A program made the translations under genes and the position numbers. Under the pieces are notes generated by a model, which had not been told where the DNA came from, did not search any database, and saw only the letters and a list, made by a program, of their open reading frames with translations. From Neoconidiobolus thromboides FSU 785 (Eukaryota > Fungi > Entomophthoromycota): a DNA stretch of 64,000 nucleotides. Positions 1-64,000 of this stretch are shown here, piece after piece. The stretch is from contig MU626299.1 of assembly GCA_025603075.1 (NCBI GenBank), positions 1 through 64,000 on the forward strand, in the 5' to 3' direction. How positions within the stretch are numbered: the stretch's first letter is position 1; every line of letters starts with the position of its first letter.

Positions 1-454
1 GGTACTCAGGGTTTGGAGTCAAAAACAGCTATTACTGGGTTAACTATACTATAAGTCGAAAGGTCTTAGTTTATGTGACTAAGATAGACTTGGGTTATAA
101 GGAATAACACGTAATAGGCTACAAGCTATATAAGACAAATAGAATAGACAATGCTAATGTAAAATCTACGTAAAATACTATTAAGTAAACTTAGTAGCTT
201 TATTAAATGTACGAGATATCAGGGAATAATTCAGTTAAAAAGCCTCGAACAACTATACTCTATAAACTCTTTTATACTCTGAAAAGTATAAATATGAAAA
301 TGAGAAGATAATATTTTTTGGGATGGAGCTAGAAATCCTCATAACAAACCAAAATAAGAGTATGAGATTGATTGTCTCTGAACTCGAGAACACAACAGCT
401 TAGGCGATTGTTATGCTATAATTAACCATGGGGCTGATAAAGCGATATTTCACA
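1..454 (+). mobile_element. Solo LTR (subfamily A), 5' end cut by window edge
   Basis: Colinear with the ~465-bp TGTGAAAT...ATTTCACA copies at 38592, 39730 and 48889. Ends GCGATATTTCACA at 454. Confidence 0.8.
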
Positions 455-519
455 ACATATAGGGGGACATAGGAAATCGTTTAAAATCCTAAAGGCTATT
501 ATGTTGTATATTTAAATTT

Positions 520-1000
520 TTTTATAAAATAGTAGTTTGTATTTTAGTTTTAATTTTTTTGTTAAGCATTATAAAAAAATTTATAATGAAAGAATAGTTT
601 TGAAGCATTAAGCAAAATAAAAAATATTAATTGACTAATTTGAAAATTTGAAATTTTTATTTGTAAACACGATAAAATTAACAACTCAACTGTTAACGAT
701 AGGAAAACAGATATAATATTTAATATATATATATGTATAAAAAATAATACAATTCTAACTAAAGTTATAAAGTCTATAAAAAATCTAAAAAATCTAAAAA
801 ATCTAAAAGTTAAAAAATTAGAGGATCAACCTTAGCTTATTTTATAAAAATAACAGAAAATTTAAAGGTTTCAATATTTACTAAGCAATTAAATAGTTTA
901 TTAAATGATAGAAATCAATTATCAAATGTTAATGTTACTTAACTTGTTAATAGTTAAGTTAGTAAATAGTCAGAAAGTAAGTAGTTATAATAATAAGTAT
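520..1000 (+). repeat. AT-rich ~500-bp segment with a paralogue at ~39075-39729
   Basis: Shared colinear blocks such as TAAAGTTATAAAGTCTATA, GTTTCAATATTTA and TTAAATGATAGAAATCAA. Confidence 0.65.
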
Positions 1001-2586
1001 AAAGTATTATGATATTGCTTATATTATATAAAAATAATCAACTATAGTTTGATGGCTAATCACCCCCTCCTACACAGCTATTTGTTAACTTAGCAATATA
1101 TTGATAATATAATTGTGATATTAAAATAATTTATCTATTTACATACTACAACTTTGATTAATATTAATATATAGATTATACTAGTAAAAGCCTTACTAAT
1201 CCGGAAATCTCTATTAAGTTTAATAGAAATTCAGCTAATTTACAATATAAATTATGATAAAATAATTTAAAGCTGTGTTGGGTACTTTTGCTTTTTAATA
1301 AAGAATTTATTTTTATGGAATTTTAAACGAAGTTCTTAATATAAAATACTTAAATTGGCTAAAAAAATCAAACCAGTTCGGATATCCCTACGTTTTATTT
1401 TATTTTATTTTGTTTTATAATAGTTCAAGATTAAGTAAAAGCGATTGTTTGAATTAAGTAAAGCTTGATAGTTTTGTTTTCATTTATAAATTAGTTTTTT
1501 ATTAAAAGTTTGTACAATATTTAATATAAAATCGATAAGATAGTAATAGTTACAGTTTCTATTAATTTTGTCTTATCATCAATGAAGTAACCTTACATAA
1601 AATCTAGTGAATTATTTTTTGAATTTATTTGGTATAGAAAACTAATAATTTCAAACTGCCATAAGAATTACAAAATCTATTCTTAAGTCAAATATAAATT
1701 ATTATTGAGTTTAGAATCTGTATTTGATATATTAAATTAACTCCCTTAAATTTGTCTGAAATAAAACTCAATAGCTTTAATAAGTTAAATACATATCTAT
1801 TAAATAATAAAATTCTACTTAAAGTTATATACTTAATGTATATTCAGGTTAACCAGGTATTTTGTTATGTATATTTGTTTTTAGTAGTTATATTAATGAT
1901 GTATATTTGGTAATCGCACAGATTACAGCTACCTTGTGTTCCACTTTGTTATTTGAAATAAAGCTCCACATGGTTTTTATGAGGTTGCTATTTTTGTACA
2001 TTTTTCTATATTCTAATCTTTAGCAATTACAAACATAATATTGTTATTAATTTTATCGAATCCTCAGATTGAGAATTATTTTTTGTAGTTTTTCCTTTAA
2101 TTACATTTTGATATTTCTGATACTTTTCAAAGTGAATTGGGCATTTTTATTTTGCTTTTGCCAATATAAAAATAGAAAATCCTAAGGTTAGATTTAGAAA
2201 ATACAAAATTAAAATGCCCAACCTATGTTTAAAATAGATCCAGTAGTAGTTTAAATTCTGGACTTTTAATTGAAAATAGTTTTAACAATAAATTGAATGA
2301 TTAGTCACAAAAATATAAACTATTTTAGACTCAGCTAATTTTTATTAAAACGAAGTTTCATAACGTTTAATTTGCTTTATTTTTTATATAAAACTTTGTA
2401 ACCAGTTTTAGCGAATAAACCTTGCATTAACTGAAAGTTGAAATAGTATTCCTTTTTTATATGGTTTGATATATTGAATTTAATGCTTTGATTTTAAATT
2501 AGTAAAAATTAGGATATATAAAGCCTTGATGATTAGATTTAATTTCTTATTCTTATTTTTCATTTTTTAAATCTTAGAATTTTAGA

Positions 2587-3282
2587 ATGTATCAAAGTTA
2601 TTCTATCACTGATACCCAAACTCTTTACATGCCAAACTTCAGTCATGATCTCCCTTCTTTAAATAGCAATAATTTATCTGATATTAACACTTTTGAAAAT
2701 AACTATATTCCTTTGAGCACTTATGCTTCCCCAAGCCACAAGCGTAGAGCCTTTTCTAATAGTGTCTCACTTCCTTCTATAGGTGAACTAGGACTATTAA
2801 ATACAAATGGCCTTGGAAAAAACTACAGTGGTAACACCTCTATCCCATACACTAAGGACTCAATTATAGGCTATCTAGTTAAGTCACCTAGAAGGGCTAA
2901 ATCCAAAACCATTAATACTACAATTCCTAGAAGAAAGAAAGCAGCTCCAGAACAAAGACAACTTTTAGAAGACGTATTCAAATCCAATTTTTTCCCTACT
3001 ACATCGACACGTATGAGGCTTGCTGACGAGTTAAACATGACTGAACGTTCAGTCCAGATCTGGTTCCAAAACAAAAGATCAGCATTTAGAAAAACAAACA
3101 AAGTACATGAAAGAGTTAGCCCAGGAATTGAGAAAATATTAAAAGGCTCCGCTTTAACTCAATGTTCAACATCTTCTGCACTATCTATTGCCTCTCCTAC
3201 ATCATCATTTTATAATAAAAGTGATGCTTTAAATTCCCCAATCGACTCTATTAGTCAAAGAAATTACAAGTATAGAGTATAG
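2587..3282 (+). CDS. Homeodomain protein HD1 (Q50, non-TALE, Yox1/Yhp1-like), 231 aa, intronless
   Basis: PRRKKAAPEQRQLLEDVF...FPTTSTRMRLADELNMTERSVQIWFQNKRSA. LPSIGEL motif. TATATAAA at 2515-2522. Confidence 0.95.
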   Translation: MYQSYSITDTQTLYMPNFSHDLPSLNSNNLSDINTFENNYIPLSTYASPSHKRRAFSNSVSLPSIGELGLLNTNGLGKNYSGNTSIPYTKDSIIGYLVKSPRRAKSKTINTTIPRRKKAAPEQRQLLEDVFKSNFFPTTSTRMRLADELNMTERSVQIWFQNKRSAFRKTNKVHERVSPGIEKILKGSALTQCSTSSALSIASPTSSFYNKSDALNSPIDSISQRNYKYRV

Positions 3283-4381
3283 TCGAGCCTATTGTTATCA
3301 TCTTACAAATGATGTAACTTATTGTGTGTAAATATCATTTGTTATTCCTTAGAACCAAATAAATTGATTTCCGTTATTAAACTTATTTTATGATTTTTAC
3401 TTTTATAATTGTTTGAAAATTTATAACATAATATTAAAGAAATTAGATAAAAATTACTACTTTTAATGAAATTTAATTTTGTCTCTCAAATAATATTTGA
3501 TCAAGAAATAGATAAATAAATTATTTAAATAGTTCTGATTAAAAAGTGATCTATTTATAAAACTTGGACCATTTCAAAACATTAAATTTAAAGATACATT
3601 ATTAAATTTTAAATACAGCTTATGAGTGAAAATAAAACAAACGGGATTATAATTTCAAACTCAGATATTAATTAAAATTGACCATTAGTGGATTTGCTTC
3701 GCCATAGAACAAAATCAAATCATTACTTAGGTTTTGAAATGGTTGTAAGGATAGAGGAGAGGACTTTACATTCAAACTCAGGTGAAACTTATCTTTTAAA
3801 AATTAAAGTTTTTATTTTTATTTGATTACAGGATGATACTGTTGTTTTAACTTTTGTACTTTAAACACTATTTCATTTAACGTTTTATACTAAGCTATTA
3901 AATTAATTTTTTAATATTAAATTCAATGCTATCATTTAGTTTATTTTAAATGTTATTTGTTATAATTTATATGATTTTTCTTAACTTAAAGTGTAGCGAT
4001 TAAAATAATATATTCCTCATTATACTAAGATATTAAAGAGCTTTCAACTTTGTTATACATAAAGACCAAACTTTGTTTAAACATTTAAACTCGAATATAC
4101 GTTTTTCTCAAAATAGTGATATCCACAATGTTAGCTTTTGCTTTATTCTAATTCAAGTTCATTTTCATAAAAATACCTTTTGAAATAAGCATAATGTAAC
4201 AAGAATGATAATCAAAATGTTAATTTTCTTTCTCAAATATTTTAGTTTTTCATTTAAAATGACCATATTCATCGAAAATTTACTTATAGATTATACTTAA
4301 AATATTTTCATTGAACTATAAAAAATACAACACACACATCTTGTGCTTTTCTTCAAAAAACGGTTCACCAAAATAACAAAT

Positions 4382-4478
4382 GGGGCTGTTTTTTTTGGTT
4401 TCATTATTTTTCCATTTTTTAAGCACTATTTGAGTGGAAAGGTTGTAGTAAAATTCTTAAACAAAAAAATACATCCCC
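4382..4478 (+). mobile_element. ~98-bp MITE
   Basis: GGGG...CCCC ends, TSD AAAT on both sides. Confidence 0.85.
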
Positions 4479-5030
4479 AAATCACATTCCAAAAGCTATT
4501 CGATTTACAACTCTATTTAACTAATACAATCATTATGATCTATTTTATATATCAATCCGAGCAGCTTTATATTATCTGATATTAGTGTATCATTGAAAAG
4601 ATAGTAAATCGTTTAAAAAAAAGCTGAGTTGTTATTTTTGCTTCTTTAACATAAAAATAGGACAAGTGTATTTTAAAATCATGTACTAATATAATAAAAT
4701 ACAAATTAGTCGTTTGATCCCAATATTCATTTGATCCGTACTGTCAAACTTATTGAATTTTCTTTATTGAAAATCAAAAACCTTAATAAAATCAAGCTAA
4801 TGAATTGGCATAGTGTTGATGTTTAAACAGACAAAAAAACAAAAAAAACACCATTGACTTTTAAAAAAATTGTATTTATAGTTTAAACACTTGCTGTTAA
4901 CTGCTGTTAGAATCATTTTGAAATTTAGCCATAATTGATCAAGAAGGGCAAGGTTTTGTAGAATTGAAGTTATTTAAAATGAACATTTCAGAAATTAAGC
5001 CCATTATAAAAATCAAAATATCATACAATA

Positions 5031-5100
5031 CAATATAATATAATATAATATAATATAATATAATATAATATAATATAATATAATATAATATAATATAATA
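5031..5100. repeat. (TAATA)n microsatellite, ~14 units
   Basis: Direct reading. Confidence 0.95.
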
Positions 5101-5949
5101 TTACATGGATTAAATAGCCATGCTCTGTAGCTTTATTTTTTGATAGCACATATTTTTTATTAAATATTCTTACTGTTATTTTATTTAACTTCATGTAAGA
5201 ATATTCAACATTTAGGATCAAATGACTAATAGGATCAAGTGATTAATTTGTATGCTATATAAAAGTCGAAGAAAAATACGACTCAAGGCAGTCAACCTAA
5301 AAAAATAAGACAAAAATCAATAAATCATATAAAACTACTTAAGCTATATTAAATCATCACAAATTAGTAATAGTTTTCAATTTTGTTAAACTTTTGTACA
5401 TATAATTTTTGATAAGCCTGTATTGTATTAATTTTAAAGTTACAAGTTCCAAATATATAGTCATACCAAATTAATTTTTATACTCCTGAAAAAAAACTGT
5501 TTTTTCATTTTTTTTGATAATTGATCAACATTGTAAGCTCAGATTATCAAACCTTAACTTATAATCTTTATGTAAATTGTAATATTAAAAAGTATTAAAG
5601 TGTTTTTTAAATAGTATGATAAAAGCTATCAATATCTCATAATTAATAACATAAAGTGTTAGTATCAGAATTAATATTGTAAGTAATTTTTTGCTTTTAT
5701 TATATATTAAAGGGTTTAAAAAAATCATAAACAAAGCTGGTAAAAAAATCTATTCTTATCATTTATAATTAATTAAATTTTAACTCTATAATATAAATAT
5801 ACATATGAATATTTATGCTTATAAAAATACTTTAAATAGTTTGATATTAGTAAGTTTTAAATTATATAAAGCAGTTTATAAGCTTTATTTAAATAAGCTA
5901 TACATAAAAAAATTGTATTAAGCTTAGGCTATATTAAATAAACAAATAA

Positions 5950-6340
5950 ATAAAATGATAAAAAAATATTATACAATTAAATAAAATAATGATAAAATAA
6001 TAATTTAAAGCTGTAAATCAAAAAAACTCATTAGTATTTTAGCTCAATTTCTAAATCAGAGAAAACTTTAAAAAAATATCCCCACTTACTAAATTTACAA
6101 TTTTATGTATTGATTTGCTTAAAGCCCAGATTTGAATTTTATTGAAAATATGCAGTAATTTTTTAAATATTATTTTAAATATTAAAAAAAATCAAAAACT
6201 AAAATTAAACAACTTAGAGCTATTTTAAATCAGGAATAAAAGTCAATAAATATTAGACTTGAAAAGCATTTAACAGCTAACATGCAGTTTTAGTGACAAA
6301 TAATAATTACAAATATAAAACAAACAATATTAATAACTTC
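5950..6340 (+). pseudogene. Decayed Tc1/mariner transposase C-terminal remnant
   Basis: 6123-6158 reads SPDLNFIENMQ* (Tc1 motif SPDLNPIENLW). Followed by KTKIKQLRAILNQE*KSI...LTANM, resembling the Tc1 C-terminus. Contains stops and indels. Confidence 0.5.
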
Positions 6341-6855
6341 TTGGTTCAAAATTACAATGTTTTGATTATTAGCCATTTAAAATTCAGATATTATTTTAAA
6401 AAATGTTTTTAAAACATAACATTTAACTTTTGGTTTTTGATAACATGATTTTATATTTGTTCTATTTTATGTGTATATTTATATCTGTACTATTTTTATA
6501 AATTTCCAGGTTGGAAAATATAATTTTACTATTGGTTTATATAGCATTTTTTATTTAACTATTAGGTTTTTTGATTAAAATTTATTTTAAAAATAAGAAT
6601 AGAATGTAGTAAACATTTAGGTATTATAATCATACAACTTTACTGCGACTTCTATCTTGAAAAAACTATATAAATTTTAATAATATTCCAGTTTAAAGCA
6701 TTTAAATTCTTTTTCTAGCTATGGACAATCAACAAGTTTAATCCTTTTCATATAATTATCAAATTTTTTTAATTGCTGAAAAATACTTTAATTTTTGAAA
6801 TACTTGACATACTACTTTTCCAGGCTTTAATGTCATAAAAAACTTGAATTTTATA

Positions 6856-6951
6856 CAGGTGTTTTTTGTCTTCATCACCTTTTCCATCTTTCAAGTGCTA
6901 TTTGAGCGAAAAAATTATTGATAAAATCCTTGAACATAGAAATACATCCTC
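6856..6951 (+). mobile_element. ~98-bp MITE, left end degenerate
   Basis: Colinear with the family consensus. Ends ACATCCTC followed by ATAT. Confidence 0.7.
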
Positions 6952-9900
6952 ATATAAAAGTTTTATGACTCTTCAATTTGACTATCCAGCTTTTTTTCTC
7001 ACTTATATTTTCAAACTCTTTTGTTTAAAGCCAAAAGGTAACTTTTTAGAAAGTAGAAATAATATAGATTTTAAGCTTTTTTCCAAAGTATAAACAGCTT
7101 AAATGCAATTGATACTCTTTCATAAATAACCTATTAACAACCAGTATCTCTTAGATTAGTCTTGAGAGTGTTCAATTTTCTATTTTAAATAAAACACATG
7201 AGGCCTATGTATTTAAAGAGAGTAAAAAAACCAGTTTGAAACTCAGAATTTTCTTTTACTATCTCAGTTTAAAGAATTCATTTTTTTAGGAATACTTGCT
7301 AATGATATTATTTTTGAATTAAAATACTAAATTTAAAATAATACTAAAAGATCAGATTGTTAGTAGTAATAGAAGCGAATAAACCAGAGAAAACTTCCGT
7401 AAGATGCTTTTCCTCTTTTTAAGCTAGTCTATTTAGAGAGGGAAAAGGAAAAATAGTTTAATTAAAAATACTTTGCATTTAGAACTATGATTTAAAGTGT
7501 GAAAAGCCCAGATTGGGAACTAAAGGCATTTACAATATTAGTAACGATTTATCCAAATAACATAGACAACTTATAAAAGATGTTGAAAGTTAGAACAAAA
7601 AAATGAAAGGTCTGGCATAAAGAAAACATCCTGACCCTGTGGTTTCTAAAACATTAGCATCGGTTTCAAGGCTCATGGATCAAAGAGCAAAGTAGTTAAA
7701 TTGATTATAAATTTAAAGGAACTGTTTTGAAATTAGTCTCATACAATAGATTCTTCGGCTTTATTCTTAAAAGGGGGTTTATTATACATATTATGTTATG
7801 GTGTTAAAAACATATAAGGGTTATATTCTAAAAAGCACCAAGGTTCAACCTTTTTATCACATTTTATAGCTTTATTTATGTAAATTTCAACAACAACAAA
7901 GTTAAAATATGGTTTATTAATTCTAATATGCATATGTACCGTTATGGTTGGTAAAATGTGCTTAAATTAGTAAAGAGTAGTCCATATAATGACTTGCTAT
8001 GTAAATTGTATTTGAAAACTGATATTTGATTTAAAAGCGTTATAAAAATAACTATGGTTTTAATCAAAACTAAGGTTTTCACTCAAAAAATAGCATCCAT
8101 TGTTCTCTAAGTTAAATTATATTATAATATTCAGTAAGCTTTTGTTGTTAATATATTAGATTTAGGCTAAAATTATGCTATAAGTTAATTGAATTTAAGG
8201 TCTTGGCAAGAGATAGTTGGCTTTGAATAAAGTTAAAAGATCCTAAAAAGTAAGCTAATCAACCTTAATATTACAAATAAACGGAAGTGATTGAATCGTA
8301 TATATTTTGAAGTATGTTAAATTATGTAATAAAATCTCATATAGATCCAAAAAATATGATATGATATTACATTTATTATATTCTCAAAGTAAGCTTATAT
8401 GGCTATTGAATCATCTAAAACCTTAGTTTAATCCTATGTCACCCTTGTGTTATTATTTGTTTATTAAAACATCACATTTCTATACAAAGGCATACTTTAA
8501 CAAAATCCACAAAGGACTAAAATATGTTGGTATCAGAGCTTCAATTAAGTCTATGGTAATGTTCAAATTTAGTGTTCTAATAGCTTTTAATATACGGCTA
8601 CTAGCCCTGACAGGTCCAATATTTAGAAAAATATCTAGCACCACAATGACTATAAATAAAATGATCTATCATCAGTGGTTTAACTTCTATTATAGCTTTA
8701 ATTTCTTTATTTGATCAAAATTATTTACCCGATATAAGCTCTAGATTCAACAAGGTTCGAATATTTATTAGGAAATTGGCACTTTATATCTATCGTATGT
8801 CTAATGATATGGTCTAGACAAATCCAAAGCAGAACATTAATTGTTTTAACATATAAAAAATATCTTTCCTTTTTTATAGTTGGAATTAACTGTTATATGT
8901 TTTTATTATAAATTTTAATTACCTGTTGCTTTTTAGCTATTTTTAAAACTCACTGATCAATAATGATTTCATTTGTCTTCACTATTTAATTGAATCTGCC
9001 TAAACATCAATGAAATACATTTATAGGGATTAGAATTACTTTATAGATATAATCTTAGTATTGATCTTATTTTTAATCTTTAAAACTTATTTCTTATTTA
9101 TTTTTTATAGACCATTAGCACTTGAATTTGTTATTTGAAGTTGAAGTGCTACTTTATAAAATTAAAATAGTAATATCAGATTTCAAGATTTTATGTATTT
9201 AAACTGTTTTCTTTAAAATATTAAAAGCAGTAAAGGAAACAAACTTACAATAATGTATATAATTATATTATTTAGATTTTTTGTGAAACTAGTATTTGAA
9301 TTAAGATATAATAAAGTTGAGATTAGAACTTTGTGCACTCAAAATAACTTACAGTTTTAGGATAGAAAGTCTTATTTAAAGATTGTAACTCACTTATATT
9401 TTATATAAAGTGAAATAAATGACAATATAAGTACTAAGAGTTGAACATTTATTGTCCTTTAAATTATAGCTTTTGAAGGTTTTAATTCGATTATCATTAA
9501 GCACAAAGAAAAACGAATTTGAGCTAATAATAATATTTTTCAAAGAACTAAGATGCAAGCAACTACATAATTAAAACTCTAAATATCAATAACCAATTAC
9601 TCTTTGAAACCTTAATTTTTTAGAACTCTACTTTTTAACACAGTTTTTTCAACGTTCCATTTGTTTATTCTGTTCGCTAAAACAAATACAAAAATAAAAG
9701 CAAATACTACATATTTTAACAAACAAATATAAATGTAATTTTGATCTTTTGAAGTATAAAATTTTATATTTTTTATAAATCAAAGAATACATGGGAAAGT
9801 AATTCCTAAAAACGAAATATTAAAATAATTAATTTAACAAGAATCTATTCATATTTTTAATATAAATTTATCCGAATAAAGACTAGTCTAGATTCTAATT

Positions 9901-11498
9901 AAAGCGAGGATGATATGTAATAGTAGCATATTCTCAAATTATACATAATCATCAAACATTAAATTTTATATCTCTAAGCAAGTTTAGAAAGTATTGATAT
10001 CATCATTTATAAAAAAGTTTAATTACAATAGCCACTGGCTTTCATACCAACTTGAATGCTTCAAGGATGTAGTGTTTGATCCTTACCAAAATAGTTATTA
10101 GCTGACTTTATTTTATAATTAAGAAAATTCCTTCTGTTTCAATAACAAAGGATGTATAAAAAAACCTCAACATTTTATCCCTAATCTTTTGTTTATTAGC
10201 ATTTCTACTTTGCTATGGTACTTGAATAGCGTATTAGGAAATAAATAAAATAAAAGGCGATTTAGTCTTATGTTGAATAGCTTACATCTAAAACATTTTC
10301 GATCGTTTTTATCAATAGAGTTCGCTGAAAGCTATTTATAAGTTATGTAAAATTTTTAATTCATTTCACTATATTCGGGACTACATCTTGTTCTAAAGCA
10401 GTAGAGATGTATTGTCCTGTATTGTTCTGTATTGTAAATATAGCAATTAGAGTGTGTTAATTCAACATTTACAAATTCATTAATAAATAAAAATGTTAAA
10501 TTAAATAATGTATTACTTAATGAAATTTAATAGCAGCTTATTAATCATACTAATTATCATAGACTCACTATAGGCAAAATGCTTGTTAACATACAATATA
10601 TGATAGTGTTTCTATTATTAAAGAAGTAAGGAGCTATTGAGGTGTATTTGTAAAAGCAGCGAAACAAAGGTTCATTTGAAAAAAACGATGATAAACGCAG
10701 AGAATATCATAAAGCGGAATTAAAGAGAATCAGCAACAGAAGGTACTGATTTAATACGAAATCATTGTTTTTTTGTATATACAGTAACTAAGGTTATTTA
10801 TATTTTATTAATAAAATATAAGCATCGCTTATTTACTGTAAACTTTAAAACCCGTATTTTTTTAACTGATTGTTGTAATGCAGTTTTTATTAATAAAATA
10901 GATGACTAAGCTCAAAATTATCAAATTCAAGATTACTTATAAGGAGAGTGGTTAAATATCGCTTCAATTGATTAATAATGTCATTTAACTTTGAAATTGA
11001 ATTTTTATAGGGAGTATTTTATAGTAAATTAATTAAAGGAGCTATTAAAGAACCTGAAGCACACACTTAAATCCTAAATAGAAGACAGAATCAAAAATCT
11101 ATAGATTCACCTATCGGAGAACTGCTATAAAAAGCATTTTAAAATTATAACGGGATTATTCTTCAGTTTCTATCTTGTTTTGTATAATATAAGATTATAT
11201 ATTGGAATTTATCCTAAATTCCATTATTTCTATTTTGATTAATTCTTTTTCTTAATGCAATCTTTTAGCCTAGACCTTTTTTAAGATTTAGAATTCCATT
11301 TAAATGTTATAAAATTAAAATTAGCTAGTAAAATGAAATTTGTAGAAGCTAGAAAATAGAAAATAGAAAATATTACAATTCATTACAGAAAACTCAATTT
11401 ATTAAAAGTTAAAATGATTTTAAATTTATAGATGGTAGAAAGATAAGGTGATGAATTAATATAAGTTGAGGGCGAAAAGAAAAAGTATTATACAAAAA

Positions 11499-11999
11499 CT
11501 ACTCGTTTAGAATATTCTTAATCGTAGGCTGCAAAGTAGATGGGGAGTTGAGCGGAGTTTGATAGCTTGAACTTGATCCAGATAAGTCCTTAGTATTAAT
11601 CAATAAATCCTTCCTTTTATTGTTCCTCCTAACATTTAGAGCTTTTCTCTTGTTTTGAAACCAAATTTGAACCGCCCTTGGTGCCATATTTAACTTCATT
11701 CCTATCTTGATTCTTTGATATGTTGATGGGAAAGAAGTGTATTCCCACACCTTCTCCAAAAACTCTATTTGCCAGGCCGAGGCTCTCTTTCTTTTTGGTT
11801 TGATTGGTACTATACTACTATTATCGCTAAAAGCCAAATCACTCAAAAAAGCCCATTTACTTTGATCCTGAAGTATCTCAGATAGACTACTGTTCATACT
11901 ATTAGGTGATGCTTCTAGTTGATCTTGATAATCACTTTGGGTAATACTTTCACTAATTGGATTTAGCATGAAATTTATACTACAAGATGAGGATGTCAT
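11499..11999 (-). CDS. Homeodomain protein HD2 (Q50), 166 aa, intronless
   Basis: KPKRKRASAWQIEFLEKVW...FPSTYQRIKIGMKLNMAPRAVQIWFQNKRKAL. N-terminal SINFMLNP, C-terminal PTIKNILNE. Confidence 0.95.
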   Translation of the reverse strand: MTSSSCSINFMLNPISESITQSDYQDQLEASPNSMNSSLSEILQDQSKWAFLSDLAFSDNSSIVPIKPKRKRASAWQIEFLEKVWEYTSFPSTYQRIKIGMKLNMAPRAVQIWFQNKRKALNVRRNNKRKDLLINTKDLSGSSSSYQTPLNSPSTLQPTIKNILNE

Positions 12000-14900
12000 T
12001 TAATTTAATAAATTTTGATTTTTTTAATTTTGATTTTTTTTCTATCCTTTCTATTTAAATACTGTAATGGTTAGGTTAAAATAAATGATATAATAACACA
12101 TTGAATTTATTAGAGCTAATATTAGTATAAGGTTAATTAGGGTAATTACTATATTTATTAAAATATTATTATAGTTCAATTAAAATGTAATGAATTGATA
12201 ATAAATTTAATTCCAATAAAGAATAATTAAGCAAAAAATATTTTGTAATTTTTTAACTTTGAATGATCTTAGTTAAGAATAAAAAGTAATTTTTATTATT
12301 AAAATCATTTAATGAAAGACAAAACCAAATTAGGCAATTTATATTAAAATATTTACAATGTTTACAAACACTTTATTTTATTATAATTAAATCATTGATT
12401 AAAAAATATATTAACGCAATATAAATATAAATATAATAATCTAATAAAAATAGGTATTTTTCAGGGCAAGTATATAGTGAGTTACAGTTAGCTCACAATT
12501 AATATAGATTAAGCTAAATAAAAAAACAGGATATAATAGCATTATTCTATGCAAATCTGAATTTAACCTACCTTTGATTTTATACTTTTATAAAATTTGA
12601 TCTGTATATTAAATTATTAAATATATTATGATAAAACACTCGAATTACATCTGTTTAAATGATGCTATTTAATGGGTCATTTAAATAAAATAACCTATTA
12701 ATATACAATAAAGTAACTTCATTAATAAATTTATTAGGATATCAACACTAATTTAGATTAGTTTTTCAAAAGTATATACTATTTTAATTATATAGGCCTT
12801 TCTTCATTAATAAAGAACGCCTGTCTTCTATTGACTTATATAATAAAGCTTTAGCTTAGTGGAGTTAACTTTAATAGTTATATAAAGGTCATTGAAAGTA
12901 AATAGAGAGATACTGTTTATCAAAATATAATTTTGACTAATATTGCAATACCTTTTGAGAAAAAAGCAAACACATGCTTTATACTCAAAAATTTTCATAT
13001 ACCTTTGGTAGAAAAGTAGTTTTGTTTAGAGCTTAATGTGAAATGTTAGTTATGTCTGGTATTTTGAATACACCATTGAATATCTAGCAATAATGATTTA
13101 TCTAAATTGAAAGTGATAGCATGGTTTAATTGCAATATTGGAGTGTCATAGCGGAAAGGAGAGTATAAAATTTAACCGAAGAGTCGAATTATAAAAAATA
13201 GGTTGTCATTATGATAATAATAGTAGTTAAATGGTCATGACTAAGAAGCTAACTGAATTCATGTAATTCTCCAATAATTATAGGAGAAGAAGGATAAATG
13301 TTTTTGCTCTATAAATGTATTTTACCTTACTTGCGTATAAAATTTTGGGAATATGTAAAGAAAAATTTGCTGTAAATTCAATACCAAAGTAAATAGTATA
13401 AATTTACCCGTATTAGATTGATTTATGATCGTTAGTAAGCTATTGAGGCTATTCCTTCAGGAATGCCATCCCTTTCCTTTGATTCCGGGTTTCAAAATAT
13501 TATATATCAAGCAAATTATTTCAAACTATTAAGCATATAACCATTAAGTTTATTATATAGGAGTCTGCATCTTTAATTCATAAATTTCAATGTTGATTAA
13601 AAAAACGATAATTTGACAAATGCAAGACTTAAATTAAAAAATTAAATGATTTATTATTAGTAACCTCATCTGGTTCTATTTTAAAATGTAGGGTCATATT
13701 ATCCAAATATTAAATTTTCAAGATATATTCTAGCACAGTATCAAAATGGAAAAACTAATATAAAAGGAAACCGATTAGGGCCTGATTATTAATTTCTTAT
13801 AAATCAAAGTAACTTTACAATCTATATTTAAATTAATTCAAAAAGTTTTAATATAGAAACAGATCGATAAAATTAAAAAATAAGTCAATACTTAAACAAA
13901 TATCTTAAAAATATTGCTTGAACCTACTTTTAATCTTTTTACCGATATTTGGGCTAAATATTTTCTACCTATTTTATTTAAGCGAGCTGATATTTGTAAA
14001 AATATTACTTTAATAAATGCTCGCAAATTTGAGCAATTTTTCCTTGATATTTACCCAATTTTAAATAACCAATTTATACCTTTTTGTTATATAATATATT
14101 ATATTCCCTCATAAATTCAAATATCATACACATATAAAATTACTATTAACAATGAAAGTATAAAAGTAATAAAACTTTATTAGCTTCATTTCGCATTTTA
14201 AAAATAAAAATCAACATAAGTGAAAGTAGCTATTTAGTTCAATGTACATTCTAGCCTTATTTTTTTAAAGCTTGACTTATTATAGCTTCTTAAAAAAAAT
14301 ACAATTTAAAGTATAACTATTTTTTAGTATTTTGGCTATAGGTAGCTCATCTGCCAAAATGTGTCACTATAATAACATTATCGACTCCATTTCAACCACT
14401 ACATTCTATCATAGCTCAAATAAAAGCAGTATAAAATAATAACTTAACATCTGTTTAAAATCATGATTGAGTTTTTAAAAGATACATTTAGAGTATTATA
14501 TGAAATACTACCAATTATCATACAGAAGAAGAATATAAACAGCTATAATGAATTTAAAAAATATACAAAGTGCTACACGTATGCCATTCAAAGTGTTTGT
14601 ATTATTCCTAGGTATTTTTTATGAATTTACTAATTACCTTTTTGAGCCTATATCAAAAAATCAACTATTTTACAATAATAGCCGAGCCAACTGGTTCCTT
14701 GTTTTTTACAATAGTTGTATTCCAACTATTTCATTATATATAATAATTTGCTAAATAAGCATAAAGCCTAGAATTTTTGATATTAAGATTAATTGTATGC
14801 GTAAATATCCTTGAAATTAATTTCATCGTCTTAAATTATTTATTTTAATATTCATGTTGTTTAAGAATAAGAAATCTACTAACTTACTTCAGCGTTAACT

Positions 14901-15890
14901 CACACTCAGACCATTAAGACAACTATTATTATACTCTACCTGTTATTTATTGGTTTATAATTGGTTAAGTGTATCTTAATTACTAGATCCCAGGATGGAA
15001 ATTCTCCAAGAATTTAATCCGAACCCTATACATATCGTCTTTTTGTTTATGCTCTATTTATGTTATAAACTCTGTTTTACTTATTAAGCTTGAGTTCGCT
15101 TTAATTTATGTTAAAGCTCTATTTTACTTTTTTATTATATTAAACGAATTATTACGGGTAATTCGGATACATTTTATTAAAAATTATAATATTCCATAGT
15201 AAACGGGAATGGTAATCGGTGTAAATAAAAAATAGCAGCAGCGGAATAATATACCATTATTAATATCAGCTTAGTTTTTGATTAAATAGTCAGTTCAATA
15301 AATACTAGCATAGTATTAACATCAACGCATTATAAAAATTCACAGAAGCTACTATATAACTTAACAAATGTTCCTAATCCCACTTTGTTATCATTAAAAC
15401 AATAGGTTTTATGACTTAAAAGGTATTGAATTTCATAAATTTGAGTGATAACAAATAGTAATTATTTATAAAACAACTTTAATTTTTTTTATATACTTGT
15501 GATTTTATGAATACCCTTTAATATTATTTAAAGGGTTTTTATTATATTTTTATAGTTAAGCATCTAAAATTTCTCAAATAAACGATGATTAATCTAACAA
15601 TAAAATTATAGAGTATTTCAGAACATAATTTTATAGAACAGTGGCTTATTATTGATATATTTATAGACTTTAAAAAGATTAAATTAAACTTTGAGTTGTT
15701 ATAAATTTAAATATTAAATCATAGTGCTAAAAGCAAACTAATAATTTTGAAATTATTAAATGTTTTAATCATAGGCTGTCTATTTTAGTATACGAGATTT
15801 CGACCAGAAAGCCCTTCAACTTTTTAATAGCATCACTTGCATTGCTTTTTATATTATAAATTCTACTTAGAATAGAAATAAAAACCATTT

Positions 15891-15988
15891 GAGAGTGTTT
15901 TTTTGACTTCATTATTTTTTCCATTTTTTAAGCGCTATTTAAACAGGAAATTTGTTAGTAAAATTCTTAAGGACAAAAATACATCCCC
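15891..15988 (+). mobile_element. ~98-bp MITE
   Basis: GAGAG...CCCC ends, TSD ATTT. Confidence 0.85.
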
Positions 15989-16089
15989 ATTTGTCTTATT
16001 TTATTTTTTTATAAAACAAGTAAAAAAATGCTTGAACTTATGTTTAGGATTTAACTTTATACTAGCCTTTCTCATTTAACTGTTTTTTT

Positions 16090-16125
16090 TAGTAGTAAAA
16101 TTCTTAAACAAAAAAATACATCCCC
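16090..16125 (+). mobile_element. MITE 3' fragment
   Basis: TAGTAGTAAAATTCTTAAACAAAAAAATACATCCCC followed by ATAT. Confidence 0.6.
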
Positions 16126-16526
16126 ATATGAACAATATAAGGATTTATAAAAAAACAATTAGTAAATCGATTGTTTATTATAGAAAGTATTATTAAAAGT
16201 ATATAGTTTGTTTTGTTGTATTTTTTTTAAATTTGGTACTATATAAAATTAAAATTAAAGCATGTAATTTATAATAAGCCATTATAGAAATTATTGCTAA
16301 TTTGCTACTTATTTGATAAATATTTTAAACATTATAAAAGTTAAAATAAAAATAATGTTTTATAAGCTATTATTATTTTATATTTACTAAGTAATTTTTT
16401 TAATATAAGATTCATTACAAACTTTTGTAATTTTTATTAAAAATGCTAAAAATAATATAAATTATAATTCAATACAAATACAAAGTTTAGTATTCAAAAA
16501 GAACTGTAAAAGTTTTTTAATCAACT

Positions 16527-16624
16527 GGGGATGTTTTTTTGGCTTCATCATTTTTTCTATCTTTTAAGCACTATTTAAGTGGAAAATTTGTTAGTAAAAT
16601 TCTTAAACACAAAAATACATCCCC
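16527..16624 (+). mobile_element. ~98-bp MITE
   Basis: GGGG...CCCC ends, TSD AACT. Confidence 0.85.
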
Positions 16625-16667
16625 AACTGTTTATGATAAATCAAATGATTTTGATTTCAATAACAAA

Positions 16668-16699
16668 TTAAATTAAATTAAATTAAATTAAATTAAATT
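16668..16699. repeat. (AATTA)n microsatellite
   Basis: Direct reading, about 6 units. Confidence 0.8.
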
Positions 16700-16722
16700 G
16701 ATTATAAAAACGCAATTACTTT

Positions 16723-16760
16723 TATAATTAATCATACAGCTAACAAAACGATATTTCACA
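16723..16760 (+). mobile_element. LTR 3'-terminal fragment
   Basis: TATAATTAATCATACAGCTAACAAAACGATATTTCACA resembles the LTR end TATAATTAACCATGGGGCTGATAAAGCGATATTTCACA. Confidence 0.5.
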
Positions 16761-17170
16761 TCATCAATAGTTTGGTTTTTTTATTAATAATTCTATTAAC
16801 TTTTTTAACCAAGTTTATATACATTATAACTGATAATATTATTAAAGTTTTAGTTAAACTTAATAAATTAATTTTTAATTAATTTATTAAGATAAAAATC
16901 AGTCAGCTAAAATTGCGTATATTAAACAAAAACATATTAATTATATTATAAAAAGTCTGGAGTAAAGCAGTTAAATTAATAATATTACTAAAGACATGAT
17001 TAGTTTTTTTAATAATTTCAAAAAATCAATTATATGTAAGTTTTACTAAATACTATTAAATATACAACATAATAAGTATTATCTGATAATTTGGACTAAA
17101 ACTAATTAAATCTCTGGCGTTGTTATTTCAATATTACTTAAAAGCAAAAGTATTGTTGTTAAAAACATAT

Positions 17171-17266
17171 GGGGATGTATTCTTTTACTTAAGAATTTAC
17201 TAACAATTTTCCGCTCAAGTAGCGCTTAAAAAACGGAAAAAGTAATGAAACCAAAAAAGCACTCCC
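17171..17266 (-). mobile_element. ~98-bp MITE
   Basis: GGGGATGTA...CACTCCC. Flanks ATAT/ACAT (one mismatch). Confidence 0.8.
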
Positions 17267-18235
17267 ACATATGAAAACAATACCAAAAATGTATATACTT
17301 TTTATAATAAACTTTAATAAATCAGCTTTATTTAAAGCTTTAATACCTAATTTATTTATAATAACAACTTTATTATTATGATTACTTATATTATAATCAA
17401 AAATAGCTAATTATTAGTAATATTTAAACAAATATTAAGTATTTATAAAATAAAAACAAACTTATTTTTTATAAAAAATTATTAAATAGTTTTGCTAATA
17501 GTTCTCTAAAAAATTGATTATATAATAATAATATTTTAAAGAAAACATAAAGCTATTAATATACTTATAAGGATTCTCCTAGTCATAAACACTAAATATA
17601 AAACTTAATGCTTGAGAAAAAAGTTGTAAAAGCTCTTTAATTGATTATAATAAGTTAAAAAAATCTAGTTCTAATAATTAGAATGACTTTATAAATAAAA
17701 ATATAATTTATATTGATAAGAAATAATATAATTAAATAAAATAAGTTTATTAAAACTAAGTGTAATGAACTTTAAAAAAAAAAGCAACTATAGTAAAAAG
17801 TTTTTTATATTTTATATTAAAATGCTATATGTACATAGTACATTATATGGTTTTAAATCCATTAAATTTATTTTAATCTAGGTTAGATTTTTATGAAACT
17901 TAATTTCAAATGTTAAAGTTCAGTTGTGCATTGGTAGTGGTGATTTTGTAATTGATAATTCGCTAATCATTATGATTTGCATATTATTTTCTAATTTAAT
18001 TTTAGAATAATTAACCACTGCACAATTGAAATTTAATAGCCGTTTCTCAAAAATTAAAATTAAAAACTTACTAATAGCTTTTAGAAAAATCAGTATAATT
18101 TGCTGGCCTTTTTTTACTTTTGCATGAATTTTTAAACTCTTTTTTCCAGATAGTGAAGTATCATGGATTTATAATTTTTTTGCTATAGTATCATCTATTT
18201 AATTCAAAAATTCATCTCATAAAGATTTAATATAT

Positions 18236-18333
18236 GAGGATGATTTTTTTGATTTTATTACTTTTTCACCTTTTAAGCGCTATTTGAGCGGAAAATTTGT
18301 TAGTAAAATTCTTAAACACAAGAATACATCCCC
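18236..18333 (+). mobile_element. ~98-bp MITE
   Basis: GAGG...CCCC ends, TSD ATAT. Confidence 0.85.
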
Positions 18334-18592
18334 ATATATTTATTTAAAGCAATCAACATCCTCGAATTGTATACTAAAAGATATAGTATACGTCACTTTT
18401 CTGGTTTATTTAAATAAAATAAATATGTTTAAATTCAATTTCCATAGCTTGATAGAAGGGTAATATATATTTATATTATTTATATATTTAAATTTAACTT
18501 AATATCGGCCATAGTAATTATTGCCAATAAATTAGCGGTAATTATACTACTTTGTAGTAAATGAAATTTCAATAACCTTAATGCACAAAATA

Positions 18593-20143
18593 TCAGTCCC
18601 TTTCTTCTTTAGATGTTCCTCTTAGATTATTAATACTTTGACTGTCTGAAACTAAGCCGGCCATTTCCAAAACTATTCTATTTTCAGGGTTATGAGGGTC
18701 TGATAATACAGATACTTTTGTTCTATTCATTTGCTCTTGTTTTTCAAACTCCCACTCTTTATTTTGCTCCTCTTTGGCTTTTTTGCCTCCTAACCCATAA
18801 ACTTCCATCTCGATTAATTCCATATTTTCTAATGGTTCATAAGGATTTAATGGCATTTTAGGGATATGAGTGTATAGTGCTTTAGTACTGTAGTTCTGAC
18901 TTATATCATATGACAAATTGTGCATATCCTTATCTAATTTAACTAAAGGTGGGTTACCAATCAATATTCCTTTGGCTGGGTGATATAGAAGTAGACCAGG
19001 ATCATTATTGCTTACAGGTTCTTTCGGAATAAATATACGTCGGTTAGGGAAAAGCTCTATAAGTTTTATATTTCCTTTAGAAAATGGGGTTGAAGATCTT
19101 TTCCAAGGATCTTCTGAATAAAGAGCTAAAATTACTTCCTTTTCTTCTTTTCCGTATAACGACCTAAACAATGTTAATGTTGGCCCTGGGTACATAAAAC
19201 AATGAGTTTCAAATCTATTAGTGCTAAACCCATTAGTACTTGTTCGAAATAATAGTTGAAGTTCCTTCCTATATTGCTTGCAATTAGGTTCACGATGAAT
19301 AGGGATAATCGACAGAGCTAAAAATAGTATATCACTATTTGTTAAAATTTCACTAGGGCTATCAATATTTGGAATGGTTTCTGCTTCACCAAACGATCTT
19401 GAAATCGATTCATTTATTACTGGATCTAAAAATACTTTGGTATTTAATGAGTCTAATAAAATGAACCAATTTGTGAAGTTGTTTTGCAAGAACTTGTCAA
19501 TATTATTTGTGGGAATTAAATTGGTGTTAAAATATAAATCTTCTATAAATAAGATCATATCATCAATATAACTATCCAAATTGTTTTTACTGTTTTTATC
19601 CTCTAAAATACTACTTTCTTTAAGGATGAATCTTATGTAGCCTTTCAGACCTTTCAAAAGTAGTACCGTAAACTCCTTTGAAATTCTATTTATAATTTCC
19701 TTTCTTCCTAAAATTTCTACTTCCTCAACTGTTGATAGCCATTTAAGAAAGCTTAAACTCTTCTTGCTTAAACTATTGTCTCTTATATCTCCTAGTAATG
19801 TTGGTAATCCCGCTATGATCCACTTTTTGTGAAGTACCGTATTTTCAATTTCAGTTTGGGATGTAATGCTTTTGTTCGAAAGATTTAAAAAAAAGACAAA
19901 ATACAGCTTAATCATTTCATCATTCAAGTAATCTGTTTTTAAAGCATCCTGATTGAAATAAGTTTAATTTCATTTATTCTAAATCTTTAAAGGTGAAATT
20001 TCACTTACCTTAAAATCATTGTAAGTCATTGTATCCTTTTTGAAGGTCTTACTTAAACTGTGGTTTATCTTTAGTATTTCTTTATTTGGCATTTCGCTTT
20101 TAATATTACTCTCTTCTGAAATAATACTATTAGATTGTCCCAT
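18593..20143 (-). CDS. RTC5: RTC5/MEAK7-like TLDc-domain protein, 2 exons (20143-20009, 19948-18593), ~496 aa
   Basis: Exon 1 (not in ORF track) starts MGQSNS, a myristoylation-type N-terminus as in Rtc5. 60-nt GTAAGT...CAG intron keeps the frame. TLDc region LLFR...GFS...F...YPGPTL...EMEVYGLGG and C-terminal VLEMAGL. Confidence 0.8.
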
Positions 20144-21041
20144 TTTTGATAAAAAAATAACTTTGGTAGCTTTAAAAGAATCTTATAAAATTGGCATTTT
20201 TTAAACATTCTTAAAAATTACTTCATTTATTGATTCTTACATGTCATTCTTGTAAACCCCAAATAAATTACCATGAAAATTCAGTTGAATAATAAACTAC
20301 AACGTAATAGATGTATGTGAGATCTAGACATATAGCATATGAATTAATACTCATAGTCAACCATTTTATATCTAAACTTACATTTGCTAAAAGAAGATTA
20401 TGCGTAGCACCATAATATGTACCAGGCTTTGCCATTATTAATCAGGTGATATAATTAAAGAACCAAAGATCAGATGATGGTAATAAATAATAAATTTAAA
20501 GGTAAAGGCTGTAGCTAAGGAAATCTAGAGTGATATGATCTGGTTTACTAATTGCCTAAAAGTAAATAGTTCAAGAGTATGTTTGGACCATTATATATTA
20601 AACTTTGAAATGGTTATAACTAACCCATTGTATTGCAGCTAAATTCTAATTAGCTATTGGGCTTTAAAGCCCATATAATTATTTGGACTTTCTCTCAAAC
20701 AACTTTTTAAGCTAATATCTTTTCAGCTTAAAATTTTAAGCACCATCCTCAAAAATTATGAGCTGTATTAAAGCTAAAGTGAGCAAAGAACTTAGATTAA
20801 AATGTCTTAAAAAGGCTAATGTCAACCACAGACAGCAAAAAATATATTGTGACAAATACAATGTTTTGTTAATAAGAATGCTTTCGCGCTAAAATATTTT
20901 TAGTACTTTTTGACTTATTTGGAGGTGCGTGGGACAAACTCACTTCTAAGTATTAATTAATAAAAGGATCAAAATATTTGTTAACAAATTTTTATTAAAC
21001 TGTTTATATATCTAGTTATTAGTTAAGCTAAAACTGTAACT

Positions 21042-23147
21042 ATGGATTCAAAGGGTATTCAAAAACAAGGCGCTAATTCAATAACTTGTAGTTCGAAAAT
21101 CGAACAGATTCAATTCCAATCATGTAATGACTGCTACAAACGAAAAAGAAAATGTGATAGGACTTACCCAACTTGTAAACCATGTGCTATAAGGAAAAAA
21201 GAATGCAGCTATCAAAGAAAATCAGGTAGAAAAAAAAATAGTGTAAGAGAAACTATTACACATAATATATTATTAAGATTACCAAAATCTACCTCAGTTT
21301 GCGATAACTTAAAAACGTTCAGAGAAGTAGAATTAGATCAAAATGGAAATAGCAAACAACAGAATAGTATTGATTTTAAAGTAGAAAAATGGGGGCTTAT
21401 GGACAAATTCAAAACAAGAGTTACATTTATTGAGAGTCAAAAATCAAACGACAAACATATTCGAAAGAAAGATTCCACAATGATATCGTTCCATAGTTTA
21501 AATAAATGGAATGAATCTGTCAAGCTTATAAATTTCAATAGTCCAAGGGGAGGTTGGATAAGTTTTCTTCAAGTATTATTTAATTTTCCTTTGTATCAGG
21601 ACAAAAAGACCCCGGGTCTGGAAAGCTTCTTAAGTTTAAGTAAAAAGGCCCAACTTCCAGATATATCAAAAGCAGATTACTCATCTTTAGCAACTTTACC
21701 CTATTTTTTTAAGTCTACTTTTTATCAAGTGATAGAAAAGCATCAATGTATTATTTTGAAAGCTGAAAAAATATATTTTGATTGTGTAAATAGATTTCTA
21801 CCACTGTTCCTTGAAAGTAGTTTCAAGAGACAAGAAAGATCGATATTCTTACTGTCGGCGTTATGGGCTTGCGGAATCCATCTGTTACCGACTGAAGAGC
21901 AGGATCAGATTTTATTAAAATACTTGCATTACCAAGTTTATATTGGATTAAGAAGCACATATACTCATCCAAGTCTAGATTCTTTACAAGCAATACTAAT
22001 TACTATACATGGTTTACAGCACTATAACTGGGGTACATCACCAATTAAATTTAATTATGGCATGATGCTGGAAATATCTCACTGTTTAGGATTACATCAA
22101 AAAAAGTACCCAAAAAAACTGAATATCAAAATCAAAATTGAAAGAAGGATGGCATATAATCGAATCATCTACTTTGAAGCATTATCAGCCCTAGGAATGA
22201 ACGTTCCATGTACATTTTACTCTGTAATATACTATTTCAAGAAAAAAGAACTTCAGTTTCATCCAAATATTTTGTTTTCACATACTAATCTTCATCCAAA
22301 AGATGTTAATTCATTCTTTGGCAATATTTGTTCGCTGTTAATAAGCAGCACTTTATTGCATTTATCTAGGGTAATGAGCTACATATGTTTTACTAGAAAT
22401 AATGTTTTAAATGGCAGTTTGAATAGTAGCGAATTGATAGAAAGTATCTCTTGGCTATTAATAGAAATACGTAAAGTACAAGTAAATTTCCAGCATAATT
22501 TGATTACTAATTTAGGCCCATACCTTCCTAAACCGGGTTTATTACCTATTGATCGAGAGCCTTTGTGGCGCCCAATATTCGCAGTTTTAGGTTACGTATC
22601 CTTACATTCATTATGTGCGTTTTTAAAAACTATTCAGTTAGTATTCTATATTGATTTTGAAATACCTTTACCAAATCCTAGTTTAATGCCAGTTATTACT
22701 ATACCTTTCAAAACAAGCTATTCGTGCTGTAGAGAAAATACTGATATAACTGTTGATGAGCTAAAATCAAATGTTTATAAACTGTCATCTAGCTTTATGT
22801 ATCACAACAAAGCGTTGCTAAAATATCCAAATGCAAAAATACACAATAAATATGTAGACCTGGGTTTAAACATATGCAAAGAAATCTTTAATATTGAGGA
22901 GCAAATATTTAATACTAACAAGTATTTTGCTTCAAGGTGTCCAGTATTAACTATTTGTCTCTTTTTCCTTATAGATCAATACTCAAATTTCAATCAAGAT
23001 TATAAAGCTGATCTAATTAACCAAATCAAAAGAGGTAAGGAGTTGCTTTTTTCTACTAATAATCTTTGCTTTGCTTTTACTGTTGACTCCTCGCTTTGTA
23101 TCCTATTGATTAATTCAATTTTATCTGAAAAGAAATTTATCAAATAA
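21042..23147 (+). CDS. Zn(II)2Cys6 (Gal4-type) transcription factor, 701 aa, intronless
   Basis: SCNDCYKRKRKCDRTYPTCKPCAIRKKECSY. Middle region resembles the fungal TF domain (YF..VN.FLP...; SLDSLQA; LGLH; ERR). Confidence 0.92.
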   Translation: MDSKGIQKQGANSITCSSKIEQIQFQSCNDCYKRKRKCDRTYPTCKPCAIRKKECSYQRKSGRKKNSVRETITHNILLRLPKSTSVCDNLKTFREVELDQNGNSKQQNSIDFKVEKWGLMDKFKTRVTFIESQKSNDKHIRKKDSTMISFHSLNKWNESVKLINFNSPRGGWISFLQVLFNFPLYQDKKTPGLESFLSLSKKAQLPDISKADYSSLATLPYFFKSTFYQVIEKHQCIILKAEKIYFDCVNRFLPLFLESSFKRQERSIFLLSALWACGIHLLPTEEQDQILLKYLHYQVYIGLRSTYTHPSLDSLQAILITIHGLQHYNWGTSPIKFNYGMMLEISHCLGLHQKKYPKKLNIKIKIERRMAYNRIIYFEALSALGMNVPCTFYSVIYYFKKKELQFHPNILFSHTNLHPKDVNSFFGNICSLLISSTLLHLSRVMSYICFTRNNVLNGSLNSSELIESISWLLIEIRKVQVNFQHNLITNLGPYLPKPGLLPIDREPLWRPIFAVLGYVSLHSLCAFLKTIQLVFYIDFEIPLPNPSLMPVITIPFKTSYSCCRENTDITVDELKSNVYKLSSSFMYHNKALLKYPNAKIHNKYVDLGLNICKEIFNIEEQIFNTNKYFASRCPVLTICLFFLIDQYSNFNQDYKADLINQIKRGKELLFSTNNLCFAFTVDSSLCILLINSILSEKKFIK

Positions 23148-23209
23148 ATTCCTTATTTTTATAATTTTTAATTGCATATAATTTGCGAAAAAGTGCAAAG
23201 CTCCATATA

Positions 23210-23805
23210 GGATTCCAGAGTCATTTTCAGATTTATATAAAATGACTCGGATTTTTGCAAAGTTGCTTCAGTTTTTGATTGACTAGATCTGGAGAAACTA
23301 AAAAATCGCTTAAGATTTGTTAGGGTAATTTTAAACTAAAAATTGCACAAAGTAAAATTTGGACAAAAATATGGGGATGTTTTTTTTGGTTTCATTACTT
23401 TTTCCATCTTTAAGCCCTATTTGAGCGGAAAAATTGTTAGTAAAATTCATAAATATAAAAATATATCTCTAAATATTGACTCAAGCATAGATGAATTTAA
23501 ATTTAAAATTATCGAATTATCGATTTCTTCTAACATTTAATAAGAATTTAGTTGCATACAACGACAAAAATATTTATTTTGACTTGTTCATATTATTTTA
23601 AAACATCTATTTATGAATTGTTATTTATTTGAATATGTATTGATAGTTATGCTAATATCTGAATAATTTTGATTTCTAGCTTAAAATTACACTAACAAAT
23701 CTTAAGCGATTTTTTAGTTTCTCCAGATTTAGTCAATCAAAAACTGAAGCAACTTTGCAAAAATCCGAGTCATTTTATATAAATCTGAAAATGACTCTGG
23801 AATTC
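23210..23805. mobile_element. Non-autonomous long-TIR element (~130-bp TIRs, MULE/foldback-like) with a nested MITE
   Basis: 23212-23340 is the reverse complement of ~23675-23803 with only a few mismatches. No TSD identified. Confidence 0.8.
23373..23470 (+). mobile_element. ~98-bp MITE nested in the long-TIR element
   Basis: GGGGATG...ATATCTCT, family consensus. Confidence 0.8.
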
Positions 23806-24078
23806 TTTACAATTCATTTTTTACAAATATTTTATTGTATAAATAAAACCATCTAACTTCTTCTTAAAAAATGGGGGAGGAAAAAGGATGGTTGGAAAAC
23901 ACAATGGTATCCCATGAGTTGTTGGAAAAAAGTAACGAGTCACAAGAATGGTGTAAAAAGAGTAGAAAAGGAATTATAGAAGAAGTAATATAAATTTATG
24001 TTGATTTAGTCTTTTAATGAATAATAGGTACATAAATTGAATTATAAAGTAGGACTAATTAACAAAAAGGAAATAAAA

Positions 24079-24904
24079 ATGTCAGAAGTTAATAATAATG
24101 ATGAGAAAGATATATTTGTTGCGCTTTTTAGATCTGATGTTTACAGTGTCGTCTGCATTCTCACTTCTTGGGATAACCAGTTTGAAAAAAGTTATTCAGT
24201 GGAGCTAAAAAGATACAATAAAAGAAGGTATGAATTCAAGTTTGGCTCAGCGTGTATATTGATTATTGACAAGCTTAAAATATTACAATCAAAGGAAAAG
24301 GAGAAAGTAACAGGAAATGAAAAGGAAATGAATTTATCATTTGATGATAATGTTCTGAGTTATTGTGAAAACATTTCGAAAGATTATGGGTATTACTTCC
24401 TTGACATTTTCAATATGTGATTTTCTAATGTTTTAAGTCTATACCATCATAGTGAATTAATATCAACTTTATATAAAACTATTATGAAAGAAGATAAAAT
24501 AATGAGTAATAGATAACTGTTATTGTTTTAAATTTTAATCTGATTCTTTAGATTTATCGACCTACAATAATATGTTAGAGCCCATCTATTGGACTATTCC
24601 TCCAGAACAGTATAAACAATTAATGGATTCTGTAACTGGTTCTAATGACGAAAAGGGTGGAAAAGAGGAAACAAAAAGAAGGATGAAAGTTGAACCATCT
24701 AACTTTACTGATAAAGATTTAGCTAAGGAAAATAAAAAACCTAAAAATCACACTCCTGATATTCCAGATGATTCCAGCTTTTATTTTCCAAACTCTGCCC
24801 CAGAAACAAATGCCTTTGATAAATCTGAAACGGAGTCTTTAGATGGGACCAACTCTTGTGATCTACCTATTGCCTATTTCAAAGCTTCCCCGAAATTAAT
24901 GTAA
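24079..24904 (+). CDS. Hypothetical protein, probably 3 exons
   Basis: ORFs 24037-24420 and 24572-24904 join in frame through two short GT-AG introns and a middle exon LYHHSELISTLYKTIMKEDKIM. No domain recognised. Confidence 0.6.
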
Positions 24905-25208
24905 AACTGATATTAAATAATTATTTGAATTTTGTCATCTAATTTCCAATTTTTTATCATATATACTCTAGTTAAATTAATTATAATAAAAAGTTAGCAC
25001 GCTGCAATGTCTTTTTTAATTTTATTTTTTTGTCTATTCTTACAAAAACTAAAAAAATATCAATCAAGGTCTTAAAGAACTAGTGTTATTAAAAATTTTA
25101 AAAAATTGATGAAACAGTTTATAAAGCCAAATAAAAAACTATTAATAAATCTCTAAAACATAAATTATTGTATTGTCTTTACTTACACAAATTGATTAAA
25201 GTAAAACG

Positions 25209-25241
25209 TAGATTAGATTAGATTAGATTAGAGTTAGAGTT
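25209..25241. repeat. (GATTA)n/(GAGTTA)n short tandem repeat
   Basis: Direct reading. Confidence 0.7.
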
Positions 25242-25254
25242 AAGGGTGGCATAT

Positions 25255-25288
25255 GGGGATCTGTCCTTAAACACAAGAATACATCTCC
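25255..25288 (+). mobile_element. Internally deleted MITE (34 bp, both ends kept)
   Basis: ATAT GGGGAT...AAACACAAGAATACATCTCC ACAT. Confidence 0.55.
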
Positions 25289-25865
25289 ACATCATATTTA
25301 GAATTGCTGTAATTATTTTTTTAATTGGGGTTTTTTAGCTGGCTTTCATTTTTAAAGAAAATTTGGAGAAGCTATTATAGTATCAATTCTCTAAGACCTT
25401 AACCAATTGGTTGAGTACCAAAACAAGAAAGGCATTCCTATACCTTTTTACAATTTCATAATTCAGATTTTATATACACTGTGCTGTAGTATATGGCTTT
25501 ACTATAAGCGTTTGACTCTATAAATTAAAACTTTATTCCCATATGTAGGATTCCTTAAAGTATTTCAAAGGTTTAATTTAGACTAAAATTTACCTCTGAA
25601 TGTATCTGTATTTTAAAATACTTAGAGCCAATCAGTTTTTAAATGTTTGCTTGAATAGAAAAATCAAAATTTAAAATAATAATTATAGGTTACATTACTT
25701 TGATGTTTTGTAGTAAAGATTAAAACAATGGTATTCTTATTACTACGTATAGTTTATTTTTAATAAAACTGAAATAATAAGAACTTTTGTTTAAAAATAT
25801 CATTATGAAAACTTAGTATAAATTATAGGTTATTTAACAAAAAATAAAATTTAGGTTTTAATATT

Positions 25866-25965
25866 GGGGATGTATTTTTGTGTTTAAGAATTTTACTAAC
25901 AAATTTTCCCCTCAAATAGCGCTTAAAAAATGGAAAAAATAATGAAGTCAAAAAAAAACACTCTC
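25866..25965 (-). mobile_element. ~98-bp MITE
   Basis: GGGGATGTATTTTTGTG...ACACTCTC, close to consensus. TSD imperfect. Confidence 0.8.
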
Positions 25966-27029
25966 ATTATTATTTAAAAAAATTGCAGTGAATATTATTT
26001 ATTGTAAATTTTAACTTTGGTTTCAAATTTTTATTTATTAATATATAAGTTTTAATTAAAAAAATCAAACATTGGTTAAATGTAAAAAAATAATTTATAA
26101 TTGTACTTAAAAAAGTTAAAAAATATTTGTCAATATTCCAACATAATCATAGCAGCTAAATTTAGAATAATATTAACATTTTCAAAATAAAAGTTGTCTA
26201 TAAATAATTTAAGCTAATAAAAATGATTAATTGTAAAAATTATAGAAAAACCATATTATTAAAATAGTAAATATAATATTTAATATATATAAATGAATTA
26301 TTCAAAATACAAATATTTTCAATTCCAACACTCTATTACCTATAAAATAATATTCTGATTTATTTGAACTTGCAAAAGTTTTGTACAAACACTTTTAAAA
26401 AACTCTTTTAAAGTAATTTATTTTTAAAAAGCGATTTATTTTGATTTAAACATAAAGAACCTGCAAAGGTTTTAGTCATGTTTGTGTAGTTATGTTTTTT
26501 ATTGGTTTGTATTTTATTTAATTTTAAGAATCAAAATCATATTTTATTCAGGTTTTGCAAAATAATAGTAGATGTAAAAACCTGCTATGTAAGCTTTTCA
26601 TTTTTGTTAATTCAATGATACTTTTTATAATGATAAAAACAACACCCGTTTCTTTCTATTCCTTTATTTAATTAGAACTATACAACTTTTTATTACTATC
26701 CAATTTAATAGTTACTATCAATAGATTATTTCGAGAAAATATAAGTACATAATATTTAGTTTTAATAAGTTCAAAATTTCATTTGGTTAGCTTATCTGCA
26801 GTTGAACATTTCGGCTGTTCTTTTTATATATAAACTTTTTCATAAATTCATGTCCTCCCTTATAAATAAAAATCTTCTTTAAAAAGTAATAATACCACCA
26901 TAGTTTTAATTATTAATAATGCATTATATCCTGTTTATTATAAGAGTGAGCTCAGATACAAAAAATAAAGATTTGAAAAGTATATAAAGAATACATTTTC
27001 CTTAAAACTTCAAATATCTTTAAGCTATT

Positions 27030-27473
27030 ATGAGTGAAAAGAGTACCTATTTTAGCCTTAACTTCATTTTGAACTCTGAATCATCTGAAAAGGATCTTAT
27101 AGAATACCCTGAGAGGAAAGCATTTTCAGACATTACCCCACTTTCATCTGAATCCCTTTTGTGTTTGGCTCCAATCAATACATGTGCTCCTTCATCGATG
27201 AAAGATAAATATTATGAGCATTTACCATATAATACCAAGAACCTTAAACCTAAACGTAAAAGAGCTGATAATACTCAAACTCGAATTTTAGAGCAAGTAT
27301 TCAAAATTAACTCTTTTCCCTCAACTCTTGATAGAATTCAGCTGGCTGAACGATTAAAAATGACTCCAAGGGCGATCCAGATTTGGTTCCAAAATAAGCG
27401 CCAGGCTTTGAGTATTACTCGTAGCTCAGCTTACTATGGCCATAATGCATACCTTGGTTACTTTAAACTTTGA
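27030..27473 (+). CDS. Homeodomain protein HD3 (Q50), 147 aa, intronless
   Basis: KPKRKRADNTQTRILEQVF...FPSTLDRIQLAERLKMTPRAIQIWFQNKRQAL. N-terminal FSLNFILN. TATATAAA at 26981-26988. Confidence 0.95.
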   Translation: MSEKSTYFSLNFILNSESSEKDLIEYPERKAFSDITPLSSESLLCLAPINTCAPSSMKDKYYEHLPYNTKNLKPKRKRADNTQTRILEQVFKINSFPSTLDRIQLAERLKMTPRAIQIWFQNKRQALSITRSSAYYGHNAYLGYFKL

Positions 27474-30368
27474 TTTATTCTTTTTGTTTATATGCTCATT
27501 TCGAAGATCTAGTTATCCCCCAAAATACTCGATTATCTTTTACTATAACAGTATATCATTAATTCTATTGCGTTTTTCAAGCTTTGTATATATCTTTTGG
27601 CTTTGAAACATTTTTTTATCAATAAAAGTTTTGGGTTTTACTCAAATTCATTCATGTATTATTTTTAGATTATTAACTAGTAATGTAAGTTTTTTTATGA
27701 CTATCTTCAGTACATTGTTTCCTCTATCAATTATAAGTATAAGCAATTTACATAAAGCTTGATATAAGAAATTAGTATAACTCAAATTACCCAAACAAAG
27801 TCAATAAGACATTACACTGTTTTTTTAGATAATGTTGTGAATTAAATAAATTTTACAAGGCATTCTTATAAATTGTAATAAGCTTAGACTAAACATGTTA
27901 AAAAACACTTGTTCTAGGCTTATATTTCCATTAGTTATGCATCTATATCTTTCTATAAACCATAAATATATATTTTGATATAGACTATTAAATATTGATT
28001 TAGACAAATTTGATGAGAATATTTACAATATTGTTCTCAACCTATAATTATATCGACTTTAGAGTAGACACATACAAATAATGATTGGTAATAAAAGTAC
28101 CCTTTTTGAAAATTTTACTAAAATGGTAAGCTATTATACAATTTTAATATTTTAAAAACAACTCCCCTAACAAGTAAATATTAACCAAGATTATTAAACT
28201 AGTTTTCAACCAATTGTTTTTTGTTTATGAACCTAATAATTTTGAATAAATACTTTTTTTAAAAATTAGAATCATTTTCAATATAATAAACTCGTTTAAT
28301 CTTATCCCCTAAACCTAGTCATGAATGGCGGAAAGCATCTTAAAAGTCAATCTTAATAATTATCAAATTATACTTCCAAAATGTTTCTAATAGAAGATAT
28401 CGATCTTGGCTGAATTGGTTTTTACAGTATAATTTGATTCTAGATAAAATAGCGTTTGAAGTAGTTCCTTTTATCTGATTAGCTATACAATAAAGAATTG
28501 AATTTTGAGTTTTAACTTAGATTATTTTCAAGCTATTATATAGTTGCACTACATGATGATTAAACTATTAGATATTATAGCTATGTTATTGATATGTAAA
28601 ATGCTAATTAAATAATTCAATAGAAAAGTATAAAAAATACCTCCCAAGAATTCATGTCATGAGTCTTTATATTATAGTTAAAAATAGGCAAATTTGACAA
28701 GAATATGAAACTATAAAGATATCACAAATTACAATAAATTTAATAAATTTTTAATATCACAAAATTTCTATCCCTTGTCCTATTTGAATACGTATCTACA
28801 CTCCGAAGCTAATAGCATTTTTATAACATGGTCTCTTATTGACGATTTACTTAAACTGCCTTTATATTTTAAAACATGAAAATTACTAAAGATATTTGTG
28901 GTATGATAAACTTCAATGTAAAACTATTTATATGAATAGGCGGAAAATGATTTTTGACTTATTTGAAAATTTAATTTTAAATAAACTTAAAAGTATGATA
29001 AATACACAAATAATATTTCCTGTAATATTTATAATACCAATATTCAATTATTATTTTTAATGTTTTTTAAAAAGGTATAGTTATATAAAAACAAGAATTT
29101 TTTCCATTTATTATACCCATAAACTTTAATGAACTAAAAATAATCGTAACATTGTTAAAATAAGTAATTACAGCGACAAACTATTGTACTTGCATCTCAA
29201 AACAAGAAAAAAAATAAAAGCTGATGTTTCGATTTTTTTCACCATTTTCAAAGTAAATAGTCTACTCAAACCGTATTACTATTTAATTGATGCTAAAACA
29301 AAGGCCTTGTGTCAAACTATGATTTAATGAAGCACAGCTAGATGCTATTTTGATGTACGTTTTTCAGGTTAGGGGTTCTATATTACAGGTAGATTTGGAT
29401 AAATTAAAATCTACCTTTACCAATTTTATCTTTTCATTAGCAATTGATTTATCTTTATTAATGACAAGGGATAAAAATGATCCTCTTTCAAAATAAAACC
29501 TGTACAAATTATTAAATCACGTTTTAATAAATAACTTACTATAAATAGTATTTTAATAGTAGGATGGATTCAAAACAACTGATCAGTTTGTGTTAATAGA
29601 ATTAATAAAGTGTATAACTTATATCTATAGGACATTAATAAAATAATTTAATAGTTTGCTTAATTTTTATATCATACAGTGCTTTGTAAGACAAATAAAA
29701 TAAAGCAGATTTCATTATATTTGTATATAAATACAAATGATACTACTAGTTTAAGTTGAATGTGTATTGGCCATTTTTTTGTAATTACTGAGTTTAAACA
29801 TGGCATGGGATACATTGTTAAATTAAAAATGCTCAATCCACATTTAATTTAAACCAGTAGTAGCTAGAAATAAAGTAAATCCAATTACAAACTTTAGATT
29901 TGCCCAAATATATTTCGAACTCTGATCAGTCCTATTTTTTACTACTACTGTCCTAAAATAACTGTCCTCTCTTTTGTGAAAGCTTTGTATTTTATTTGAA
30001 TTTATGCAGAAATCCACTTTCAGCTCCTATTGGGCTAATTCTCTCATTAGATTGTGTTATATGATAGTATTAAAATAAAGTTCTAAGATAAAAAATACTT
30101 CAAAACGCTTTAATTAGCTAAAAACATCTAAAATGAACATTTAATTAGTATAATAATGCATCTATTGTGACAATTTTTTAATTTTATAACTATGATGATA
30201 GTTAAATTTACTATATAATTCATGTTATTATATAGATATATGTTTTTTAGTTTGAAGAAGACGAGCTCCTAAGGGACGGTTTTATTACTTATATAAAAGT
30301 GGATTGAATAACAGGGTATTGTATAAATATTATAGTTGAATTTTTACAATAGCAATAAATTAGGATAT

Positions 30369-30467
30369 GGGAGTGTTTTTTTTGACTTCATTATTTTTTC
30401 CATTTTTTAAGCGCTATTTAAGCGGAAAATTTGTTAGTAAAATTCTTAAACACAAAAATACATCCCC
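30369..30467 (+). mobile_element. ~98-bp MITE (near-consensus copy)
   Basis: GGGAGTG...CATCCCC, TSD ATAT. Confidence 0.9.
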
Positions 30468-31008
30468 ATATCATTGGCTACTTTTATGAAGGGTTTGAGA
30501 TTTTGATTCTTCAGGTAAACTCATGAAGTACACTTCCAAACCATGTATTTACGCTCAATAGCATGTATAGTTATATAGTATGTATTACCGGTTTGTTCTG
30601 ATCACTACTTATTTTCCTGTACTTTGAATAGGATGTGTTTCATATTATTAATTAAAAGGTCCCATTCTGATTCCGGATAAAGCTTATAAAGCTACTTAAA
30701 TAAACAGTACCTCAGGCACGTAACTCTAAACGAAATGAAGTAGAATATATTAATACAATTAGGTAAAAAGCCTAACTGAATTTAAGTCAACACTTCATGA
30801 TATCTATTTATAGTATTTTGTCCATTTTTTATGCAACTTAAACTTCTAAAAAATAGCAACTAACCTTTAAGCAAAAAATGTACTCCCAGATTTTATTCAA
30901 AATAATAAATGAGAACATATTTACCCAACAAATGTAAAGCCCTTTCAGATCCTGTTAAAATTAATTACTTCAAAAAATTAAATTAAATGAAAAATTGACC
31001 AGTATAAC

Positions 31009-33173
31009 TTAATTAGTTTCAGTCAACCCATAATAAGATTTAACAATAAAAAGTACATGTTTGTACTCTTTCGAATAAGTATGATCACTGGGATAATTTG
31101 GGATAGCTTTAATAGAATGCTTCAAAAGCTGCTGAGTTAATTTTAATTCCATTTCTTTCTCTTTATTCAAAATGTGACTGTTAAAAATCAATCCTTTAAT
31201 ATGCAACATCTCTTTTGTAACCTGGACTAAACTAGTGACTATCAAACTTTTTTTATATTCATAAAACTTTTCATTGTATAAAGTTACTTCCATTAAATAC
31301 TTAACTATTTGCTTAAACAGCGGATTTAAACAGTCCTTTTGCTCAGATACGAATAATTCTATGTAATCATTAATAGGAATGTACGTTCGATAGTTATCCA
31401 TGATAAAATAATTAATTCGCTTGAAATATCGAGATACTTTATAACGATTTAAATCAACATTACATATATTTAAAAACTCATTGAATGGGATACACTCTGA
31501 GTTGAATAGATACATTGCAAAATAAAAGCATAATTGAGAAGTATAAATTATGTGTTCATTCTTAACTAATTTATGACAAGTTAAAAATCGATCCATATGA
31601 TGTACAGATTCAAACAATACGTCCTTAGGCAGTTCTAATTTATTACATAAGGTAGCTAGGTTACCTATCATTGTTGATCGTAGTTCAACTGAAAATCCAA
31701 GTCGAATTAATTCTGTATAATCAACCATATAATTATCCTAAATAAAAGTAAACATATTGATTTATTATTAAATAGTGTTTGAATCTTATTTACCTCTACT
31801 TTTTTGTAAAAATCAAGTTTAACTAGCTTAGCCTTTATTTCTTTTCCAATGTTTAAATCTGTAATATTTAGTAATTATTTTTTAAAGCATAGTTAATTAT
31901 ATTTACCACTGAATTCGATCTTATCATTGCTAGTGTAGTTTCTTTTACTAGAAAGCGGAGTACTATGTTGGGCATTATAGTTCCCGTAATAGTTTTTATT
32001 AAGTATTCTATCAATGTTGACTTTCTTGGTTTCTAACTCTATGTTTTGTAACTCCACTTTTAATTTTTGTGCTGCAGTCAAGTTAACTTGACTTTGATTT
32101 ATTCCTTCTTTTTTACGATTTATAGTTAATAATTCCGTTTCTGATTTATTATAAAACATTTTGTCTGTTTCTTTATTCTCTAAAATATCAAACGCTTCGC
32201 CGTTATTACTTGATAAATTGAATTTGAACAACTTTTCTGGTAAACTTAAATTGTGTAATATATCATCTTCTAACCTGATATCTAATTTTTTATTATTTAA
32301 ATGCTTGTCAAATGGAATTTCATTTAAATCATCAATGCTATTTTCCCTAACATTACTAATTCCTTCTAAAAAACTAGTCGATAAATCACCTCTATCTTGT
32401 TTAATCTTTTTGTCTACTTGAATTGAGCTCGGATTTTGATAAATTGGCTCCATTCGTTTTTGAGGTTCAATTAACATCGATTCTATTTTACTAAACGTAA
32501 TGTCATCGTCTAAGTTTAATGAGTTATCCCTATCAAAACTTCTATCAAGTAAAATTGAAGGCTCCTCTTCACTAAATGTTGAGCGATTGATGCTATTCCT
32601 ATTCAACTTTAGGTTAGATCCCCCATTTACCACCGTTAATTCTGCTTCACTCAATCGAAATTTACTTTTTGATAGCCCAAATTTTTTTTCATTATATTTA
32701 ACAGCTTCCAAGACACCGTCACTTTTCACCTTCTTTTTCCGCATTTCTTTAGACAATTCACTGTAGTAAGACTGATTGTATTCATTTTTATCCAATTTCT
32801 CATTGCTATTTCTACTTGATGCTCTTCTACCGTTGTGCTTACTTTGGCTTTTATTTGTTTCTCCTCCTGGTATATATTCTTCATCCAAATTTCTTTTGTA
32901 CGTAATTGTCGTAATACCTCCATTTTTTCTGGTAACTTCTTCATTTAAACTTTGAATCGCTGTATTTTTGATTTTATTCCCCCCTACTTCAAGATATTTA
33001 TTCTAAATATCAATTAATATTAAATTAGTTACATATTTCAGAATTACCATTAAATCATCCAAGGCTTCTAATCCATGTCTTATTTCACTAATGTTAGGCT
33101 CTGAAATTCCATTCTCATTAAGATCTCCATTTGAGTCACTAAACTTATTTATCCTTGAATTATTGTTTTTCAT
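31009..33173 (-). CDS. Divergent cyclin-fold protein with long low-complexity N-terminus, 4 exons, ~670 aa
   Basis: ATG at 33173. Three short introns (45-56 nt) join exon 1 with ORFs 32888-31893 and 31728-31009 in frame. Cyclin-box-like ELRSTMIGNL...LELPKDVLFESVHHMDRFL and C-terminal box YLMEVTLYNEKFYEYKKSLIV. Confidence 0.75.
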
Positions 33174-33489
33174 GTTTAAAGAAGTTAATATTAGAAAAAA
33201 TTGCTTTGTAGTCTGGTAATTTAATCATTCTATTTTATTGGTCCATCCATTTTGTAGTAGTTAGATATGAATTTAGTTTAAGATTGTTGGAAAAATAATT
33301 TGGCACCATCAAAATGTATAAAATAAAAATAAGAATAGCTTAATAGAATATTTTGGACTTGATCTTTTTTAATGTTATTTTTACATTTAAATACTGTCAT
33401 ATTTTACTAAATAATATAGCCCATTCACAAATAATCTATGTTTGCTATTAAAATTTAGATAAAGCTTATTAATTTAGTTTGGATTAAAT

Positions 33490-33541
33490 TGTTGTCAATT
33501 TAAGCTATATATTATATTGTCAATTTAAGCTATATATTATA
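33490..33541. repeat. 25-bp tandem duplication
   Basis: TTGTCAATTTAAGCTATATATTATA occurs twice in tandem. Confidence 0.75.
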
Positions 33542-34047
33542 ACATATTTAAAATGAAAAGTTGACTATTGTAAATAAATTTTAATAAAACGGAACCTTTC
33601 ACACACTATGATGGTACCAGAATAAATCTAGAATAAAATAATAAGAGTATTCAAAAACTTAGCATATTTGATTAGTCAGAACGAAAAAAGTTTAGAGTAG
33701 TTTTATAAGTGAAATATCACTGGTTAATCGATCGAAATATTTGTACCTGACTGAGACTATTTAACTTCGATTCAGTTATAATGTAAAAATAATAATTGTT
33801 TAGATTTCTAAAACCCTCCCCTTAATTTTGTAACCTTTAAATCCGATACTAGATTTTTAATCTTCCTCCCATTAATGACATCAAATATCTTTTGATGATG
33901 TTTTATATTTGGTTATTGATAACTTGACCCTTAAAAACTTAATTTATTATCTATTATATTAGGATAGAGTCTATCTTTGAAAACGAAATTCTCAAAGTAA
34001 ATAATTTAAAATATTAATACCAAGTAAAATAGTAATATCTAATAAAT

Positions 34048-34148
34048 AGGAATGTATTTTTTTGTTTAAGAATTCTACTAACAATCTTTCTGCATAAGTC
34101 AAGTAGCGCTTAAAATAGAAAAGTGATGAAGCCAAAAAAAATACTCCC
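34048..34148 (-). mobile_element. ~98-bp MITE
   Basis: AGGAATG...ACTCCC, TSD AAAT. Confidence 0.8.
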
Positions 34149-35583
34149 AAATATTAAGTTGAATGAAATATTAAACCAAATAAATATACTAAGAATAAAC
34201 AGATTAATTTGAGATGTTCTATTTTAGTTTTACATACTTTTGAATAATCTGAGATCCTTTTATTATTTATTGAACCTGAACTTTGAGCTCAATTTATATT
34301 AAATTTCGATCTTCATTAATTGGAGCTCTAATATAATTTAAATATATTAAAATTAAAACTAAAATTAGTATATGATACTGCTTTTTAGAAACTATTTTTA
34401 ACTGGATCATTACAATATTTCATATATATTTAGTATTTTTGTTATAACATTGTATTCTAATTAGAAGTTTATGTAATAAAATTTATTTTTTTGACGTGAA
34501 TTATTAATTGATTAATCTTGAAAAGTAATTAATCTTACGATCCTAGATTTAATAGAAGCGATAATGTATTTAGTATTGAATACCACAAAAGCATCTTAAA
34601 CCCGAGACACCTTTGTTTTAAATTACAAGATTCAGAATATTTAAATTACTATTTACATTAAATTTTATTAGGTTTATGTAGACAATAAAAACAACTAATT
34701 GATGGAATTGAGGTAAATGTATATCTTTTAAGAAATGAGAAGTATTTATAAACACGTTAACTATGTATAATCAACTGTTTCATTTTCTATTACTTAAAGG
34801 AGATTAGCCTTAAACTAAATCTTGTGTTAATAATAGTTATAACTACAAAACATAATGATTTAAGTTTCTATTTCAACAAACAACAGCAACCGGTTAGTAT
34901 TAACCAATTTTAGTTAAATTTACCTATTGCATTTAAATTCGATCAATATAATTCCTTTAAATAAGACCTATGTTTTTTATAGCATTCTATTTTTATACCC
35001 CGATATAATTATCGGATAAATAACTTGTAGTTTGATTTCATTTAATCCTATAAATTACTTAATGGGATGTTAATTTAGAATCCTGCTTTAAAATAAATGA
35101 TCCTAAGCTATGGTACGTATTCTTAGAAGTAAGGAATAAAAATTAAAACATTGTAAGCCTGGTTTATCCACTCAAAGCACCATTGACAATCTCTTCTCTA
35201 TGCTTGTTTATTAGTTTGTATTATTAATAGAAATATATTATTTGTATTTTTACAAAAAATAATGTGTTCAAAAAAGGGTAACTCCATAACATGGAAAGAC
35301 ATAGCTAAATTAAGTAGACTTCTAGATTTGAAACCATTTTAAAACCAAGCTGGACAAGCCAATTTAAGAAATTTAATAGAAAATACAAAAAAAGTGGAAA
35401 ATTACTTCAAATTATTGGCTGTATGAATCATGTAAAACAGGGATATAAAACAAAAAGAGGTGATTGAATAGAAAATAATAAAATATTAAGCAATAATTAT
35501 TTGATAATAGTTTATGACCCTCAAATAAATACGGCATATATAAACTTCAATTTCAATCTTTAAATTATTTTTAACTTTAAAAT

Positions 35584-36027
35584 ATGTTATCCAAATTATT
35601 AAAACATAAATTGTCGATTAGCTTGATTAATTTTAATCTTATTGAAGAATCAGAGAAGCTTCATCCAAAATATACAGACCAACATGTTCGTCTACCAAGC
35701 ATCACTGAGCTACTACATCAACAAGTGTACGACTATGAAGAAAACGAAGAAAGGGATGAGAGAGCAGAAAGAGAAAGATTATCCCCAGTAATAAGAAGAG
35801 TCGAAGCCATAGTACGCACAATAGGGTACCCAATGGTCAACTATCATCAACCTAGATCACGTATCTTACCAAGCCAAACCTTAATATTAAACTCAGTATA
35901 TAAAATTACTGAATTTCCTACCCGACAAATGCGCCATTATCTTGCTAAAATATTAGGTTTACCACCAAGATCAGTACAGATCTGGTTTCAAAATCAACGC
36001 CAAAAGAAGAGATTTGGTAAAAAATAA
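35584..36027 (+). CDS. Homeodomain protein HD4 (Q50), 147 aa, intronless
   Basis: QPRSRILPSQTLILNSVY...FPTRQMRHYLAKILGLPPRSVQIWFQNQRQK. LPSITELL motif. TATATAAA at 35537-35544. Confidence 0.95.
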   Translation: MLSKLLKHKLSISLINFNLIEESEKLHPKYTDQHVRLPSITELLHQQVYDYEENEERDERAERERLSPVIRRVEAIVRTIGYPMVNYHQPRSRILPSQTLILNSVYKITEFPTRQMRHYLAKILGLPPRSVQIWFQNQRQKKRFGKK

Positions 36028-36086
36028 ATTAATTTAATCCTTTTTATTATTTTAAAAAATAAAGCTTGTTATTATAAAGTTATTAT

Positions 36087-36812
36087 TTAACATGAGTATG
36101 TAATTGATTCTACTTCCATAGCTATATATCCATTCTTAACTATTTCACTATCTTGCCAATTAATTTGACCACCTGCCCAATCTCTTGTCCCTGCTGCGCT
36201 TGCACCTCCATCCCAAATTGAGAAATAGATATTTGTAGGAGTATTAGGAAACTTTTCTCCTGTTTCACTCTTCTTTACCGTACGGACAACCTTTCCATCA
36301 ATTAGCCAGCTTAGTTCGTCTTGAGTCCAGTTGATTCCATAATCATGAAACTCTTGATAAGTATTATATGAATTAGGAATATAAACTCCTTTTGTGTAAT
36401 CTAATTCCCCACGATAATAGTAGTTTGTTTGAGAACTATGTTCATCTTTACCTACCCATTCCCAATCTACTTCATCTTTCTCATTTGACATCAATACAAA
36501 AGCACTAACTACCCCTCCTACTCTTGCTGACTTTATCCTCGCATTTAAACTACCATATAATATCTTGGTATTACTCATCACTTTCGCACCATATCCTATT
36601 GTTATTCCAGACGTTTGATTCTGCGTATTTCCCGGGCTTATCTTTAAAAATAGTTTACCATCCTGGACCATAGTTTGTCCTTCTGCGCTAAACATCCCCA
36701 TACCATTAGCAAATTCTTCTGTCCAACCACTACACGCCATATTTTGCCTTTTTGTTAAATTTGGAAGACTTACGATCGGAGCTATTAGTAAAAAGTAGCG
36801 GAATAAATTCAT
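36087..36812 (-). CDS. Secreted GH16 glycoside hydrolase/transglycosylase, Crh-like, 241 aa
   Basis: Signal peptide and KR site. YG...ARIK...GGVVSAF, catalytic DEVDWEWVG, QTNYY.RG, FH.YGINW, P.TP..I.FSIW.GG, WAGG. Confidence 0.92.
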   Translation of the reverse strand: MNLFRYFLLIAPIVSLPNLTKRQNMACSGWTEEFANGMGMFSAEGQTMVQDGKLFLKISPGNTQNQTSGITIGYGAKVMSNTKILYGSLNARIKSARVGGVVSAFVLMSNEKDEVDWEWVGKDEHSSQTNYYYRGELDYTKGVYIPNSYNTYQEFHDYGINWTQDELSWLIDGKVVRTVKKSETGEKFPNTPTNIYFSIWDGGASAAGTRDWAGGQINWQDSEIVKNGYIAMEVESITYSC

Positions 36813-38418
36813 GGCTTTTGATTGTATTAATTGAACTTTGTTTTTATATTAAGTTTTAATATATTTATATACCTCTTTGTTTTTTTATTTATACTCGACT
36901 ATCTATTAATACAATACACCATTTGCAAACCCCACGTGAGTTTCCCCAAATCTCAAAAGCTTAGTTTCAATCGTTTGAAGAATGCGATCTAATTTTAAAT
37001 TTGTAACGAAATCTTTTTAATTGCTTCTTTTTCTCCATTAATATGTTTTAAATTTTAGTTATTTTTTACTTTGGGTGCTTTTTAATATATTTAGTAAAGC
37101 ATAATTTTCTTTTTAAACTGGCTGGTTTTTGGGCAGTTGGCTTTAATATGGTCCAAAAAAGGTGGCTTTTTTATAATGTTTTTTTGGGATTAGTTAAGTT
37201 TGATTTAACTTTGTAGTTGTTGTGAGTTAAGAGTGGGGTAATTAAATTTTATCAATTTTAATCTTAGTAGTATAATAAAAATATAACACTAAGTAACTAT
37301 TATATATATGTTAATATTATATAATACAACCTGTTTTACGAAATGACAATGTCCTTATCCTATTGCATTATAAAGGTTGATATATTTGCTTGTTATAATA
37401 ATACCTTTAATATAGCTTAAATTATAAACAAACTAATATAACATCTCAACAATCTAACTTCTTTAATCATGGATCGAAATTTTAAATACTCTTTTATATA
37501 AATCTATTATAATACAGTAGTGACACAAAATTAGCTTTCATAGAGTTCAAAAAAATAATATGATTTTAAAATTAGCACATGTGTTTTTAATATACTATGA
37601 TCTTATAATACAATTGATATAAAACTTAAAAATAATAATTATGAGCTATTTTATATTGATTTTTATTAATTTTAAGTCTTATATTACACTTTGTTTATAA
37701 AACTATAATACAAGACATATTAATTTTAAAATTATTTAGCTTTTTTAAATTACAGCTAATTTAATTGCCATTTTACAAGACTAAGATTATTTTAGCTGCT
37801 CCAGATTTTTTGTAGCTTACTTCAAATATTTATTTGAATAAAATTGAATAAAATTAATTAAAATGCAATATCTTTAAATTTGCTTTGAAATTAAGCATTT
37901 AACTTTGAATAACCATTTTTCAATCATTAATAATTAAAAGCATTGCATAAAGACTAAGTATTAAAAATTAATTATATAAATAATAATTCAGTTATAAAAA
38001 TTACTATTAAAAAAGTTATAATAGCTGTATTAATACTTTTTTTTTACTAAATTTAAAAATTGAATTAAATATAACTAAGCTTTATAAATTTTATTTGTGC
38101 TTAAATTAGTAGCTTATATGGTATTACTATAAAACTATATTCAATAAATATATAGCGATGTTTAGATTAATTTCAGAATTTAACTAAAAATTAATCTAAA
38201 TTTTAGATTTCTTTATTTCCTTTAAATAATTTTTTAGTTATACATTTTACATCATTTCTATTGAATGTTTGATGAAGATAAAAATTTTAAATTGAATATA
38301 AATAGAAATCGATGTTTATTCAAAGATAATTAATAGTAATAGTGTATTAATATTACAGCCTATTATTAAAATATAAAAAAAGTAAGAATAAGTAAATTAA
38401 AACTATCATATAATATAT

Positions 38419-38512
38419 GGGGGTGTATTTGTGTCTAGGAATTCTACTAACATTTTTTCCGCTCAAATAGTACTTAAAAGATGTAAGTAATGAAGCCAAA
38501 AAAAACACTCCT
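38419..38512 (-). mobile_element. ~98-bp MITE
   Basis: GGGGGTGTA...CACTCCT, flanks ATAT/GTAT. Confidence 0.75.
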
Positions 38513-38591
38513 GTATATTAAATAATTTAATTGTTTTACTAAGGTTTGATAAAAAAAATAATAAATACTTATTAAATAGTATATATATGGG

Positions 38592-39057
38592 TGTGAAATC
38601 TGGTACTCAGTGATTGGAGTCAAAAGTAGTTTTTGCTTGGTTGACTATGCTATAGGTCGAAAGGTCTTAGTTTATGTGACTAAGATAAACTTGAATTATC
38701 AAGAATAACATGTAATAAGCTACAGACTATGTAAGACAAATAGAATAGACAATACTAATCTAAGATCTATGTAAAGTACTATCAGAAAGGTTTAATAGCT
38801 TCATTAAAGGTACAAAACATCAAGGAATAATTCAATTTAAAAACCTCAAGCTACTATGTTCTAGAATCTCTTTTATACTTCGACAAGTACAAATATCAAA
38901 ACAGAGAGATAATGTCCTTCGGAATCACATGGCAGAAACCCTCATACCAAACCAAAACAAAAGCATGAAATCAATTGGCTCTGAACTCGAGAACATAACA
39001 ACTTAAGTGATTGTTATGCTATGATCAATCATGAAACTGGTTAAGCGATATTTCACA
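38592..39057 (+). mobile_element. Solo LTR (subfamily B), 466 bp
   Basis: TGTGAAAT...ATTTCACA (TG..CA ends with short inverted termini). TSD not matched. Confidence 0.85.
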
Positions 39058-39377
39058 TAGATTTAAAAAAAGTTAAAATAAATAGTAGTTTAAATTCTAA
39101 TTTTTTTTGCTAAGAATTATAAAAAAATATAATTAATGAATATTTTGGAAATCTTTTATAATAAAAACAGCTTTAAAGCATTAAGTAAAATAAAAAATAT
39201 TAGTTAATTAATTTAAAAATTTAATATTTTTATTTGTAAATATAACAAAATCAATAATTTAACTATTAATAGTAAAAAAACAGATGTAATTTTTAAAAAG
39301 TATAAAAAAATAAAGATATAAAAAAATAAAAACTACTGAAAAGTGTTTATATTTTATCAAACAATAATAAACTATAT

Positions 39378-39475
39378 AGGGATGTATTTTTGTGTTTAAG
39401 AATTTTACTAACAACTTTTCTGCTCAAATAGTGCTTAAAAAATAGAAAAAGTGATAAAGCCAAAAAAACATCCCC
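39378..39475 (-). mobile_element. ~98-bp MITE
   Basis: AGGGATG...CATCCCC, flanks ATAT/ATAC. Absent from the paralogous segment at 520-1000. Confidence 0.8.
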
Positions 39476-39729
39476 ATACTGTTATCTAGTATATAATAGA
39501 TCAAAAAAATAATATAGTTCTAATTAAAGTTATAAAGTCTATAGAAAATAAAAAATTTAAAAGTTAATTCCAGCTTATATTATAAAAATAATAAAAAATT
39601 AAAAGTTTCAATATTTATAAAGCAAGTAGGTAGTTTTTTAAATGATAGAAATCAATCATTAAATGTTAATGTTATTTAAACTATTAGTAGCTGAATTGAT
39701 AAATAATAAAGGGCAAATAGTTATAATAA

Positions 39730-40193
39730 TGTAAGATATCGCTTTGTCAGCTCCGTGGTTAATTATAGCATAATAGCCACCTAAGCTGTTGTATTCTCGA
39801 GTTCAGAGACAATCAATCTCATACTCTTATTTTGATTTACTATGAGAATTTCTATCTTCCTCTCAAAGAATATTGCCTTCTTATTTTTATATCTATACTT
39901 GTCGGAGTATAAAAGAGATTCTAGAACATAGTAGCTTGAGGTTTTTAAATTGAATTATTGCTTAATGTTTTGTACCTTTAATGAAGCTATTAAACCTTTC
40001 TGATAGTACTTTACATAGATCTTAGATTAGTATTGTCTATTCTATTTGTCTTACATAGTCTGTAGCTTATTACATGTTATTCTTGATAATTCAAGTTTAT
40101 CTTAGTCACATAAACTAAGACCTTTCGACCTATAGCATAGTCAACCAAGCAAAAACTACTTTTGACTCCAATCACTGAGTACCAGATTTCACA
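39730..40193 (-). mobile_element. Solo LTR, inverted relative to the 38592 copy, chimeric A/B
   Basis: 39965-40193 is the exact reverse complement of 38592-38820. The remainder is subfamily A type. Confidence 0.85.
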
Positions 40194-40314
40194 TAAATAA
40201 GACAATACTTTTTATACAAATTAATTTAAACTTTTGATCATTTTAAATAGTCTGGGAGAATAACAAAAATATGAACTTAGTTTAATAAGTTATATTTTAG
40301 TTATTTAAATATTT

Positions 40315-40413
40315 GAGGATATTTTTTTTACTTCATTACTTTTTACATTTTTTTAAGCACTATTTGAGTGGAAAAATTGCTAGTAAAATTCTTAGACATA
40401 AAAATATATCCCC
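40315..40413 (+). mobile_element. ~98-bp MITE
   Basis: GAGG...CCCC ends, TSD ATTT. Confidence 0.85.
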
Positions 40414-40593
40414 ATTTATTATATTTTAATTTATTTTTTATAATTTAGATAACAGTCATATATTATTTTCATAAATTAAAATTTATTAACTATATAGCTT
40501 AAAGCATACAAGTATTAGCTTTGTTTTAATACTATAATTATTTTACTTAACTTTTATAAATTTTATAATTTTGAACTTATTAATTTAATATCT

Positions 40594-40688
40594 AGAGATG
40601 TATTTCTTTGTTTGAGGGTTTTATTGATAATCTTTTCATTCAAATAGTGCTTGAAAAATGGAAAAAGTAATGAAGCCAAAAAAACACC
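40594..40688 (-). mobile_element. ~98-bp MITE, degenerate
   Basis: Colinear with the consensus, ends eroded. Confidence 0.65.
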
Positions 40689-41158
40689 ATTTATTAACAT
40701 TTTCTGCTGTTTTTATATAAACTGCTTATTATTAGAATTAATTAACTAAAGTTTAAAAAAATTGTTAAAGTATTTTATATAAAAATTAAGTTTCGTAAAA
40801 CATTATATTACAAGTTTGTTTTAGTTATTGAGGCTAAAAAATTTTGACTTCTAATAAATAAATAATTAAGTTTTACTGTTTTTTTACTAAGCATTAAATT
40901 TCATAGTTTTAAGCAATTATATTTAATCTTTAAGTTAAAATAATGATTTCTTAAATATTTTCATTTTATATTTTAACAAAAAAAACTGTTATTTTTAAGT
41001 TAATTATAATTTAATTTACTAGAAAACAGAGAAAAATGATGAAACTAAAAAAACACCTTTATTTAATAATAATAATAATAATATCATTAATTTAAAAATT
41101 AAGTTTATATGTGTATTTTTAAGCATATGTTCTAATTTAGAGAATTAAAACTTTATAT

Positions 41159-41255
41159 GAGGAAGTTTTTTTTGATTTCATTGCTTTTTCCATTTTTCAA
41201 GCGTTATTTAAGTGGAAAGATTGTTAGTAAACTCTTAAACAAAAAATACAACCTC
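41159..41255 (+). mobile_element. ~98-bp MITE
   Basis: GAGG...CCTC ends, TSD ATAT. Confidence 0.85.
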
Positions 41256-41608
41256 ATATAATTGTTTTTTACTTTTTAATTCAAATTAATTTTCAGTTTT
41301 TGCATAATTAACAAAACCATAGTTATTTAATGGTTTTATTTAAGTAGTTGATTAAAAATATGATATTTAAGTTTAATTGCTTTATGTCAGTTATAGAGGG
41401 CTGGAAATTCAAAAAAAGTTTGGAATAAGTTATTGCAAAAATAAAGTACAAAAAAAATTACTTAAAAAAATATAAAATAATAATAATGATAATCAATATA
41501 AATAAAAAACACAAATATTCATATTAAAATATTCTTTAATATAACTATAAAAAAACTTATGATAAAAAGTTTAAAATGTAAATAAAATTTGAAACTTAGT
41601 TTTATAAT

Positions 41609-41708
41609 GAATTATATTTTTATGTCTAGGAATTTTACTAACAATTTTTCCACTCAAATAGCGCTTAAAAAATAGAAAAGTAATGAAATCAAAAAAAACA
41701 TTCCCCCC
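41609..41708 (-). mobile_element. ~98-bp MITE, one end eroded
   Basis: Consensus core, ends CCCCCC followed by ATAT. Confidence 0.7.
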
Positions 41709-42012
41709 ATATTATGTTATTTTTTATAAATAGTTTCTTTTTTGAAAGTTATGATTTGAAACTAAACTTTTGTATATAATAAAAAAATTATATTGTAGTT
41801 TATAAAGTCGTTATTTTTAATACTTTATACTAGAATATTAAAAGTGTGTAATTGAAAAATATTACAAGTCAGTTACAGTCTCTAATTTAAGCAAATTAGG
41901 CTTATAATGGGACTAAATAGCCTTTCTCCTTTATGCTTTCAAAACATTACGTGTTGGCTTTTAGCGGCTATATCCTATAAAGTATATTCCCCCTTTAAAA
42001 ATTTATAAATAT

Positions 42013-42122
42013 GGGAGTGTTTTTTTGACTTCATCATTTTTTCCATTTTTAATTTCCATTTTTAAGCACTATTTAAGCGGAAAAATTGTTAGTAAAATTC
42101 TTAAACACAAAAATACATCCTC
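42013..42122 (+). mobile_element. MITE with ~12-bp internal duplication
   Basis: GGGAGTG...ATCCTC, TSD ATAT. TTTCCATTTTTA is duplicated. Confidence 0.85.
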
Positions 42123-43389
42123 ATATAATGTTTTACACCATCTTAAAAAATGTACAAAACTCTAACAGTTAACAATTTCAAACAAAAAACTCAATAAAGA
42201 CTTGACAAAATACTGCAAATTTAATCATCTTGTTGAATTTTTGCTTTGCAAATGTTCAATCTTGGTGGATAATATATTCTTCAAAAAGATATACTATAAC
42301 TTAAATCACTCAGTCTATAAAGAGTTTTCGGGTCTAAGCAATTGTTCAAGAGCTTTTTTTGTATTAAAATAAATATACGGATAAAAAATCATTAACTCCA
42401 CTATTTTTAGTTTTAAAATTAAAATTGATATCAATAACTTTATGACTAGATCAACATAAGTGCTACTAATCTATTATCGACTTTGAACTAAATTGAGGTG
42501 AGGTATCCTTTAATTATCTTCAATTAGTACTAAATAAGCTTTACGATCTATTATCTATAATAATAGAAAGGATAATAAAATAGTAAAATATTATAGCATT
42601 GTTAAATTAAATGATCTAACTATTTTTAATAAAGCCATGAATTTTACGGGCTAAAGTATTACTAAACTAAGTTAATAAATGATGTATTATATTATAATGT
42701 AATATGATATTGATTTATTTCCAATGTATGGAAGTGGGGTTCAATAATCAAATATAACAAAGCTAAAAGATGTAATAGCGAATAAAACATAAAATTATAC
42801 ATAAGAAAAAGTAATGAATCGATACTTTAAAACATTAATAAATTATTTTTTTTATTAAAGTCAATCTAGAAATAATTTCATGTTGAAATTTTTTGCCTTG
42901 TTTTATATTACTCAAGTTTATACTATTGCTATTTTTAAAAACAATAAGGGAGTATAAAAAATAAGTTCGATAGTTTGATTTAAGAGTGGGTCAATAACCC
43001 TTAGTAAAAAAGTACCATCTCAATATATTACAAAAGTTAAGTAAAAATGTTTTATTTTTACAACTTTTAAGGGCAAAAATAAACCGGAATAATATTTTAA
43101 TGAATTATAAATTTATGATGTTACACTCACCTAATCCAATGATATAATTTCAAGTAGTAAAATTTGAAATATTTTTACTTTTATGAAACTCAATAGGATA
43201 TGTGATTAAGGGGTGAACCATGAGTTTGAAATTTTCTGTTTATTCTTAATATGTAAATATAAATGCTAATAAATAGCGTAAAGCATCATTAGGTAGAAGT
43301 CACAATTTTCTATATAGCAACCCTATAAAAAGATGCTCACTAACTTATATTAGATCTAACTTTTTAAATATTAAAAGATCAAAAATCCA

Positions 43390-43890
43390 ATGCTTAAGGG
43401 TAATATTATGAACATGGCAGAAGGAATACATTGTTATCATTATAATTTTCATTCTTCTGTAAATGAAATTTCATATATTAATCCCTACTCAAATTCTAAT
43501 GATCGTTGTAAAGGCTCTATTAAGTTACCAAGTATCTCTGAGTTATTTAAAGAATCAGAACTAAAACCGATAAGTGATACATCTCATATTGATACTCCTA
43601 CCAAATCTAAATCAAGCAGTTCTGAGCTTGAAAGTAATTACCTAAGCAATCAAAGTAGCAGTATGAAATATTATAACGATTACAGTAACCCAGTAGCAAA
43701 TAAGATAGGAAAACCGTACAAACCTAGACTTCGTAAATCGGACTATCAAACCCATGTACTTGCTCAAGTGTTTTCAGCTAACCAATTCCCGGATCGTAAA
43801 TTAAGGGTTTGTCTGGCTAATTTATTAAACCTTGACCAAAGAAATATCCAAATTTGGTTTCAAAACAAGCGTCAAAAATTACGAGGCTAA
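43390..43890 (+). CDS. Homeodomain protein HD5 (Q50), 166 aa, intronless
   Basis: KPRLRKSDYQTHVLAQVF...FPDRKLRVCLANLLNLDQRNIQIWFQNKRQK. KLPSISELF motif. TATAAAA at 43324-43330. Confidence 0.95.
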   Translation: MLKGNIMNMAEGIHCYHYNFHSSVNEISYINPYSNSNDRCKGSIKLPSISELFKESELKPISDTSHIDTPTKSKSSSSELESNYLSNQSSSMKYYNDYSNPVANKIGKPYKPRLRKSDYQTHVLAQVFSANQFPDRKLRVCLANLLNLDQRNIQIWFQNKRQKLRG

Positions 43891-46795
43891 CATAGTCCTT
43901 TAAAAAATCATTATAACTGTTTTATGATATTCCCTCAGTCGGAAGTATTCTACACTTTTTCTTCTACTTTTTAAAAAAATTATATTAAATCACTGTAATT
44001 TATAGGATTTTTAATGTTTATATTAATGTATTATAATTTGAACTTAATCTTAATTATTAAAAATTGTTTTCCTATTATTTTAATTAATCATTCATTCATT
44101 GTGATAATATTATTTAATCTTAATACTTTATTTTAAGTTATTTATTTAATAACTTTATATTATTAAATAGCCTAATAATAATATAAAATTATAACTTTAA
44201 ACATAATATCGAAAAGTCACTTTTTTAAATATTATTTATCGTACAACTTCTAAAAAATGTTACAGTGTTAAAGTTACAACCTTTATAAAACTTAAATTTT
44301 AACCGGGGTTAATTAAACTAGATAATTATTATTTGGTTAACTTTGTTTATTTTTATCCGATCCTTTATAAAGCACAGGGTAGTTATCATTGTAATTAATT
44401 TCAAATATCTTATTAAACAACTATGACATTTATTAACTAAATATATATATACTTTCTATGTTTCAAAATTTATTGTAATGAAATCTTTAAGTCTATTTAC
44501 TTCAAATTCAAACAATATATAATAAAACGTTAATAGAAATAATTTGTAAGTAATTTATCATAATAAATGGGGCTATATCATAATCATTAAATAAGAAAAT
44601 GGAGAAATATTTAAAACATATTAATAAGTTAGATAGGTTGGAGAAATCGTACAAAAAAAGGCAATAATAGAAAAACAGAAATTGATTGGCTTAAATTTAA
44701 TTAATTCTAAATTTTTTAAGTCAAACTAACTTCAATATTAAGATAAAAAATGAAATGAAATAAAAGAGCAATATAAAAATTTGCAAAACTAAATTAGAAA
44801 CATTAATATCATTTTATCAACAATTTCAATATTATTAAAACAAAACAAAACAAAATGTTATTTTAAAATAAATAAAAGTAAATAAGTTAAAAATAAATAA
44901 TGGAAAAAAACATAAAACTATCCTTAAACAGGTTAATGTTTTAAGGGGCGAATTCAGGTGATTTAAGTAAAAATGCAAAAGTTAACCATAAATTGAGTTA
45001 TAACATTACAACTTTTTAAAAAAGATTGTTAAAATTAACCTCCAATGTTGATTAAATTTTACTATTTATCCACACCATTGTACCAAATATAAATTGAATA
45101 TAATAGATATTGCCCATATAATAATTGTAATAAAAGCTACATATTTAATTCAATTATTTCATTTTTAGGTTCTAATTAATTTGTTGGTTATTATATTTAT
45201 AAATATATATGATAACACTGTTTTTTTTATTAAAACTGTTAAATCATTATCATTTTAATTCAAACTCAACGTTTAAAAAACGTTTGTAATAAATTAAAAT
45301 AGACTGGGCTAATATTAATTTATCTTGAACTTTTGATCCGAATTAAGTTGTGAAAGTTTCTCAAAAAATACTCTCCGTTTATTAGTCAATAATTTTTGTG
45401 TTAAATCCCAAGGCATAAAACTAAGTCTACTTTTTAAAATAGCTTTAGCATAGTGTGACCTACACAAACCTGTAATTAAAAAGTAAATACCATACTTAAA
45501 ATAACAAAAAAATAAGATCGATTTAAAACTCAATAAACCCATAACTTAGATTATGATTTCATAGGTTTTGATAATTTTATTTGTTATATTTATATAACAG
45601 CAATAATATCTGATTATACTAAATGAAAAAAGACCCATTCAGTTATCATCTCATATTGAATAAAGAGTCTAGAGTGATTAAAATAGATATAAATTGCAAT
45701 TAATATGTTATGAAATGGGGTGCTCCAATAGAAATAGTCAAATAAATTGAAACAAATAAAATTGAATATGGTATAGTTCCATGAAAATAAGCTCAGTTAA
45801 TCTGGAGTTAAAACAAATTAAAATTAGACTTTAAGGACTTTGACTACATAGAATTGTTCTAAGTTGGGATACAAATAAAGTAAATAAATGTTGGTATGTT
45901 AACAAAATATACCTATCTATATGTTTTAAGAGGTATGTTTATTAAATAATTCTAGTACTATAATTTATTGAGTTAAAGTTGAAAAGAATTTTGATTAATT
46001 AATTAATATATCTAAAAAAAATAATGTATTTATTACAATTTGAATAAACACATTGACTACAGAAACTTATACTGTCTTAATATTATAACTAGATTTTGTA
46101 AAAAATAGTTATAAAATCAATTTTATCTTGCCTTTCTTTTTTCGACTATATATCATCACATAAAAAGCATATAAGAATAGTCCCGTTAATTAATATATTT
46201 TTCATTAGATCATTACTTTCACTCTTAGTTATGAAACTTTAATAAGTTCTTTGTTATAAATTGATGATATTATAAATTATAAAGATTAATTCTTTAATTT
46301 CTGACTTCTTATTAAATTGGTCACTTAACAAAAAAAATTGTTTTAAAAAAATTTAAGGAGAAAAGTTACTATGGCTTAATAACTAAGCGTACACTCTATT
46401 TACAATCACTAAACGTAAATATAAATTACAAACTAAGATAACTTGACACCCATGAGAACCAACAAATAGTTAAATGTTTGCTTTTAATAGGCTTATAAGC
46501 CAATAAACAATACATTACCTTTTCTATAAAAAATAGGGTTTAATTAAGTATTAACCCTGAATCTAAACCTGCATTATAATTATTTCAAATAGAAAAAGGG
46601 GATAATGAAATTTAGAAGATATAGCCATATAGGGGAAAAACTTATCTCGAATGCTTAAGTTAAGGAGCTAAAAAAAGTTGTAAGCTTATTTGAAAATTTT
46701 ACTAATTTTAATTGTCCAAAAGTTACGATTAAAAAGTATATAAGAGAGTAAATAATCAAATATTAATTTTTAATTGTACTATAAAAAAATTAAAA

Positions 46796-47269
46796 ATGAA
46801 CTACTTAAATCAATTCTCGTTAAGCCATAAAATCTATTCCTACTTTGATTATCCCAATGATTTATACTCTGATATCAAATTACCCGAATTGAAAAATTTA
46901 ACTTATGGTGATGAGTCTTTGGAAAAATTACCTAGTATGTCAGAACTAATCAACTGGTCTCTTTTAAACAATCATATCTCGCCAACGCCCTATCATAAGC
47001 GTAATAGATCTAGTGTATATAATGAATTATCATCTAATTCAATATATTCGAATGAAAATTTATTTCTAGAATTCCCAGGGATGAGAGTTAGAAAATCTTT
47101 AAACCAAGTAGATTCTTTAGAAAGAGCTTATATGATTACTCCTTTCCCTAATCGAAGCTTAAGAGTGCAATTAGCTAAATCTCTTAACTTAAAACCCCGT
47201 ACTATCCAGATTTGGTTTCAAAATAGACGCCAAAAAGCTAAACGATCAAACTCCATCTCTTCAAATTAA
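46796..47269 (+). CDS. Homeodomain protein HD6 (Q50), 157 aa, intronless
   Basis: GMRVRKSLNQVDSLERAY...FPNRSLRVQLAKSLNLKPRTIQIWFQNRRQK. KLPSMSELI motif. TATATAAG at 46737-46744. Confidence 0.95.
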   Translation: MNYLNQFSLSHKIYSYFDYPNDLYSDIKLPELKNLTYGDESLEKLPSMSELINWSLLNNHISPTPYHKRNRSSVYNELSSNSIYSNENLFLEFPGMRVRKSLNQVDSLERAYMITPFPNRSLRVQLAKSLNLKPRTIQIWFQNRRQKAKRSNSISSN

Positions 47270-47943
47270 GGTTATTTCCTCTTACTAACAAAAATGTCAT
47301 AAAAATTTAATCAAATTTAGATATTAAATACTTTTATTTTATTTTATTTTATTTTATTTTACTCTTAAAAATATAAGCTCTAAATACATTGTTCACTATA
47401 ATAAAAGAACAAGTGCTAAAATCTGTCATTTTAATGAACTATGTCACTAACAGACTAATCTGATAAAGGAACAAAGTTTAGTAATCACTTATTTTTAAAG
47501 AGTTGAGAAATTTTGAATACAATTTTGCCTTCAAGCTCCCAGATGATTTTATAAGTTAATGTAATAGCTATAAAGTTGAGCTAAATTGTTATAAAGCTTT
47601 TATGAACAACTTAAGTATTGATACTTTTTTTGAAAATTATAAAATAGAAAAGTAGAGTCCTATAAATATTTTTAATAGTAAACAATTAAAAGTTAAAACT
47701 AAAAAGTTAAAATAGTATATTGAAACTTGTAAAAATGTAAGTTTTATTTGTTTTCATTTTTTTCATTTTTTTCATTTTTATTTTGTTAATATTAAATCAA
47801 CCTCAAGCTATTAAAAGATTTTAGCATAAAATAGATTTCATAATATATTATAATTTAGTTATGAGTCATTTACATGGTTTTAAGAGTTTTAAAATTTTAT
47901 TAGTAAATTACGATCTTCTTATACAAACCGTATATAATATTAT

Positions 47944-48219
47944 TGTGAAATATTGCTTTGTCAGCTCTGTGGTTGACATAACAACTACTTAAGTTGTTGT
48001 GTTCTCAAGTTCAGACACAACCAATCCCAAGCTTTTTATTTTAATTTGTTATGAGGATTTCTGCAATGTGATTACGAAGAACATTATCTCCCCGTTTGAT
48101 ATCCATATTCCCCTTACATAGTCTGTAGCATATTATATGCTATTGTTTATAATTCAAGTCTACCTTAGTTACATAAACTAAGACCTTTTGACTCCAACCA
48201 CTGAGTACTAGATTTCATA
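47944..48219 (-). mobile_element. Internally deleted solo LTR (subfamily B)
   Basis: Both termini kept. 5-bp TSD ATTAT on both sides. Confidence 0.8.
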
Positions 48220-48443
48220 ATTATTAAATATTATAAAGACAAAGGTAAATATAAGTATAAATTTTATGATGGTAAAAAAAGCACCAAAATCAGTAATAAA
48301 GATTATAGTTTTTTAAAAGAATTATCAGATAATAGAATAATAGCAATATTTCAATATTAGATCAAATATAAAAAAAAAACTGTAAAAAGATTTACTAATC
48401 ATCATCCTAATAAACATTTAATCAATTTTATAACTTCAGAATG

Positions 48444-48535
48444 TAGATGTGATTTTTTTGATTTTATCACTTTTTCTATTTTTCAAACACTACTAAATAA
48501 AAAACTATTAATAAAACTCTTGAACGAATATATAT
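48444..48535 (+). mobile_element. Highly degenerate MITE copy
   Basis: Weakly colinear with the consensus. Confidence 0.45.
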
Positions 48536-48680
48536 AAATATATAATGACAAATTAATAAAATATTTTAAAAAGATTAGTTTTAGTAAAAAAATACTTAAC
48601 TTATTAAAAGTTTTTAACAGAAAAATTAGTCATAAAAATAATTATATCTTTATAAACAAAAATATATATAATTATAATAT

Positions 48681-48778
48681 GGGGCTGTTTTTTTTGGTTT
48701 CATTACTTTCTCCATTTTTCAAGCGCTATTTGAGTGGAAAGATTGTAGCAAAATTCTTAAACATAAAAATATATCCCC
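48681..48778 (+). mobile_element. ~98-bp MITE
   Basis: GGGG...CCCC ends, TSD ATAT. Confidence 0.9.
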
Positions 48779-48782
48779 ATAT

Positions 48783-48877
48783 GCAGATTTGTTTTTTTGC
48801 TCAAGAATTTTACTAACTTTTCCACTTAAATAGTGCTTTAAAAATGGAAAGAGTGAGAAAACTAAAAAAAATATCCC
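48783..48877 (-). mobile_element. ~98-bp MITE, inverted and abutting the previous copy
   Basis: Shares the ATAT at 48779-48782. ATAT at its other end too. Confidence 0.8.
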
Positions 48878-48888
48878 ATATAGTCCTT

Positions 48889-49351
48889 TGTGAAATATCG
48901 CTTTGTCAGCTCCATGGTTAATTATAGCATAATAATTGCCTAAGCTGTTATATTCTCGAGTTCGGAGACAATTAAGTCCATGCTTTTATTTTGATTTGCT
49001 GTGAAAATTTCTATCTTCGTCTCAAAGACATTATCCCCTCGTTTTGATATCTATACTTGTCGGAATATAAAAGAGATTCTAGAACACAGTAGCTCGAGGT
49101 TTTTTAAATGGATTACTCCCTAATATCTCGTACATTTAATAAAGCTACTAAGTTTACTTAATAGTATTTTACGTAGATTTTACATTAGTATTGTCTATTC
49201 TATCTGTCTTATATAGCTTGTAACCTATTACGTGCTATTCTTTACAATTAAAGTCTATCTTAGTCACATAAACTGAAACCTTTCGACTTATAGTGTAGTC
49301 AACCCAGCAATAGCTGTCATTGACTTCAATCATTGAGTACCAGATTTCACA
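48889..49351 (-). mobile_element. Solo LTR (subfamily A), 463 bp
   Basis: TGTGAAAT...ATTTCACA with a perfect 5-bp TSD TCCTT. Confidence 0.9.
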
Positions 49352-49392
49352 TCCTTAAGCAAACTAGATCTTTAAAAAAAGGAAAAGTATAC

Positions 49393-49490
49393 GGGAATGT
49401 ATTTTTGTATTTAAGAATTTTACTAACAATTTTTCCGCTCAAATAGTACTTGAAAGATGGAAAAAGTAATGAAGCCGAAAAAACACCCCC
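49393..49490 (-). mobile_element. ~98-bp MITE
   Basis: GGGAATG...CACCCCC, consensus core. Confidence 0.8.
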
Positions 49491-49515
49491 GTATAGTACT
49501 TTTTAAATATTATAT

Positions 49516-49608
49516 AGGGTGTATTTCTGTATTTAGGAGTTTTACTAATAATTTTTCCCCTCAAATAATGCTTAAAAATGAAAAAAGTGAAATCAAAAAA
49601 ATACCCCT
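49516..49608 (-). mobile_element. ~98-bp MITE
   Basis: AGGG...CCCT ends, TSD ATAT. Confidence 0.8.
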
Positions 49609-49731
49609 ATATGTTTATTTTACTTCTATTAATTTAATTAATAAGTTTTTTTAATTAAAAATTAATAAAATTAAAATTAATAATTTTCCCTAATTAGAAA
49701 AATGAAAACAACTCTAATTACTGACATAAAC

Positions 49732-49784
49732 TTACTAATAGAAATAAAAAATGGAAAAATAATGAAACTAAAAAAAACACCCTC
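49732..49784 (-). mobile_element. MITE fragment
   Basis: AAAAATGGAAAAATAATGAAACTAAAAAAAACACCCTC followed by ATAT. Confidence 0.55.
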
Positions 49785-49853
49785 ATATTTTAATTTATTT
49801 GAAATCATTTAATTATAATACTAGTAAAAAAGTGCTTTAAAAAATTAAATATT

Positions 49854-49944
49854 GAGAATGTATTTTTTTTATGAATTTTACTAATAATCTTCGCCCAATT
49901 AGTGCTTAAAAATGGAAAAAATGATGAAACTAAAAAACAATCCC
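49854..49944 (-). mobile_element. ~98-bp MITE, degenerate
   Basis: GAGAATG...AATCCC, consensus core. Confidence 0.7.
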
Positions 49945-51649
49945 ATATGCAACTTTGGGCATTTATATTAAAAACTAGTAATTAAAAATTATCTATTTTT
50001 TATGATCATACTTAATGATATTATATTAATGTGTATGTCAAATACCATTTTTATAAGTATTATGTTAAACTAGTTGCAGCATTTTAAATTAATAATACTA
50101 AATGTAATAATAAAAAAACAAATACTTCTTAATTATTGATTATCGAGAAATGAATGTTAAAAATTTTAATTTTTGGGATAATTTATAGGCATGTTGTATT
50201 AAAAAGTTCAAAAATGAGAGATAACAAATCTCATAAAAGAATAAAGCTTTAAAATGAAGTGTATAAGTAGTTTTACTTTCACAAAGATTTATCTATATTG
50301 TATAAATTCTTATTCTTTATTTAGAGTATTAGGATATCGATAATTGTCATATATCAAATTAGCTTAAAATAGCCTTAATTAGACTGATGAAGATGGTGAC
50401 AGGAAATGACATTATTATAATACATAATGTCATAAATAGGTGTTAATATTTCATTGAATATTTTAAATAAAAATACTGTCATATTACGTAAATTAATATT
50501 TCCATTATGGTAGTTTTGGCCTATAATTAAACTTGAACATCTCTGAATCCTAATGTGAAAATCATATCATAAAACATTAGGCTATTTTATTAAAATAACT
50601 AGCTTAATATAGACAAAGTATTTATCGTATTCAGATAATAAACATAAACATATTTTTATCAATGCTACTTGTATCTTATTTAACTATCGTAATAATTAAT
50701 CTTTAGAAAACCATGTAATTAAGAACATATTGATCCAACCCAATTTGGCTTGGAAACTTCCAAACACTATTTTTACACAGAAAAATTAAGGTTTACACTT
50801 GAAATCAAATCTCCTAATTTAAGAGATGGAAATTGTATTAAAATGGAAGGAAGGGAAATAATAACATCATGAAAAATAATCGTGGTATTTATTTGCCTTA
50901 TTTGGCTGTTTTGAAATATTATGGGTTTATTACTTCATTTAGGGTTTTGGTTTTTTTTCCTATCAGCTATATTTTGATACATATTTATCTCGTTCCCTTC
51001 ACTTCGTTGCGCTGCTAGACTATGATGAACCAAGAGCTACAAAAGCCCTTTTCTTATCCTAATACAAAAGCCCAGACTAATTCCTAGTTTTCAGTTTTAA
51101 TTTAAAACTACAAGTAAACTTCAAATGTATTTAAGTAGGTTCCAAGGGACAAATGGGCTTGGTAATAGACCTATAATATTCATGAAAGGTTAACATTTAA
51201 ATGAAATTCTAAATAAACAAAGTTAAAAATTACCTTTTATTTTGTAACTTGCATAAATTTAAAGTAAACTTCATTTAATATTAAAGTTGTCTATGCAATT
51301 ATAACATACTTCGATGATCCTGATAACGTAAATAGCCTTACTGATGTCCATATGGTTTTTACTAAATTTGTATAATCAAATAAGATTTCAACATATATAA
51401 TAATCATTAAATATATTGAATTAACTAGTTTACAAATAAAAAACATTGCCTTCTGTTTTAAAGCTATAAATGAAGCTTAGTATATATTAAATAATTTGAC
51501 AGCAGAAATGTCCTTGACTGTGTCTTATAGCCTAGGACGCATTGGCGCAATGATACTACTGGTTCATGTTTACTTCGTATTTAGTTAGCTTGCCCAGGAA
51601 AGGCTAGCCTTTATATTTTAAAATTAAACATGTAGATATACTTTATTTA

Positions 51650-52470
51650 AACTATTTCGGCAAGATAAATGGTCTTGGCAACATCCCATGCTTTTTATTC
51701 AATTCCTATATCCAAATAAAAATTTAAGATAGCACTAATTATTGTTTATGATCATCTTTTATGCGAATAAAATAAATCAGGTAACTTTAGAAAAATTGGC
51801 GCATATATGATTATACCTTGGGGAACTTTTCTAATATCTCAACTTATATATATTGAGATAAAAAGTATGAATGATATACTTTATATAGGGCGATATGATT
51901 TTTCACTCTATCGCTTTTATAGATCTATAACTCATATAGCCTAAATATTTAAATAGCAAAAGACCAAGAATTTCGGTGTAAATAATGAACTGCAAGCATA
52001 AATTCATAAATTTAACATATATAGTAATATCTATAAAACTACAGATTATAGAAAATTTATAAGTCATCAACCAAAAAGCAACATTATAAAATTAATACAT
52101 GATCAAATCATTATAGAAATAATTGCTCAATAAAATCCTAATAAAAATAAGGGATAGTAGAAACATTAAGATAAAAAGGAATAGTATTTTTGTATATAGA
52201 TGAGCAGGACAAATTAATATTTCATTTCTATTCTCTATATTTATATGTTCGTATTTCTATAGAGAATATTGAAAATGATATAAAAAATTATATAGAAAAC
52301 GTGACTTAAGAAAGAGCTTGCCACGACGGTTTATTAAAGATTAAAGAATGTTATAAAATATTTTATGGTGAAACCAAAAGCTTCAGAATGAATACTTGTT
52401 TACATTTGCATTGAAAAGGGTATATAGGGTAATTTGGTTATATCTTACTGTTTCTTGGCATTACGTTATT
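51650..52470 (-). pseudogene. Possible decayed non-LTR (LINE) reverse transcriptase remnant
   Basis: Minus-strand fragments in the expected order: YIPFSM..NV.K (like YRPISL.NV..K), FGF, IDL.K..DRV (like IDLxKAFDRV), KVPQG...APIF (like GVPQGxxLSPxLF). Many stops and indels; motif reading is subjective. Confidence 0.3.
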
Positions 52471-53037
52471 ATTAGATTTCTATTAAAAATAATAATTTTT
52501 CCATTTAATAACATTTGCATTTTAGGAAGTTTACACTATAAGTTTTCAGTTATTATACGTTACTAAATTAATATATTATTATCTATTTTGTTTATATATT
52601 TCTTTTTCTTTTATTTGATTTTTAATTTATCAGGTTTATAAAGTTTCTATTCTTTGAGTTGAGAGGCGGATTGGGGTATTGTATAGTCATAATAAAAAAC
52701 TCTTACCAAAAATTACCTCAAGGTTAGTACAACTATAAACAATTGTAAAGTTGCTTCGTGGTCTTGGCCAATCAATAGTTGGGAATTATAAATTTATTCG
52801 TTTCACGAATTCATAATTAACTGAATTAAGACAAGATAAGATTTAGATACTAAATTATTGATTATGATTGGGTTAAGCGAAGATGAAACCCATTTTGAGT
52901 GGAAAGTATATAAAAGATAAAAAATGAATTTTATGGCTGTTAATAACGGTCAAAACTGAACTTGAATAATTATCTTTTTTAATTTCATTTTCAACTAATT
53001 TTCAACTAATTTCTTGCTTTTTTCTTTAAAAGATACA

Positions 53038-53421
53038 ATGAGGCCACAGTATTATCTACTATTAGTATTTATTTGTTTAATATCTTCGGAATTAGATTTC
53101 AAGCTCAGCCATTATCTTTCAAGGAGCTCAAATGAAATCGTAGCATATCAAAATCTCCGATCAACTTATTGTAGTCATAGAGACTCATTATTTGGGCAAT
53201 GTATTCAACAAAAGCAAGAATTGTTTAAAGGAGATGAACTAATGATGTTAAAGTATATGGATATAAATTTCAAATACAACTTTTTTGTATATGGTAGTAG
53301 CAAACTGATTTCATTAAATAATTTTAGAAGTGATCACTTACAAGCAAACTTAATCTTAAACCTTTCCTATTCCACCATCTTATTATTCTTAACTATAATA
53401 ATATCGGCCTGTTTATTCTAA
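53038..53421 (+). CDS. Small secreted or membrane-anchored hypothetical protein, 127 aa
   Basis: Signal-like MRPQYYLLLVFICLISS, two Cys in the ectodomain, hydrophobic C-terminal tail (TM or GPI signal). TATA-like element upstream. Confidence 0.55.
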   Translation: MRPQYYLLLVFICLISSELDFKLSHYLSRSSNEIVAYQNLRSTYCSHRDSLFGQCIQQKQELFKGDELMMLKYMDINFKYNFFVYGSSKLISLNNFRSDHLQANLILNLSYSTILLFLTIIISACLF

Positions 53422-54133
53422 CTCTCTATACATATATATAATAATATATCAATAATTTCACTACTAATAAAAGTTTAATTAATTTTAGTCATGTTTAATA
53501 ATGATACTTTTTATTTTATCGCTTTTTCTAATTGATCAATCTGAGGTTTGCTCACTTGTAAATTTATTAATGTTTGCTAGTAGTTTTTACGGACTAAATA
53601 TCATCTATGATATCATTTTGATGCCAATAAATGTGAATTATTAGTTTGTAAGTTGATTCAGGACATCGACAAATTAAAGTCAAGTATATTTGGAGAATTT
53701 ATTCAAAAAATAAAATACAAAGTTAATACTTCAGTTTTAATTTTATTTCTAAAATATCTTATAGTAAATATTTTACTACACTATATCCAAAGAAGGGCGT
53801 ATGCACCTAGATAACACTCTAAACGTTATTCAGTTATAATTCTACAGGCTCAAAAAAGTTTCATCAAATAAATGATATTTAGAGTAACCAGTTGTTTAAT
53901 TTTAAAAATTATTGCTATTAATGAAATACAGTAACCAAATAATTTAAGAATATTTCTAATTTATTAACAGTAGTGTAATATTATATAAATAAATGTTATA
54001 TAGCAGTGACTATCAAAATAAGAAATAATGTGAGTACATTTTGAATTTCACTATACTTCGCTCTATTTTTTATAGTACTTAGACATCTTGTCACAAGATT
54101 CAGAAAAAGCAAGCATTTTAAGACTATATATAT

Positions 54134-54230
54134 GGGGCTGTTTTTTTTGATTTCACTATTTTTCCATTTTTTAAGCGCTATTTAAGTAGAAAAATTGTTA
54201 GTAAAATTCTTAAATAAAAAACACATCTTC
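54134..54230 (+). mobile_element. ~98-bp MITE
   Basis: GGGGCTG...CATCTTC, flanks ATAT/ATGT. Confidence 0.8.
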
Positions 54231-54991
54231 ATGTCTTGACTAGAAGAACTTTTGTATCATAATATCTTTTTATCAAAAAAGTTATAACATAAGAATTAAC
54301 AATGTATAAAAGTCCAAAAAATAGAACATTAAATCATTAGTTGTTAGGTTGTGATATCGTCTATTTGGTTAGTATCCATTATTTCATACTATCCCACTTA
54401 TTGATATAAGTTCTAAAGTTCTAAATTAGAAACTTGGTAACTTCTAGTTTCTATACTAAAATCGCTTTTAAGCATTTGCTTTAAAAATAACTTTTAATAA
54501 TATTAAAGTATGAAACTTAGATCATCATGTTTTGAATATTCAGTATTAAAGAGTCATAGGTTAAAGCTATTTTCTATATCGAATTAAGATAAAGTGGAAA
54601 TTCTTAACTTATAACATTAGACCTTTAAAGAGCTCTTATAAAGCTAAAAGTAGCTAGAAGGTTTAATTGACATTTACGAGAAATGGAGACAAACATAATA
54701 AAAGATTTAGAAAATAAGATATTAACAGGTTAATTTTGAAAAGATCTCAGTTTATGTAATTGGAACCTCAAGACACCTAAGGTAATCACTTCGGTTTAAA
54801 TGTGAAGTATAATATACTAAATATATTATACAGTTAAACGAATATGATTAAAATAGATAAAATCTACGAACTAGAGGTATACTTTATTTAATATTATAAT
54901 TTCCGAATGGGTTTAGTTTATCTAACCTATTTCTATCCTCATTCTTATTAACTTAATAAAACCTATTCCTATACTAATATCGATCCACAAC

Positions 54992-55833
54992 CTACAACAA
55001 AATACAACATTTTGTCAACTGTATACCATCCTCTTCCATTACTGGCCCTGGTAAAACATCCTTAGTCTTATCAAATGACTTTGCACTCATTGGATTTGAA
55101 AAATTCGACCTAGCCGCTGAAGGTGGCGGTAGTATCCCAATAGAATTCCTATATTTTCTCATCATATATACTAACTGTACAAAGCTTTCTTTGATATTTA
55201 AATCTAATTTAGCTGATGTCTCAATAAATGGTATCTTCCAACTTTGTGCTAAACCTTGGGCTTCTAATAAAATGTTAGAAAAATGAGTTGCTTATATGAA
55301 ACTTAATTTACCATAGATAGGTACCGCTCTAGAATTGATTAAATCGCATTTATTTCCGATAAGGATCACAGGTATAATAGACTGATCTTGTTTTGCTAAT
55401 AAAATCTGAGAATAAATAGCTTTCACTTCTTCAAAAGCATCATGGCTGTCGATTGAATAAACTAGTAAAAAACCATCCCCGCTACATATATATTGGCCTC
55501 GCATAGCACTAGAGTAGGGATTTAATTTAATGGTACAGTCTATGAATTGAGCTCACCTGTATTCTTCTTGACCTGCAGTATCTAAAATATCTAATTCTAC
55601 ATCACCATCAGGTAAGCTTAATTGCTTTCGATAGCTATCTTCTATTGTTGGATCATATTCTTCTACAAACTGATTGCGTATAAATTGAATCGTTATCGCT
55701 GATTTTCCAACACCTAATTTACAATAAGTATTCGTATGGTTATGTTGAACTATAGCATACCTCCTAAACCAAATAATACCACTTTAAATTCGTTATGCTT
55801 GATGGTCAATTGGGTTGTCCTTATGTTAGTCAT
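54992..55833 (-). CDS. RAS: Ras-family small GTPase, 4 exons
   Basis: Spliced: [53 protein letters not shown]-terminal CCILL* (CAAX). Confidence 0.93.
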
Positions 55834-56043
55834 AATGCCATACAAATAAATAATAGATAACTAAAACTATGTAATTCAAATTTGATAGTTAAATATAAGT
55901 TGCATTTCCGTTAAGCTTATTTTAATATCAGCTTATTGGCGCTTACTATTAAATAGAAACAAAAAGTTTAAATTTACTAAATTTAGAAATTAAATTTGAA
56001 ATTAAACATTGTCAAAATAAAAAATATAAATTTATTAATTAGT

Positions 56044-56976
56044 TTAATCAATCACTTTTCTAGTGACTACAACTTTACGTACCACTTCCCCTTCTTTAAG
56101 TTTGGGGTTTACTACTTGGATAGGGGGCTTAACAATTCGTACTACTATTGGAGCGTCATTTGAATCTATCGGTTTCTCCTTGACTTGTGAAGTTTCATCG
56201 GCTTTAGCTTGGACATTATTACTCTCTTTTTTAACTTCTAGTGATTTCCCACTCAAATCAAGCTGGGGGCTAGTAGAATGCGTTTTACAAGTAAACATCT
56301 CTCTACCCTTATTGTCTTTATCTTTAACCAACTTTTCATCTTTACCACAAAGCTTTTTACTTTCTTCCGACTTTAAATCTATATCTTCTGAAACACAAGC
56401 AAGGCTTTCCTTTTCTTCGCTGTTTTTACTGCTAAACAATCGCTCTCCCCTAGGGCAAGGATTAGTAGAAAAATCAATATTTGCTTCACTTTCTTTCGCT
56501 GGTTTACTAACACAACTTAAACTCATCTTTCCATCTTCATCTTTGCTTTCTTTCAACATCAATCCATCTGGACATTTCTTGGTTTTATCTTCAACCTTGT
56601 TTTCTTTCTCTTCTTCGCTTTCAAATTTCTGACATAAATACGCCTTTTCACCGTTTTTAAGTGTTGTAGCTGTTAATACTGTCCCTCTTGGACATTCATT
56701 TTCAGCTTTTATAGAATTTAAAGATACACAATCAAACACCTTTTCATTATTTTCTACTTTGGCAGTTCTAACTGTACCAATTGGACACTCGTCCATCGTT
56801 TTATTATTGACCTTATCTTCAAAAGCGGTACAAGCATAATAAACAACATCATCTGGGCCTTTATATCCTGTCATTACTGTACCTTTTGGACATGGGGCTG
56901 TGTCCATGTCTTCAGCAGAGAAGGGGAGGGCTAGGGTAGCGGTAATTAGGGTTAAAAATAAACTAGGATTTAGCAT
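56044..56976 (-). CDS. Secreted protein with six C-P-x-G...C hairpin repeats, 310 aa
   Basis: Signal peptide MLNPSLFLTLITATLA. Six 20-21-aa two-Cys repeats and a charged C-terminal tail. Confidence 0.88.
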   Translation of the reverse strand: MLNPSLFLTLITATLALPFSAEDMDTAPCPKGTVMTGYKGPDDVVYYACTAFEDKVNNKTMDECPIGTVRTAKVENNEKVFDCVSLNSIKAENECPRGTVLTATTLKNGEKAYLCQKFESEEEKENKVEDKTKKCPDGLMLKESKDEDGKMSLSCVSKPAKESEANIDFSTNPCPRGERLFSSKNSEEKESLACVSEDIDLKSEESKKLCGKDEKLVKDKDNKGREMFTCKTHSTSPQLDLSGKSLEVKKESNNVQAKADETSQVKEKPIDSNDAPIVVRIVKPPIQVVNPKLKEGEVVRKVVVTRKVID

Positions 56977-57480
56977 TTTTTTTTTTGCAAAGTTGAGGAG
57001 GCGGATAAAGTTTTTTATATGAGTAGTATATTTAATTAAAGGTTTTATAAGCGGGATGGACGTGGCTATCGAAAATTTAAAGTTGCTTTTTTTTTAAGCT
57101 TGATGATCTTTGAGAGAGTTTATCTTTTTTGGAAACAAGCGAAATTTTTCAAAAAGTTGCTTAAAGTGGAAAGGTGTTTTTCATATGATTTTCTAATAAA
57201 TTTGATATGAAAAGTTAATTTTTGAAGTTTATTATTTAAGTTCTAATGTAAATGAATGAATTTACATTTTAGTATCAGATACTCTTCTATTTATACGATT
57301 TTATAATAAAGATAATTTTATTAAAATTTGACTTCCACCAAAAAAAAGATTTTTTATTGAATTCAAAACAATCAATATTAAAAATTCAACAAACTCTATT
57401 TTAAAATTTCCCATAATTCAAGCCTTTGGTACTAAAAAAATCTGAATTTTAACTTATCCCCCATTTTTTCAAAATAAAAA

Positions 57481-58341
57481 ATGAGCGGAATCAAAAGGAC
57501 TTGCAAGCTAGTACAGCGCTGCACTTTAATTGCACAATATAAACCAAGTAAATTGAATGAATTAAAGATAGTACGTGGATTTCAAAGTGGCAGTTTATTA
57601 AACGCACGTAATAAAGGTTCTTTATTTGGATGGGATTTATTTGGTAAGAAAGAAGAAGATAAGTCCGAAGATAAATTAGAAGCTTTAAAAGCAGACAAGG
57701 AAGAAACTGTGGTTCAAGAAGCTAGCTGGGCTGAAGTTAAAGAAGTTGAGTATGTTGTTGGTATTTGATTTTCAAAGTAAAATTATTAATATTTTTTTGT
57801 AAAGGCAAGAAACAGTAATTGAATTAACATCAGAACAAAAAAAGGAAGTTATATCAACATGGGTTAAAAAAGTACACCCAGAAGCTATTGGAAAAAGTGA
57901 TCAAGAAATCAATAAGCTTAGTCTTGAAGACGGTAAAGTTAAGTTTGAGGTAAGTTAGTTATTAAAATTTATTAAAAATTTGTTAATATTGATATTAATA
58001 ATTAGCTTCTTACAAATATCATCCAAGATTTAGTAGCAAAAAGTGAAGGAGGAAACTATGATTTACCAAATAGAAACTTAAATAATATAGAGACAGTTGA
58101 AGATATTCTTGAATTTTATGTTAATGAAAAGGATCAATTTGACGTTATGCAAGGCCATGGAATAGAGAAATTTATTAGAGAAATAGAAGCAACAAACTCA
58201 CTACCACCTAACTTAGCGTTCGAAGAGTTTGATGGAGAAATGAATAAATCAGATAGTGACTTTAATAAGAAAGGTAAAACACTTAATAAAAAGTATTTCA
58301 GTTTTATCAAGGCCAACAAGCCAAGGCCATCGCGTCATTAA
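57481..58341 (+). CDS. Mitochondrial ribosomal protein mL50, 3 exons (57481-57749, 57805-57949, 58006-58341)
   Basis: Basic presequence-like N-terminus. Spliced core LSLEDGKVKFELL...LPNRNLNNIETVEDILEFY and LPPNL, matching my recollection of the Ribosomal_L50 pattern. Confidence 0.75.
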
Positions 58342-59102
58342 AGGGATTTTTTTCAAAATTAAAAGTAGACGTTTATTTTTTTAGAATAAGTTTGGTATTT
58401 CTATTTTATTATGTTCAATTTGTATTTTTAAATTTATTTGTAGCCTTTTTTAATCGATTTTTAATTTATATAATAAACTCATGATTATACATTGTTGATA
58501 TTGACTATCCCCTTTAAATTTAATCAAATTGTTATATCTGACTTGTCTAAAACTGCTATTATACAAACAATAAATTATAAAACAAAAAAACTAAAGAATA
58601 GTAACAGAGAATAACTAAACTTTATTTCATTTTAACACAATATTGATAATAATTAAAGATGTAGGCTAACGTTGTATACTCAAATACCAATGTTTTAGAC
58701 TCCACCTCACTTTGCATTTAATTTCCTTATTAAAATTCCATTTCAACCAATCAAATGAGTCCATTTTACTCCACCAAAAATAAAATGAATAACAACTAAA
58801 GATTACTTTGTGCTTATAGTTCAATTCAAACAATTGAAATCAAGGTAAAATTTAAGTTATCATGAAAAATGACTTATTTAAATTATTAAATTATTAAATA
58901 ATTTAATCAAAAATTGAAATTAAATTAAAACCATCCCTTTTTAATTTCTTTGACCATATTTGATCATGTCCTAATATTTAATTCCTTTGACTAAATCTTC
59001 CTCTCTCAATTTAGGTTCACTTTAAAAACACAAAATTCAAATATTGAACCTTCAAAAAAAAGTTTGACTCTAGTATCAGGTTAAGTTAAAATAGTGCTTA
59101 AA

Positions 59103-61599
59103 ATGCAACAGAACAATAATCTACCTATTGGAAATGAACAAAATGTACAGTTTAGTCCCATGAATCAAGGTAACCAAGGTTTCCAAAATAACTTGATGCA
59201 AGGGCAACCGAATATGAGTCCATTTAATAATATACCAAATATTAATTTTCAGAATATGAATCAAGCTCAAATGAATAACTTTAAGTAAGTAGCCACTATT
59301 ATAATATTTTAAATGATAAATTATTAAATAATAACAAAATTAGCTTGAATCAGTTAGCATTGAGAAACCGACTTCAAAATATGGGTGGAATGAACCCAAA
59401 TAACTTAAACGCAATGGGAATGGGAGTGTATAATCAAATGAATGCGATGAATATGATGAATAATATGGGAGGGAGTACTATGAACGTTAACGGTGGCAAC
59501 ATAACACAAAACAATGCCATTAAAAACTGGAATCCAGCTGATCCAAATGTTAGTAATATGGGAAATAATAATATTTCTATGAATAATGATAAACCGGTTT
59601 TAAATCAAATCCCAATCAATATGAACCCCCAAACCCAAAACTTTCCTCCCAGTTTTAATATCTCACAAGCAAACAATTATATGTATCAACAGCCTATCAA
59701 TTATATGAATTATGCTATCAATCCTAACATACCAAACAATCTCCCTCAAAATCAAAATAAAGACTCCAATTTAATAAATCAGGTAATTCAACCACTATTA
59801 TAAAACATTAAGCTTATATTTTAAGGCTATTAAATCTCAGCTTGCAGTAAGAGATATGCAAAATCAAGCTAAACTTTACAACCAAAGGGCCAAAAATGGT
59901 AATATTTGATTTTATAAGACATCAACAATATGTTAACTCATTATTAATAGAAGGGAAAAAGGTGATGAATTTTGGAAATATTCGACCACTAAATCTTCAA
60001 ACTCCTACAAAAGAAGAGTTTCAAGTTCAAAATACAAATAATGTATCTACTGAGACCAATAATGCTATAGTAAATATCAATTTAATCTATTTATATATCA
60101 TTAAATAAACAATTATAGCAAACTCCATCTACAATTGGAATACAAAGTAAAGTCAAAGTAGAACTTTCAGAAGATGCGATTCGATATGAAAGTTCTAAAC
60201 ATTTACAAAAAAGGGTAGCTTTATATCGTTATAAAGATACTCAATACCAAGCGATGGGGGTAGCACAAAACGAAATCAACAAAAAAATCTATTTAGAAAA
60301 GGGAGCTGGTAATAGACTTAAAATGGGAGGAAATTTAAATCCAAATCTTGGTTTAAATTCAAATAAATTTAAATATTTTAAAGCGGATGAATCCAAAAAT
60401 AGCCGTGTGTTATGTTATGATGTTGAAGAAGGACCTATATTCTTTAGAAATACGCCACAGTAAGATTTTATACTATTGTTCATTTATAACCATTAACAAA
60501 ATCTTTAGTTTAACAAAACAATTAGAAGATATAGCGGAGCAAGAAGAGATATTAGTACCTATTCGGTTAGATTTAGAAGTAGGTGGACAACGATTATGTG
60601 ATACGTTTGTATGGAATTTGAATGATGAATTCATATCGGTGGATTTGTTTGTTGAGACTATGTTAAAAGATTTACAATTACCACATCAAGCTTTTTTTCA
60701 TCCCGTTTCAACTTCTATAAAAGACCAAATTAAAGATTATAGGACACATGGTTTATATTGTCATAAAAAAATTAAACAGTTTAAAATTAAAGAGAAAGAA
60801 AAAGAAAAAGAAAAAGAGAAAGAAAGCTATGAAATTGAGGAAGAATTAAGGATTTTAATTAAGGTAAGTATAATATCATCATTGAAATTTTTTATCTTAA
60901 TGATTATTTCAGTTGGATATCACCTTAGGTAGAGTCTCACTTGAAGATCAGTTTGAGTGGGATATTTTAAATCCCTTAAATTCACCCGAATTATTTGCTT
61001 CAAATTTAGCAAATGATCTTGGGCTTGGTGGTGAATTCAAGTAAGTCATTGTTTTATTTAAAGAAAGAAAATACTAAATTTACAATAGAACAGCAATTGC
61101 ACACTCAATACGGGAGCAAGTTTATACCTTCCATAAATCATTAAGTATCTTAGGCTACAATTTCACTGGAGATTCTGTAAATGATGTGAATTTAAGCAAA
61201 TCGTTTTTACCACCTATAACGCATACCATTCGAGACAAAAACGCAACTGAAAGCTTTACTCCCTTTTTAGTGGAAATAAGTGAAGTTGAATTACAACGAC
61301 AAACTAAAATTCAGGAAAGAGAAAATCGACGCACAAGAAGACAACAAAGAGCTGGTCGTCGAGGAGCTATTTTACCTGAAAGAGAACCTATACGTACTAC
61401 TCGTACTATTATTAAACAAAAGAAAGAATTTATGTCTTCTACTTTCCCATATGGAAATCCAGGTGCCTTAGGTGGTAGAGCTATTTCAGGTCCTGCCACA
61501 AAAGAAAATGTCAAAAATAAACAACATGCTAATGGGTCGTTTAATGCCAATGGCAATATGTTAGATAGGGAAGTAGAATTGGATGGATTTCATACGTAA
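59103..61599 (+). CDS. SNF5: SWI/SNF subunit Snf5/INI1 family protein, multi-exon (ends approximate)
   Basis: N/Q/M-rich N-terminus. Repeat 1 LVPIRLDLE...LCDTFVWNLND. Repeat 2 LRILIK|LDITLG...LEDQFEWDI...SPELFA..LA.DLGLGGEF..AIAHSIREQ. C-terminal QERENRRTRRQ. Confidence 0.88.
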
Positions 61600-62771
61600 T
61601 GATTGAATTTTCAAATTAATGTAAGATTGAAGCAATTTATTGCGATGTATTGAGTTGGCTTTTTTTATTTGATATTTTATTCTTCAGTGAGGTAACTTGC
61701 ATTGAGTTTCTTGATAAATATAATTAAAATGGAAATTATTATATATTATATTTTAAGTCAATTTCAATAATTAATTTTTGAAGTTTTATTTTAATGGTCT
61801 TGTTTTTTTAACTTTTTAATTTTAGAAAACAAATATTAAATTCAATTTTAAAAAGAAAGGATTAATTATATTCTATAAATGGAAATTTCAAGTACATTCA
61901 ATTGATATTTATGGTTTTTTAAACAATCTCAATTATTTCTTAAAATCAACTTTAGTTTTTAAAGTTTTCTAAAGTTCAGTTTAATTAATAGTTTTATATT
62001 AAAGTCAAGTCTTTAAATTACTGTTTATCAATTACATTGTATTTGATTGTTTTGTTCAATTTTACCCTTTTTACAAAGCTTTTGTAGACCAAAATATGAA
62101 TAATTGTAAGCTAATGACAGAACAAAAGGTGGGGGATGTATTGATAAAAAAAGTGCCACCATTTTCAACAAAAGAGAATTTTATTTTATGCAAAAGATTT
62201 TAAGATGTGTCAATATCTAATAATTTAACATTTTTTGTTAAAATTATATTAAAACTTGATTAAATTCATGAACTTTTTTAATAGCCTATGCCTCATTTGA
62301 ACCACTTGCCTTAGTTGTTCATGAGGGACTGGTCTATAAAAACTTAGTGAAAAAGGTGTAAGTTTAATTTTTTTTGGATACTTTCTTTTTATTTGAAACT
62401 TAATATATTATCAATAAAGTGTCTAAAACTAGACTTATTAATAAAACGGATTTTCATTGAAGACAAGTAATTATTGTAACAACTTTCTGATAAACTTACA
62501 AATAAAGTTACTATTAACTAAAGATGTTACATCGAAATAGAGCATTAAATCATGGTATATAATATATAATATAATATAATGAAATCACTTTAAAAAAACA
62601 AAAAATAAAATAATTTCAATTTTACAACCAAAAGTTTATCACTATCAGTCGATCAAAGTAAGGATCAACTTGAACTTTATAAAAAGCTAAAAACTTACCA
62701 AAAATAAAAAATAAAAAATAAAAATTCAAATATTCAAGAAATATCTGTTAATATTTCAAAATAATAATAAC

Positions 62772-64000
62772 ATGAAATTACTCTTATTATTATCAACTAA
62801 TATTTTACTCTACAAAGCTGCTTTTCATTGCCCTTCCGATCAACGTTTACAAAACTGTTTGGATTTTGATAGTGGAAAACAAGCTTCCATCTGTACCACA
62901 CAACTCATATGTCCATTATCTTTTCCCTTACAATGCCCACAAAATACCGTTCTAAGTTTAATTGTTAATAAACAATTACAAACAGCTAAATGTTTAGATA
63001 ACAATGATAAAAGTGATTCAATTCCAATAATATTAGGAGAACCTAGATGTGAATTAGGTTATTCACTAATATTGTCTTTAAATGAGTTGAATCAAAAGTT
63101 TTATCGATGTAGGAAGAATGCTAGTATTCATTCAGATGTTAGTTTATCTATATTTGATCCTAAAATAGAACAATGTCCAATAGGTTATAGATTAAATCAA
63201 TTTTCATTAAAGGAAAAACAAGTATATTTATGTGAATTAAATGCTATTTGCAATAATAAAGATAAAGAATGTTTTGGCGGAGAAGGTTATATTGAAGGTA
63301 GTTTAAGAAAAGATAATAAAAAAGAGGAATTCGATAATAGTAGCAATAACATCAAAGGAAAAGAGAGTAAAGATCCATCAAGTAATAACAATCATTCAGT
63401 TAATAAGACTAGTGGTAATAGTTTAACTAATTCTAGTGATATTACATTAACTGAAGTTGGGGCATTTAAAGTTGTAGATAATACTATTTTAGATAAAAAT
63501 GGGAAAGATGACGGTCCTGGTAATTCTTTAGATAAAGGAGAGAAAGATAGAGCAAGCAATGATACATCTAAAACAGATTCTAAAAAAGGAACAGTAACTA
63601 ATTCAACAGCTACAATAGCTATTAATAATACAACAGTAGTAACACCAACCAATCTTAATAATACGAAACTTGATAAAACTAAAGAGGATGAATCAAAATT
63701 ATCTTTAATTACTGGTACGTTTGGTAAAGGTAATGAAGTGAGCAATGAAATTAAAACAGGAAATAATACATCATCTATAATTACAAAAGATAAAACACTA
63801 AATTCAATAGATTCAGGAAAAGATATTAGATTGTTAAAAGAAGAAGATGTTAATAATTTAATAGAAATGGGAAATAGAGAACTAAAACTGATATTAGAAA
63901 AAGGATGTGATGTTGGGTATCGATTAAGAGTATTTAGTAATTTAAAAGGAATCAACTATTTTTATTGTCAATTAAATGAATATAATAATAAAGGAAATGG
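62772..64000 (+). CDS. Secreted protein with C-x-x-G...C hairpin repeats, open past the window end (>409 aa), not in ORF track
   Basis: MKLLLLLSTNILLYKAA signal-like start. Uninterrupted frame to base 64000. Repeats CELGYSLILSLNELNQKFYRC, CPIGYRLNQFSLKEKQVYLC and CDVGYRLRVFSNLKGINYFYC. N/S/T/K-rich spacer. Confidence 0.88.
   Translation, partial: MKLLLLLSTNILLYKAAFHCPSDQRLQNCLDFDSGKQASICTTQLICPLSFPLQCPQNTVLSLIVNKQLQTAKCLDNNDKSDSIPIILGEPRCELGYSLILSLNELNQKFYRCRKNASIHSDVSLSIFDPKIEQCPIGYRLNQFSLKEKQVYLCELNAICNNKDKECFGGEGYIEGSLRKDNKKEEFDNSSNNIKGKESKDPSSNNNHSVNKTSGNSLTNSSDITLTEVGAFKVVDNTILDKNGKDDGPGNSLDKGEKDRASNDTSKTDSKKGTVTNSTATIAINNTTVVTPTNLNNTKLDKTKEDESKLSLITGTFGKGNEVSNEIKTGNNTSSIITKDKTLNSIDSGKDIRLLKEEDVNNLIEMGNRELKLILEKGCDVGYRLRVFSNLKGINYFYCQLNEYNNKGN

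What the first reader, a model, noticed from the sequence alone, without database searches (positions are those of the whole stretch)
2587..47269. A six-gene homeobox cluster in a fungal genome
Seen: six separate, short (147-231 aa), intronless homeobox genes in ~45 kb, five on + and one on -. All keep R5, Q12, L16, F25-P26, R31, L38, R43, Q46-I47-W48-F49-Q50-N51 and R53. Outside the homeodomain they are highly diverged, so the duplications are old and all six ORFs remain intact. Established: model yeasts and moulds have few, mostly dispersed homeobox genes apart from mating-type pairs. The (A/S)(V/I)QIWFQNKRxA helix resembles yeast Yox1/Yhp1. Inference: this is an independently evolved homeobox array in an early-diverging fungus, perhaps patterning developmental stages (spore types, host vs saprotrophic growth).
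Basis: partly seen in the sequence, partly recalled or inferred. Interest (0 to 1): 0.88.

Follow-up and report, generated by a model that had tools for sequence, protein, structure and literature searches.

The report
Loose six-gene homeobox cluster, Neoconidiobolus
Six small, intact homeobox transcription-factor genes, at least two of them transcribed, sit within 45 kb of the insect-pathogenic fungus Neoconidiobolus thromboides; they are a real local expansion of a fungal gene family that also has members elsewhere in the genome, and nothing shows they work like an animal Hox cluster.

Summary
Six intronless ORFs of 147-231 aa each hold a full 60-residue homeodomain (Pfam E 1e-13 to 4e-17).

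The window is the first 64 kb of scaffold MU626299.1 of Neoconidiobolus thromboides FSU 785 (Entomophthoromycotina, about 25% GC).

The six belong to a family of small homeodomain proteins with glutamine at homeodomain position 50 (Q50). Most carry a short N-terminal motif, LPS(I/M/L)xx(L/F). The family also occurs in Mucorales, Basidiobolus, Entomophthora and Conidiobolus.

At least four more members lie on three other scaffolds, so six of at least ten sit in 44.7 kb. That is strong clustering, but unrelated genes lie between them and one is on the opposite strand.

HD4-6 fall in an Entomophthoromycotina-specific subfamily and HD1-3 in the broader family. The 58-column tree cannot say whether the six form one exclusive lineage.

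RNA contigs cover HD5 and HD6 exactly and nothing between them. Word shares suggest HD1-3 are transcribed too. A roughly 9-10% diverged second copy seen in other samples shows purifying selection (pN/pS about 0.14 on a partial list).

GenBank holds four of the six only as 58-64 aa fragments.

Verdict: a lineage-specific, locally duplicated transcription-factor cluster. A developmental patterning role and a Yox1 relationship remain untested. Other first-stage notes of this scan flagged the same stretch and further homeobox loci in this genome.

The parts
2587..3282 (+). HD1: 231-aa homeodomain gene. Homeodomain at 2920-3099; LPSIGEL motif at 2770-2790.
   Evidence: ORF. PF00046 E 9e-16. Motif coordinates. 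GenBank holds only a 61-aa partial model, P0244. RNA run X5 holds 13% of the words of 2400-12200, about the combined length of HD1 and HD2; this is indirect evidence.
11499..11999 (-). HD2: 166-aa homeodomain gene, the only one on the minus strand. Homeodomain at 11625-11804; INFMLN motif at 11961-11978.
   Evidence: It is annotated only as a 62-aa model. It groups with HD3 in the reduced tree (83/61) but is unresolved in the larger tree.
27030..27473 (+). HD3: 147-aa homeodomain gene. Homeodomain at 27243-27422; LNFILN motif at 27057-27074.
   Evidence: It is annotated only as a 58-aa partial model, P0275. RNA run X5 holds 23% of the words of 26000-30000, about 0.9 kb.
35584..36027 (+). HD4: 147-aa homeodomain gene. 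Homeodomain at 35842-36021; LPSITEL motif at 35692-35712.
   Evidence: It is annotated only as a 64-aa model, P0276. It falls in the Entomophthoromycotina-specific clade (94/96). No expression data were obtained for it.
43390..43890 (+). HD5: 166-aa ORF (annotated as 158 aa starting at 43414). Homeodomain at 43714-43887; LPSISEL motif at 43525-43545.
   Evidence: An RNA contig of X5 covers 43427-43895 with no mismatch at word depth 2986. X6 contigs cover 43315-43976. Depth is zero in the flanking intergenic DNA and there are no joints.
46796..47269 (+). HD6: 157-aa homeodomain gene (GenBank model P0005 is identical). Homeodomain at 47072-47251; LPSMSEL motif at 46928-46948.
   Evidence: An RNA contig of X5 covers 46804-47319 with no mismatch at depth 58. 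In the diverged second copy, 13 of the 19 listed differences in codons 8-70 are at third codon positions and 12 of the 19 are synonymous.
4375..54245 (.). MITE-like repeat field around the cluster: two families of about 119 nt (12 and 8 copies, both orientations), plus a 1.6-kb element with inverted terminal arms at 38592-40193.
   Evidence: None of these repeats overlaps a homeobox ORF. They stop near 54.2 kb, where gene density and GC rise.

Best explanation
The stretch holds six paralogous genes for small, DNA-binding, typical (non-TALE) homeodomain transcription factors with glutamine at homeodomain position 50 (Q50).

They belong to a fungal family found in Mucoromycota, Zoopagomycota and some chytrids. 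Its hallmarks are small size, usually no introns, a short N-terminal motif LP(S/P)(I/M/L)xx(L/F), and a recognition helix reading (V/I)QIWFQN(K/R/Q)RQ.

In Neoconidiobolus thromboides this family has grown to at least ten genes, mainly by local duplication. Six remain loosely linked in a MITE-rich, gene-poor 45 kb, with unrelated genes between them. The others are dispersed, one pair 11 kb apart.

Two old subfamilies sit side by side: HD1-3 are of the pan-fungal type and HD4-6 of an Entomophthoromycotina-specific type.

Shown here:
- The genes are intact.
- At least HD5 and HD6 are transcribed as short unspliced mRNAs, at very different levels.
- HD6 evolves under purifying selection, even in its N-terminal half.

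Inferred:
- Each protein binds TAAT-type sites through R5, I47, Q50 and N51.
- The conserved N-terminal motif is a short helical docking peptide. It resembles the eh1 motif (FSIxxIL) that recruits Groucho/Tup1-type WD40 co-repressors, so the proteins would act mostly as repressors.
- The paralogues would differ in when they are expressed and which partner they dock.
- The clustering reflects duplication history rather than a proven shared regulation.
For: Identity of the genes: Pfam hits and invariant residues. PDB matches are to typical homeodomains only. The AF2 model of paralogue P0010 has three homeodomain helices at pLDDT above 95 and a short helix on the ISDL of the motif.

Genome: scaffold MU626299.1 of GCA_025603075.1. 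A paralogue on another scaffold of the same assembly is named Neoconidiobolus thromboides FSU 785.

The family beyond the window:
- P0010, P0314, P0346 and P0343 lie on scaffolds MU626294.1, MU626331.1 and MU626753.1. Their full ORFs are 117-199 aa and all carry LPS[IL]xx[LF].
- Mucorales relatives carry LP(S/P)ISD(L/I)F.
- Entomophthora muscae mini-homeodomain proteins carry RLPSIRELF.
- Conidiobolus coronatus has a 214-aa gene with RLPSIHSLF.
- Basidiobolus has at least 11 models, including a convergent pair 2.3 kb apart.

Subfamilies: HD4-6, P0343, four E. muscae proteins and P0025 form a clade (94/96). HD1-3 fall in the broad fungal family (82/84).

Expression: gene-restricted RNA contigs with no mismatch and no joints, plus word shares for HD1-3.

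Constraint on HD6, codons 8-70: 12 synonymous against 7 non-synonymous listed differences over 37 against 155 sites, so pN/pS is about 0.14. The motif is kept as LPSVSDL in the second copy.

Age of the duplications: homeodomain identity among the six is 33-57% and there is no DNA-level repeat across the genes.
Against: - Function was not tested. Neither DNA binding nor repression is shown, and the eh1 comparison is recalled from the literature, not tested.
- HD2 and HD3 lack the LPS motif.
- No direct RNA evidence was obtained for HD4. For HD1-3 there are only word shares, which cannot say which part of the query stretch is held.
- The pN/pS value rests on the partial variant list the tool printed, for one gene.
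- Genome-wide counts come from word-indexed protein searches and unverified scan notes, not from a full-genome HMM scan. 'At least ten' is a lower bound, and the share of the family inside the cluster could be well under 60%.
- Contigs carry no strand, so the transcript orientation is assumed from the ORFs.
Confidence: 0.72

Rival explanations
1. This is a functionally integrated, Hox-like cluster. Linkage would be retained by selection because the six genes share enhancers or a chromatin domain and are deployed in a coordinated or colinear way across developmental stages (hyphae, primary and secondary conidia, resting spores, growth in the host).
For: - Six of at least ten family members lie in 44.7 kb, five on one strand.
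- Relatedness follows gene order: HD2 and HD3 are adjacent and sister in one tree, and HD4-6 are adjacent and fall in one clade.
- Two subfamilies old enough to be shared with Entomophthora are still adjacent.
- Each gene has 3-15 kb of ORF-free flanking DNA.
Against: - Unrelated genes lie between the members and HD2 is inverted.
- HD5 and HD6, only 2.9 kb apart, differ about 50-fold in contig depth in the same RNA run. The tool warns that contig depth is a poor measure of expression.
- The flanks are full of MITE-like repeats, which explains the gene-free space more simply.
- No second homeobox gene lies within 10 kb of the relatives sampled in C. coronatus and E. muscae.
- Other family members are dispersed in the same genome.
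Confidence: 0.1
2. This is a homeodomain-based mating-type or self-recognition locus, as in Basidiomycota and as proposed for Glomeromycotina. Highly diverged alleles would be kept by balancing selection.
For: DNA runs X2 and X4 and RNA run X6 each hold two versions of HD5 and HD6. One is identical to the window and one is about 9-10% diverged. In X4 the two have equal depth, and their flanks diverge beyond alignment. The listed HD6 differences lie mostly in the N-terminal half.
Against: - There is no TALE-type (HD1-class) partner; all six have 60-residue homeodomains with no three-residue insertion.
- There are no divergently transcribed pairs.
- The differences are mostly synonymous (pN/pS about 0.14), the opposite of diversifying N-terminal specificity regions.
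- The runs with two versions have contig totals of 39-47 Mb, against 25-29 Mb for the runs without. This fits a second diverged genome or haplotype throughout, not a special locus.
- The source strain's RNA run shows one version only.
Confidence: 0.04
3. These are neutral leftovers: redundant duplicates drifting toward loss in a repeat-rich compartment, with no individual function.
For: - Sequences outside the homeodomain are very diverged.
- Branches are long for HD4-6.
- The genes lie in a MITE-rich, gene-poor region.
- Four of the six were annotated only as fragments.
Against: - All six keep long open frames in a 25% GC genome, where stop codons are frequent.
- All keep every DNA-contacting homeodomain residue.
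- HD5 is covered at very high contig depth.
- Differences show a third-position bias.
- The N-terminal motif is conserved with Mucorales and Entomophthora.
Confidence: 0.05

Closest known systems
Small LP(S/P)I-motif homeodomain proteins of Mucorales, Glomeromycotina, Kickxellomycotina and Basidiobolus (uncharacterised; for example Rhizopus delemar RO3G_16317, and Benjaminiella, Radiomyces, Cunninghamella and Dichotomocladium proteins)
   Same: - The homeodomain signature is the same: K(R/K)KRA...Q...L..VF..T.FPST..R..LG..LGM(S/T)PR(T/A)(V/I)QIWFQNKRQ.
- They are small, and most carry an N-terminal LP(S/P)ISxL(F) motif and/or an LxIxNLL-like motif.
- The N. thromboides paralogue P0010 is 67-68% identical to them across the homeodomain.
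   Different: - The six window genes are far more diverged: 40-57% identical to P0010 across the homeodomain.
- HD4-6 belong to a separate long-branch subfamily seen in this sample only in Entomophthoromycotina, plus one protein of unknown source, P0025.
- No named Mucorales species appeared more than twice among the listed hits.
Yox1/Yhp1 (S. cerevisiae) and Yox1 (S. pombe): homeodomain cell-cycle repressors
   Same: - They are small or medium-sized fungal Q50 homeodomain repressors that use a short peptide N-terminal to the homeodomain to dock a partner (Mcm1 or MBF) (PMC3566586, PMC2726434).
- One metagenomic relative carries JGI's label 'homeobox protein YOX1/YHP1'.
   Different: - In Yox1 the Mcm1-binding peptide lies immediately before the homeodomain and depends on three phenylalanines (PMC3566586). 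Here the conserved motif is LPSIxEL, about 50-90 residues upstream of the homeodomain.
- No Yox1 sequence was compared directly, and a Swiss-Prot fold search did not return Yox1. Orthology is untested.
Animal Hox/ParaHox/NK homeobox clusters
   Same: Several paralogous homeobox genes lie near each other, mostly on one strand, with relatedness following gene order.
   Different: - The homeodomain class is different; animal sequences form a separate branch at 97-100% support.
- There is no hexapeptide motif.
- Unrelated genes are interspersed and one member is inverted.
- No evidence of colinear or coordinated expression was obtained.
Basidiomycete HD1/HD2 mating-type loci, and the HD pair proposed as the mating-type (MAT) locus of Rhizophagus
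   Same: Clustered fungal homeobox genes. Diverged second versions exist in some samples.
   Different: There is no TALE-like HD1 class member and there are no divergent pairs. The differences between versions are mostly synonymous.

Membership tests
Homeodomain, typical non-TALE class (PF00046) | Pfam score above the gathering threshold over about 57 positions | tested here: met
   All six score 50-62 bits against a cut-off of 22.9.
Homeodomain, typical non-TALE class (PF00046) | The DNA-contacting and core residues R5, L16, W48, F49, N51 and R53 are present, the domain is 60 residues long, and there is no three-residue insertion between helices 1 and 2 | tested here: met
   Invariant columns are listed. 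The alignment of all six with P0010 has no internal gaps.
Small LP(S/P)I-motif homeodomain family of early-diverging fungi (unnamed) | N-terminal LP(S/P)(I/M/L)xx(L/F) motif | tested here: met
   The motif is present in HD1, 4, 5 and 6 and in all four other N. thromboides paralogues. It is absent from HD2 and HD3, which carry (I/L)NF(M/I)LN instead.
Small LP(S/P)I-motif homeodomain family of early-diverging fungi (unnamed) | The homeodomain groups with the family in a tree | tested here: inconclusive
   All six lie in the 43-row fungal group (82/84). In the quick tree HD2 and HD3 lie inside a starred 17-row set (96*). HD1 and HD4-6 are on long branches. Only 58 columns are available.
Hox-like homeobox cluster | An uninterrupted tandem array of homeobox genes in one orientation | tested here: not met
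   TLDc, Zn2Cys6, cyclin-like, GH16 and other genes lie between the members, and HD2 is on the opposite strand.
Hox-like homeobox cluster | ANTP-class homeodomain | tested here: not met
   Animal Hox, Arx, Isx and NK sequences separate from all the fungal sequences (97/87 to 100/98).
Hox-like homeobox cluster | Coordinated or colinear expression | not tested
   Only contig presence and depth for HD5 and HD6 in two RNA runs. No stage series was available.
Basidiomycete-type HD mating-type locus | A divergently transcribed pair of one HD1 (TALE-like) and one HD2 gene | tested here: not met
   All six are of the typical 60-residue class. Five are on the same strand, and gaps between members are 2.9-15 kb.
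Basidiomycete-type HD mating-type locus | Hyperdiverged alleles with variable N-terminal specificity regions | tested here: inconclusive
   Two versions about 9-10% apart occur in runs X2, X4 and X6. The listed HD6 differences are mostly synonymous, and the larger contig totals of those runs suggest a genome-wide cause.
Yox1/Yhp1 | Orthology of the homeodomain to Yox1/Yhp1 | not tested
   No Yox1 sequence was available from a tool. The only hints are a JGI label on P0354 and the absence of Yox1 among the Swiss-Prot fold hits.
Yox1/Yhp1 | An aromatic Mcm1-docking peptide directly N-terminal to the homeodomain (PMC3566586) | tested here: inconclusive
   Aromatic residues do occur within about 20 residues upstream of most of the homeodomains (sequences). 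They form no conserved pattern in the alignment.

The most novel reading that the evidence does not exclude
This would be an old fungal homeobox cluster kept together by selection. Two subfamilies that predate the split of Neoconidiobolus and Entomophthora would have stayed linked because the genes share regulatory DNA or a chromatin domain, and they would be switched on in sequence across the fungus's cell types (hyphae, forcibly discharged conidia, resting spores, growth in insects). It would be an independent, non-animal case of clustered homeobox regulators of development.
Probability: 0.08. Interest if true: 0.8.

Novelty: new member of a known kind. Interest (0 to 1): 0.42.

Why it matters
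Fungal homeobox genes are usually few and scattered, apart from mating-type pairs. A loose six-gene, non-mating-type cluster therefore gives a concrete place to ask how transcription-factor families grow in early-diverging fungi, where homeodomain-like factors are reported to be more expanded than in Ascomycota (PMC12638772).

The work also defines an unnamed, widely conserved family of small homeodomain proteins that carry a short N-terminal docking-like motif. That motif is directly testable.

It also shows that public annotation truncates four of the six genes to fragments that hold only the homeodomain or part of it, so counts of such genes in these genomes are unreliable.

It does not, on present evidence, reveal a new kind of system.

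Tried and rejected
- Rhizophagus or another Glomeromycotina as the source. This was suggested by the 25% GC and a Mucoromycota-like GH16. It was rejected when the scaffold accession and a named paralogue of the same assembly identified N. thromboides.
- Searching papers for the assembly accession, for homeobox expansions in Rhizophagus, Conidiobolus or early-diverging fungi, and for C. thromboides transcription factors. Nothing on this cluster was found.
- Profile search of 1.84 billion representative proteins with the six genes. The top of the list is dominated by proteins with several homeodomains, and it gave no extra paralogues beyond P0244, the fragment model of HD1.
- AF2 model plus Swiss-Prot fold search, meant to test the Yox1 idea. 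It returned only animal and plant homeodomain proteins, aligned through disordered regions, and was uninformative.
- Trees on the 58-column homeodomain. Most deep forks are open, and AU tests reject neither 'six as one clade' nor the alternatives.
- Exact-sequence look-up of the GH16 neighbour and of HD1-5. They are not on record because the public models differ from the ORFs.
- tRNA and Rfam scans of the window found nothing.
- Hox-like and mating-type readings were considered and ranked low, for the reasons given under rival explanations.

Full report
**What is there**

The window is very AT-rich, at 22-29% GC, and has few long ORFs: only 32 of 70 aa or more in all six frames. They are HD1 2587-3282 +, HD2 11499-11999 -, HD3 27030-27473 +, HD4 35584-36027 +, HD5 43390-43890 + and HD6 46796-47269 +.

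Each encodes a 147-231 aa protein with one PF00046 homeodomain near its C-terminus, with E 2e-13 to 4e-17. A six-frame motif scan finds no seventh copy or obvious pseudogene.

**Which genome**

HD6 is identical to a GenBank protein, P0005. It lies on scaffold MU626299.1 (128,731 bp) of assembly GCA_025603075.1, and window position equals scaffold position.

The best hit outside the window, P0010, lies on scaffold MU626294.1 of the same assembly and is named Neoconidiobolus thromboides FSU 785. This species was formerly Conidiobolus thromboides, an insect-pathogenic member of the Entomophthoromycotina. So the 'early-diverging fungus' part of the reading is right.

**Annotation state**

Public models exist for all six genes, but four are fragments:
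- HD1: 61 aa (P0244)
- HD2: 62 aa
- HD3: 58 aa (P0275)
- HD4: 64 aa (P0276)

Only HD5 (158 aa) and HD6 (157 aa) are close to the full ORFs.

**Surroundings**

Unrelated genes lie between the homeobox genes:
- a TLDc protein (18593-19927)
- a Zn2Cys6 factor (21042-23147)
- a 298-aa gene of unknown function
- a cyclin-like protein (31009-31728)
- a 411-aa gene
- a GH16 glucanase (36087-36812)

Gaps between successive homeobox genes are 8.2, 15.0, 8.1, 7.4 and 2.9 kb.

The intergenic DNA holds two families of about 119-nt MITE-like repeats, with 12 and 8 copies in both orientations, and a 1.6-kb element with inverted terminal arms. All of these lie between 4.3 and 54.2 kb, and none overlaps a homeobox ORF. 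There are no tRNA genes and no Rfam matches.

**What family**

Outside the homeodomain the six are nearly unalignable, but short motifs recur. LPS(I/M)xEL occurs in HD1, 4, 5 and 6, and (I/L)NF(M/I)LN in HD2 and 3.

The same LPS motif is found across the family:
- In all four other N. thromboides paralogues I could recover. Their full ORFs are 117-199 aa with no interruption.
- In Mucorales relatives, as C(S/T)LP(S/P)ISD(L/I)F.
- In Entomophthora muscae mini-homeodomain proteins, as RLPSIRELF.
- In a Conidiobolus coronatus gene, as RLPSIHSLF.
- In Basidiobolus, as LPPI(S/N)HL on the C-terminal side of the homeodomain.

By rough residue frequencies a seven-residue pattern like this would turn up by chance in fewer than 1 in 10,000 proteins of this size. 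It is therefore inherited and conserved.

An AF2 model of P0010 has confident homeodomain helices (pLDDT above 95) and a short helix on the ISDL of the motif. The nearest solved structures are ordinary paired-like or engrailed-type homeodomains.

**Is it a cluster or part of a dispersed family?**

It is both. My searches name four further family members in this genome:
- P0010 is alone within 20 kb.
- P0346 and P0314 are 11.3 kb apart on one strand of MU626331.1, with five unrelated genes between them.
- P0343 lies on a 5.4-kb contig.

Unverified first-stage notes of this scan list four other homeobox loci in this genome, holding seven genes in all, as two pairs, one further locus with two genes and a single. 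Some may be the same genes.

So at least ten members exist and six of them lie in 44.7 kb. The contig totals of the DNA runs (25-29 Mb) suggest a genome of roughly that size; this is my inference. Ten randomly placed genes would then put about 0.02 in any one 45-kb stretch. The enrichment is real, but the pattern is loose linkage with other genes in between. It recurs on a smaller scale elsewhere in this genome, and in Basidiobolus as a convergent pair 2.3 kb apart.

Around the single relatives sampled in C. coronatus and E. muscae, no second homeobox gene lies within about 10 kb.

**One lineage?**

Homeodomain identity among the six is 33-57%. Their identity to P0010 is 40-57%, while P0010 is 67-68% identical to the Mucorales proteins.

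In the richest tree:
- HD4, 5 and 6 fall with P0343, four E. muscae proteins and one protein of unknown source in a long-stemmed clade (94/96).
- HD1-3 sit in the broad fungal family (82/84).
- HD1 pairs with P0346 (89/72) and HD5 with P0343 (97/83).

Animal homeodomains are clearly separate (97/87 to 100/98).

AU tests do not reject holding the six together (p 0.11; p 0.24). An exclusive HD4-6 clade scores slightly better than the free tree. With 58 columns the question cannot be settled.

What can be said is this. The array contains two old subfamilies, one of them shared with Entomophthora. Relatedness broadly follows gene order, as another first-stage note proposed. There is no DNA-level similarity between the copies.

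**Expression and constraint**

In the single read-laying run, on 42600-47600, RNA run X5 (same organism label as the source) gave exactly two contigs. One covers 43427-43895 at word depth 2986 and the other 46804-47319 at depth 58. Both have no mismatches, gaps or joints, and depth is zero everywhere between them. RNA run X6 covers the same two genes. The silent intergenic stretch argues against DNA carry-over.

Run X5 also holds 23% of the sampled words of 26000-30000, about 0.9 kb, which fits HD3. It holds 13% of 2400-12200, about 1.3 kb, which fits HD1 plus HD2. These are indirect. HD4 has no expression data.

DNA runs X2 and X4 and RNA run X6 contain, besides a near-identical version, a second version of both genes that is about 9-10% diverged: 28/295, 42/494, 42/476 and 48/484 differences. 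Of the listed HD6 differences in codons 8-70, 12 are synonymous and 7 are not, over about 37 and 155 sites. That gives pN/pS of about 0.14 on a partial list. The motif changes only conservatively, from LPSMSEL to LPSVSDL. This argues for purifying selection even outside the homeodomain.

**The second version**

In X4 the two versions have equal depth, and that depth equals the depth of single-version intergenic contigs. The flanks of the second version do not align. The runs that show it have larger contig totals (39-47 Mb) than those that do not (25-29 Mb). The source strain's RNA run shows one version only.

The simplest reading is a second diverged genome or haplotype in those samples: a hybrid, a diploid or a mixture. 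A locus-specific polymorphism is less likely. I could not test this.

**How it most likely works**

Shown:
- six intact genes
- complete DNA-contacting residues in all six
- transcription of at least two
- constraint on one, in both halves of the protein

Inferred from established homeodomain biochemistry: the proteins bind TAAT-core sites through R5, I47, Q50 and N51.

Inferred by analogy: the conserved N-terminal peptide is a docking motif. Its pattern (hydrophobic, P/S, S, I, x, x, hydrophobic, hydrophobic) and its short predicted helix resemble the eh1 motif, through which many animal homeodomain repressors bind Groucho-type WD40 co-repressors. Tup1 is the fungal counterpart. The eh1 comparison is recalled knowledge, not a test made here.

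Yox1 of budding yeast offers a conceptual parallel: a short peptide N-terminal to the homeodomain docks on Mcm1 (PMC3566586). However, its position and its aromatic character differ.

I put about 0.85 on 'lineage-specific, locally duplicated, functional homeodomain transcription factors' and about 0.35 on the co-repressor docking step.

**Comparison and novelty**

I found no paper on this cluster. A general excess of homeodomain-like factors in early-diverging fungi is already reported (PMC12638772).

Local expansion of a transcription-factor family is a known kind of event, so I file this as a new member of a known kind. It has some extra interest because non-mating-type homeobox clusters are unusual in fungi, and because the family and its motif are uncharacterised.

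It fails the tests for a Hox-like cluster: it is interrupted, it has mixed orientation and it is not ANTP class. It also fails the tests for a basidiomycete-type mating locus: there is no TALE partner and there are no divergent pairs. Yox1 orthology remains untested.

Noticed in passing
window 43269-43782 and 46662-47172 (runs X2, X4, X6): Other DNA and RNA samples hold two versions of HD5 and HD6. One is identical to the window and one is about 9-10% diverged, at equal depth in X4, with flanks that do not align. The runs that show this have 39-47 Mb of contigs, against 25-29 Mb for the others. This suggests a second diverged genome or haplotype (a hybrid, a diploid or a mixed culture) in those samples.
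   Followed up: partly
window 2920-3099, 11499-11687, 27237-27410, 35833-36027: The public gene models for HD1-4 are 58-64 aa fragments holding only the homeodomain or part of it, although the ORFs are 147-231 aa. Many 'partial' homeodomain models of the same kind exist for other JGI genomes of early-diverging fungi. Homeobox gene counts and lengths in these annotations are therefore unreliable.
   Followed up: partly
window 4375-54245: There are two families of about 119-nt MITE-like repeats (12 and 8 copies, both orientations) and a 1.6-kb element with 328-nt inverted arms that are 96% complementary (38592-40193). All are confined to the gene-poor part of the window and stop near 54.2 kb, where gene density and GC rise.
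   Followed up: partly
window 31009-31728 (-); L007 3438-3818: A weakly scoring cyclin-like gene (PF00134/PF02984, E about 1e-4 to 3e-5) lies between HD3 and HD4. In Basidiobolus a PHO80-type cyclin gene (PF08613) lies about 6 kb from a homeobox pair. The two are different cyclin families, so this is probably coincidence.
   Followed up: no
L007 10001-12652 (Basidiobolus meristosporus MCFE01000242.1): A convergent pair of homeobox genes of the same family lies 2.3 kb apart, with ORFs of about 300-346 aa that carry LPPI(S/N)HL motifs C-terminal to the homeodomain. At least 11 partial homeodomain models from this species appeared in one search, so the family is strongly expanded there too.
   Followed up: partly
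window 36087-36812 (-): The GH16 glucanase next to HD4 is annotated as a 194-aa model starting at residue 48 of the ORF. The 241-aa ORF begins with a signal-peptide-like stretch, so the public model may lack its secretion signal.
   Followed up: no
window 43427-43895 versus 46804-47319 (run X5): HD5 has a word depth of about 2986 and HD6, 2.9 kb away, about 58 in the same RNA run. HD5 may be among the more abundant transcripts of that sample. The tool warns that contig depth is a poor measure of expression.
   Followed up: no
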